Shown: positions 1 to 64,000 of the stretch, piece after piece | How the letters are laid out: the number at the start of each line of letters is the position of its first letter | How positions within the stretch are numbered: position 1 is the first letter of the stretch | Source of the DNA: Botryllus schlosseri | Taxonomy: Eukaryota | Reading direction: 5' to 3' | Length of the DNA stretch: 64,000 nucleotides | NCBI GenBank assembly: GCA_051294905.1 | Contig: CM119371.1 | Coordinates: forward strand, 26,414,001 to 26,478,000 | Notes under the pieces: generated by a model | Seen by the model: the letters and a program-made list of their open reading frames with translations, nothing else | Told to the model about the DNA's origin: nothing | The model's database searches: none | Position numbers and translations under genes: made by a program

Positions 1-1491
1 TTCCAAACCAACTACCTTCTCTACCTGACATAGCCATTCGAAATTTCTCCAAGTAATTTTACCTCAACTAGCTTTGACTGACCTTGGAAATTGCTTGGTC
101 TGCTTTCGTAGAATGGACCAAATAATATATTTCTTCTGGCTCTGATTCATTAGTGTAACTATCGTGCCAACGATGTTGATATAAGTAGTTCCAAATTGAA
201 ATGGAAAACATAGTCTTGAAATTTGTCATAAATACATTTGAAACGAACACGCAGGGTCGCATGCGGATGTACCGCGGTGTAGTTGCAGCATATAAACAAG
301 GTCATTTTGTGAGGGAAGGACATCTTGACGATCTTGCTTCGCGGTTTGTATATTCCGAATTGGCTTCTGAAGTGGAGTCACGTCGCTAAGTCCTATGTAT
401 GCTAACACCATGGGTTCCCAACAGGTGGTGTGCGTACGGTACGACTAGTGGCACGCGAGTGCCGTCCGTGTTTTCAAAAAAATTCACCACGTTATATTCT
501 GTTCAGCATGTGTTTGAATAGGGTCACCATATTTCTGCCACCCAAATTGTGGACACTCTTTAGCGCCCACTAGCGGATTTCAAAATAAGTTATGACATCC
601 CAATAGCAAAGCTTTGCTCATAGACCAGAGTTGGTCACGATCCGGTTCAGGAGCAAGTGAATGTGTGTTGTGTGACCAGGAGCGAATTCATATGTTTCCA
701 GCCCCTTCCGACCAAATAAACAATGATTCTGAGCCCGCACTATAGCGTAATCGAAGCAACTTCTGGGGGGAGGAGTTTTTTCTATATGAATCTGGTTTCT
801 ATATGCATCTGGTCGGTATTATATTATTCGAATGAATTCTGTCAATAATATTGGTTGTTCCATATATTACTTTATAGATACTACTCTCCACCCATATGAT
901 CAGAGTTAACGGTAGAGCTGGCGGAGGACGATCAGTTCGAAAATACAGAGAACGCAATTGCACATCGTTAAAGGACATCTTCATCGGTTAAATCGACTTT
1001 CCCTTATTCGGTAGATATATTTCCACTGATTTTGAAAATCAATACCGTTTTGGCAGAAAATGAGTAATTTTTAAGATATCGGGCGTAAAACAGCAACCTC
1101 CGGCTGAAACGACACAAAATCGCTCGAGTGTATGATGACGTCGGATTGTGTGCAGTTTTATTTCTGTTGCTCACTTACCGAGTGCCATACGTGTATGTTT
1201 GGTGATCTGTTGGCTTGTTACTTATTTCTGTTGAAGTGATTGGCGATTTTCGCGTGTATAAAGGAATATGGACAGAGTAGATAGCAGACTATCGAAGAGG
1301 AGACGAAAAAATGGTAAACGATGCGTGGGTTACGGGTGCTCAAATGACTCTTTATACAGAACCCTAGGTTTCGTTTCCCGGAAAACAGTCTAAACCTATA
1401 AGGGACAAGGCATGGGTTGATACGGTTGGGAGAACGAGGAAACGCCAAGGAACGCCGAAAAATCATCCGTATTCTTATGTTGTGTTTTGTG

Positions 1492-1921
1492 TAGGCTTAC
1501 CATATTTTGGAAATGAAAAAAGAGGACACTTTTTCAGAAATTTGCAAGATGCAAAACCGGAGTAGAATTCTCAAAAACCGGTGAATTTTTTCCCACTTTA
1601 TAATCGGTTGACTAAAAAAAAAAAAGTCATCACTCTTCCGCTCAGAGCTCAAAATAAAGTTTTTTTCTCCACATTACCAGGTGGATGATTAAAAAAAATA
1701 AAAAAAATAAAGGTCATCTTTTCGCTCAGAGCTGAAATCACCGTTTTTCACTCCCAAATATCCGCCGGCATATCTGCGGCACATCACTTGCAATTTGATC
1801 TAAATCTTACCTAAATTTTCAAAAAAGAGGACAAAAAATTAAAAAAAGAGGACAAAAGGCCGTCCTCCGAGGACACTTTAAAAAAAGTCAAAAATGAGGA
1901 CAAATCCGTATGGTAAGCCTA
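1492..1921. mobile_element. hAT-type MITE (TAGGCTTACCATA termini, GAGGAC subterminal motifs)
   Basis: TIRs TAGGCTTACCATA / TATGGTAAGCCTA with a perfect 8-bp TSD GTTTTGTG (1484-1491, 1922-1929). Confidence 0.85.
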
Positions 1922-4327
1922 GTTTTGTGTTTCAACCATTTCAAACAGGAATGCTTTGTGCCTATAAACGATCTTCACAAGCAGGCTGGTTTTCGATATT
2001 ACCGAATATTATTAGATAAAATAACTAGGACAAATAAAGTTAAGCTGAGTTCATTCAGGAGAAAGGGTGTGAATGCTATAGGTATGGTATGCTATGATAG
2101 TAGCTATACTCATTACGATACCCTAATGCGGGGGATTATAGCAATGAAAGTGAATCCAGGTAGTGTTCGTCCTGACAGAATAAGAGTGAATCACATCATT
2201 ACCATGATTCCAATCAGCTTATGGGGACGGTGATGCATTGGAGGTGTCTTAAATATAGGCATGAACAGGAATATGGCCACATAATTATAACATCTAGCTT
2301 AGAGGCATGAGTGAATGACCCTCATTAAGGTGAAGCGGCGAGTCCGTTGCCAAGTAATTTTCTAAGACGACAACACTTTTCAGGAAGCTGAAAAACACTG
2401 CACAGAAATTTCGTCCAATTGTTATGGGGATTCTGCAAAAAAAGATACGGAAAATCCTGCCTGCGCATGTCGTTACTGCCATCCGATCAAAATTCACATC
2501 CAGTAGTTTCAAACGATTTTAATTTTGAAATGCTTCATTGTGAATGTATTGTTTTATTGAAAATAATAAATGCAACATATATAATCCATCAACACTGCTA
2601 CTCTACCAGGGAGAGAAATATATCGGGTCTTGTGTCCAGCAATAGCATAATCCCAGTTAATTTTGACTATGCCGCTACTCAAATAAAATTGGTGAACTCC
2701 GTCGTTCCTAGTCTTGATTTGGTGAGAGCAATAACTTCATTGCAGTAATCTAGAGAAGGCAGAAATATATCGCAAAGTGTTTTAACGCAGTCACATTGAA
2801 GGCAGTATTCCAAACGCGCTGACCTCTCCATCCGAAACCATGGGTTCTAACTCGGTAGGATCGAGAACGTCTAAAGTCACAAGTAGATGGATTAAAAGGC
2901 CTTGCCTATATATTTCTTTGATACCACATATAATTGATACCTTAGTTTGAAAATTTATCCGAATAGCTCCCGCTTCTAGTTGTATCACTGATATCTCTTT
3001 CCATTATCATTTAGCGTTGCTAACTAACTAGGGCTGGATTGCCTTGGCAACTTTGCACACAATCTGACGTCATACAACGCATCGCTGACTCGCAACTCGT
3101 TTTTCGTAAGGACCGGATTCTCCATATTCAACTTGGAAATTCTCTGTCATGCTGCGTTTTTCGGCTATCATTTTTAGCTATAAGTGTTCAGCATGAAAAA
3201 CTCTTCAATATAAGATAAAGTTGTATATGACGATGTAGATGACCTTTAAGTCATGTTCATGTCCTACCGAAATGATTGTTTATCAGCTTTATGCCGGTGC
3301 GCACCACGGAGCTTTATAAATACCCACATCCAGTGGTTTCCAACCTTTTATGGTCGTGACTCCATCTCCAATTTGAAAATGTTCCGTGTCCCAGATCAAA
3401 ATTTGACGAGCAGATTACTAAAAGAAGTCAGCACCTTTGCCATGACTTACGCACGGGCTATTTTGGAAGCTGATTACTTTCAACATATTCGCAAACCCCA
3501 GAAGAAAGGCAAACGACCCATACGTTTGGAACGACTATCTTTGAATAAAGCAATTAAACGACCTTACCGATCTCTAGGAATATACCGTTCTCCTATAATT
3601 GCGATTACAATTAGACTTTTTCCAGTAAATGAAGGTTGTTTTTGTTTACATTTTATTTCAGTTTTTGCGAGGTCGGTAAGTCTCCATATTTAAATAGATG
3701 AATGTGATAGTAAATCGCGCGCAGCGCGAAGAAAAATATCATGCATCAGCACAAATTTTCCAAAAAAAATTTGTTTTTATGCTGATTTACGAAAAAATTA
3801 TGAGCCTACGTCAAGTCTTCAAAATTCCTGACATTTGGCATATTTCAGAAAAACCTTTCCCGGACGCAGGTTTGAACAGTGAAATTCCGGACATGTCCGG
3901 CAAATTCCAGACGCATGGCAACCCCATGTTTGAATAGTAAAAATCCCGACTTCATGATCGGTTGGAACAAACGAACTTAGTCGCAGAGATCCTTGACAGC
4001 TAATACGCACATTTGCAGGTGTTGAGTTGCGAACGGCATCTGCGTGCGACGCCGAATCTTGTCTTGCAAATTTACACATCGCATCGCATAGTTGGTGGAT
4101 AGTAAACAGAAACAGAATTTTCATAAAATTTTGCTTTCGTGCTTAAGTGTTGTTGTGGTAGGTAAATATTATTTTGAATTAAATATGATTCGATCAAATT
4201 GTTTGTTCATCAAGAGATTGTGCTTGAGGCAGACGGCAGTACAGAGCGTCCATATAAGGTACGAAATCGATAGAAAACATGGTGCCCTGGTCTACATCAT
4301 ACCGAATGAAATATTTGTAGGCTGGCG

Positions 4328-5614
4328 CAGCACCGTAACTGCCGCACCCCAAACCCTCCAATTAGGGGGGGGCGAGCTCGAAGGGGGCCCAAAATTATTT
4401 CGTTAATTAGCATAAATCATAGAGTATTTTTTGAAAATTTATGCAATTTTTTCAGAATTTTTTCGCGCTGGGCGCGACTTCAAAAAGCCATTTATCTTTA
4501 TTATTGGGTATTGAGCCATTATCGCGCCACGACCCACCAAGACATACAATCAGGTTTTAAGCCATATAACATGAGACTCCAAGAAGTGTGCCAGAACGAT
4601 TGGCAGCGAGAAAACCTTTGCCGAAAAGGACTATGCCGTTATGTTGACCGAAGACTTCGTTATATATACAAAATACATGGAGGTTGAATTGTCCATAGGC
4701 GCCTAAATGACGGGCGCCGAATGTTCCCGTCTTGGCAATCTCAACCTCACAAGACACATGCCAACCCGCTAAGAAAAATTTTACGCCAGTGAAGAAATAC
4801 CAATTTGAAATCGTGTGCGTCTTTCAGTTTAGTACGTTGATGCGATTCTATATTTTTTGATTTATCAGACTGGAAGTCACGAAATGTCATCATTTAACGA
4901 AGTCATATCAACGGGTCCGCCCGCTCGAAGATGTTTAATTATTATTTACGGGCCCTCCCGTCTTCAAGACAATTCACGCAGCTCTGCCGGTAAATCTAAT
5001 TACGTGAGTAGAGAGGACAAGAAAGTGATAGCAATATATATGCAGTTGACGATCTGATTGACCGATTTTATCATAAATTACCGAAAATTTTCGTGCCTCG
5101 TGCTGGCTCAGTATTCAATACAGCTGATTGCGTGACAAACGCGAACAACGTGATTGTGGGGGGTCGTTTTATCATCCTATGGGTGCTCAAGACCCAAGTT
5201 TTTGGGTTCCCTGACGAGGTGCCGTTTCGTTCCTGCCAACGGGTATACGCCCGAAGATGTTTAATTACTATGGAGTGGTCCTACCTTTTCGAACAGACGT
5301 CACTCAGCTCTACCGGCAAATCTGATTACGTGAGCAGAGAGAAGATAAAAATTGATAACAATATATTTGCAATTCCCGATCATACTGACCGATTCAATCA
5401 TGAATTCTAGAATTTTTTCGCGCTTCGCGCGCTTAGGCGACCAAAGGTGACTCTCGCCCCCTCCCCAATGTAGTTGATAAGTAGCGATAAACCGGGTAAA
5501 GGCGGAGGGGGGGTCTGGGGGGTGATGCCCCCCCATAAGTTAGGTTTATCACCCGATGGGGGGCCAAGACCAACGTTTTAGGGGGGGGGCTGACGAAGTG
5601 CTGTTACGGCCCTG
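4328..5614. mobile_element. Non-autonomous hAT-type element
   Basis: Termini CAGCACCGTAAC / GTTACGGCCCTG with a perfect 8-bp TSD GGCTGGCG (4320-4327, 5615-5622). Related copies begin at ~16906 and ~56581. Confidence 0.8.
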
Positions 5615-7713
5615 GGCTGGCGTGATGAAGACAAAAATGTGATATGATATTTTTACGTTATATAAAAGTCTATCATGAGGTGGCTCTAGTAAAAAAAGCT
5701 TGGAATGTTCGAAAATACATACAGAAAAGGAGTTGCGGTTAATCCTGACAACTTCTATATAAGCTGCACAACACCAAATGCAGGTCAATTTACTCGATGC
5801 GGCATAAACTGGCAATGAAAATACCTGCATGTCCGAGCATTTCGGTGATGTGATGATGATATGAAGTAAGCAATGAGATTTCTCCGAAATCTCGCTATCC
5901 TTCGCGAACAATCATCTTGGCCACTATGCTAGACGTAGGGTACTGTGCCATTGCGGCAGATTGGAAACAATCGTCATCCTTCACCATAGCCCTATTATAA
6001 CAACATCTATATTATAATGGATCGCTCGACTTGGAGACAATTTGAGATTTCGTGCAGAAATTGGAATGAAATCGTGACGTGTTATTAAAAATGTTATTTA
6101 GTGTATTCAGTAACAGCGATTAAAATGTGTTTCTTGCCACGCCTGTCAGGCACGCCCATTTGCACCCATGCACAACTATTTATCAACAATAGGTGTATCA
6201 GAGTATGTGGTTTCTGAATTCCGTGAATATGGAATATCCCCTCCAGTTGAGAGCAGAGTTTTGAGGCTGTTATAAATTATAGTAACTTATTGTATATGGT
6301 ACATGTAGTTCCGTACTTGGAATCCGCGCACTCAAGATAACAAAAGCAAATATCGGGTTCTTAGGACGGAGAATTGACTGACTGACTGGCCGACCGATAA
6401 AAATTTGTTTGATCTGAAAATATGTAAAGACCTACCCTCAGTGACGTGCGGTGAGGTTCATGACTGGTGAGGCACGCCCCCCACATACACACACACACAA
6501 ACAAACACGCACGCACGTAACAATAGCAACGGGTATAGAGAACATTTTCTTTGCAGACTGATATCCTTTGCAATTCCATATTCTACAATACATATAGGAC
6601 TGGTCGCTATTGTGCTAAATTGGCAAGTTTAGACGGATAATAATTACTATCTCTTCAAGTACCTGTATAAATTATTCGAAGCAAATGAAAATAGTATCCT
6701 CAGTTACAAATTTTGTTCAGTAAAAAAACACCACATTTTCCAAATTTCGAAATAAAATGCACTCAGGTCAAGTCAAAATACACTAGATCTTGTGTAAAAA
6801 CACAGGAGTGGCATCACCGACCAGAAACAACGAAAACGTAGGCTATGTAAGTATAGCTTTGACATACCACAATTATAGGGGTTAAAGGTATTGCAGTCGA
6901 ACACAGCATGAAGGACACAAACAAGGACAATGAAACATATGCAAATAGCTATCACATACCACAATTTAACATAGCTATGGATGGAAAATACATAACAGCT
7001 TCATAAATAAGGGAATGTATTGGCTCCGCATTACATATATTGGCCGTCGCTACTATATAATTCCTACAAGGCTGTTGGATTCCGAAATCGATTGCGCATT
7101 TCACTGCTCTTCGATTGTCCAATTGTTAGCGAAGAGTGCATGAGGCAGATTCGTTTGTGCCTCACCTGGCCATTGTTTCTCTGCGATGGCATTGTCTGTA
7201 ATAAAGCCGAATGTCACCTTCATTAGCGATTTTTGGGGGTCCTGGTGCTCTGACACTGTTAATATTTCGATTTTTGGAATCAATGTTAGATGGCATTTCA
7301 TTGATATCAGTTAATATGAATTCCGAGCTATTTATGAAGAATTGCATTGTCGCAGATGAGGCACGTGCCGCACCTGTACCTCACCTCTCCTTTCGCGGAG
7401 TATTTTTGAATAGTAATTATGCAAATTGATGATGTTGGGTGAAAAAATGTTCAAATTTAGTTATTTAGGAACATCCATGTAAAACATCAATAATCATCGA
7501 CTTATCGAGGGTTTTCACGATTTCACTTACTCACACAGACAACAGGTGAGGCATTGCCTCACCTGCCTCATTGGAACGCACGTCACTGCCTACGGTACTT
7601 TATTTGTATGCTGCGTGTTGTTAAAACCGAGATCGAGAGAGGTGAAATCCCAATAGCACTACTCTCGTCGCAGGCAATACCTGTGGAATGTCTCTGCTCT
7701 CTACTATATAAAC

Positions 7714-8897
7714 CAGGGGTCTCCAACACGCGGCCCGCGGGCCGCATGCGGCCCGCGAGGTCCTATTTTGCGGCCCGCGACCTGATTTGAAAAAAATTCA
7801 GAAAAACGCTTAGTAAATCATGTTGAAACGCTAAAATTGATTTCAGTTGAAACATAATGTTGTTGTTTTACAAAGTGAGCCATTCTATGTGCCCACTATC
7901 ACTATTACTCACTAGTTGATACGGCTTCGGCATGGTAATATCATTCCATGGATGAAGAATTTGCTGGTACGAATGGGCATATTGCCTTGACGTGCAATGG
8001 CCCACCACTGCCAAGACCGAGACGCCTGCAAAACGACTTCGGGCGCTCCAAAAGACCATGCTTTACGAGGAGATAGTTGTCTAGCAAGTAAGCCTACCGT
8101 GTATAGCTAACCCCAATATTGATTCTTCAATCCATGGGTGGCCAATCTGCAGCAGTAGAAGGAAAATTATGCGGCTGTCGACACTTGTAATAACAACCCT
8201 AAGTTTTCGCAGATACCCCCTGCATCAGCTGTATCTGGGAATCTGATCACATTGGCCGAGAAAGGATAAATATTTTATAGTAATATGTGAAACTATACTA
8301 ATATTTATTGACGAAATTCACTCATGAACATGAAAAAATTTTCGCGCTTCGCGCGACTACAGATTGGTTATCTGTGGCTCTTTACAACATAATTACTAAC
8401 GATTTGGTGCGCATAGTAAGCCGATATGTGCATATAGATTAGTTCGGAGTGTACCGGCAATGGACATGGACATGATAACGTGGGTATTTGGCCCCAGCTA
8501 GTTTATCACGACTAACCACCGGTATGCGGCCGCAGGCTACATGAGTACGCGAAATGCGGCCGTGAATTACAAAAATGTTGGCCACTTCTGTTTTAGCGGC
8601 TAAAGAGTGTTGTCATTGTCAGGTATCGTGTACAGCTCATAGTCCAAAATATAATGACATTGATGATCATGATACTTTTTGTTGTATTTGTGTTCGTTCA
8701 ATAAAATATTAGTTCTTTTGTGGTGACTATAACCGTCGCCTATGTTAGAAAGCACAGCGTTGTAATAACGTAGAGTTATCAGACGTGGTTGTTGAACTGC
8801 GTTGCCTACTTTTATATCGATATTGATGTCATGCGGCCCGCGGCCTCCAGGAATTTGGAAAAGTGGCCCGCGACCTATTTTGAGTTGGCGACCCCTG
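7714..8897. mobile_element. hAT (Charlie-like) MITE with a probable nested MITE at ~8133-8590
   Basis: TIRs CAGGGGTCTCCAAC / GTTGGCGACCCCTG, GCGGCCCGCG subterminal motifs and a perfect 8-bp TSD ATATAAAC (7706-7713, 8898-8905). Confidence 0.85.
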
Positions 8898-9024
8898 ATA
8901 TAAACTGTCTTGAACGACCTTTGCGGCATTCAAGTCGATCCGCAACCGTGATACCAGTCCGAAGCATTTTATTTCGAAAGATGCATAAATATGTTGAGGA
9001 TCGTTTCATACGATTTTAAGAAAC

Positions 9025-9278
9025 TATAAATCCGATATTTTTCACTGTTTCATGATATGACGCAAATTACGTTAGTCACGATTGGTAAGTGATATCGTTT
9101 TGCAGAAAAGACTTGGCGTGAAAGAACAAATGACATCGCGAGCAGTGGCTTGTGACAATCAACTCATCTAATTTTTTCATGTAGGATATTAGAATTTGTT
9201 ATGAATGATATCCAAAGCACCTGTGTATAACACCGATGGTTATAGAAATGGTCATTGACGCGATGTGATTCTTTGCAG
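9025..9278 (+). promoter_or_regulatory. Putative TATA box, short non-coding first exon and 5'UTR intron of paralog A
   Basis: TATAAA at 9025-9030, GTAAGT donor at 9085-9090, and acceptor CTTTGCAG ending at 9278, 29 nt before the ATG. Confidence 0.45.
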
Positions 9279-9307
9279 TATCCTCAGAACTATTTTAATC
9301 GTAAACG

Positions 9308-12300
9308 ATGGGTAAACTGATAATTCTAATTTTGTGGGTTGGTGCTTGTGTCGCAGTCGAGCCGGACATAGTAGAACAAGAGAAATGCACACCGTGAGTA
9401 TTGCCCCTGCTAATTCAACGGTCGAATATATGTAGTTTCAATATGATATTACTTCATCGACGAGTTGTGATAATAATCTGCCCATACCTCAAGTCGTCAC
9501 ATTTACCGCCGACACATGAATGAAAATTAACAAGATGTATCAATGGTGAGGATAGTTTTTGGTGGTTGAAATTGCGTGCTGCGGCATTAGAGCTGCAAGC
9601 CTGCGTCACTAAGCATATAGCTTCCTCTTTCGCCTTTGTGTTTAGCATCAAACAAAAAAGCGGAGTTACCCATTGTTTGATAGGTCAACAAAAAGATATT
9701 ATGATAACCCTTTCACATTACGATCGCCGATTGTTTTGCTATTCTGAGCGATTACAAACAATTTGTTCAACGTGGAAGTGTTCACCCTGATGTTTGTAGA
9801 ACGGCGCATAGGTCATTGAATGCGCCGAGCAACAATGCACTGGTTAGCAATCTACTGCCGAAATCGTAAAAACAACCTATTGGGTATACGATGACATCAA
9901 TTATTGTTTTCATTTGACGTTACTGTCTATTTCCCAAAACAAATTTCCAAACGGAAACCACCCAAATGACCCAATGCCTATATCTCAAAAAAACTTCACA
10001 AATGTAGCAGCGATTATGCACGTTGCGTATCGAAGAAATGTAGTGTGCAAAATGTAGATATAACGAATGTTGTACATGTATTATTGCCATGTGCTCCAAA
10101 CATGACACGTTTGCTGTATCGCATTTACCATGCAAAACCAAGCAATATTTTCAGGAACATAGGCAGCCAAATAGAGCAACAACTGCACCTGCATTTCATT
10201 TGCATATTCGAATCATTTAGTTTCCACGTGATAAATGACATGTCGTTGGTTATTAATTCATGTCGTTTATGGGCTTGACCATCCACCAATGACCAGTGGG
10301 ATATTGCTTTCGGTGACGTGTAAACAGGGTAGCAAAATTTAATTTGATGATGTCCACAGGGGGATCATATGCGTATGTATACAATAGATGTATATTGCAT
10401 AGCATACCCATGTGATATTCAGTGAAATTTGAAACCATCGGCAATTTCCATGGTGCACATGATTGACAATGGAATGTTGTAATAATCTACGTATCAATAT
10501 GTCGTCAGACTGTTGTAATCCGTATACCTATCAATAAGTGTAATGATGTTGTAATCCATGCAGCGATGTAGTGTAGATAACTAAAGCGAGGATGGCGGTC
10601 ATGTGGGACTTCTGCTATGCCTGTAACATATCAACTGTAGTCACATATCATTATCGCCGCAGCGAATCTGACACACATGGTAATGTACAGTTCAATACAA
10701 CGTAGAAGCCGCAACTGCCATCACGGTGTTCTAAAATGTTCGAAGTAAAAGTCTTATCGGACACTTCATTTCTGTACAAACACACTGAAAAGGGGTTGTT
10801 CAGTTTGAACACATTTGAAGATTTTGGTTTAAATACCTAATAAAGAGACAGAAAGTCACTTTGCGAAAAACAAAAAGCCCAGTATGACTATAAGTCCGAA
10901 ACACTATGTCAATGAATAATCGTGTAACATCAAGCCCAACGCTAAATTTCCGACACCATATATTGCGTTTACTTGACAATAATCGCTACTTTACAGCCGA
11001 GACAGAAGAGACTCTATATACCCGGAATGCATGCAGGGAAGCGACCTAACTTTAGGGTGTGATTATTCGAATTACACCAAAATTCCTGATCCCGATCATA
11101 TATATCAAGTAAAGTCCTGTCGAAATACAATAAAACTTCTCGTCAACGACAGTTGTCTGAGCGACCTCACCGAAGGTAAATTGCAGTATGCTAAGTCGTG
11201 AAAATTCAAATCAAGTTTTGTTTATTTGTAATTTAGAGAGATATTTACTATCTTTCTTAACCATGAACCATACTAAATGGGTCCGACTATTTTTCATCTT
11301 GACGTAACGTCATCAAGATTGTATACACTACTGCGAATAAACTACTATTATATTTTATCACGATCCTGACCAACAGGATAAAAACGCAATGGAATCTAAA
11401 AATCATACAATAGTGAGAATGAGTCTTATAATTTACATCATTTTTTTCTCAAAAAGTTCAATTGCAAAATATTGTCGATTTTTTTTAAACATATCCGTCC
11501 GGCTGGTAATACCCTTCCATTCATGAAATGAAATCCGAATTTACTCGTTTACAGATCAACTAATAAAGTACGAAAACATAGAAACTTTGGATTGCGGCAG
11601 AAACAAAATTCAAATTCTCAGGAGAGGGGTATTTCGCAACAATGCCAATCTCAGAAAAATTGACATGAGTCGGAATTACATCAAGGAGATCGAGAGAGGG
11701 ACTTTCGCAGGTAGATATCGCGTCAATTTCTTCTAGAAATCACTCTAGTTGAAGTTGGACAAATCGATCAAGACAACTGCTGGGAAATTTCATTCTACCT
11801 GATCAAGAGAAGCCAATGTTACCATGAAGTATCGATTGATATGTTACCGTCGCGCTGAAGCGTTGCGTCACGAATCCCGCTTTCCTTCGAAAGGGATATA
11901 TTGTTTTGAGTGTTAGATCATAGACGTCAAATTGTGTATGTATTACGTGTATTGCGTTTTCTGACGTGATCTAAATTACTCATGTTTGCTATATTCGCGC
12001 CGGGAACGAATGAATTCCATGTTACTTTTCAGGCTTGAGTAATCTCAAGGTCCTTCTCCTGAGCAGCAACTTATTGGAGGGGATCGAACAGTCAACGTTT
12101 GAAGAGCTGGAATCATTGCAAGAACTATCTGTACATAATAATTACATAAAAGTGCTGAAGAATGGAACTTTTAGTCATCTGCGTCAGTTAAAAGTGCTGG
12201 ATTTGACAGGTGGGAACGACGAAAGCAAAAAATAATGGGGTTTTATCAGAAGTGGTTAGTAACGAATTTCATCTGATTTATCGAAGTACTCAAGTTTTTC

Positions 12301-15141
12301 AGATTTCTCCCAAATCTACTTGAACTGTAGTTTGGAAAAATCTGGATCTGGATTTTGAAAATTGGCTCTGTTTTGAGTTCGCTTCAATAGCACCGAGAAG
12401 AACATAATTGCGGATATTGTACCAATTTGCAGTGTCAATGCGATTATTTCTTGACCTAATAAACGGACTGTTTTGCACCTAAATATCAAAATTTTGACAT
12501 TTTCTGACATTGAAGAACTAAATTTTGACAAAATTCTGTGCTTTCAAGTATTCAAATTAGGGATTGTTGCGCCTAAGAATAGCATTGTAGTACATTTTTG
12601 GTTGAAACTGTCCGTCATTACGAAGTAGGTTGGCAAGAATAGAGAAAAAACGTTCAACAGCAGCAATTGTTTGCTGACAGCATGGACGCTCAGTGTATTC
12701 TGCCGGAGTGCTAGTAATAGACCTGTTGCTTCATACCAACAATGTTTTCTACGTCGACCTTTTTAGTACTCAATCCAAAATGACTTATTGGGCAATATCG
12801 AAAAATAATCGCCCTATATAATCATTACTTATCATTGCTCACATTGATTTAATTGCAAAGATAGTTTGCGGACAAGAATCAATCATTTTTATGACAGTAA
12901 TTGTCGCTACAAATCTAGTCGAATGAGCACCTGTCATGGTTAGTAAATACATTTTCAGAAATTGTACCATATTCGCAGTATCGTTAGTCACTTTGTTTTG
13001 GCCGTGAAGATGCACCTAGCAATGTCAATGGTAGCCATCTCCGCGTGACTGTTAAAGGTCTGCAACCCCGCGAACAGTACTTTCTGGAATACTTTTCAAA
13101 TCTTTCTTTTTTTCTCTATTTGAAGAAATTTTGATATCCCTTGGAAATTTTACTTCAGCTTGTAATTTAGTATAAATTTACGGCATTACTTCTACCAAGA
13201 GTGGCTTTTCCGCTCTCCCATTGATCACCTCTGGCTGTCGAGTATCTTTTTTCTCGAATGACATTTGAACCATCTCGATCTGCAGGAAATGAAATTAGTG
13301 TCATAGAAGACGGAGCATTTGAGGGCCTGGATGAACTGCAAACGCTGTACCTGGACGGCAATAAATTAACCGTTTTGAAAACATCCATATTCGCATCTCT
13401 CCGCAATCTTACAGTTTTAACGCTGTCTCATAACAACCTGACTCGCTTTCCAACTTTCCAAACGGTAAGTGTAATCTTACTCGGCAGTATACATGAACGG
13501 CGATATTTGTATATTCTACAGAGTTATTTTCCGCATTTACATACTTTGGACATCAGTCGCAACCACATCCCGTCTATTAAAGATTTGGATTTATCAACAA
13601 TCCCGAGGCTTCAGTAAGTCCTTTTGTGATTTTGTGTCATTGTAAATTATTAAAAAATATGTAAACGTCCTTGATATAGATATAATCAATTATTGAGCTG
13701 AGTATATCCGTTTTTGGTTTAGAAACTTGATCTTGAAGAACAACGAATTGCTCTCATTGCCAGAAGGTGCATTTAGCATGAACGAAGAATTAAGGATGGT
13801 CGATCTTTCAGGCAACAACTTGACGGAAATAGAAAGACATATGTTTACGAATTCCTGGTAATGTGGAACATTCTATTCGATAAAACCGTTTAACTCCGAA
13901 TGGATTGCTTGTGTCCAATCTCAATTAATAATTAAATAATCGCGTCATACATTCGGTGCTTTTTTGTTGCAGCCATTTGGAGGAATTGAATTTGAGCGAT
14001 AATCGCCTGACCGTCTTTCATCTTGATTGGTACTCATCAGTCATTCGAAACGGACATCCCAGTGACGATGATATCAACAGAAACAAATGGGACTGTACAT
14101 GTGATCTCTATCATCTCCACGTAAGGATGCCCTAGTACCGATTTTTAATAACGGGAGCCGCGTTAACTTAACGAGATTGGGACTAACCGATGCCGATCTA
14201 GCTAGCTAATACCTGGCTGTGTATGAGGTATATCACACATTCTAACATATTGATTCAAACATATTCGTCTGGATATTACGGTGACCACGGTTAAAGAAAA
14301 TTTTAGAGCACATTCTGCCCTATAGATATGAGTTCATTGTAGTCATCGTTTAAATTCAATTATAAGTAGAAATTACGTCGTTAATTTGTACTCAAGTACA
14401 GGAAGGCTATAAGGAGTGATATACAAGTAATTACAAATGTTAATATGCAAGGCCTGCTATTGCATAAAAAAATCAAGACTGTTAAGTATAGAAGTTGAAT
14501 CAGTGTAAATCATAACCACTGGAGTAACTAAAGTAATCATTATGACGACTTTGGCATCATATTTTTACGGCAGCAAATTGTAGGGGTTAAGAGCGTTTTT
14601 TGCAAACGATCATTAGATATTTTCGGTGGAATCAAACGAATGTCACCTTTATATTGTTTACATGCTCATAAATAGCTGAATTTCGCAGAAAATGCTTCGA
14701 CACAAGAAGGCGAGGAGGCAAATGTTCCATCCCGAATGCTACACCGGACTGGATGCCGAAGGACACCTAACTAAATGTAGACATTCTCAACCACACCTTG
14801 CCACGGCATATCACTGCAAAACGAAAACGACCACAAAAAGCTACGTTAGACATGTCAACAAAGCGGCATACGACAGATCCGTTGTGAGGAAGCAAATGGA
14901 ACTAACCACCATATCACCACGAACCACGATCTTACCATCAACGGAGGCAGTGACAAAGAACGCATCTACAATTGTAATGCTAGTCACCTTCATCACAGCA
15001 GGGATTCTGGCAACAATTTTGACAATGATTATGGCAGCTGTTTGCGTTAGGAGACGGTATAGCAAGAAGCTCGAGAAACAGAGAAGTGTAGAAACAGGAC
15101 GTCACGACTTCATTCACATAGCGGATCCAACCCCGGCGTGA
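9308..15141 (+). CDS. LRR single-pass transmembrane receptor-like protein, paralog A (9 coding exons, 534 aa)
   Basis: Exons 9308-9393, 10997-11175, 11555-11710, 12033-12209, 13286-13464, 13522-13613, 13723-13857, 13973-14120 and 14689-15141. All introns are GT-AG with consistent phases, giving a 1605-nt ORF. Signal peptide MGKLIILILWVGACVA; LxxLxLxxN repeats such as LKVLLLSSNLL and LQTLYLDGNKL; LRRCT-like NKWDCTC; Thr-rich stalk; TM IVMLVTFITAGILATILTMIMAAVCV followed by RRR. Confidence 0.92.
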
Positions 15142-17148
15142 TTTACCTGCTTTTTAAGGGTTGTCACACAAATAGCAGAGTGGGTCCAGTAGTCGACGTT
15201 GGGACTCGCATAGATTTAATTTTCTACTCAATCAAAAGTAAAAATAGAGATTACTTCAAGCGGAAGTAGAAAATTAAGATTTTAAAACTACTAACATGAT
15301 TAGTTTCAAGACGTAGTTGGTCGATATGTCGCAAAACTTTACTAGTCGATCGAAGATAAATACGTTGGAGCTTTCCGAGTGAATCTTCAATACTAACGCA
15401 GAATGACTATGACACCGCAATTTACGAAAGATAAATATTCAGTTACTGTCATACATGAGCCACTGCTTCATTTCGGTATGATAAAATCACGAAAAACATG
15501 ATGAAAGTATATGGTTGAACTCTAGTGAAATTTAAAATCCTTAAGTCTAAAAATTACTAAGCTTTGAATAAAAATCATTTAAGTATAGAAGTGGAAGTAG
15601 ACAAACATAAAAAGCGGGTTCAGTACCGCAAGTAGGCGAAGGCTAATTTAGTACTCAGAAAAAATACAATCACTTCGTTAGCAACTGCCATTGATATTCA
15701 GGAATTATCACATTCCGTGTAGTATGTCCATCTTGCCTCATTCTCTTACATTTTACGTATAAGACTGCTCTATCTTTCGATACGCGAATTAGGCTCACAA
15801 GGCGCTTTGCCTGTCCGTATCCCCGCGACCTGTATCACTTGTTATACGTATTGTTATACGGCCGGAGCCAGATCGGAGCCGGACCAGAGAATTGGCAAAC
15901 CGGATCGGAGCCGGACCAGAGAATTTGTCGATCCGCTTCGCACTACCGCGCAGTGACGAATACCGATAATATGACTATGCAATAAGGTTTGTCCAGAAAA
16001 AAACACATCTCCCTGTGTTGATATAGAAATCAATATATTTTTTTACTATGACGTCTATCTCGGTTTTGATAATACACCCAGTAAAAATATGTATCATCCA
16101 ATAGAGCGCTTGAAACACTACTTGGACAAGTTCGCCAAAATGTAATTTGCCCGTTCATGAATAGCCAATATGGAAATGATATATTTTGAGTTTTATGTAA
16201 GAATCACTTATTATGAGAAATATATACCAACATATACAGCCTGTACATAAACTACCTTTATATATTAAGTCAGTGAATTAGTATAGCTATCCTCAACCAA
16301 TACGATGCATGTAGGTAGAGTTGTTGTCGTTGTTGCTTATTTATGAGCTGTGGGTCATTTTTACCACAGTCTATAATGGCGAAGTATGCGTGTAGTGTTA
16401 GACTAAAATCTTGGTTCTGGAGAAAAAAAATCATTTATTATCTCCAAATAACTACCCACATCTTCCAGAGAGCATTTCGCACTTTCATCGTGATAAATTT
16501 TCCGGTATCAGTTTACGCTTTCGTCAGTAGCCCATATTTCATGTTTTTACGTTGCTCATTCGAGCGGTTATCTTGAGAGTCCATTTTTGTACAGCAATAA
16601 ACAGCGTCACTGTCAGCGTCTAGTCACTGTCACCAAACTTTTACGAAGCGTGAATAAACGGAGTGATATCTTGCATCTATTCTCATCTAATTATTTCAAG
16701 CGGAAATACTTAACCATACATACCGGTGAATCTTTCTCACTTTTGTCTCAGTAATTCACCTGTGTCAGTTCTACTTTAGGTCTCTAATAACTAGTTATCA
16801 TGTATTTGCTTGTAATATATCGGTGTTCTTCATAGATTCAGCGCATTATAGTCGGTGTTTGTACTAAATGTAACGATGAATTTCCTTAAAACATAAACAG
16901 CTACGCAGGGCCGTAACTGTTGCACCCCAAATCCCCCAAATGGGGGGGGGGGGGCGAGCTCGAAGGGGGCACAAAATTTTTCGGTGGATTAGCATAAATT
17001 ACAGAGTATCTTTTTCAAATCTTTGCAACTTTTTCAAAATTTTTTCGCGATTTCAAGTTACCAAATATCATGGTTCTTGGGTACTCTTCCCACAAGGAAA
17101 CATACGCAAGCTTTATAAAAATGGGCATATCGCCGTAGGTCATTACCA

Positions 17149-17559
17149 AGGGTTAGCATATTGGGGAAATCTGGAAAGAGGACACTTTTTCAGAATTGTC
17201 AGACTTGCTAAACCGGAGAAGAATCTCAAAAAATGGTAAATTTCTCCCACATTGTGGTCGGTTACCTTAAAAAAGGTCATCTCTCTCGCTCAGAGCCCAA
17301 AATACAGTTCTTCCCTTCACATTGTCAGGTGGTTGACTAAACAGAAAGATCAACTTCCCACTCAGTTCCCGAAATACCCGCCGGAGCGTCACTTCGGTGA
17401 TGATTTACGGCATTTCAGTCGTATTTTGCTATAAATATGACCAAAATTCTCAAAAAAGAGGACATAATCTCAAACAAGAGGGCGTCCTCCGAGGATACTT
17501 TCAAAAAAGTCAAAAAAAGATGACAAATCCTCTTAAAAGAGGACGGTATGGTAACCCTA
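17149..17559. mobile_element. Second copy of the 1492-1921 MITE family, nested in a copy of the 4328 family starting at ~16906
   Basis: Ends AGGGTTAGCATA / TATGGTAACCCTA, near-perfect TSD CATTACCA / CATTACCG, and internal similarity to 1492-1921. Confidence 0.75.
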
Positions 17560-19849
17560 CATTACCGAGCCACGACGCACCAAGACCAGGGACATCTAGT
17601 CTAGATATCCCTGACCAAGACATATGAAGTTTTAGGCCATGTGACACGCAACACCAGTGAGTGTGCCACAACGATCGGCAGCGAGAAAAGGACTGCCCAC
17701 AACACCCAGGATATAACCAACTATGCCTCACGAGGCCTCAAATGCCAATGCCACAATTTTCTGTCACGAATCACCAACGGGTCATGTTTTATCATCATGA
17801 ACTAGAAATGGGACGTAATAGCTGGTCTTCTACCGCATGGTAGCTTTTACAAGTGATGTGATAGTGAGATTTGCTAATAAATCAGGTTTTTGTAGTAGTT
17901 TTAGGGTGAACTTCAAGTTCTTGAATCTAAAAAAAGATATGGCGTTTGAATATATCGTCGAATACTTGAAATCCCAAAATACCGTCGCGGGGGGCACTAA
18001 ATGTTCTCGTGGGCCGCATGTGGCCCGCGGGCCGCGTGTTTGAGACCTCTGGTTTAATTTATCATCATGTTCCGCGCAACGCTTTCTTTGCTAAGCTATT
18101 TTGAATACTTCGTTTTCATTTCACACTTCTCATATTTATGTTGGCAAGGATTTCGCGTTTAAAACAAATTTGTGTTAAATGTTTACGTGTCTATAATGTA
18201 ACATTTTAACTTATACCTTCTTCTGTTAGGCTGAGCGACATTGAACAAAATTATGCTTTCTTAGTTAGTTGTAAGAGCCTCTATTTCAACTTTGGTATTG
18301 TATTTTAATAGTATTTAAAACGGCTGTCATTGCAAGAACCTTGAATTCAAATGAAAATACCATCTTCATAAAATTTACGACATGCAAGAACAATTAAGCT
18401 ACCGCAGAACCTAATTTATTTGTGTTCTAGACAATAATGACCAAAGCTAGCATAATTGAATATTCGGTGAAGAAAAAACTTGACCTGATTGAAAAAAATG
18501 CTGGTTGCCTTTTTTGAGTTCAGCGCAAAAAATTGACTCAAAAATAGTTATAACATATTTGACCTTTGAAAAATAATTTTCTAACGCACAACAGTGTTAT
18601 TATTATCGGAGTGTTTCGGACCGGATAACGTTCATTTCTAGAATCGGGTCTAGGAGTCGAACAGGAGTCGGAATAGAGCTTTAAAAACAGGATCGGAGTA
18701 GGACCAGAGAATTTTTCGATCCGCTCCGCACTACCGGCAATCCGCAACATGACGCTTTCGACAGGGCTGCGCAAATTTTCAACTTTGTCGCTAGTTGCGA
18801 GCGAGGTCGAAGCAGTTACTGATCGTAGTCTCTATGTCACCACTCCAGTTTGTCCCGTCACTGCGTGTTCCAGCTTCTATAATGGTTTCTTCGTTAAAGT
18901 TATAATGATTTGAGACCGTTTTAAAACGTAATGTATATTAACTGCAAGAACGCATTCTACTGTAAGAAGTACCGGTACTTGGTAATCAACAAAAACAAAC
19001 CAGTATCGCTTCTGAAAGTCACAGACATTGCATGTCTATGGAAATATTATGCCTTGCTTGGTTTACTTTACGCATTGGTTGGAAACTGGGAAAAGCACTT
19101 ACTACTTTTAATCGAGGTGTGTCATGAGATTTCAGAGATGTAGGCCTATATTTCAGGCACAGGTACATATCGGAGCGCGGCGTCTGAAAATATCACTGTC
19201 GACTTAATTGGCAGTATCAGTGTAATTCATGATGCAAGATTTCGTCTATTCTCCTCTTTACCATACTTTGGAACGAAATAGTGGGGATTATGAGATTCAG
19301 TAGAAATGGAATATGCATAATTATAGAGGAGGGTGAAGCTCCCGAGAGCTAAAATAAACCAAACCCATGGATCAATTTCAATGCTAATACCTACGGGCGA
19401 ATCGAAGAATGAAATGGAAAGACTCCCAGAATTTATCTTTGAACATTGTTATGACCTTTTCCATTTACAATTAAATTATATTGCATTTGAGAGTTGTTCT
19501 CTACCTTGTGGAGAAATTCATGTACAATTGATTGACAGCTGATGCAGTCATTGAGGCCATGAGAGACAGAAAGTTACACCTAGAACTCTAGAAATCTGAA
19601 TCAGCAACCGGAAATAACGCCCGTCCCGCGCAGATTCTGCGCTTTCAGCATTGAAATATGCCATTGGTTCGTAATGGAAAACTGTGTACATATCAGACGT
19701 CACCTAATTCATTGGCAAAAATCCGTGCCCCTCGAAATATTCATATTTACGTTATCCATAGAGACGTGCGATGTGTATCCACTTCGAAAATTCGGACAGA
19801 ACACGCAAGCGATGTAGTCGCCGCATGTGCGCATTGCCGAGTACTCATT

Positions 19850-22070
19850 CGACACCAGTGTACATTGCGTCGCGACTTACGACGCGCGACTTACGATAGT
19901 GACGACCGGTTTACACTGAGTGGAAGCTACGCTAAGCTAAGCAAAGCTAAGCAAAGCTAAGCGAAGCTGAAGTTTACACTGCCGGCGTAAATCGTGTGCA
20001 GCCACGCGTGGCCAGCGATAGTTCGTTCTTAAATTGACGTTTCTTATCCGGGCCACTAATCACTAGCTCATAACGGTACATTTATGCAAACTTCGTCGAT
20101 GGCTGCCGGGTGATTGATCGAATCTATAAGGCAATGCACTGTACTCAAAGTCTTCTATCAACAGATGAATCAGTCTAAAAAGATAACGATGCTAATTTGT
20201 GGAGACTCCACAAGATCACTGGGATTTCTTCGTATATACATCTGCTCGCCTGTACACTATCCCTTACCAGCAGTTTCCCCTTGTTGTTATTGACCAAATG
20301 TATATCACAAATCTCTGGGAATTTAATATTCAGAATATCACGGCATTAGTATTCATATAAAAGCAGTCTGAAATGTCATATTGAAATTTGTTTCAAATGG
20401 TCATAACAAGCGGAATTTTTCTTCTTTAATTATCACTTGACCACAAAATCTGTCAATGTCAACTATTCCTGTATGAAGAATCAGCTACTGCTAATAGCAT
20501 AACACTAAAATACTTCTTATGGTTGAAATAAAATGAGCCAAAATTGTGTGGTGCTTTCAACAAATACATGTTTTTCCATCGTAGATTCAATATAATTTGG
20601 AAAATGACATATCATGTTGAAATAATCCGCAATCTTTAGCATACACTTGATAAAAGAAGCAATTTGTGAAACAGCAAATTACCACACACTACGCCAATGT
20701 CATCAGGTCTGAACTTGTATGAAGCATCACATCAGCTACTCCAGCACAATATCAATATGCTTTTTATAATTGCAGAATATTGGGATAGAGATGACTGGCC
20801 TGGTGGGAACTTGCAAGTTGTACCATAACGTGCTTTCCATCTATAGATCCGATACTATTCGGAAAATGACATATCCTGTTGAATTCATCTGTGATCGTTT
20901 TGTATCCATTTCGTCGTGAACCAAGGATGGAGTAGGCTGCATCCCACAATGAATAATTTTCGCAACAGAGGAGATGCTCATTCGGTACGAAAATCCAATC
21001 GTTTGATAATAGTCGCCAGTCACTCAATATCTGTAAACTAATGAGGACATAGAACGACAGTGTTTCAGACAATAATTTTCTGACACTTATCACAATTTCA
21101 CTCATTCAAGTGATACAAGCTTATCCAAAACTGTACTCCCCATTTTATATGGTTCAAACACAAAAAAGTGAGTGGTTTTGAATAGTCACATAGTTATTAT
21201 CTTTTGTGTGACATGAAAATATGTATTTTTGGACAAAAACTATTTCGTAGCGACTAAAAAATACAATGTGACTCCCAGTCTTTGGTGCAAAGGAATATAT
21301 TCTCGTCACCACACTATTCGACTTGGTTATTGAATCGTATTCGGGTACCCTAATCGTGATGCCTACCCCTTGTTGTGGAGACAGCCAGCATGCACAAAGT
21401 AGAGCAAGACAGACGGGTTGGATAACGGCCTAGTTGACTCTAAAATTCTGGACATCTAGCAATTTTGTATTGAGAATTCAAAAAAGCAATGCTAAATTTT
21501 GGGTGAAAACAAGTTTGATATTGCACAGCCACATTATTTCACATGACACTTGAGAAGACATGACCAAACCGACCAGGTTACGTTTATCATCATATATTTG
21601 GTGTGTCAAGACGTTTCCTACTGCACGCCTATGTGCAGTGAACAAAATCTCTGGTATGCTGTGCAGTGTGCACACGACAACGATTCCATATTGGCAAACC
21701 GGTCGCATGTCTATATATTTGAAGTTTCTCGTCTCTTCATTGTTGGGTGAACTCATATTTTCTTTTCCTTGGAATCGATCACATGAAGTAGTCTCAACGC
21801 CATAAGCAGTAGCCAGCTATACATATCTCTTTCGACGTCTTTTCAACGGAACCGGTATCGCGACCTCATTCGATCTCGGGTTGCCGCCTCTGTGCGCTTC
21901 CCTGCGCCACGAAAAAAAACGTTCCGTGAGCATTTTATAGCGTTGCCTGGCGAAGCGTAATGAGGCGTAACGAGGCGCTCAAAATAGTAATAAACAGAGC
22001 TTTCGCCTTCAGTGTAAACCAATCCCAGTCCTTGTGATGTCGCGTCGCGAGTGCAGTGTGCATCGGGCTT
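19850..22070 (-). mobile_element. Degenerate PIF/Harbinger transposon with transposase remnants
   Basis: Minus-strand fragments KRKYxVHP (~21760), TGDYYQTIGFSYRMSISSVAKII, CHFPNSIGSIDGKHV (~20850) and KAPHNFGSFYFNHKKYFSVMLLAVADS (~20520) match Harbinger DDE transposase motifs. Inverted GGTTTACACTGA (19908) / TCAGTGTAAACC (22009) lie near the ends. Confidence 0.8.
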
Positions 22071-23852
22071 ACACTTCCGGCGATTTGATTGATGCGACTT
22101 TTGCGAATGCGATTATGGCTGAACATGACCACTTAAGGTCACTACAGGTGTTGAAGCTGAAATTTAAAGTCTAAAGTTCTGCTTTAACGCCCGATAAAGG
22201 AGCAGATCTCCGAAAGCTCGTGTAACTAATAAAGTTATATTCGTACAAGTGGACTTTGCTTTAGTGTGTGAAGATACCAATGCCTTACGTATCGTCTGCT
22301 ATCGACGCAACAAAGTATTCACTTTAAAAAGAGAAACTTCTTTCTGATGCGTTTGGTTCTTATAAAAGACGCGAAGGAACTGATATGTTCCAGTCTTTGT
22401 TAGTATCTATCTCGATATAATGGTCGCGAAACAGATACTGCTCTGCGTTCGAAGCTCATGCTGGATATTGCATGGACTCGAATTGAAATCAGTCAGGTGT
22501 TCGATTTATTCAGCTCGTTTTGTGTCAACAACCATTTCCACTACCTATTTGTAGGTACTTATCCGACAGCAGTTGTTATTTAACTTACCAGTAACTCGTA
22601 TCGTACATAAAACTGAGTGACTGCGGTAATCCCCAATTAGCACTTCTCGTTTCCCCCAATTCGCCGAGCATAAAAGCGGGTACTGCCAGCCTCACATTAG
22701 TCAGCATATCAAGGAACATGGAAAGTACACAAGCTGCTTATCAAATAGAAGCACGTGGTTACCTGCGCATATCTCGTTGATTAAAACCGTCGAAGCGTTC
22801 GCAATGAACGCTATTTTATGACGCTGTTTATAATATGCGGTACGAGCAAAATTGCTTTGCGAAGATGCTACCATAATTAGGTACCAGCATTTCAGCCACA
22901 TAACTATACGAGTTCTACATGGATTCGATTTAAACCATGTCTTCTGAAATAACGGTAATACCGTATCAGTTCTCGCGTTTTAAGTGTTTCGCAGCATGAC
23001 TTCCGTATCCCATGCAGAATAATAAATCGATGTATTTGTGAGTTACGTGACCAGGATTTAAGTCAATGATAGCTAGAGGCTACGCAGATATTATACTGTC
23101 AATTCTATGGTGTATTTCGCCAATATAATCCGTGGTGATATCATTAAGGATCGAGGAAATTTTGCGAATTGTGTAAGCTTGAGGAGAGTGACACTATCTT
23201 CGAGGCAAAACCTTGTAAATCAACATTATACCGTTCTGCAGACTACACAATAGTACGTCCTTCCGCAGGAAGAGCATTCATGAGATGTCGTGCAACGAAA
23301 TTCCAAATAAAATTGGCGAAGCTCACAGTTACATCGTATAATCTTATCTTAATAAGACAAGACAACATTTTTAAGAGCACGTTGTGTCCCGTCGCTTTAT
23401 TAGAAGTCACTTGGATCGGCCTTTGACGGAGAACTATTTCAATACACCTTAGCTAAAATATTGTTACACCACGTCTTCCCTAATAAAGACCGCAGATGTA
23501 AACGGATTTGTGAACAAAAAGTTATAGGAATCTGATAACGTAGTCTACGTTATGTGAATAAATAGCTGATCACGGTGGTGTCAGACCATATCACACAAAG
23601 ATCATACCAATGTAGGCCAATTCAATTGTACCTGTGTCAATTCTGTAGGCCATCCCTTCGCGCAATAAGTAAATATTTTGCATTTTGCTAAACGAGAAGT
23701 ATGTCAGGGACTGGACATCTCACTGTAGCACAAAGAGTCACGCTTTTAACATTGGCGTATTTTTCAACAAATTCAAGAAAATATTTAGCCAGGTAGTGAT
23801 ATAGTGATATGTTGCATATTTTCTCAGGTGATGCATATAAAGTGTTATTGTG

Positions 23853-26800
23853 ATGTATTATAAATCTATTGCAGTAGTTTTATTTTTCCTGGTTTTGGCC
23901 AGTCACTGCGTAGCTGAAATTGATGACATGGATCTACATAAATGTACATCGTAAGTATTCCGGCACGGCTGTAAGTCTGTATGTTATACTTAGGATCGGC
24001 CTTGCTAACGCCCTTATTTAAACATCGGCAATTATGTCAATAAAAACCTGTTGCCACATTATATCCATAGCATTATTTTGCCTTCAGCCAACACACTCGC
24101 GTCACGGAAAATCCCATTTTGTGGAGTCGTTGCGCCTGCGACATTTATTTACGTAACAAACGCAATTTTTCTTCAGTTGGGTATACTGTTTCAACAAATA
24201 TATTCTTATTTCTGTCGGCGGTTCGAGGTCCTAACGTTGCCAATTTATTGTTGGGGAATACCTGTCATGTACGTAGTGGCGAGATAGCGCAGTGGTATAA
24301 TCCGCGGCTGCAACACCAATGGATGCGGGTTCGAGTCCGACCGAGGTCGACTTCCGAATTCCGATATCTAAGTGTTGGAGGTTTACCTAGGCTCCTCCTC
24401 GCCACCTCATCCGCGTCAGCGGTGTCTTACAAAAGCCTAGAGGTGGGCCGTGCTATAAGTCGGCAGCTACGGAAAATAACAAGAATATCGGCCTGGTGTA
24501 AATGACCATAGTAGTCGACAAACACCATGAATACCCCAAAACAAACAAACAAACCTGTCATGTACGGTACATCACAGCAAACCCGCATGCTGGAGAAATA
24601 GTGCCTTGTATAGCTTGCAGTTATTATGCTTACACATAATAAAGTGACGCTTTCGGAGCACTAAACGCAGAAATTTCACTATCATAGGAAAGGAAAATGG
24701 GCTATTGCCTTCATTGCTATGACAGTATGACACGTATGCTATTTTCATCATTGGGTCACCCCGTATTACATCATATGTATTTTGCTATCGCGTTGCATTG
24801 GGAGCGCGCATGATTTTTCATTTCGTCTACGACAGTGTTTCCTACACTTTTGTACCCGCTCGTGAGTTAAGCTGTCGCCGAATGTTTCTCGTACCCCTAT
24901 CCAGGATCGAAATAGCACTCTGTCAAGTCTGGTATTTGGCAGCCATAGGGTCCTCAACACAACCAATGTGGTTTTCAGGGAAGGAGACATTTCAGCGTCT
25001 GGAGATAATAAAATCGGAGGTTTGGCCGATGTGCCGAGATTGTAGGATCCAAATGTTAATCACCGACGCCGGTGCACCGAAACGTCATTGGTCTGGAGGC
25101 GGAAGTTACGTTCATCACCGAAATGTCGGATTGTAATAGTCCCGCATCAGCAGTTTCACACCTCTACACTAAAGCACCGTAACGGACTCAAGGCACCATT
25201 CTGTCACAATTGCGAAAAAGTCTCCTAATATTCTTTTGTCTGAAGGAATGCCATAGCAAAACTTAAAGCAAGAATGCTACAGAAAAGGAATCGCACCAGG
25301 CTCGAAGAAAACTTTCGAGTTGATAAAACCCGACCAATAATGTAAATTTGTAATGTAAATTTGCAAAATCATATAGATATTTGAATAGCCAAAAATTGTA
25401 CACTGCGTCTCGTAACCCCCACTTTGGTGCTTCATACCCCCAATGGCTCCGTGGACCCCTGTTTAAGAACCTATGGTCTACGACACGTGATATATTGCAC
25501 AAATACATACCTATAATAACCATACGTCCTACGTACTCTAGTTAAATCGCTTCTTTTATTAACAGACGCGATAAAAGAGCTTCTATATACCCCGAATGCA
25601 TGCAGGGTAGTAATTTGGTGTTATGGTGTGATTACTCAAATTACACCAGAATACCTGACCCCGACCGCATCTATCAATCAAAGTCATGCCGTAATTCTGT
25701 TGCTCTGTTCGTGAACGATAGCTGTATTGCTGACCTCACACAAGGTAAGTTGCTGTGCTATCAGTATATGATACGCTCCATTAAATTATATGACCGCATA
25801 GTGAACAAAAAGCACTTCACGACGGATATTTCCCACTTGCGGTCTTGGCGTATCGAATTGCATACGATGACGTAACTTATACATGAGTGAATAAGTCAAG
25901 CACAAAATAGAAGTGGTTACGAGAGAGATGATTGGAACAACTATTTTGAATTAATAATGTAAGTGAAAGAGGAATAGGGGGTTGGTTCATCATCAAAGGA
26001 TACATTACACCAATGACTTTTGTTGCCATACACACCTTGGATCTTCACGTTTCCCGCATTTAGGCTTGGTAACCATTTATAAATTTATTTGAAGTATAGC
26101 TATTCACATATGTTTTCTTCAATACTAGGGATGATTTTGATGTTCGATATTCTTCTTAGACACCCGAAAATGCATAATTTTAGGCTACTGTCTCAATTAA
26201 ACACATTGCAACCTCCACCCGAAAACTCGGAAATTAAATTTTTGCCTAGTTATTGAAACTTATTCAATATTTATTATTCAATCTAAATACGATTATGAAT
26301 CGATTATGCATCGCCAATCGATAAGCGCTTAAAATCCTGAAATCCATTTTCTAGTTCGTATCAAATTACATCTTGTATCTTGTAGAAACAGCTCTGATGC
26401 TAAGCTACTCCACACACCCAGCCGATATCCCCAAGACATTCACCACAATCATAGAAATGGCTGTCTCCTATATGCAAAGATATGATGTTGCACAACGCGA
26501 AGAATATAACTTTTTTTTTCAGATCAACTGGAGAAGTTCGAGAACATCGAATCTTTAGAGTTCGGGAAAAATAGAATTCGAATTCTGAGGAGAGAGATAT
26601 TTACCAGTAATAGGAAACTTGAGAGGATAGACGTAAGCGAAAATTATCTCAGGCGTATAGAAAAGGGAGCATTCTCAGGTGATTATGTTTCGGTTCAAAA
26701 CGAAAAATGTCTGTGAAAATGAGTTTGCGGTGCGTACATTTGGATATGCGGTTAGCATATGCATATATTGCTATCAAAACAGCATTTTCCTTCGACTGAA

Positions 26801-29800
26801 TTGCGAAAATACATTTGGCGATTTGATATATGTGTCGGATACCCAGATCGGTTTGCGAATGCATGTTTGATACTGAATATGCGAACGGCTGTAATCACGT
26901 TATTACGTTGAATTCATATATTTCTACAAAGCCTGTACGACAGTGGTTCCCAACCTTATTGTCTTCATTCACCACTTCAGATTTATTCCGAGCCTTCATT
27001 CCCCACTATACCCAAAACTATCGTTGTATTTCCTTAACTTCTGTCATTACGGAGCAGCTATGTCCTTGTTTGAGTACACAAGACACACAAACACACCAGT
27101 ACGCAAGACAATCGCCTATAACTGCAATATGAAACGTATTGTGAACCGATACCGGTAAGCGGTAAGCCTCAAAATTTAGCGAAAGCGTTACATCACGTCA
27201 TACTGGTCGTGCCGAATGCGTTTGTGACGCCATCATGGGTTATCCATCGTAAAAATGAGTTTTTCTGAACAACACTCAATATAATTTTCGATACATACAT
27301 TCCAGAGTAGTTAACTGGTAACGGTAATCGCACACGTGTCTCCGCAAATATGTAGACTATCCTGTATCTAATATTTAACAAATGCGTCTATTCCCCACCA
27401 GAAACCAATGAATTCCCACCACTGGGGAATTCCCCACCGGTTGGAAACCAGTGCTAAAGGATTAACGATTCTCAACGCAATTGCCACAAGTCTTCGTATC
27501 GATCAATTCGAGTTCTATTCATTGATGAACAATGGACACAGGGACTCGCGGTCCCATTGTTTGTTAAATTTTTACCGGGGTATTTTGATATTCGAATGCA
27601 AATAAGGTATTTTCCGTTAATCTGAACCCCTACCATATATGTTCAGTAGTGTAATACTTCATAACCAGCATTTGCATTGACAAAATGGTTATTATGACTA
27701 CATTTTATGGAAGGCGTATGGTAAAGGCAGGAGAAACAGCTTCCAAATGAGGAAATAAAGGTTCCATTACAATATATACACACTCATAGCATTTCGACTA
27801 ATCTCACAACACGATTCTGTCTCCTCGTGATACATACCTATTCAGAGGAGTTCGTTACAAACTTCCACGTGCACAGCACGCGGTGTATGACTTCATTGTG
27901 TCAAAATGCGGAATCATTTTTTTTTACAGGACTGCGCCAGCTCGAACAGTTACACCTCAGCTGTAACTTAATACATGACGTCGACGAAACGACATTCGAA
28001 GACGTTGAATCACTTCAAGAACTTTCCCTGCATAATAACCTGATAGAAGTATTGCGAAATGGCACATTTGGTCGGCTGCGGAAGCTTAAAGTGCTAAATT
28101 TATCAGGTAAACTGGTGTGTGTAATTGATTGTACCATTACAATTTCAACGGATAATATAGTGCTGTAGTATCAAGTAATAATCACGTGTCAGTTTAGTCC
28201 ACGATTACACCTTTGATTCCAACAGCATAAATGTTTGATACAATGGTTGCAACCCGTGGGAAGGTTCGTGGTCGCGTGTATTTTAACTCAAACTTTTATA
28301 ATAAGGCAAGCCGCGAATGCGAGCGGAAGCCCGTTACGTGTTCATCAATGTCTATGTCTATCCTAGGTATCGACACTGTTTCTAGGTAATGCATGGTATC
28401 TGAATATTGTGGTTCAAAGTGTACAAACTGTAACCACTCTACTAAGTGTTGCAAGCAGGCAAGACCGTCCTAAGTATTCCGAAACGATAATCTAGTTACT
28501 ACAGTGTGATAGAATACTTTCACTAGTCCAGGTTGTGACAGCTCACAAATAGCTTTCTAGAGCTATATTTCGGTTTAACCTCGGGAAATTATTTTTCATC
28601 TGCTAGTGCCCCCAGGAACTTCAGTAAATGCATACGAAAATCTAACTGTGTTTTTATTACGATATTCAGGAAATAATATATCCGTCATAGAGAAAGAGGC
28701 ATTTATTGGATTGGACCAATTAGAGATACTGCACTTGGATGGAAATCGTATAGCCGAATTTGAACCATCCACCTTCGCATCACTCACAAATTTACAAGTT
28801 CTGTCCTTATCACATAATCATCTTATTACTTTTCCACCTCTGCAAGAAGTAAGCGGCAGTTTTCCCTAATTTACCAAATTACATATATGTACTTTTATCC
28901 ATTCTGCAGGTGCCTTATCGCCATATGCATACTGTGGATTTAGGACACAACTATATCAGGTCGCTACAGCTATCAGACTTAATTAACATTCCAAGGATTC
29001 AGTAAGTAATTTTGTGATGATCTGATATAGGCTATAGCTCGCACAAATATCAAGTAAATTTAAGTACGATCCACCCATGTGTATACATTGTAGTGTAGTT
29101 GAATATCAGGTAGCATACATTCATTTATCTGTTCTATTCGAATGCATTGTCTTCAGGAATTTGATACTACGTCACAACAATTTGTCCTCCCTACAAGACG
29201 ATGCGCTTTTTAAGGGGAATAAAGAACTACGGACGGTGGATCTATCAGGAAACAATTTGACGGATATGGCAGCACGCTTGTTTACTAATTCCTGGTAATA
29301 TAAATCAATTTGGTGTCCTATCAATTGTTGAATAAACCTTTGTTATTAGCATGAAATGTCAATATCTTAGCACTTAGCACTTAGAGATTCAGTCTCGACC
29401 TTGCACGCCACGTAGAGTGGTCGATGGTCAATGGTCATAGACGTATGCGTTATTATTATAAAGAGTCATCGACAACAATGCTCCACAATATAGCTCTGTA
29501 ATCATAATAATCACAAATGAAATTAATTCTATTACCATATATGTACAAATGAGCACATCCATTTATCTCGTGTCTATGCTCTCTACTACGCAGATGACAT
29601 TGAAGACAGATGATGCGATATAAACATCAATCGGCATACTCCAAATTTACGCGATGACTTTTATTTACAGTCTTGTGGAGAAATTGAATATCAGCGATAA
29701 TCGTTTGAAAATCTTCCATGCGGATTGGTACTTGACGGCAATCAGCAACGGAGGACCCTCTGGCAATGACATAAGTGGGAACAAGTGGAAATGCGATTGC

Positions 29801-32800
29801 AACGTTGAACTTATGAACGTAAGTGGTAGTGCCGTTTCTTTCATTAAGATTGTCTGCAGCGGCTTATATTGAATAACTTATAAGGGGATCTGGGCTAAGT
29901 CGAGTCGCTGAGTGATTCTATTACGAATCCAGTATTACAATTCCAGTCAAGAAGAGTATTCATTCGATGCTCACTCATTATAACAGTGTGGGGACCATAA
30001 CAGTATGCGTGCCATAGAACGTTCAAAGACGTATTTTATATGAGTGAAACAAAATGTAGTTCCACGATATTAGAGGTAATTCGCTATATTTTCGAGCTTA
30101 TCTATCTTCTTGCGCATTCTTTCAATGATGTGGTCGATTACCACAGAACAGAAATGTCGTCTGCATTGGTTCTATACCAATACCGAGGAAATCATTACCG
30201 AGAATGGACATTGCCGGGATTGTCATTACCGAGAATGAACATTACCGAGAATTGACACTACCGAAAATGAACACCACCGAGAAAGGACACCACCGAGAAT
30301 GAACATTACCGAAAATGAACAATGCCGACAATCTAGCTTAATAAGACGGATGTTGCCGATAAATTTATACGTGAGAATCGACGCCGACTATGGCAACGTC
30401 GTGATGCACATACAAACGATATGTAGCCTACATATGCATAACATGCCTGTATTGTATACTTTGTATACGTTGATGACAAAATTGCGACATTTCTGTCCAG
30501 TGACATATGCACCATGCGGTGTCTATTATGCGCGCATGGTATGCATTTGCAAATGTACAGATCACGACGTCATGGTATTAGATATTTCCTGGTTTATATT
30601 TCACGACATCGTCCGTCTCAATATGTTAGGTTCTCGGCACTGTCCATACTCGGTAATATACGTTGTCGGTGATGTCCATTCTCGGTAACGTCCATTATCG
30701 GTGGTGCCCGTTCTCGGTAATGTCCATTCTCGGTGGTGTTCGTTCTTGGTAATGTCCATTTTTGGTGGTGTTCGTCCTCGGCAATGTTCAATCTCGGTAA
30801 TAGCCATTCTCGGTGGTATTCGATCTTGATAATGTCCATTTTCGGTGGTGTCCATTCTCGGTAATGTTCATTCTCGATGGTATCCATACTCGATAATGGC
30901 ATTCTCGGTATTGTTCATTCTCGGTGGTGTTCGTTTTCGGTAATGTCCAATCTCAGTGGCGTTCATTCTTGGTATTGTCCATTTTCGGTGGTGTCCATTC
31001 TCGGTAATGTTCATTCTCGATGGTGTCCATTCTCGATAATGGCATTCTCGGTAATGTTCATTCTCGGTGGTGTTCGTTTTCGGTGATGTCCAATCTCAGT
31101 GGTATTCGCTCTTGATAATGTCCATTTTCGGCGATATCCATTCTCGGTAATGTTCATTCTCGATGGTGTCCATTCTCGATAATGGCATTGTCGGTAATGT
31201 TCATTCTCGGTGGTGTTCGTTTTCGGTAATGCCTAATCTCAGTGGTGTTCGTTCTTGGTAATGCCCATTTTCGGTGGTGCCCATTCTCGGTAATGGCATT
31301 CTCGGTAATGGTTTACTCAGTATCGACCGGACACCGTCTGCATTACTGTGGTTAGCTTTTTTCTACACTTGGATTATTACAATTATTACTCGATTCAGAT
31401 TCGACTACTCGAATCGTCTTGCCGACTTATTAAGAGTGGTGGCAGACTACTTATGATAAGTGCTCGACCAATTCATCAATTTTGGAAGTTGGCGATATCT
31501 GATGTGGGTGATGATCGCCAGCTACACGAGGTTTCTCATGGTTCTGTGAGAGTGTGATGACGGAATGTATGTCAACGGCGAAAGCTATATATAGCTCAAA
31601 CCAAGCTTATATTGACAGATTCAGTACATGACGCATGTACCGGATGCTGTGCCTAATTGCTTGATTATAAAGCCCCGCAATCTTATACTGACGATTCTAT
31701 AGAATATTACATTACCTTGACGCGAATTCAGAAAAAGGATGAGCGGTTTATCACTATACGTTGACCAGGGCTATTTACAATTAGAACGTTATCTCACACC
31801 AATCTCCAGTGGGGTGTCATTTCCAAACTTCCTTGTACACTTAAATCCTTTAAATCGATGTACTATTGCCCTCATATCTCCCAGCAACGAATATATCTGG
31901 TATTTCCAGCTAGCGACGAATATATCTGGTATTTCAAGCTAGTTGGTAAAAAACAGTAAGGTTACTGCTAATTTCCATAATATTTGTTTTTGTTGCCAAC
32001 GACACTCCATGTACATTTGAATTGCTTCGCAGCATATAAGCGCTTCGGTCCATACTCTCAAGGAAAATTACTCCTATACTCATATACCCAATATTTGGTG
32101 CAATTTAAGCCACATCCCCCCACTTCTCCAACGGGCCGCAATTATCATCATTCGATATACTATTGCCTTCAGGACCGAACCAGAATTTTGCCAGCCCACC
32201 CCCAAAAAATCTTCATGCGTGTTCCCCCAAATAGGGTGATTAACCAAACATCTGGGGGTGATGCTCCCGCACCCGACTTTCACTACGGGCCTTTCCCCAA
32301 TTACTCGATTTGGAGTTTTTTCATTACAGAAGACATAGCATGTGTTTGTTGTCTGGTGGCACCATGCGCGAAAAAATGTTACATTCATGACTGAATTTCG
32401 TCACTAATATTAGTGGCTGCATATATTACGATCAATTTTTAATTCTCACTCAGCTCACGTGATTAGATTTGCCAGTATAGAGTTGACTGGGTAAACCTAA
32501 ATTTAGGGCACAAAATTACTAAGTATACCTCTTCAGGGAACTTTTTGTCAACACACTTCGCGTAGTAACATGTTGATTGAAATTGCATGTCTTGCTGCGT
32601 GGTGAGCGGTGACGCGTTAATAGCCGGCGATGACCGTACCGATAATGAAGGCAAGGCATGGACTGATAATAAATCGCACGAAATGCGAAAAAATTTTTCA
32701 AGTTGAATAAATCACCCACCGAATACTCCAAAATTTATGTCGTTCTTATGAAATAATTAATACAGTATAGTAATAATATAGTACTTGAATCGTGGAAATC

Positions 32801-33284
32801 AAGCACTCGAAATTGCACAGAGGGAACTTTTTTGAACTTGATTGATTGGTTGGTTGGTTGATCAATAAATCTTCTGTTGTAGCGTCACGTACAATCGTTG
32901 GACGATTGGAGACAGACCTTACAATTCGACTGTCCGATGAGCGACAACACAAAGTGCAATCACCCTCAATTCGTCAACCTATGCACCAAAAAACCAAATA
33001 GAACGATTGTCAAACGGCACCATTACGAGTCCGAATTCGACGCCGTCAATCTGAAGAAACAGATCGATCCTGACAGCACCACCATTACCTCCACAACAGT
33101 AGAGACGCCGGTCAGCGGTTACGTGGAAACAATATCGGTAGTCCTCGGAATTATATGTGCCATATTTCTAATTGTAGCAATAGTTACCGTTTATAAGCTT
33201 GCGAACGCAAGGAAGATGTCTTCGGAACATCCCAACCTCGAAAATGGGCGTCAAGATCATGTTGAAGGCCGTGAGTTAATATGA
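23853..33284 (+). CDS. LRR single-pass transmembrane receptor-like protein, paralog B (9 coding exons, 522 aa)
   Basis: Exons 23853-23950, 25566-25744, 26523-26678, 27930-28106, 28670-28848, 28910-29001, 29157-29294, 29671-29818 and 32883-33284. Phases match paralog A and internal exon lengths are nearly identical (179/156/177/179/92/138 vs 135/148), giving a 1569-nt ORF. Signal peptide MYYKSIAVVLFFLVLASHCVA; LRRCT-like NKWKCDC; TM ISVVLGIICAIFLIVAIVTVY. Confidence 0.92.
24274..24552 (+). mobile_element. tRNA-derived SINE in intron 1 of paralog B
   Basis: Pol III box A TAGCGCAGTGG (~24285) and box B GGTTCGAGTCC (24328), an (AAAC)n tail, and a 14-bp TSD ACCTGTCATGTACG (24260-24273, 24553-24566). 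Confidence 0.88.
30168..31335. mobile_element. Mutator-like non-autonomous element with inverted arrays of ~16-bp repeats (CATTCTCGGTAATGTC), in intron 8 of paralog B
   Basis: GGT...ACC termini with a perfect 9-bp TSD GTCTGCATT (30159-30167, 31336-31344). A short left array (30180-30325) is inverted relative to a long right array (30630-31310). Confidence 0.8.
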
Positions 33285-36200
33285 ATACAAAGTCCACGAA
33301 GACAGGAGTAGGCTTTACAACCATTAAAGAAACAGATACGGATTGTTATTGTTCTAGTACAGTGATTCTTAATTTTTACGATCTGTCGAACCCTTTCGTT
33401 CATATGCAAGCCTTCGCCGCACCCTAAATTTCCGCCGAATCACCAAAACACAATCCTACCCAATTAGGTATATGGAGATCCACAAAATGAACTATGCATC
33501 AAGAGCAGTATTGAAGGAAAATCATCGAAACACGATTTCCACACAACACCAGGATTATGATGGATAATTACTGTAAATTGTCTTCTGTGTGAGTCGGGTT
33601 GTGTCTTGACCTCCGACGATCCCACGAGGCAGACTCCGCGAGCACGTGGGATATGTTTGAACCCATTTTTTAGTATACGATGATTTGGCAATTGTCATTT
33701 TATGCCTGTACTCTCTTTTCTAATATTCGTAAGCTGCCAACTGGATCACTTGCGTCCTGGGCTTTTTCATTACACGAAAATGCTTATGCGAGTGGTACGG
33801 CTTTCAGAGTCAGTGAAGGTATTTAAGACTCGAAACCTATCTTAATTAAACCTTCAAACTATCTTTTTTTGTGTTACATGGTGTGTTATATGGTGCGGTG
33901 GTAGAATGACAAGCCAACCTGTTCATTTATGTTGAAATTGCCAATTCGCTACGTTTATCTACTCTTCCAGGTATCATTTAGTTATTTTTATTATTGATTT
34001 TATTTATGCTGTACCGTTCCCACTTTCTTCCATCCGTTCAGCCTGAAACTATTTTTCTTGATTCCAACTGATATTTGATAAAACGGTTTCGAACTTAACA
34101 GTGTATAGCTTAACTCGTGCGCTACCAATGCAACTGAGCTCTATCAATGCAACTGAGCAGTTCATTACCCTGTTGCTCATAGAGATCCTATGCAAAATGT
34201 ACTGGTTGTTAATTGCAAATATTGTTGAGTAAAACTTTCTGTCTGTATGAATGAATGTCAATATACTACGGCGCCGCCTCCAGCTACAGATTGTAAAATC
34301 AATATTTTATGATATACTAACACGTCTTAATGCATGAATATAATTGCAGAACATGGGTCCCTATGCCTTCACGGTTTATTGAATCTTTTAATTAGCATCC
34401 AATGCAATACCGAGTATATGCATAGTTATTAGTTACGTTGAATAGCAAGCAGTCATTCATCGCACACGCCTGTTTTTTTCTACTTTTCTAATAAAATCTC
34501 ATAAGTATTTCGGAAGGACTAATTATATCGGGGCCTGTCAGCCATCTATATCGTGTTTGAGAATGAAGAATGGATGACAACAAAGGATTCACAGTATATC
34601 AGTAAGCCGGAATAAATTGATCACAAGAGACAGGTACGAGGCTCTTGAAATCGGCATCCCGCAGATTGTACTACACGCTTACCGATACCTGTGTGCTGCC
34701 GGCTGCGCCTTCACCCGACTGTTCAAATCTATGGTAAACGTAGCATGAAAGGCGGTAAACCCCTGTAGAATTTGCAGATTTCGTTTACGTTCCCACATAT
34801 TTGTGGACTCAGTGACTTCTCGGATATAGAGTCGTTCGTTGCTGGCCGGTTGATACTATGCTTTTCTGCTCAGAGGGGCCGGGGATATCTGTGGAAGTTG
34901 ATATAGTCGCTTGTATACTGATCTGCTTTTATGACACCGAATGGGAAGAGAAAAGCTATTGGATCGCTTTCGAAATTCGTTAGAGAACTCTTGTCCTATT
35001 TTTCGAATATAATTGGGATTAAATTATTGGGATTATATATGAGCAAACATAAATCACAGATGACTTTGTTGCAATTGAATCGAATTACCACTTCTCGGTG
35101 TTTTTCATTGACACACATTCATTTGACAATTGACACAGATTTATAAGGAAATATGATCACCGGCACTTTGGTTTACTGTCGATGTGCCTCCCGCATGACG
35201 CGTGGCGTGTGGGCTAACCACCAAATATGGATGTGGTAAAGTATTCGGCATTACTACTAGAAGATAGAAAGAAGTGGCCATTTTAATGCACGCCTAAATA
35301 CAGGTATACGTTGCAATTTACATTATAAGTCAAAACTAATTAACTTTGTAGCTGAAATGATGGCACAAAAAGTACTGAAGTACAGTTTAACTAATGATGA
35401 CTTCTTTCAGGTGTAGCATATTTCAAGCAGTCAGTTGGGTGATACACTGTAATCGCTTGGGTTTACATGTTACGATAGGCGTAGTCATCCGAATCCCAGC
35501 AGACACTGTCGAAGAAAAATGCCTGTATTTACACCCAAAAGGTGGTACAGGAAAGTATTTTATCGCGGTTATAAATCCTTCGTGCCTACGTGAATACCTT
35601 TATAAGCCCCTTCTTACAAGCATCATATGGATTAAAATGTTGAGTTTGATTTACACTGTGCTGTAAGTCTGAGATATCTTCTGCTTTCGTGTACTGTTGG
35701 TGTATATTCACACCCGTGTATCATTATTGGTACACGGGTGTGAATACACACCTTTCACGAATAGGGTAATGAGGGGTTTGCATCAGGTAAACGGCCCTTT
35801 CAGGTATCAAATTGTGCTTTCGCACTCGTTGATAGGGTTCGAAATAACAATTTGTTACCTGGAAGTTCTGCTTACCTGATACACACCATACTTTGGAGTG
35901 ATAATCATCGAATTATCCGATTTCCATCTACAATGTGGTGTGATGTGAGATGTACCTTTGCGATCATTGAAAAATTCTAGTGGCCGCGTGAATGTTTTTG
36001 TTATCTTAATACGAATAGAAGTAGTAAATCCCATGGCAAGTCAAAACTACTAGTGCTAGAAGCTGGAATGGATGATGTAAGAGCGTACAGCAGCAGAGTA
36101 CTTCACACTGTATAGGTGACATTATAATTAGATGTGCAAAGTCGTGGCCGCAAGGTCTATATGTAGTCCTATACTCTCTAAGTTTTAGAGACTAATTGGC

Positions 36201-36572
36201 CGAACACGTTTTTTGTATGATTACATCAAGACACATGGCAATCCAGTAGGGTTCATATCCTACGCTGCAAAATCATTTTGATTTTACTTGTTGGCGAATA
36301 ATATCCTTAATTTGGGTGCTGAAATTATGAATGGCCTTGAGTTACTGACTTCATCTGACGGTGACCATTCGGCGAACTATATCAATAGGAGAACAATGAA
36401 GTGAATCATGCTCTTAAATTGTTGCAACCGCCATGCATGATTTTGATAATGTACTTGATCATATTTCTCAGTTCCCGACCGCAGTGCAACTTCTCTCGAA
36501 TTCAGTCCACGCGAACAAATAAACGGGGACGTATAGTGCGATTTTAGGCGGCAATTCTTTGTTTGCATACAT

Positions 36573-39275
36573 CAGTGGTCCCCAACCTTTTTCGACTCAT
36601 CTCCCCCTTCTCAAGCTCGGCGCCGATCCTCGCCACCCGATTTCGTGTACCGGAAAATCAGTATAAAATTTGTAATCATCGACGGGTTGACTAGAAAAAA
36701 TGTCAACTTTTAGGCGTAATGTCGAATTTTACACCATCGCAAATATATTTTCGTGGGTTGATTAAAAAAAGTTCATTTCTTCGACTTGACTCCAATATAT
36801 CCATTTTAACGCGTCATCGCCCCCTGTCGCCTCCTACGCTATTTCCGCCAGTGATGAGCGGAGTCTGCTTTTCGAGACTCCGAGTCCCTCCGGCAACTTT
36901 CGTCTCTGATGCAAAGTCCCTCCGACTCCGGGGATCTCAATCCCAGACTCCGAGATAACCCGAAGAATCTTGTCCAGTCTTCGAAATATATCCAGACCAT
37001 TGTCGAAGTATCCCAATCGATGTTTTCGATAGCCTGTCTGATATTCATACCAGTTTTATTAGTACCCGTGAATTGCCGAACAGTCGCAACATTACTTCTC
37101 AGAGTCAAGTTCTCTCCAACAAAATGGACAGTCAAGCTAATAGAACTGCGACCCTTTAGATCGGTCCACATATCTGAGGTGATGCCAGCCAGCTCATAAC
37201 ACTTGATAGCAACTCTTAGTTCCTCTGGCAGCTTCTGCTTCAAAGATGAAGCCTCCTCATCCAACTTACGTTTCACTGTAAATCTGGATGGCAAAACATC
37301 TTCTGCACACCACCACGGCAAACCGGCACTTCTTCGGTATTCTCCACCCGGCGATCAGTGTTCCCCATGATCACCTTCTCCTTTGATTACTCGCTTACTT
37401 GCATTTCAACTGCGATCAATTCTTCTTACAAGCTTCGATATGTCTTCGAGGATGCGACGTACCACGTGTCAACATGTGATGCTTTAGCTGAACATTGCAA
37501 TTTTGACATCTTGCAAACCCAGTATACTGGCCGTTATTATCATGCAGCATCAGAGTGAAATCCTTCCACACGTCACTCTTTCTCTGCGTCTTTGTGAGTA
37601 ACCCACTTGAAGTCGACGGTGCTTCAGCCATTATATTAAAACGACGAAGGAAGACCAGTCAGTTCGAACTAACTACCACTAACACCACTGAAATCGACGA
37701 TCACATCACAGGTTTCAGTAAATTAAGTTTCGCATCGCCATGAACCAGTTGATGGAACTGCACTGCACTAAACATACATGATGCATCACTGACGCACCGA
37801 TCGACGACGCTCCTTGGAGTTGACTAAATGACTAGTGACTTCCAATTTTGAAGCTGATACATGATATCTGGAATTTGGAGTCTGAGACAGACCAGCAGCA
37901 GAAACTTGATTGCGGTGCTGATTTTTCTTATCACATCAAAGTCATTTTTCAATCAAACCAAACATTACATGACGAAAATTCAGAAGAGTTCTGGATGACT
38001 GACTACGTCAATCAATATTGAAGGAAGCGTGGTTGAGTTGATGCGAGCAGAGCAAAGCAGACGGGTGTAGTTATTTAGTGTGGCTGTTCAGAATTTCGGA
38101 ATATTCTGTCTTTACAGGGTAAGATCAGCTTACCTTAGTGATTTATGTATTGTTGAAATCTTAGATGCTGGTATGCCTCTGTGAGCGGATCTTACTAGCG
38201 AAAATTCGTCGCAATGTCATTAAATCACGTAACACATTGCACAAGCTATTATTGTTTCCATCCAGATACTTGCTTGTTGTATGTATATTTCTCACAGATA
38301 TAAAGGTAATATTGATGCAACACTTATTATCGATATCTCTTACTGCAAATTGCAAGTACGATGAAAGTTGCGAAAAGTTATCACAAAAGTGGTATCGGAT
38401 AAATTATCTTGTTTCAACTGATACCAACGTTGGGAATACATTTTCACAAAATGGACCTATTACTATGTTGAATGTCATCAGGATAATGGGATATATTCCG
38501 TTATGATCATGAACTTGCTGGAAGAATCAGGGTAGCTAAAGGCTGTACCATAGGGAAGCCCCGCTGTATGTTGCTGATTGTAAAATGTTTCGCACAATTA
38601 CTGGGGTAGCATGAAAATTAGTCACGAAACAAATACGCAAGGAGGAATGTGATGTGACTATACGCAAGGAGGAATGTGATGTGACTATAGAAGACCGCAA
38701 TGACAGCAACGTGGAAGATTCTGGAGATCTTATCTCATAATATGGTGACATTCAGCAGTGGATTCAAAGACTGCATCTCAAGGCTGGGAGTAAATGATGC
38801 ACTGCGAATGATATTGGGTGCCTTCAAGTTTGTGAACTACAGACACTGCTCAACGGAAATGCCTTGCTAGATCACTAGGTTACTCTCCAGTCCCCAATTG
38901 CAGTGCAGATGGCTGATTTTTGTGCACTTGGCAATCATATTACCGGTCATATTACAACTTTACAAGGTGTCAACTGTCTGTGTTTGTAATCAATAGTGTC
39001 TTCTGGTCAAAGCTATCGAAAGATATCGGGGGCAAAACTTAACAATACTCCGGAAAACTCCGGAAAAATATCTGTTGTAAACTCCGACTCCACTTCGGGT
39101 ATCACAAAATTGGCAAAACTCCGCTCCTAATCCACTCCGACTCCGCTCCGGTGCTCATCACTGATTTCCGCCCCCTTTGTCCATTTTCTCCCCCTATAGT
39201 CCGCTTCGTCATTTTCACTCCCTTGGCCGCCAAATCGCCCCTTGGGGGCGATATCGCCCATGTTTGGAACCACTG
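36573..39275. mobile_element. hAT MITE that hosts the nested element 36849-39163
   Basis: TIRs CAGTGGTCCCCAAC / GTTTGGAACCACTG with a perfect 8-bp TSD GCATACAT (36565-36572, 39276-39283). Confidence 0.85.
36849..39163 (-). mobile_element. Internally deleted hAT transposon with a truncated BED-finger transposase
   Basis: TIRs CAGTGATGAGC / GCTCATCACTG with a perfect TSD ATTTCCGC. ORF 37631-37416 encodes a BED zinc finger (RKSDVWKDF...ARCQNC...GTSHPRRHIEAC). ORF 37321-~37015 has hAT motifs LPSRFTV and ITSDMWTD...SLTVHFV, and the C-terminal half is missing. Confidence 0.9.
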
Positions 39276-41020
39276 GCATACATCATAGTATATGATAGTT
39301 GCCGTTCGCAAATTTTGCCGGATTTTAGGCGGATGCTTTGTACTGCATGGAATCGGAATCAAACAAGTTAGGTACCCGGTTTACCCAGCTTTATTTATTA
39401 TGCTCTTTGTGTAAATAGGTATTTCCCACTACCGAGTATGGCTGTATCAACAGTAACCAGTAATCCACTGCGGCTGCGGGATTTCCCCAAACAGCACTCT
39501 CTCTACTTTGCACACAAAAGCTTGAAAGCGAATGCTGCCAGGAAGCAGAATGTCAACCACAGCAAGGTATTCGGAATGAACACCAGTCGGCTGTGAAACG
39601 GTTTGCAAATAGCCTACCGGCTTGTCTAGATTGAAAATTGTCGAAGCGTTCGTACCGATTTTCAAGTATGCGGCACTAACGATATTACAATGCCAAAACA
39701 TCGTCGTAATTAAAGCATTCTGACCATATACCTATGCATGCATGTATAGTAGCCTACATGGGTCCGATTTTCATTGGTGTGTTTCGTAATGCCCGTCATA
39801 TCTGCTGTGGTGTTACAAATGTTTCGCTGCCAGACTTGCCAGTTCCATGCTGACAGTAAATCCGCTTAGTTACGTGATCAAGATTTAAATCAATCATGGC
39901 TAGAGGCTACGCAGTTAATAATCAGAGGCAATTCGTAGGTGTACTTCGCCGTTATAATCAGTATACCGATAATAACAGAGCGAGCTAATTGCAAATCGTA
40001 TTGTGATAAGCAGAGATACGTCATTTCTTTTGCGGTAAAACGTTGAATACCAACATACTACCGCTTGGCTGACTATTGCTACAATGTGCCAAAAGAAGAA
40101 CATTCATGGACAATTGTGCATATAGACCAGAAAATACGCATTTGGCGGACTGCGTTCTTTGGAATGTGGGAAGTGGGTCCGGACCATATTTGTTTTAATA
40201 TCCATAAGTGGAATAATCGGATCTGACAGCCACGCCGGTTGACCTTCTTTAGACATCACCACAAGTATACGGTACACACGTACACTAACGCAAAAATCTC
40301 GGAGAAACCCACTATCCACGAGTAGATTACATGGATTTGGCAGAGAGGTGTCAGCGTTGGCCATTCTTTATTCATCACCACAATTATGGCCAAACTGAAG
40401 AGGACGGTGATATTCCGAGCAGATCTAAATACGGACCCTGATGTATAAGTTCCAAGTATAAAACTGGCGTAGCTAACAGTTACATCATATGACAGAAGTA
40501 GACGCAACTATTTTAAATAACTCGTTGTGTAATATTACTTTACTGGACGTATAGCATGTGTCACCTATTGACGGAGGACCATAGTATAATACCTTTGCGA
40601 AAAATATTGTTACACCAGGACGTCTTTCCAATACGAGCACAAATGTGAACAGATTTACGAACAAAAAGCTGTAGAAATCTCTAGATATACATTACGTTAT
40701 GTCAATAAATAGCCGATGATGATGGTTTCAACAGTCAACACAGTGTCACACAAAGATCGTTCCTGTTGGCCAATCCAGTCTTTGGCGTAAAGATTCTTTA
40801 GGTTACCTGTTTGCATAAGATGTCAATATACCGTTTTGCTCCAAGAGAGGTTGATAGTTGATACCTGTGCTTGGTACAAAGACCGATTTTACTTTCACAC
40901 TTTGAAGGTTATCATATTTTTCATGGAATTCCAGAAAACATTTATTCAACTTTTGAATGCTCTTTGATACAGTCGTGTTTTTCATAAATACCCAGGTGAC
41001 GTATAGAAAGTGTTATTGCG

Positions 41021-42193
41021 ATGCAATATATACTTACAACAGTAGTTTCATTTTTCCTGGCGTTGACTGGCCATTGCCCATCTGAAATTGATGAATGATC
41101 TACAATGTGAATCGTAAGTATTCAAACAAATAACATTCAGCCACTGTGATATTTTTATTTGCAGCATGTGACTGCGATATGTTTTGTGCATCATGGCCAT
41201 ACGTAGGCCTGCACATATTGTCTGTATACCGATGATCTACCTTACTAATGCCTCGACTGCAGTGGTTATTAACCTCTACTAACCTTCGGAACAATTACGC
41301 TAATCTGCAGGCCGAGTTACGGGAGCCGCAGAGTATTTATGGGCTGAATCGAAAATATAAATTTGAATTGTTGTTTTTGTGTGTCCTTGCAACTTTTTCT
41401 TTGCTTTGATTTTGTAACTTCTGCAACTGCCAAGGAAATTGAATAGTATATTCATCTTGAAATGAACCCGGCTGACACTCGTCACGGGTAATCATCAGCA
41501 ACGATAGTAGATAATGGCAAAGGACATTGTATCTCTATGGTGTTAATTCTCGGTAATGTCCATTCTCGGCGGTGTCAATTCTCGGTAATGTCCATTCTCG
41601 GTGGTGTCAATTCTCGATAATGTCCATTCTGTGGTGTCCATTCTCGGTAATAGCGTTCTCGGTAATGTCCGTTCGCGGTAATGGTTTTCTCGGTATTGGT
41701 ATAGAACCGTACATCAACGATCGTATCACAAAATCTGACTTCAGCGGCATGAAATTTCGAATATTCGGGGAAATGTGAAACATCATCAAACTGGAACGCG
41801 GCAATTCTACTTTCGTTTCACTTGACAACGAACATGTCCTATTTTAAGGTGCTGAATATATGGTAAGCTTACGGTAATAGTAAGACGATGGATGGATTGA
41901 TAGTTTCACTATCACTTATCAGTAAAAGGAAAGTAGGCCATTGCGTCGATTGCTGTAATACAGGCGCTTTTGGGAAACTCCGTATTACCTCATATTTATT
42001 TAAATATTGCTTTGCAGTGGAGAAATGCATGATTATGCATTCAATCAACGATAAGTGCTATATTGCACCCTGTGGTATGATCACTCCAACTTCACCAGAA
42101 TACCTAACCCAGACCAGATCTATTATTCAAAGTCATGCCTCAAAAATGTTGCACTGTTTATGACTGATAGTTGTATTGGCAACCTGACTCAAG
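41021..42193 (+). pseudogene. LRR-TM receptor paralog C pseudogene (remnants of exons 1-2 only)
   Basis: Exon 1 homolog at 41021-41113 reads MQYILTTVVSFFLALTGHCPSEIDE, with small deletions giving TGA at 41096-41098 and the GTAAGT donor retained. The 3' part of exon 2 at ~42070-42193 reads LWYDHSNFTRIPNPDQIYYSKSCLKNVALFMTDSCIGNLTQ, with a conserved Cys changed to Tyr, and has a GTGAGT donor. I saw no homologs of exons 3-9 downstream. Confidence 0.85.
41535..41710. repeat. Terminal fragment of the same 16-bp-array element, in intron 1 of pseudogene C
   Basis: Tandem CATTCTCGGTAATGTC units ending TCGGTATTGGTATAGAACC, the reverse complement of the 30168 terminus. Confidence 0.75.
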
Positions 42194-42224
42194 GTGAGTT
42201 GCGGAGAAAATAGTTGGTCCAATC

Positions 42225-45200
42225 CGGGGTCACCAACCGTGCGCATGCAGAGAGTCATTTGAACTCATTTCACGTCACATAAAATCAACCAAGAGCCGAA
42301 AATTCTGTTTCACTACCAAAAATAAATGAAATCACACACTAAACCAGTGATCCTCGACTTGTCATAGCAATCCTACATCTCATCTGCGGAAACTGTGGCA
42401 ACTCCGGTGAAATGAAAAACAAACAAATTTGAAATCTTCATAATCATGACCTATAGTGTCATCGACGCTAACGAAGGATTGATACCGTATCTTATGTAGA
42501 TAAAATGGTAGAGATACAATTTTCGATATTAGTTTATCTCATACGACTGCGTCTTTGCGCTTCAGACATTTATTAAAGTTTTCATTTTTGCGGTTGCCCG
42601 TGACCGCAGATACGATTCTTTTTCAGGTAATATCAAAAGTTGTCCAATATAGCTCAAGGATAAATTTCTAGTGTTAGCAGTTCATTGTACCTGCCCCGAA
42701 AATAAATTTTATAATGTAAGGAAGTCATGTCAATTTATGAAATAAGGGTAATTGATTTTGGCGCGTGAGAATCAGCCCTCTATTTCGGACATACCGGTGT
42801 AGAAGTTTAGCGGTTGGCAATACTGACGAATGGAATCGTAGAAATCATGTATAGGTTTAATGGGTAATAACCATACTTTTTGTTCCTAACTCCAACATAT
42901 TCTGGTCACAACTATACAGCAATGAAGTGTGCATTCAATTCGTCATCGAAAACAGCATATCCTATAGATATAGACGATGATATCAAAGTACGGTTGCAGT
43001 CGTTTACAAGACCGCTTTGTTAGCATAAATTTTGCGTACCATGGTAGCGTTAAAACCACAATTATGACAGTCAAGAATAAATTTCAGCAGTTTCTAATGC
43101 TTAAAACCGGCTAATCTACCAAATATTTCCATTACGGTATGACCCTCATGAACGATTTTATTTGAACTGCGCTGCGTGTGATAACTGAGGCTAGCCACAG
43201 TGATTCGACTATTCGAATCTGAATAGAGCAATAATAATTCTTATGATTAAAGTGGAGTAGCGTGACATGACTTTTTCGAGTGCAGCCAAAATACGCTCCT
43301 TATTATTATTAAGAGTTAATTACACTGGTCAACAGAATATTTTTTGGCAGGACATCTGAAAGCCGTTTCTGGGGTGTTCGAGGTTGCTGATTAAGAATAT
43401 CACAATAATTTTGCCAGATTGGCTCTTGCTCAGAAGATATTTATACCCATAAAAATGCCTAATATTACTGTATTTACCATTGAATATTTCACTTGGTAGG
43501 AAAAAAATCGTAGTTTTTTTTTTTCTAATTTCATACTGCGCAAAAATAGATAATTGACTATGAAGAACCCTCATGTCGTTATCAGTCATTCTATCATCAT
43601 TACCATGACCTGATGCGAAATATTTGTTTGTCAAAAAAGCTGTTTGTCAAGTTTAACAATTGTACTGTTGCACAACGGACATACATATTCTCCTGTATCA
43701 ATTGGTTATTCTACCAAGATTTAAGAGGAGTATAAGCCATAAAATTTGTATTTGAAAAGCTTAACTACCATAATCATATTCGTCTCATTTCTTTCGACTT
43801 GTAAATGGATAATTTTCCGCTGAATCAACAAAGTGGGTATACTATCCCTATCGAACGAGGAGTTTAAATCTGGTATTTGTGATAGATTTCAGATTCGAAC
43901 ACGGAAAATAGATTCCAATTTCATATCGGGAAGGAGTTCACTGTATGGAATTTATCCTATGATGTAGTAAAGAAACTTTTTTTATGATCACAAAGCACCG
44001 AACTACAAAGAGTTGGTCCGAAAATTCGTATCTGCATATGGAAAACTCGGAACTAACACGAGCATAAAAGTTTACTTCCTGTTCAGTCATCTTGATATAT
44101 TTTCCGATCATCTTGTTGATTAGCAAGGGGAGAGGATCCACCAATACATCAAGACAACAAAAGAAAGATATCAGAGCAGATGAGATGAACATATTATGGC
44201 AGCGCATTACTGGAACCTTAGAAACTGCGGTATATTGCTTACAGGCAAAAATCGTATGAAAAAACAATTGTGCGTTAAAATGAATGAATATTATTATATT
44301 CCAAATGATTATTTCAAATTTACAATAGGTGGTTGACGTAAAACTGATTGAATTAATGCTACGTTGCTATATACATGACTGGAGTTTATTTATGTAGGCT
44401 ACATGATATCCGTGAAAGTCTATAACTGCGTTAAATCTAATACCCCTAAATATAGTGCTGTTGCTGTATTTCGAGTTGAAAGAGTCTTCTGTGTGTAAAA
44501 ATTAACAAGTAGATTGGCTTTCTAAACTTTATATTACGACGAAGCCGATTTTCTATCTAGCCATTACAGCGAGAATGTGAGATTTTGGTCAAAATAGCGC
44601 CATGGGTTATTTCCAAAACCAGAGCCAATTTGAAAGAAAACGAAGGTCATATTCGGAATCTGTGCCCTTCAGAACCCCTAAAATCACTCTTACTTTGTCC
44701 GCCTAAAAATATGTGTTACCAGTGCTATAGTTGCGATGCTATTTTTCTCGTTGGAAGGTTGTAAATTTTGATTACTCGTATTGTAGGTTACGGAGCACGT
44801 ACTGCAAAGCAATGTGTATTAGTGGAAAAAGACGTATCTCTGAAGTCGCGATACACACACAGCATTGTCACAAAGTACAATGATGTATAGGTATGGTCGA
44901 GAAAGTGTTGTAGAACTGGCATTATGTCCTTCGTGATCTCATAAAATGTACATATTTTACACGTTCGACGTAAATCATAGTGCATATGGAACACCGCATT
45001 TGACCGTTACGACTCACTGGTAGAGCGTTCGAGAATCCGCAATGATTTTTACTATAGGGATGGTGTTCTGTGTGTGAACCTCCGAAATCTGGAGGTTCAC
45101 GTTCACAAACGAAACTTGGTAGGTTCTGCACTGTGAACCCTTTTCATATATTACAATTTTCACTTCATTATAACATCCTTGGTTGAAGTTTATTACATGT

Positions 45201-46088
45201 TAACTGCGAGTCACTCTATGCATGGCGCTGGCAGCCTAAAATATCAACGTTAAACGAGCATGCACCTTGACAATCTCAAATATTTTACTTGTTTTGTTAC
45301 AAAAGTTTACTCCAGCTTTCAGTTTGCGAATATCTAGTGACTCGCTATAGTCAGCGAATGAGGCTTATTCAACCAATCAATAAAACTGATATCATTTTCT
45401 GATGTAAAAAAACATCTACCCAGCGTACGGGGTCAATCTTGATGTCATATGTTTATTGTATCAGAAAAACGAAATCCGTGCGATTGGGGGGTCCGCTACT
45501 GCTGTATAACTTGTTAATGGGGTAATATCGGCAACAAGTATAGAAGCCCGTTCCGGTCTGGGATAGACCGTTACGGCGTAAGCTTATACTCTCCTGCAAA
45601 TCCTCGTCGAAGTTGCTGGCAAAGCGACGAAAGATATTGGTCTTATGGGATTATTATATCATTTTATTGCCCCAGTTGATACAATCGGCGACGTTTAAAA
45701 CGTCAATATGTACTTCAGCATTGAGGCAATATGTGGCCCGAGTCGTCGCTAGGTATCGTGTACACTATATTGGTTATCACATCCCCGAAATGTAGGGTTG
45801 GAATTAGCAATATGTCGTCACGTGACGTCATGAGGTTCACGTTCGCGTTCACACAGAACCTTTCAAAAAGGTTCGCGTTGACACGAACCTGAAGCTTTCT
45901 GAGGTTCACACCATCCCTACTATCTATTATGCCAGTTATTGCAGCTAGTATACATCCAAACAGCACACAATCAACGTTTCTGAGAAAAGACAAAAATTCA
46001 CAAAAGAAAAATGTTATCAGTTCAATATACATTTATTCGGAAGCTCGGAAGCTCCTAACGGCCGCAAGCCGCAAATTGCCGACACCTG
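42225..46088. mobile_element. ~3.9-kb hAT-type non-autonomous insertion in intron 2 of pseudogene C
   Basis: Degenerate TIRs CGGGGTCACCAA / TTGCCGACACCTG with an imperfect TSD GTCCAATC / GTTTAATC. Similarity to intron 2 of paralog B resumes just after it. Confidence 0.55.
45055..45919. mobile_element. MITE with TAGGGATGGTG termini and GTTCAC/GAACC subterminal repeats
   Basis: TAGGGATGGTGT / ACACCATCCCTA inverted ends; no clear TSD. Confidence 0.65.
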
Positions 46089-46442
46089 GTTTAATCTAAC
46101 AGATTATGACAGCACGAGTATAACCTCAGCAAAACCACATATCTAGTCTAGACGTATTTGAATGGAATTCGATGACGTAACTTTTACATGAGTGTGAAAG
46201 CCAAGCATTCAATAACAGCTTTTCCGAGAAATATGAGTGGGGCAGCTATTTTGAATGAGTAATGTAGTGAAAGAGGAATAAGTCGTTTGGTTCACCAGTA
46301 AATGCTATATTACGCCACTGAGTTCTATTTTTCATGAGCACAAGATGTGTTCATGGTTCATGCATTTAAGAGTGAGAACTACTTATAAAACGACAGTGAA
46401 AATGTTCTATCTACACACCATGCAATCTTTAATACTATAGAT

Positions 46443-48841
46443 CAGGGGTGGCCAACTTTTTTACTATCTACGAATGCATTTCGATTAATCATGTAGCATA
46501 CGGCCGCACTCCAGGACGCAGTCTTAATGAACTAGCTGAACGCCAAATATCCACGTTAAACTGCCCAGTGTCCATGTACATTTCCGGTGATCTCAAGACT
46601 GATCTATTTATTCAAATTGGGTTAATTTGCTACACGCACCGAAATCGCGAGTGGTCATTAGGGTTGTTCAAAATTTGGAAAATCTTACAAATCCTCCGTT
46701 GTAATGTCTTATTCTATAGATTATTGATAAAAAGCGACACTGAGCCTAAAAGAAGCTTACAGGAAGGCCGTTAAGATTTCGTGCAAAGCGTTTGAAAGTA
46801 GCTGCCAAAGAATGGGCGTGCCACCGACCATCGAGCGGCGAGAAGACTAGTAATCACGAAACCACGGCTCTTGATTGGCTGATCGGCTATGCTTCAATGA
46901 ACACGGCAGCAGCTACTTGCTGATTATGTGATCAAGGAGTCTGCTACCGGCGGCGATTCTGAAAGCGCATTGTATGTAGGCTGACAATTAATGATTTAGG
47001 ATTGATTCAGGGTATGTTGAGGTACGAAATACATGCTGAACAAACAACAGCTGCTTCACAAATCCGTCTAAAGCATGGCCGCTTTAATGCGAAGGACACC
47101 GCCGTAGCCTATATGCCTTGTTTTCAACGAGGGAAAGCATAGGCGCTTATGCAAGTGGCGACGGATTCCAAGTTTCAGAAAGGATCTATCATTATTGAAT
47201 ACAAATATAAAACTTAACAATGACACTACTTTGTCTGTGTGATCTTATAGGGCTCAGGTTGTAGTACATAGTTGAAGTTTTGAAAGCTCTAACGATCGGC
47301 TGAATCAGCGGGTTATGCTTGGCACTTATCAGATGCTTACAGCAAATTGTATTCACTTGCAAGTGTTGTCAAAGTCCTTAATGCTGACGCAGAAAAGGGG
47401 TGTAAAAGTAAGCACATACTATGCTGGATATGATATGTCAAAGTCCTAAATAATCGTGCAGAAAAGGAGTGTAAAGGTAAGCACATACAATGATGCATAG
47501 TGCACAGTATCCAGCATAGTTTGTATGTCATATCCAGCATAGTCTGTGCTTACATTTACACCTCGTTTCTGCGGCATCATTAGGGACTTTGTAAACACTT
47601 ACAAGTGAATTCAATTTACTGTAAACATCTGATAAGGGCCAAACTTAACTGTCTGATTCAGCCGATCCCTAGAGCATTCAAAACTGCAACTATGTACTAC
47701 AACCTAAGCCCAATAAGATCACACAAATTATATTGTCATTGTTAAGCTTTATATTTATATTCAATAATGATAGATCCTATCTGAAACTTGGAATCCGTCG
47801 CCACTTGCATAAGCGCCTATGCTTTCCCTCGTTGAAAACAAGGCATATAGGCTACGGCGGTGTCCTTCACATTAAAGCGGTCATGCTTTAGACGTTTTTG
47901 TGAAGTAGCTGTTGTTTGTCCATCATGTATTTCGTACCTCAACATACCCTGAATCAATCCTAAATCATTAACTGTCAGCTTACATACAATGCGCTTTCAG
48001 AATCGCCACCGGTAGCAGACTCCTTGATCACATAATCAGCAAGCTGCTGCTGCAGTGGTCATTGAAGCATAGCCGATCAGCCAATCAAGAGCCATGGTTT
48101 CGTGATGACTAGTCTTCTCGCCGTTCGATGGTCAGTGGTACGCCCATTCTTTGGCAGCTACTTTCAAACGCTTTGCACGAAATCTTAACGGCCTTCCTGT
48201 GAGCTTCTTTTAGGCCCATTGTCGTTTTTTTATCAATAATCTATAGAATAAGACATTACAACGGGGGATTTGTAAGATTTTCCAAATTTTTGACAACCCT
48301 AGTGGTCATGTAATGTGAAGAGTTATTATCGCACGAAGCGTGAAAATATTTTAGATTCACGGATGAAATTCGTCATTATATTATTCGTTTCATATATTAC
48401 TTTCAAACATTAAACCTTTCTTAGCCCACGCGACCGGATTAACCGGTAGAGTTGATGTAGGGGTCGCCTTCGAAAATTTAGAGCAAGTTATAAATGATGA
48501 TGCATCTTTGGGTGAGCCAATTGTTATTGATCACTTTGTTGCATGCTGTTATTTCTTGACCTCCCATCAGGATTGTCGGTATATTGGAAATATAATGAAA
48601 TCTCCCAAACGTACCAGAAACGTAATTTTATTTCGTTAGGAGCACACGATTCCAAGTTGGTATATCTATATAGGGGCATCACTTCCTCTGATGCTCGCAT
48701 CTGTACTGTGGGGCATAGATTGCAAAGAAGAGAATCTCCCAACATTTCAGGGGTTAACTCGTAAATTCAATTTGCATGTCGACGGCCGCCAACACATGCT
48801 AATCGAATTACGTGTCGACGGCCGCAGGTTGGCCACTCCTG
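46443..48841. mobile_element. hAT MITE that hosts the foldback element
   Basis: TIRs CAGGGGTGGCCAAC / GTTGGCCACTCCTG with a perfect 8-bp TSD CTATAGAT (46435-46442, 48842-48849). Confidence 0.88.
46659..48301. mobile_element. Foldback-type element with ~770-bp inverted arms and a short spacer
   Basis: Arms ~46659-47432 and ~47528-48301 are highly similar reverse complements. Termini TAGGGTTGT / ACAACCCTA with a perfect 8-bp TSD GTGGTCAT (46651-46658, 48302-48309). Confidence 0.9.
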
Positions 48842-51540
48842 CTATAGATGGTGTGAATGTTCGAATTTCTACTTATAGACCCAAATGCTTCCAATTTTAC
48901 ATTGCTATCGTGTATTCGGAACAGAATTAGTTACCTAGTTTTATTGGGGAATATGCAATATTTTTTGTTGAATCTAAATCTGGGTATAAAAATGGATTAC
49001 GTGAATTGGTAAATGACGGAAAAAGAGACTAACTAACTCAGCAAAATACTGAAGCTCGTTTGATGCCCGGTTAAAAACCACCGTTCTAGTACACGAGGAG
49101 TTGGCAATAGTCACGTTACATCTATTGCCGTATTTTGTGATTCCTAATCTTTCGACTCTGGCTTGGTCCACTTTCGTCCTAACATTTTCTTTAAAAGATA
49201 TCACTGCATTTCGGATAGCCTTGAGCTAAACCTCCGACCAATGTTCCCTTCAATGTTTGACGAGTCTGCGCACACTCACCAACTTACTGCTCAGACCCTT
49301 GGACAACAGTGCGTAACGACTAGAATAAGGTCAGCACATCGGATTTTTTGTGCGCAACTTGGATTTTCTGTGCGCAGAGACCGAGTCAGTACTGCACATT
49401 TACGCACGGGGGCAGCTTAAAGGAAACATTGCCTCCGACACAAGTGCAGGCAGGGATCCTGGACTCGATATCACCTCGATTTGAACCTTCAAACAATCGT
49501 ATACGGTCTGGTGTAGGGGAGATGTGGTACCGATAAGACACGGGGACCAGACATACTTGAATAATTCTGTATGATAATCCCATGATTAGAGTCCGTGAAT
49601 TTGTTTACAGATGCGTGCAGGCAAATGCACATGCAAATAGCTTTGACCTGCGCGAGTTAATGTTCTGTGACAGATGTTTTCTTTTTTGGGGGTATAAAAT
49701 AAATTTCGATGGGATTATTCAATTATCTTTGTAACCTTCAACACGAACAGAACAGCAATCATTTTTAGTATGAAGTATAGCCTGTATAGGGCTTGTGTCA
49801 CGCTATATAATTACATATGCAACTTTTATTAAATATCATCCTCGAGTGTACTTATTCAATTCAAAATTACAAAATTTATAGCGTCCTAGTCGAGGACAAC
49901 ATCCAAATCAAGCAAAATACTTTAACTAAGTAATCATGCTACCACAGAAACACAATTATACATACAGAGAGACTGTATGTCATAATAATCTCGTGGTATT
50001 TTATAGCTATAATGAGCTATTTCGAAGTCAAAATGTAACTTTACGGGCAATATGTATGGGCCCTCAAATGTGTAAGTTTCAGCCTAATTCGAAACGTCAT
50101 TTTCTGCCAACATTTGAGTTCATATTTATTTTACATTTTTAAGATGGCGATCAAACATTATTTTTTGACTTGATGTAGGTGAGATTATAGTACAAAGCAA
50201 GAAAAGTTGGAACATCTGAGTTTTTGAGCTCATGTCTAAAAGGTCCATATGTCGTGCTCCTTTTGACCCACCCGGTAAGGGCCGATTATACGTTCGAACA
50301 ACAAATTTTGAACGTTCACAAATGTTTTTTGAAAATGCGCATATTCATGTATATATCCTCGGCAGCTAGAGCTTGTATCAAAGTGTTGAACCAGAAGAGT
50401 ATTGGTTATCCACTGAACATTTTGGGGCCAGAGGTAATTTCGTAATTTTTGATCCATCGGTACCACTCCTCCCTGCAAAGTGCAAACTTGCTAGAAATAA
50501 CAACTCGCAAACTTGCTAAATGGATTTACCCTTCCAATTAACTCTTCTGTTAATTTGTTTATCACTGTTATTCATTTGGTTCATGTTTGACGTTCATACC
50601 ATTTTCAGGCCCCGAGCTATTATGCTGCATTTCAACTCAGTTTTCACATAAAGCAGTTCACAACTTACCACTTTAAAGCATATATAATTCATGCTCTATC
50701 AACGCAGCTGGCTACTGTCGCCGCCTCTATCTACAGATTGTAAAATGCATATTTTATTATATACTAACATGTTTAAATGCATGATTATAATTGCAAAACA
50801 AGGGTCGTTAGAGATTTATTTGATCCGTTCAATTCGCACCCAGTGCACGCAAAAGTTTAATACGAGTAGCCTATATATTTACATATGGTTATCGGATATG
50901 TTGAATAGCAATCATTCATCGTACACGCATGCTTTTATCCTACATTTTTGACTAAAATCTCCAACCCTTTTCGGAAGTTCTAATAAAATCGAGGTCTGTC
51001 AGCCATCTATATTACGTTATATCAATCTGTATTGCGTTCTAGAATGAAGACTGTGTCACAACGAAGGTTCCATAGTATATCAGTAAGCCGGATCCAGTGT
51101 TCGTGAAGGATAGATATTGAGGGGCTATTGAGAGTAGCATCCTACAGACGGTACGACCACTGAGAAATACACTTATGCTGTGCGGTAAAACGGTGTTGAA
51201 CCATTTTGATAGCCGTTCGTATTCGCCTATAGGATTTGCAGATTTCGTACAGTTTCTCAAAAATTTATGGACTCTTCGATTTCTCGGGTTCATGGTCTTT
51301 CGTCACCGGCCGCTTTGTACTCATTTGCTGCTCAGAAATGCTGGATTGGGCTGTGACATGATCGGGTGATGACGAAGTCGGTGACTTGTACTGATCTCCT
51401 TTAGTAACACCAAATGGGAAACGTAGAGGTCTTCGGTCGCTCTCGAAGGTCATGAGAGAACGCTTGCCTTCACCTATCAAATACAAATATAATCGGGATG
51501 AAGCGTTCTGTTCACACATGTAATACATCTTGTTCTAATC

Positions 51541-52525
51541 CAGTGGTTCTCAAACTGGGGGCTCGCCCCGTCGGGACACGTGAAAGCATCCGAAGTGGGG
51601 GGGGGGGCGAAGCCAACTGAGAGAAATTGATATTTCTTAAACGAGGAATGATTTTAATTAGTGTGAAACTCCCAACTTTTAACAACGGAAATATTCTTAA
51701 ATGCATTACGTCGTATTACGTTCATTACGCCGTACCCTCCCTACGCCGATGCTACATTTTATGTGTTACCGCGCACCTTACACCGTTCCTCTGAATTAAG
51801 AGTAACTTGCATCTGCGGAATGCGTGTAGCGATTTTGATTTAGTTCATGGTCCGAGGTATGTTTAGTATGACAATAGAAAAGATCAAAGACTAAAATCGG
51901 TAAAATATCTCAATGCTACGCATGGGTTGTAACCATGTCACAAGGCCTCGACTCACAAGTCAATCTCTGTTTTATAGTTTTGACTCGAGTCAAGTCGAGT
52001 CATTTTCAATACACCACCGAGCCAAGTTCGAGTCCAAGTCAGCGAGCAGAGGGGCGAGTCCGAGTCATGGTGTCATTGTGTTGACGGCTCAGTTTCCAGT
52101 TAAAGTCTTGTTAAACATATACTTATTACAACTCTTTGGTGATATCGAATGACTCGTAGTTATAATGTACTAATTTTCATCATCTTTAGCATTTTGTGGT
52201 CGCATTTTTAAGTACCAGTACCAATCGACGAAACCCCAATAGTGTGATTATTTTACTATTCTTCGAAAATACAATGGAATGTCGGTCTTGGCCGTTCGAG
52301 TCTCGAATCATAAGACTTCGTCCAAGTCGAGTCAATACACGGATTGACCCGAGTCGAGTCATTTCCGTATTTGAGAAAATGACTCGAGTCATCAGAAAAT
52401 CGTGACTCGAGTCGAGTCATAACTCGAGTCATTACAACCCTGATGCTATGTGTACCATTGCGCATGAATAAGGGGGGTTTCACTATCATCAACGAGACGT
52501 GTCTAAAGAAGTCCGAGAACCACTG
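51541..52525. mobile_element. hAT MITE with a nested GACTCGAGTC-rich MITE (51921-52442)
   Basis: Outer TIRs CAGTGGTTCTC / GAGAACCACTG with TSD TTCTAATC / TTCCAATC. Inner ends CATGGGTTGTAA / TTACAACCCTG with TSD ATGCTACG / ATGCTATG. Confidence 0.78.
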
Positions 52526-54494
52526 TTCCAATCGACCCAATTGCTAAAACTCTGCTGGGATAGACTCGGGTCACCATATCTCAATATTTTTCATCAAAAG
52601 CAATACGGCGTGAAAGAAAAGGTCTGAGTGAATTTTGAAACCAATCGCACCGCGAGAAGGAAAACTCATTGCATAAAAGTATCCATTATACAAACGTTGA
52701 TCCTCAGTGACATAATAGAGATGTTCCTTCTACCCTCATCACTAGCGAAAGCACAGTGACACTTGCTTGTAACAAAAGTTGCATCAAAATGTTGCATTCA
52801 TGGACAAGCTACAAAAATACCACCAGTCAATCAACACTGCACTATAAAATCAAGTGTTCTAACTAACAAGTAGCACTCTATCCTCATTCAATTAGTCACG
52901 AAAACATTATTACGCAACGATTCCTCTGCAATCTTCACTCACGCACGAGAAATGCAAAGGCAAACAGAGAGTAACAGTTGCTGTTCACGTTTGGCGGTAA
53001 CATTTTGTTATCATTTCATTGGTCCGACGCGCAAGCCATTGTGAATTTTGAATCTGGCACGCGTAACAATTAGAGTTGGAAACTTCTGGACTACAGTCTG
53101 TATAGAAGACACAGTAACCAGATCCCGACCTCGAAATTCAGAACATTATAACTTGAATTTATAGCCGTTATAATGAAACAAATTGAACGTTTAAAGCACT
53201 GCATCTGTGGTGTAAAATATACGGATGGCTTTTATAAGGCCTGGGTTATATTGAAATACAAAACGTCGAACACAGATATTTCTTGGCGCAACATCCATTG
53301 CATATAGAAGGCATTGGCGATTTCGCCCATTTTCCATCAGAATTCTGAATTGCGTGTTATACCTTGTAGGGGACGATGTAACAGATTCGTTGCTAAATAA
53401 CATCACAGTAATAACCCAACAACACCGTCGCACGATTGTAATGTGTCATATGAACATGTTCGGCATCCTTGAGGGAAGCGAGTACGCAGAATAAAATTCT
53501 CAATAAGTGAGCCCACCTTTGATAGTAAAGTACTGGAATATAAATGTAGCTATGCATTTTTTCATTAATCAGAATTGCTTCGCGGATCGGACGAGATCAC
53601 CAACCGGGTCGTATGTTTGACTCTCCTGCACAACATGTTACAATGTTCCAGAGTATTTGATACGTAGACCTTATTAATTGCATTTCACTGACAACGATGA
53701 GGATAAAAAGAAACTCCAACCTGGACTACCTGCTTCCGCTATGGAAACGCTTGGAGATTCCGGCCTCTTAGGGCACTTATAAACCTTCTTGTCAAACGTT
53801 ACCATCTTACCTATAAGCAAGCAACAAGTAAATTTTCATTGAGCAACAAGCTCACGTACGTTTGTCTCCTACAATATCAAGTCAACTTACGCGGGGAATC
53901 CTTTGCTGCATTTATCTCGGTAGTCTTGCTAGACTTACTGCTCGAGGCACTCGTTTCTATGTCATCCATACCACTCGACTCCTTTGGCAAGGATTTGTAT
54001 ACCAACTCAATACTGGCAACTGCTGCCGAGACTCTTCGGTATTTACAAATTAAAATACATAAAACTGACTACAATCTGTCACCAGAAAGCAATTTAAGCA
54101 TCAACTAACGGACATTATTCGAACCGTGAGAATTTCGGTGTTTGCAATAGATTTGGTCCTAGCTGTTTAGGTTAGCGGGATCGCCATCCCGCTGATTTGC
54201 AATCATGATTTATAAGAGCACACGATAATGGATCGGCGGCGGCTATCAATACACTGTAGAAAAGTTGTGCTGTCAGGATGAAATTACGTAGCCTATAGGG
54301 GTGTTAGGAAATGTGACCTATAACGACCAATAATAATAAAAGGAAACAGTAAAATCCTATGTATGGATATGGATAGGCCTACTTGGCTTGCTGGTAAATG
54401 CACATCTAGCGACTAAAGAGCAACCGCTCAGTAGAGTCTCGGTATTAGCACGTTTCAAAGAGTGGTAGGTTTATCTTGGCTCAACATCTATAGT

Positions 54495-55723
54495 CAGGGT
54501 TGCCATACCGTCCTTATTTCTAAGATTTGTCCTTATTTTGAAGGGCCACGTCGTAGAAAACTCAACTGTCCTTATTTCTAAGAAATGTCCTTATTTTCGA
54601 CTTGCGTCCTTATTTTGTCCTATTTTCAACCGCCACAGAACTTCAATCGTTTTCCTCTGGTATCTGTGTTGCATAATATTCTAAAATTATGCTTTTTCGT
54701 CGAGATTTTATGACATCATAAATGAAAGGAACTCTCGTGAGTGGTGGCATAGCAGTTTCGTCTGTACCAAGCTACCGCAGCGGACGTCATTTTAGCAGTA
54801 AACAGCAGTACCGGGTTCCTGCTGCTTGGTCTACAGCAGAATAAGCTCAAGCTGTGGGGAAGGCAGCATTTCTTATGTAGTGAAAAAAGGCGCAGCGCAA
54901 TCGACACATCGGTTAAGAAGTAATAAAGCTATCAATAGATAAAATTTTCTAAATTATATTGCACTCGCGCATAGTGTTTTAGCTACAAATAAGGCTAAAT
55001 CTGATTAGTTTAAATGAACAGGCGTAAAACCGTTTATTGAGACGATTATGAGAGAGAATTCAAAGGTTTTTAACGAAGCTTGAAGGGCGAGTGTTTCGCA
55101 CATAGCAATATCAGCAATTGTGATTTCAACCTAGAGGCCATAGGAAAGACCGCTATTTCAACTCACATTGATACCCCAAAACAAGAAGTGTGTAATGATG
55201 ATTAATTTGAGCCAGTCGATGAATAATTTTTCCACAAGTCGATCAGCACCAACGACCACAGACTACAAGGCAGCTGCTGCAGAGGGTACCTGGGCATTAC
55301 ATACTGTCAGACACCAGCAATCATTCCTCACCAACGATTGCACATCACAATTGTTCAAAGCAATATTCCCCGATTCAGTCGGGACCAAGATCACAAGCAT
55401 TTATCCTGGAGTTTTTGCTCCATACGCTCAAAAATGATTTGTCTAAACTTGGTCTGCGGCCTTTTTCCATCTTGGTTAACGACACTAACGAGGTGAAGAA
55501 GTTTGGTATATCACCCTGTGGGGTGGGGGGTGGGGGGGGGGCGAGTGGCAAGACCAACAGTTTTTTTTTCTCTAATAACAAGGAGTTGAGAGCAGATTGT
55601 TTCTGGTGAAAGGTATGGAATGTGATATGCTTCGGCTCACAAAGAATGTACAAAAACGCTCTTTCATGCTAATCTAATTTTTCGACTGTCCTTATTTTTG
55701 GGTCCATGTCGATGGCAACCCTG
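54495..55723 (+). mobile_element. Internally deleted hAT transposon with a transposase remnant
   Basis: TIRs CAGGGTTGCCAT / ATGGCAACCCTG, GTCCTTATTT subterminal repeats and a perfect TSD TCTATAGT. ORF 55168-55437 contains AAAEGTWALHTVRHQQSFLTNDC...IFPDS, which resembles hAT transposase N-terminal regions. Confidence 0.82.
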
Positions 55724-56250
55724 TCTATAGTGTGTCTCTCGTTCTCACGAAAGTAGCCAAGAAAAAGAGCAGGTGAATGGCATACAGTAAGGAGCAAGGA
55801 AAAACTGATCAAGAATGGCAACGGTAATATCGATATCGTTCACCGATATGTCGGGCAATAGGCCGACATTGACGGATTTAGGCTTCTGTACATCATGACA
55901 CGATGCCGTATATATCAGTGGTTCTCAACCTTTTTGACCTCGACGACAGGTAAAACTTAAAAACAAATGTCGCGCACGGGCGAACCTTCAAAATTCAAAA
56001 TCAACCATAAATTTAATTACGACGAATGTATGCAACTCAAACATTGTCAACTTTATTCAAGCGCCCTTTCGGTAGTATATATTGATGCGAGATTCCGTTG
56101 AAGTTTGCGGACGGCGGAGCTTACGAAGTTATGTTAGAGACCATTAACTTAATCATGGACTTGAAAGAAACGCGATGCTGTTTGCTATAGAGCTCTATTA
56201 TAGTGTCTCTTAATTGCAATGTCGGCAGCTTTCATCAGGGATATCTAGAA

Positions 56251-57642
56251 CAGTGGTTCTCAACCGCCGGTCCGCGGACCGGTGCTGGTCCGCGACGACA
56301 TTCCTGCCGGTCCGTCAGGTATATTACAATTTTATACCTTAATTCCAAGATGCAATGGTGAAGGTTTGTCCATTGATAAAATAAATAAAACATCAAATTT
56401 TCAACTGATTCATAACTTCGGGTGGTAAAATTAGGCCTGGAAACCTGTTCGATTTGACTTAAGGTTCAAGATGTGTCATTTGAGGACATGCGAGCGACAA
56501 GTACAGAACAGATACGAGCTGACTCATCGCTAAACAGCGCAGTTTGCGCGATCATTCGTTTTCGATTCATTCATTTTGTGCAGGACTGTAAATGGGGCAG
56601 CCCAAACCGCCCAATTGGAGAGGGGCCGAGCTTGAAAAGGGCCCAAAATTCTTTTGCAAATGAACATATATCATAGCGTATTTTTTGAAACTTTTTCCAA
56701 CATTTTTCAATTTCTTTTCGCGCTTTGCACGATTTAGTGTCTATAATTGTCTTGCTTATTAGGTACCCTTCTCTGTGGAAAACGCATGATTTATAAAAAT
56801 AGGCATTTTGGCGTTATCCATTACCGCGCCAAGACGTACCAGCACACAGTGAAGTTTTGGTTAATATGAGACTTTCGAAAGGTGTCCAAAAATGCGGCAG
56901 TGAGAAAACCGATTCAATCATGAATGAAAATCTTCGCTATTGTCGCGATTAAGCTGCATAAACTCTCTGCTTACACCGAATGGAATGAATGTTCTCACAG
57001 GTACTGGTGAAGCATCCATTCAACTGTCGGGTCTGGGCGGGGGCGAAGCCCCCGGAAGTTCGGCTTATCGCCCTGTGGGCTGACCAACGTTTTTTGGGGT
57101 GGGCTGACGAAGTGCATTTTCGGCCAGGATTTGCGGATGGCCGGTAAAGCTGCTGTCTGCTGTATAAGGTGTTTTCTTGCGGCACGCATTGCATTCGTAG
57201 TTGCCAGAGTAGCCTGCGTCTAGTGGCAGTGAGCAATGAGCAAGGTAGCACGACAAGGTTCTTGGTTCGACTCCGAAACACTTCTTCGCTCGATATTGTC
57301 AAAGTGAAGGATAGTATTCGAGTTGGCGTGGTCGGTTAAACCTCGGCCTTCGGTGCGAAAGACTGTAAACGACTCTCGGCGGTAGCAGCACGTTTGTCTG
57401 GACAAGGCAATTTAACCTCAACTCAGCAAACTCACTTCCATAAACTAACATGGATGCCATCATGAAGATAATTAATTACGATCCAAACCCTCTAAATGTC
57501 ACTCTACAGCATCATAAATTGCACAAAAAACGGTTGAATACTATACATTTTGGCTTCATTTCAGTTTTGAAAGTTCACCGGTCCGCCAGACATTTTTTGA
57601 AATTTTACCGGTCCGCGAGGTGAAAAAGGTTGAGAACCACTG
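56251..57642. mobile_element. Charlie-like hAT MITE with a nested copy of the 4328 family (~56581-57128)
   Basis: TIRs CAGTGGTTCTCAACC / GGTTGAGAACCACTG, CCGGTCCGCG motifs and a perfect TSD ATCTAGAA (56243-56250, 57643-57650). Confidence 0.85.
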
Positions 57643-57759
57643 ATCTAGAAGGAGATCTATAGGAGTTATAGATATTCTTAGCTTTCACATAAAAAGAGTT
57701 TTGTACAGCAATTGCAATATTGTGAAATATGCCCACAGCAGACTATGAGCTTTCTATTG

Positions 57760-58330
57760 CGGTGGTTCACAAATTTTTTAGACACGCCCCCTTGATGATA
57801 GTGAAAAATTTCGGGCGCCCCTTTTCGTGATATAAAAAATATTCATAACAAACAAACAGAATTTTTGTAATCTTAATGCATAGTTTGATGCCATGCATAA
57901 GATTATGACTGTTGAGAGACTTTTCAAATATGATATTCGGATTTTACAAGGGGCAATAATTGTGTGCTGAAGGAAAGTATTTTCAGTTTCATAACTTGAC
58001 AAAAAATATTCATGTCCTGTGGTAGCAGGTAACTGATATATATTTCAGCGATTGTGGTGTCTAATACCAACTTTTACCCGACTTGAGCTTGGCTCAAAGG
58101 TACATGATCATAAGCTAAGTCAAAAACCAACAGCACGGGCCGCACGCCATTTCAACTTGTCACTTTTGCAATGGACAAACAATTCTTCTCTGAGGATCTC
58201 GCGTGTATGGCGAGAGAATAATTCAATTGAGTACTTTTGGCCTGCCATACAATGCGCTACTTGAGTAGCATCCTGCAAAATGTGTCGGAATTGAGTATAC
58301 TCGGAGCTCAACCTTGTAAGCCACTTCGAT
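57760..58330 (-). mobile_element. Highly decayed Charlie/Buster-type hAT transposase remnant
   Basis: TIR-like GGTGGTTCACAAA at ~57762. Frameshifted minus-strand fragments (GQKYSIELFSRH; TTIAEIYI..LPAT..DM) resemble Buster-type KPHTIAEELILPA. Confidence 0.4.
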
Positions 58331-59487
58331 TTAAATAAATAAGAAACCTGTTTTAAAAGGCCATGTTTTCAAGATGTTTGCTTTAAATTGATTATTGATT
58401 TAACTGCAACCCTAGTTGTATGTATGGTACGACGCGACTATTAAATTTAAAAGCGCGATATAATTAGGATTATTGCAGTTGTTGGAAGTTGGATCGTTTC
58501 TTTCCGGCGGCTTCGCGCCTCTGTTCAGATGCTTTCACCACTGCTCCTCTATTACGACAAATGCAGAAAATACGTTCGTAGCTCATGCATCAATTTATAA
58601 TTTAATGTTTAATTTCTCTAGTTAATGGATAAGCGTCCTTCTCATTGCATTTCGGAATTGAGATGTAAAATTCAAATATACTTCGCGGGAAACATGTCAC
58701 GGACCGGCGGTCGCGTCATTAATGGGTACAGTACATGTTCGTCGGAGTCGGTGATGTGTAAAGTGTTCCACTGTTTCGTTCATACGCACTCCAGATCCAA
58801 CACCTGATGCATGCCATGAGTCTGTACCAACAACCGGTCCAATAATTTAGATTCTAATATTAAATGTCAATGGCAGTCACAAAACTGCCATTTACAGCTT
58901 TCTGCAGATTCCACAGTGTAAAACATTGCAATCGATGTTTTGAACCATAATAACTTAGAATTTTATTGTGAATATCCATATACCAATCTTCGGCCTTTCT
59001 TCTACATTACATATTGTAATTTCAAAATAATCATTATATATCATACAAAATCACTACTCATCATGTTGCTATATGCAATCATGTGTTCTTTGTTATTCAT
59101 GTTCGTTACATATTATATGTTACTATTCTAATTGGTGAAGTTTGCAGCTCGTACGTAATATATTGTTCTCAACCTGTTATTCTGACTCTTGGCCTTTTAT
59201 TTTATGTCCTAAAATATCGACACAGTGATACCCACATCCTTATCAACGGACTAAAACTACGACTGCAGGCGAACGCACCATGACCACGCCATCCACGATA
59301 CTGTTATACCACTATAATGTCTAGTATTATATTATTCGGTTTAAAATCTTTGAATTGAATTCTGTCTGCCTATTTATGAAATAAAATTTATTGCGCCAGT
59401 ATAAAGCTATCATCTGATTTAAAATGGTATACGTATTCCAAAATAAATCTTAAGACAAAGTCGGTAAAACATGCTTAAAGGTAGTCG

Positions 59488-59863
59488 CTAAACACGGTTG
59501 TGGAAATGATTACACAAATTAACTATTTCCGTAATAACGAATATAAACGATACAAACATAACAGTACAACTGGCGGCAAATGATGCCGCATTGGCTGGGT
59601 TCAACCGGTGAAGGCCGATCGGTCGAGTGGCGATTGTTGTATTGAATCCCGAAACAGTTTCGTTACTGAACTCCACTGTGTCTTCACTCGTTATTATAAT
59701 GCACAACACCAGAACGAAGCCTCCTGATATGGACATGATCGTAAAACTCGCGAACAAACGTCCTAATATCTTGCACAGATTTTCTGAATACGAAAACATA
59801 TTACAATTAGCGGCAAAAAGATGGATTAAGGCAGGGTTAGGGTTAGCTACTCCAGTGGGCGTG
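59488..59863 (-). CDS. Putative terminal exon or small two-TM membrane protein (ATG-initiated ORF 59799-59488, 103 aa)
   Basis: Two hydrophobic segments (LFASFTIMSISGGFVLVLCIII and AASFAASCTVMFVSFIFVITEIV) flank a loop with N-glycosylation sequons NET and NTT. A strong acceptor CTTCGTTTTCCCATATCCAG ends at 59864, the frame is open from there, and AATAAA lies on the minus strand at 59392-59387. Confidence 0.45.
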
Positions 59864-60892
59864 CTGGATATGGGAAAACGAAGTACATGGTGGGCCGGAA
59901 TCTCGACTCAATACAATAATATCAGATTTAACCACCTATGCATAAAAGGAATCGTATCTAATGTTAACTATAAGTTTAAACCATGTAGACCGAATGCAGT
60001 ATTTAATGAATTTGTGAACGTCTTGTACTTCAATAGCTGTTGAAGTCAATGCGACATCTGTGGTCGATCAAACTAGTTGAGAAGGTTTGAGCACGGGCCA
60101 CATGTCGGACTTGAAAACCCTTACTAAAATACACGCGAACGTAAGTTAGATCGGAACAAAGATTTGTCTTGTTAATATTCGGGGTTGAAAATGTTTCCAC
60201 GCAAATATATGTAAACCTGCGGGCGACATTAACATGCGAGTACATAACCGCCACATAATAATTAGGGGATGCAAAAGCTACCGAAAATATCAAAAGGTTG
60301 AACACAGACTGATATAAGCCGAGGGAACTTTTCTAAAGCACAATGAACGGATATTTTTTTAACAACCTTCATTACTTGAACAGTTGGTTACTGACTGCGA
60401 CTACTTTCGCTTTTACTTCAAACAGTTTTCCGGCCGCACTACGTCATCATCGCGCTTTGGATTTTGTTTAGTAGATAACAATTAAATCGGTGACTAAATT
60501 TCCATACCTGATGTTGCAGCTAAACCATGAAGTGCCGCAGGAAGTGTTACGTTTTACAAGTTTTATTATGCCATTCGCCTCCAACTATCTTCGTCACAGT
60601 GGATTTTCGTCTCCAGTTCAAAACAAATCGATAGCACGGATGCCTAGACTTGACAACGTTTGTCAAGACTTAGTTCTGAGCTGCCGCTATACCAAACACC
60701 ATTAGGTCAATTCGCTTCGAAACAATAAAAGTATTCACAAATGTTATTTGAAAACCCCAATTTTTGCAGTTTGCAGTGGACAGGAGTTCACATTTGCAAA
60801 CCGGATGACGGCTAATAGTTTAGCTATACTCGAACTAAAAGCTGGCGCGCGTCTGTGGGTGAACTTCAAAAGATTGTGAACCACTGGCTTGC

Positions 60893-61278
60893 TAGGGTTG
60901 CATTTAAAACAAGTGGTTGTTTAAAACATGTTTTAAACAGTGTTTTAAACAAAGGCCTTTAAAACAATTGTGTTGTATAAGTCGGTAAATTATGCCATAA
61001 TTGTGTAAATATATTCCACCTACGCACAATTACTACCGAATTTTGCCAACGTATATCGATATGGGATGGTAAGGTTCAACAGGTACAGTACAGATATTTC
61101 GTCAAAGGAGATATATTTATCCTATATTTTCAATTGTCAATATCAAGCCCCCATGACGTCACAATTTAATATTCGTGACGTCGTGGCTTAAAAAAACAAT
61201 AAAAAAACAAGTTTTAAGCAAGGGCCTTATTTTAAACATGATTGTTTTAAATTGATTTTAGGTTCGAATGCAACCCAA
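60893..61278. mobile_element. MITE with TAGGGTTGCA termini and TTTAAAAC repeats
   Basis: TAGGGTTGCATT / AATGCAACCCAA inverted ends; no clear TSD. Confidence 0.6.
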
Positions 61279-61377
61279 GGTATATTATAGGTTTAGGTTC
61301 CGTTTACCACCGTTTACGGTGATTTAACTGATAACAAGCCTTTCTCTAATTTCCACTCTACAGCGTATACACCTTAC

Positions 61378-61590
61378 TAGATCGCATTTTCTTTTTCTGC
61401 AGAGCCAAATCGCGTTTCCTGCGTCCCCTTCGCGGCGTGACTTCGGGAGATTGATCATCACGGTAACCAGCAATTCGTCGGTCTACGATACGGATACGGG
61501 TACGGCCACGGTCATCGGCAATGGGCCGTGTGGGATAACTGCCAAGTACGGAGTTGGTAGATAAGTCAGCATTATTAATCGAATAAGTGC
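61378..61590 (-). CDS. Putative internal exon of an unknown minus-strand gene (Arg-rich)
   Basis: Acceptor CTTTAGTTAG and donor GTAAGG bound a 213-nt phase 1-1 open frame reading TYSINNADLSTNSVLGSYPTRPIADDRGRTRIRIVDRRIAGYRDDQSPEVTPRRGRRKRDLALQKKKMRS. It is GC-rich relative to its flanks. Confidence 0.35.
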
Positions 61591-61883
61591 CTAACTAAAG
61601 ACAAACGAAGTAGTGAATAACAATACAAAATATAACTACCACAAGCATATAGTCAAAATGAATGATGCGAAAAGTCTATCGACAGAGGTAGGTTAATTTC
61701 GTAATTTCGAGATGAACTTTCGTGGCTATGAAAACACGAAATTGACCCCGTACATATATACCTAAACAAAAGTATATGTTTTATTTCTCAATTTTAGTCA
61801 AAAACTACTTCACACAAAAGTTTGAATGAATCTTATAACTGTACTCAAGTGGTTCAAACAAGTTCAAACAAGATATTCGAGAG

Positions 61884-62195
61884 CAGTGGTTCACAAACTT
61901 TAGGGCGGGCCGCCTTGGGGTGGGGGTTCGTGAAAGAAGCTGAAGAGTATCGCGAAGTGCGGTTAACCGAAAATATTTTTTCGCTCTGTACAATTTACCT
62001 CATAGTCATAAAGATTGCTCAGTGTATTGTCCTAATTTAATATTCGAGAATTCTCTCGTCAACACTGCCGTGTCACCAAACTATCCGTTGGGATTGCTAG
62101 CATTCTATTACATTTTGTGATATGACGATCAGGGCCCCCGACAATTCTTCATAAACATAAATGGGGGCGTGTGTAAAAAAGGCTGAACACCACTG
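61884..62195. mobile_element. Short hAT-type MITE
   Basis: CAGTGGTTCACAAAC / GCTGAACACCACTG ends with an imperfect TSD TTCGAGAG / CTCTAGAG. Confidence 0.55.
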
Positions 62196-63718
62196 CTCTA
62201 GAGAGTCGCATTCCTTAGTGAATGAAAAGTGTAGGCTACTTTCAAAAACCTTATAAGCATTTTCGTGACCATTAAAATACGAAAGTGGGAGCCCACATGC
62301 CCATGTATCGACGAGTAGCAGTATAAATTCCAATATAATACAAAGCCACTTCAAGTTGAATAAGTTGAAGTGAATCGGTTCAAAGTGCTAAAGCAGTTTA
62401 ACAAAACAAAACACTCTCAAAGCGCATTTTCTCCCTAGTCAATCTGATACAGGCTCGCGTCGAAATTGCTGGTTGTACTTTAGTGACCATTAACAATGAA
62501 GAGTGACTCCACATTCCAAATGTAGGTGACTTTTTCATAGAGAACACTCAGTTAGCGTGATAGATGTTTTTTTGGACGGTTGTCACGAGGAATGATGATT
62601 TAACCAATAAGAAAGCGATGCAAACCATTCCTAGCACTTCTTTATACCTTAGTACAGAGGTACGCCTTAGTGCGCCTTGTAACTTGTAGAAGTGGAAGTA
62701 GGGGAGACCGGGGACAAATGTAACTAGGGGCAAATGTAACGATCGTTTTCACCGCTAGTAGGGTGGAGAAATGACCCTGATATTTTAAATGCGCATACGG
62801 TAGTTAACTCTCCTATTTCACCTGGAGTTACGTTGAGCTACGACGCGAAACTCCGGAATAACTGTCAATTTCAAGTAGATATTTACAACGCGAGCCAAAA
62901 AAAATACGCAAGGTGGGAGTAGATAAGTAAAGGTATGAAAGTTTCCACTTGTAGATTGGGTCATCGAGTCACACTCGTTTAGTATTTAATCGGAGGTGGT
63001 ACTATCGATATAACAAGATAGGCAACTCTCTCTCTCTCTCTATATATATATATATTATATACGCAAGTGCAATTTCCGAACGTATATTTACTTACAGCGG
63101 TTCACGATGGGTTGTCGATTGACACGAGAATTTAACTTACACAAGTGATGAAAAGCATGAAAAACCACTTTCCACTTTGCGATATCCAAATTGGAAATGT
63201 ATATGGTTTCAGCTCAAAAACCACTAAGTCTAGAAGAGGAATTGATCGGAATAGTACTACCTAAGCATAGTACCTAGACAATAATTAAGCAGGCAATATA
63301 ATAGAATAACTATACTTTGTTATTTGCTCCTCGGGGCCAAGTATGCTACTGCCGATCCATGTAGAGTCAGAGAGCGCGTCGCGTTGTCGCCTTTCGTCTT
63401 CGAAATTTTCATTGCTCGCCTCCGTCTACGAGACGGGTCTGTTGATGGTGAGAACGCGATTCTTTCTGGACTTGTGCGTGATCTAGTCTCAAGATTCATG
63501 TTACGGGACTCAGGAATGTCATTGCGCGCTGCATGAAATAAAATCCTTTTTTAAATACCAGACAAGGTGGTGCCATACGAACATTAAAATGTAAAAGCGC
63601 ATCGCAAAATATCGTACGGTCATTCTTAAAGCATAGCCGATATATAGAGATGGTAACCAATGACATATACTTATACTTTTCGCAGCAGTCAAGTACATTT
63701 GGCCCGTCTGGGATACCT

Positions 63719-64000
63719 TAGGCTTATCATATTTTGGAAATCTAAGAAGAGGACACTTTTTCAGAAAATTGAGACTTGCAAACCCGGAGAAGAATTCTCG
63801 AAAACCGGTGAATTTTTCCCACTTTGTGATCGGTTGACTAAGAAAAAAAAGGTGATCTTTTCCGCTCAGAGCTCAAAATACCGTTTTTCTTCCCGCATTG
63901 GTATGTGGATGACTATAAAAAAGTCATATTTCCGCCCAGAGTTAAAATAATCGTTTTTCACTCCGAAATACCCGCCGGAGCGTCAGTTTTCTCCAAATCT
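63719..64000. mobile_element. Third copy of the 1492-1921 MITE family, truncated by the window end
   Basis: TAGGCTTATCATATTTTGGAAA...GAGGACACTTTTTCAGAAA closely matches the sequence from 1492 onward. Confidence 0.8.

What the first reader, a model, noticed from the sequence alone, without database searches (positions are those of the whole stretch)
9308..42193. Tandem, birth-and-death cluster of TIR-less LRR membrane receptors (candidate invertebrate recognition-receptor family)
Seen: two intact genes with the same 9-coding-exon, phase-matched architecture and a third dead copy, all head-to-tail on the + strand. The proteins have a signal peptide, Cys N-cap, about 12 LRRs, LRRCT-like cap, Thr-rich stalk, TM and a ~30-aa tail. 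Known: this ectodomain layout is shared by TLR/CD180-, GPIb- and LRRC15-type proteins, but TLRs carry a TIR domain and none is present here. Inference: a lineage-specific, rapidly turning-over receptor family (immune, allorecognition or adhesion) that needs a partner to signal. I do not recognise it as a named gene.
Basis: partly seen in the sequence, partly recalled or inferred. Interest (0 to 1): 0.8.

Follow-up and report, generated by a model that had tools for sequence, protein, structure and literature searches.

The report
Sea-squirt LRR membrane-receptor gene cluster
Two intact genes and one dead remnant of a sea-squirt-only family of leucine-rich-repeat cell-surface proteins lie in a row here; the cluster itself is fairly ordinary, but a shortened, intron-free relative of these genes is carried around the genome by a 40-kb jumping element.

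Summary
Two genes on the + strand (9308-15141, 534 aa; 23853-33284, 522 aa) each have nine GT-AG coding exons with identical intron phases. Both encode signal peptide, a four-cysteine N-cap, 12 LRRs, a C-x-C...C...C cap, stalk, one TM helix and a tail of about 30 residues. The third copy is only a dead exon-1/exon-2 relic (41021-41113, 42073-42193).

No TIR or other domain lies in the window. The N-cap profile found 11 proteins among 1.84 billion. The named ones are Styela clava and Ciona intestinalis proteins with automatic names only, so this is an ascidian-restricted, undescribed family.

"Rapid turnover" is not supported. The nearest paralogue pairs have dS 0.66-0.73 and dN/dS 0.16-0.20, with no excess change at concave LRR positions. 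Sampled RNA reads showed no splice junctions, and the immune role is untested.

Unexpectedly, at least 28 dispersed intron-free copies of a truncated relative (26 with open frames of 346 aa or more, dN/dS 0.17) sit inside a 40-kb Merlin-type transposon. It has 8-bp duplications, GG termini and two IS1595-like transposase genes. It also carries gag, an RT-RNaseH-Tpt1 pol, envelope-like glycoproteins, an IAP and an E2.

The parts
9308..9393 (+). gene 1 exon 1: ATG, signal peptide, ends ...EQEKCT, phase 2
   Evidence: GTGAGT donor; colinear with intron-free paralogues L007 and L010
10997..11175 (+). gene 1 exon 2: four-Cys N-cap plus LRR1
   Evidence: AG/GT; most conserved part (81% identical to gene 2)
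11555..11710 (+). gene 1 exon 3: LRR2-3
   Evidence: (LRR_8 34.2 bits)
12033..12209 (+). gene 1 exon 4: LRR4-5
   Evidence: (LRR_8 56.7 bits)
13286..13464 (+). gene 1 exon 5: LRR6-8
13522..13613 (+). gene 1 exon 6: LRR8-9 (the 57-nt intron 5 is open in frame)
13723..13857 (+). gene 1 exon 7: LRR10-11
   Evidence: (LRR_8 36.2 bits)
13973..14120 (+). gene 1 exon 8: LRR12 and the first half of the C-cap (NKWDCTC)
23853..23950 (+). gene 2 exon 1: ATG, signal peptide, ends ...LHKCT, phase 2
   Evidence: GTAAGT donor; one of the two candidates from a scan of 15200-25500 for a signal-like first exon, and the only one ending in KCT with a GTAAGT donor
25566..25744 (+). gene 2 exon 2: N-cap plus LRR1
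26523..26678 (+). gene 2 exon 3
27930..28106 (+). gene 2 exon 4
28670..28848 (+). gene 2 exon 5
28910..29001 (+). gene 2 exon 6
29157..29294 (+). gene 2 exon 7 (one codon longer than in gene 1)
29671..29818 (+). gene 2 exon 8
32883..33284 (+). gene 2 exon 9: C-cap half, stalk, TM (residues 468-498), tail, stop
41021..41113 (+). relic exon 1 of a gene-2-type copy: ATG and GTAAGT donor kept, 5 nt shorter than gene 2, two in-frame stops
42073..42193 (+). relic exon 2, 3' 121 nt only (77.7% identical to gene 2, GTGAGT donor kept, second N-cap Cys changed to Tyr); the 5' 58 nt and the acceptor are lost

Best explanation
The region holds two old paralogues and one decayed fragment of an ascidian-restricted family of type-I membrane glycoproteins.

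Shown:
- The ectodomain is a 12-repeat 'typical' LRR solenoid between a family-specific four-cysteine N-cap and a C-x-C...C...C C-cap.
- A short Thr/Ser-containing stalk, one TM helix and a tail of about 30 residues follow. The tail has no recognisable domain and is not conserved.
- The genes belong to a head-to-tail array of six on one chromosome. The array grew partly by duplication of a two-gene block: gene 1 pairs with the copy at 26.30 Mb and gene 2 with the copy at 26.33 Mb, at similar dS.
- The proteins evolve under purifying selection.

Inferred:
- They most likely act as cell-surface binding proteins. They would hold an extracellular ligand on the LRR/N-cap surface and pass the signal on through another membrane protein, or simply mediate adhesion. 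Vertebrate tail-poor LRR proteins such as Nogo receptor, LRRTM, GPIb-V-IX and LRRC15 work this way.
- I put about 40% on a role at the host-parasite or immune interface, about 35% on adhesion or neural-type recognition, and the rest on something else.
- The first figure rests on a mobile element that keeps a shortened, membrane-anchored copy of this family under selection.
For: - Gene models: nine GT-AG exons each, with the same phases.
- LRR_8 passes its cut-off on 8 of the 16 exon frames scanned. Signal and TM segments are seen by hydropathy.
- Four invariant cysteines in the N-cap/LRR1 block across 11 family sequences.
- The N-cap profile found 11 of 1,835,955,588 representative proteins at E <= 0.001. 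The six full-size or named ones are ascidian or unnamed.
- Styela proteins are 31-45% identical and the Ciona protein 31%.
- Solved-structure neighbours are all extracellular LRR proteins: IGFALS, TLR3, LGR4/5, LRIG1, LRRC15 by profile, and Nogo receptor, LRRTM2, LINGO-1, NGL, LGR5, TLR13 by fold.
- Purifying selection: gene 1 vs L004 has dS 0.73, dN/dS 0.20 over 259 codons. Gene 2 vs L005 has dS 0.66, dN/dS 0.16 over 144 codons.
- No signalling domain.
- Mobile-element link.
Against: - No transcript support. In about 1.1-1.9 thousand million letters read from each of three bulk RNA-seq runs, exon bins had depth 0-0.4 and no splice joint was listed. The exon junctions of these two genes therefore rest on sequence logic and on intron-free paralogues.
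- Pfam LRRNT and LRRCT models do not match the exon frames or the Styela/Ciona homologues.
- The AlphaFold model of a paralogue leaves the N-cap below pLDDT 50, so the cap folds are read from cysteine spacing only.
- Function has no direct evidence. The tail is 18% identical between the two genes, so a shared cytoplasmic partner motif is doubtful.
- The spliced proteins themselves could not be passed to the domain, structure or database tools.
Confidence: 0.7

Rival explanations
1. The genes are fast-evolving immune or allorecognition receptors in a birth-and-death array. Ligand-facing residues would be under diversifying selection and copies would be gained and lost quickly.
For: The array is tandem and contains a dead fragment. 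The family is lineage-specific. A related copy is kept by a parasitic element next to an apoptosis inhibitor.
Against: The nearest paralogue pairs are old (dS 0.66-0.73) and constrained (dN/dS 0.16-0.20). Concave x positions give 0.26 over 48 codons against 0.20 over 139 other LRR codons. Gene 1 and gene 2 are saturated at synonymous sites. Only partial sequences of three other members were available, so the test is weak.
Confidence: 0.15
2. The intron-containing array descends from the mobile element's gene (element to host domestication followed by intron gain) rather than the element having captured a host gene.
For: An AU test does not reject a tree in which the four host genes form one clade apart from the intron-free copies (p = 0.167). 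The direction is therefore not fixed by the tree alone.
Against: Eight introns at identical positions and phases are shared by gene 1 and gene 2. The first four positions are shared by L004, the first two by L005 and one by L002. The ML trees place the intron-free clade inside the host clade (94/93; 85/85). The Styela and Ciona homologues carry the full C-cap/stalk/TM architecture that the element copy lacks. The element's other cellular-type genes (IAP, E2) are also intron-free.
Confidence: 0.07
3. The two 'intact' genes are silent, recently disabled or never-expressed duplicates whose open frames survive by chance.
For: No splice joints and only trace reads on the exons in the sampled RNA.
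Against: Both have complete 522-534-codon frames across nine exons with all 16 splice sites kept. They also show dN/dS 0.16-0.20 at dS about 0.7 against their closest paralogues. Frames left unselected for that long would not stay open; the neighbouring relic shows what decay looks like. Only 6-13% of each of three runs was read.
Confidence: 0.08

Closest known systems
Styela clava XP_039252165 (725 aa, 'LRRC15-like'), XP_039253291 (636 aa, 'carboxypeptidase N subunit 2-like'), XP_039252470 (548 aa, 'chondroadherin-like'); Ciona intestinalis XP_002126734 / XP_026690733 / XP_078486963 (442-443 aa, 'vasorin', 'LRIG3', 'CD180 antigen')
   Same: Same N-cap signature (KCT...YP.CM...LWCD.SNYT.IPDPD...C.N...NDSC) and the same order of signal peptide, N-cap, LRRs, C-x-C cap, stalk, TM and tail. 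Only LRR families are found by Pfam and no TIR.
   Different: 31-45% identity. The tails are much longer in the two larger Styela proteins. The window genes form their own clade, so there is no one-to-one orthology. The names are automatic best-hit labels that disagree with each other, and no paper in the searched library mentions these accessions.
Vertebrate tail-poor extracellular LRR membrane proteins: Nogo receptor, LRRTM2, LINGO-1, netrin-G ligands, LRRC15, GPIb/V/IX
   Same: Typical 24-residue LRR solenoid of about 9-15 repeats with cysteine caps, anchored by a TM helix or GPI, with little or no cytoplasmic domain. These are the best fold matches of the paralogue model and rank high among the profile matches. 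That these proteins work through partner proteins or adhesion is recalled knowledge.
   Different: Identity is only 18-25% in the fold alignments. None of the 60 best profile matches covers the N-cap; their best stretches start at profile position 72 or later. Pfam LRRNT and LRRCT are not matched.
Toll-like receptors and CD180/RP105
   Same: LRR ectodomain plus one TM helix. TLR3, 7, 8, 9 and 13 ectodomains score well against the family profile.
   Different: No TIR domain in the window or on this chromosome. There are 12 LRRs, against about 19-25 in TLRs and about 22 in CD180 (recalled). CD180 is not among the 60 best solved-structure matches.
For the element that carries the intron-free relative: Merlin/IS1595 DNA transposons, the medaka piggyBac-herpesvirus fusion Teratorn, and the giant planarian gypsy element Burro
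   Same: Merlin hallmarks are two DDE_Tnp_IS1595 genes, 8-bp target duplications and TIRs beginning 5'-GG (definition from PMC8101967, introduction passages). Like Teratorn, a cut-and-paste transposase is joined to virus-like genes (PMC10175614, abstract in the search listing only). Like Burro, a giant RT-bearing element carries BIR and ubiquitin-pathway genes (PMC6431247, passages of section 7).
   Different: It is 40 kb long and carries gag, an RT-RNaseH-Tpt1 pol without integrase, no LTRs, envelope-like glycoproteins and a host-family LRR gene. I found no description of such a combination, but those searches were few and word-based.

Membership tests
Extracellular 'typical' LRR type-I membrane proteins | Tandem LRRs matching Pfam LRR_8/LRR_1 | tested here: met
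   LRR_8 is above its 27-bit cut-off on 8 of the 16 exon frames scanned. There are 12 repeats in a 24-residue register.
Extracellular 'typical' LRR type-I membrane proteins | Signal peptide and a single TM helix with the LRRs outside | tested here: met
   Hydropathy gives an N-terminal segment and one segment at residues 476-505 (gene 1) or 468-498 (gene 2), followed by basic residues. No dedicated signal-peptide predictor was available.
Extracellular 'typical' LRR type-I membrane proteins | LRRNT cap (Pfam PF01462) | tested here: not met
   No PF01462 hit on the N-cap exons at E <= 1, on the intron-free paralogues or on the Styela/Ciona homologues. A different four-Cys pattern, C-x9-C-x19-C-x11-C, is invariant instead.
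Extracellular 'typical' LRR type-I membrane proteins | LRRCT cap (Pfam PF01463) | tested here: inconclusive
   The cap is split between exons 8 and 9, and the spliced protein could not be submitted. The spliced translation shows C-x-C, 22 residues, C, 12 residues, C. The full-length Styela/Ciona homologues gave no PF01463 hit at E <= 0.01.
Toll-like receptors | Cytoplasmic TIR domain | tested here: not met
   The stop codon lies 29 and 24 residues after the TM segments of gene 1 and gene 2. No Pfam family was found on 79 other frames of the window. The TIR model hits only contig C13 (4 matches of 10 candidates).
CD180/RP105-type TIR-less TLR homologues | Long TLR4-like ectodomain (about 22 LRRs, recalled) with specific similarity to CD180 | tested here: not met
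   There are 12 LRRs. CD180 is absent from the 60 best of 244 solved-structure matches. The label occurs only as one of three conflicting automatic names of the Ciona homologue.
Ascidian N-cap LRR-TM family (unnamed) | N-cap/LRR1 block with invariant C11, C21, C41, C53 and the IP.PD motif | tested here: met
   Alignment of 11 sequences. The profile search recovers the Styela and Ciona proteins at E 1.6e-14 to 4.9e-9.
Merlin/IS1595 superfamily (element carrying the intron-free relative; outside the window) | DDE_Tnp_IS1595 transposase, 8-9-bp TSD, TIRs starting 5'-GG (PMC8101967, introduction passage) | tested here: met
   PF12762 at 3e-17 and 7.3e-10. 8-bp TSDs in 3 of the 3 copies whose two ends were read: CAGCATTT, GAAAAATT, GTATCTTT. 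Termini are GG...CC with 18 of 24 positions inverted-complementary, by my own count on the ends printed.
LTR retrotransposons / retroviruses (same element) | LTRs and an integrase next to RT-RNaseH | tested here: not met
   RT, RNaseH and a CCHC gag are present. There is no integrase family in the 1205-aa pol and no direct or inverted repeat longer than 14 nt between the first and last 1.5 kb.

The most novel reading that the evidence does not exclude
A 40-kb Merlin-type transposon has merged with a retrovirus-like gene set: gag, an integrase-less RT-RNaseH-Tpt1 pol and two envelope-like glycoproteins. It carries an arsenal copied from the host: an IAP, an E2 and a truncated, membrane-anchored copy of this LRR receptor family. 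It keeps that LRR gene under purifying selection because the protein mimics, blocks or exploits the host receptors encoded in this window. If so, the tandem array would be one side of a host-parasite conflict, and the element would be a transposon-retrovirus chimera of a kind not yet described in animals.
Probability: 0.25. Interest if true: 0.8.

Novelty: new member of a known kind. Interest (0 to 1): 0.45.

Why it matters
On its own the cluster adds an undescribed, tunicate-only branch to the large class of extracellular LRR membrane proteins. It also corrects misleading automatic names given to its relatives (CD180, vasorin, LRRC15-like and others).

The added value is the link to a mobile element. 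A parasite that has copied part of a host surface receptor and conserves it (dN/dS 0.17 over dS up to 0.77) points to a function worth testing in animals that lack adaptive immunity and have few TLRs.

The carrier element joins a cut-and-paste transposase with reverse-transcription and envelope-like genes, so it bears on how transposons and viruses exchange modules.

Tried and rejected
- Run search: no RNA holder listed for gene 1.
- Run X1 proved to be DNA-like. Its contigs run from exon into intron, so it says nothing about splicing.
- tRNA scan and Rfam scan of the whole window: nothing.
- Word-based protein search with the intron-free paralogue: one close hit, otherwise generic LRR proteins at 23-41% identity.
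- AlphaFold model of the paralogue: LRR core good, N-cap unresolved, so no statement on the N-cap fold.
- AU test for nesting of the element gene inside the host array: not significant (p = 0.167).
- dN/dS between gene 1 and gene 2: unusable because synonymous sites are saturated.
- Element pol in IMG/VR viral contigs: no relative.
- The 766-aa element ORF: one unnamed relative only. The language-model look-alikes (viral spike/fusion proteins, 0.88-0.89) are below the tool's own trust line.
- Literature searches for the homologues' accessions and for a Merlin-plus-RT giant element found nothing pertinent.
- Earlier-scan look-ups near the finding and by sequence: nothing.
- Complex prediction was not used, because no specific partner is proposed.
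Full report
**The observation**

The window is animal DNA of about 40% G+C and corresponds to contig C1:26414001-26478000 of a 495.5-Mb assembly.

On the + strand I assembled two genes by hand from open frames, splice signals and colinearity with relatives.
- Gene 1 has exons 9308-9393, 10997-11175, 11555-11710, 12033-12209, 13286-13464, 13522-13613, 13723-13857, 13973-14120 and 14689-15141 (534 aa).
- Gene 2 has exons 23853-23950, 25566-25744, 26523-26678, 27930-28106, 28670-28848, 28910-29001, 29157-29294, 29671-29818 and 32883-33284 (522 aa).
- All 16 introns are GT-AG. Intron phases are 2,1,1,1,0,2,2,0 in both genes, and six of the seven internal exons have identical lengths.
- Pfam LRR_8 passes its cut-off on 8 of the 16 exon frames scanned.

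Each protein has a signal-like N-terminus and a block with four invariant cysteines (C-x9-C-x19-C-x11-C). There follow 12 LRRs of 24 residues, a C-x-C...C...C cap split between exons 8 and 9, and a stalk. Then come one hydrophobic TM segment followed by basic residues and a tail of about 30 residues.

The third copy is a relic. Its exon 1 (41021-41113) keeps the ATG and donor but has lost 5 nt and has two in-frame stops. Of exon 2 only the last 121 nt (42073-42193) remain, 77.7% identical to gene 2. No later exons were found downstream.

**Support for the junctions**

An intron-free paralogue (L007, C1:24.29 Mb) aligns with residues 1-297 of gene 1 at 58.6% identity, and the matching coordinates mean no net insertion or deletion. 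The exon-by-exon tblastn pieces meet at the predicted borders. This is natural-cDNA-type evidence for six of the eight junction positions in the family.

Direct RNA evidence is lacking.
- Three bulk RNA-seq runs of the same species label were read to 6-13% each. They left the exon bins at depth 0-0.4 and gave no splice joint.
- The fourth run behaved like DNA.

**What else is in the window**

None of 79 further frames matched any Pfam family at E <= 0.001. These were 78 of the 85 frames of at least 85 aa plus one frame of 80 aa; the other seven are LRR exons scanned.

The TIR model hit four places in the whole assembly, all on contig C13. No tRNA or Rfam family was found. There is thus no sign of a TIR, kinase or death-domain exon.

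**Family and relatives**

The N-cap exon matched 42 places in the assembly at E <= 0.001.
- Six on the + strand of C1 between 26.27 and 26.46 Mb. These form the array, and the window holds its last three.
- Three diverged ones at 27.58-27.63 Mb.
- One L007-type locus, its copy on C7, and a fragment on C3 that gave two pieces.
- One weak hit.
- 28 dispersed intron-free copies.

The array members read so far have the same split exons: L004 exons 1-5, L005 exons 1-3 and L002 exons 2-3.

A profile of the N-cap block (11 sequences, 59 positions) found only 11 proteins at E <= 0.001 among 1,835,955,588 representatives. The longer ones are three Styela clava proteins and one Ciona intestinalis cluster, plus unnamed assembly-derived proteins. 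The named ones carry mutually inconsistent automatic names: LRRC15-like, carboxypeptidase N subunit 2-like, chondroadherin-like, vasorin, LRIG3 and CD180 antigen. They share the architecture and show only LRR families in Pfam. No paper in the searched library cites their accessions.

In trees rooted on Ciona, the window genes and their genomic relatives form one clade (100/99 and 98/100) apart from the Styela proteins. There is therefore no one-to-one orthologue and no conserved named gene.

**Tempo and mode**

Gene 1 and gene 2 are 48% identical with synonymous sites saturated (pS 0.76). Identity is 81% in the N-cap, 56% in the LRRs, about 30% in the C-cap and stalk, and 18-19% in the TM segment and tail.

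Each window gene has a closer partner upstream.
- Gene 1 with L004: dS 0.73, dN 0.147, dN/dS 0.20 over 259 codons.
- Gene 2 with L005: dS 0.66, dN/dS 0.16 over 144 codons.

The equal ages and the conserved order point to duplication of a two-gene block.

Concave x positions of the LRRs give 0.26 (48 codons) against 0.20 (139 codons) elsewhere, so there is no diversifying signal. The sample is small. The array is real birth-and-death evolution, but slow and constrained.

**Closest known**

Profile search of solved structures gives IGFALS, TLR3, LGR4/5, LRIG1, LRRC15, LRRC32 and LRRTM. All matches start at profile position 72 or later, so none covers the N-cap.

A model of the paralogue has mean pLDDT 63.5. 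Its LRR core is at 70-92 and its N-cap is below 50. It resembles Nogo receptor, LRRTM2, LINGO-1, netrin-G ligands, LGR5 and TLR13.

The proteins therefore work like tail-poor extracellular LRR binders. They are not TLR or CD180 homologues in any specific sense.

**The unexpected part: a carrier element**

The 28 dispersed copies encode a shortened protein of 346 aa in most copies (342 aa in two). It has a signal peptide, the N-cap, nine to ten LRRs, no C-cap and a hydrophobic C-terminus. 26 of the 28 have open frames of 346-350 codons.

Of 23 other dispersed loci, 18 align with L010 end to end and four more in two pieces. Copies on C4, C5, C14 and C8 are 95.6-96.8% identical over 22.5-23 kb.

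Comparison of the C4 and C14 copies fixes the ends of the element.
- On C4 it spans 22817343-22857404, which is 40,062 bp.
- It starts GGTACTTGTG and ends CACTAGTTCC. By my count on the ends printed, these are imperfect inverted repeats at 18 of 24 positions.
- It has 8-bp target duplications in 3 of the 3 copies read at both ends.
- It has no LTR.

Its last 268 bp occur at 40 or more places. In eight copies compared by hand they lie 16.7-17.2 kb from the LRR gene on the same contig and strand.

All recognised genes of the element are on one strand.
- An IS1595-like transposase.
- An ORF of about 837 aa with a signal-like start, an internal hydrophobic segment and a C-terminal TM segment.
- A 1165-aa Ser/Thr-rich membrane glycoprotein.
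- The LRR gene.
- A second IS1595-like transposase.
- An IAP with three BIR domains and a RING.
- Five ORFs of about 150-170 aa. I noted them as paralogues from shared motifs but did not test this.
- A ubiquitin E2.
- A CCHC gag-like ORF.
- A 1205-aa pol with RT, RNaseH and a Tpt1/KptA domain but no integrase.

The termini, the duplications and the transposase domain fit the published definition of Merlin elements (PMC8101967, introduction passages).

Five unnamed database proteins share the integrase-less RT-RNaseH architecture at 37-45% identity, and three of them also carry the Tpt1 domain. Gypsy-type pols with integrase reach only about 25%.

In four other copies, 51 of 52 ORFs checked are open over at least 90% of the reference length.

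Among 20 full-length LRR copies, the 190 pairs give median dS 0.365 (maximum 0.77), dN 0.067 and dN/dS 0.17. Two 342-codon copies, two truncated copies and L007 were left out. The element therefore conserves this gene.

**Direction of transfer**

ML trees put the intron-free clade (L007, an unnamed database protein and the element copies) inside this species' host clade. It sits next to gene 1 or L004, with support 94/93 and 85/85. An AU test does not exclude host monophyly (p = 0.167).

The shared introns of the host genes, and the intron-free state of the element's other cellular-type genes, also point the same way. I read this as capture of a processed host transcript by the element. That is inference, not proof.

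A giant planarian retroelement with BIR and ubiquitin-pathway domains (PMC6431247, passages of section 7) is a partial precedent. So is the piggyBac-herpesvirus fusion Teratorn (PMC10175614, abstract only).

**Verdict**

The finding is real and correctly described.
- Its TIR-less, lineage-specific reading is right.
- Its 'rapid turnover' reading is not supported.
- Its immune role is open.

The cluster is a new member of a known kind. The link to a conserved copy on a 40-kb Merlin-type, retrovirus-like cargo element is the part that deserves follow-up.

Noticed in passing
outside the window: G000:C4:22817343-22857404 (loci L045, L041, L031, L010, L032, L042); other copies on C1-C14, C16 and C125: A 40-kb transposon present in at least 40 copies. 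It has 8-bp target duplications, GG...CC imperfect inverted ends and two IS1595-like transposase genes. It also carries gag (CCHC), an RT-RNaseH-Tpt1 pol without integrase, two envelope-like membrane glycoproteins, an IAP, an E2 and a truncated LRR gene related to the window's genes. All genes are on one strand.
   Followed up: partly
L007 = G000:C1:24284097-24287285; a 98% identical copy at C7:28277986-28280544; a fragment at C3:7144524-7145727: A second, low-copy lineage of intron-free LRR genes (374 aa, with a TM helix and a short tail). It is preceded by an acidic Asp/Ser-rich ORF and followed by a separate repeat that recurs in whole or in part at more than 20 places. It may be another carrier element.
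   Followed up: partly
window 24276-24476 (intron 1 of gene 2): A stretch of about 200 nt with very high RNA-seq depth in all three RNA runs. Template-switch-oligo-like letters lie before 24276 and poly(A) lies after 24476. It is probably a transcribed short interspersed repeat, but there is no tRNA or Rfam match.
   Followed up: partly
window about 17500-17560: A second short stretch with high RNA and contig depth and many loose ends. It is probably another abundant repeat.
   Followed up: no
window 30631-31310 (intron 8 of gene 2) and 41538-41683 (between the relic's two exons): The same 16-bp minisatellite (unit TTCTCGGTAATGTCCA, about 43 and about 9 copies) lies at both places. It gives long spurious open frames on both strands.
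   Followed up: no
G000:C1:27579101, 27606952 and 27632548 (loci L047-L049): Three further, more diverged N-cap exons (41-51% identical to gene 1) lie on the + strand about 1.1 Mb downstream. This is a second small array of the same family.
   Followed up: partly
G000:C13:3075887-3093673 and C13:1766589: The TIR model finds only four places in the 495-Mb assembly. Three of them lie in tandem within 18 kb, and two of those three contain stop codons.
   Followed up: no
database proteins P0121-P0125: Integrase-less RT-RNaseH pol proteins recur in unnamed assemblies, and three of the five also carry a Tpt1 domain. One cluster has 215 members on contigs up to 1.7 Mb, so this pol type marks a wider, undescribed group of elements.
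   Followed up: no
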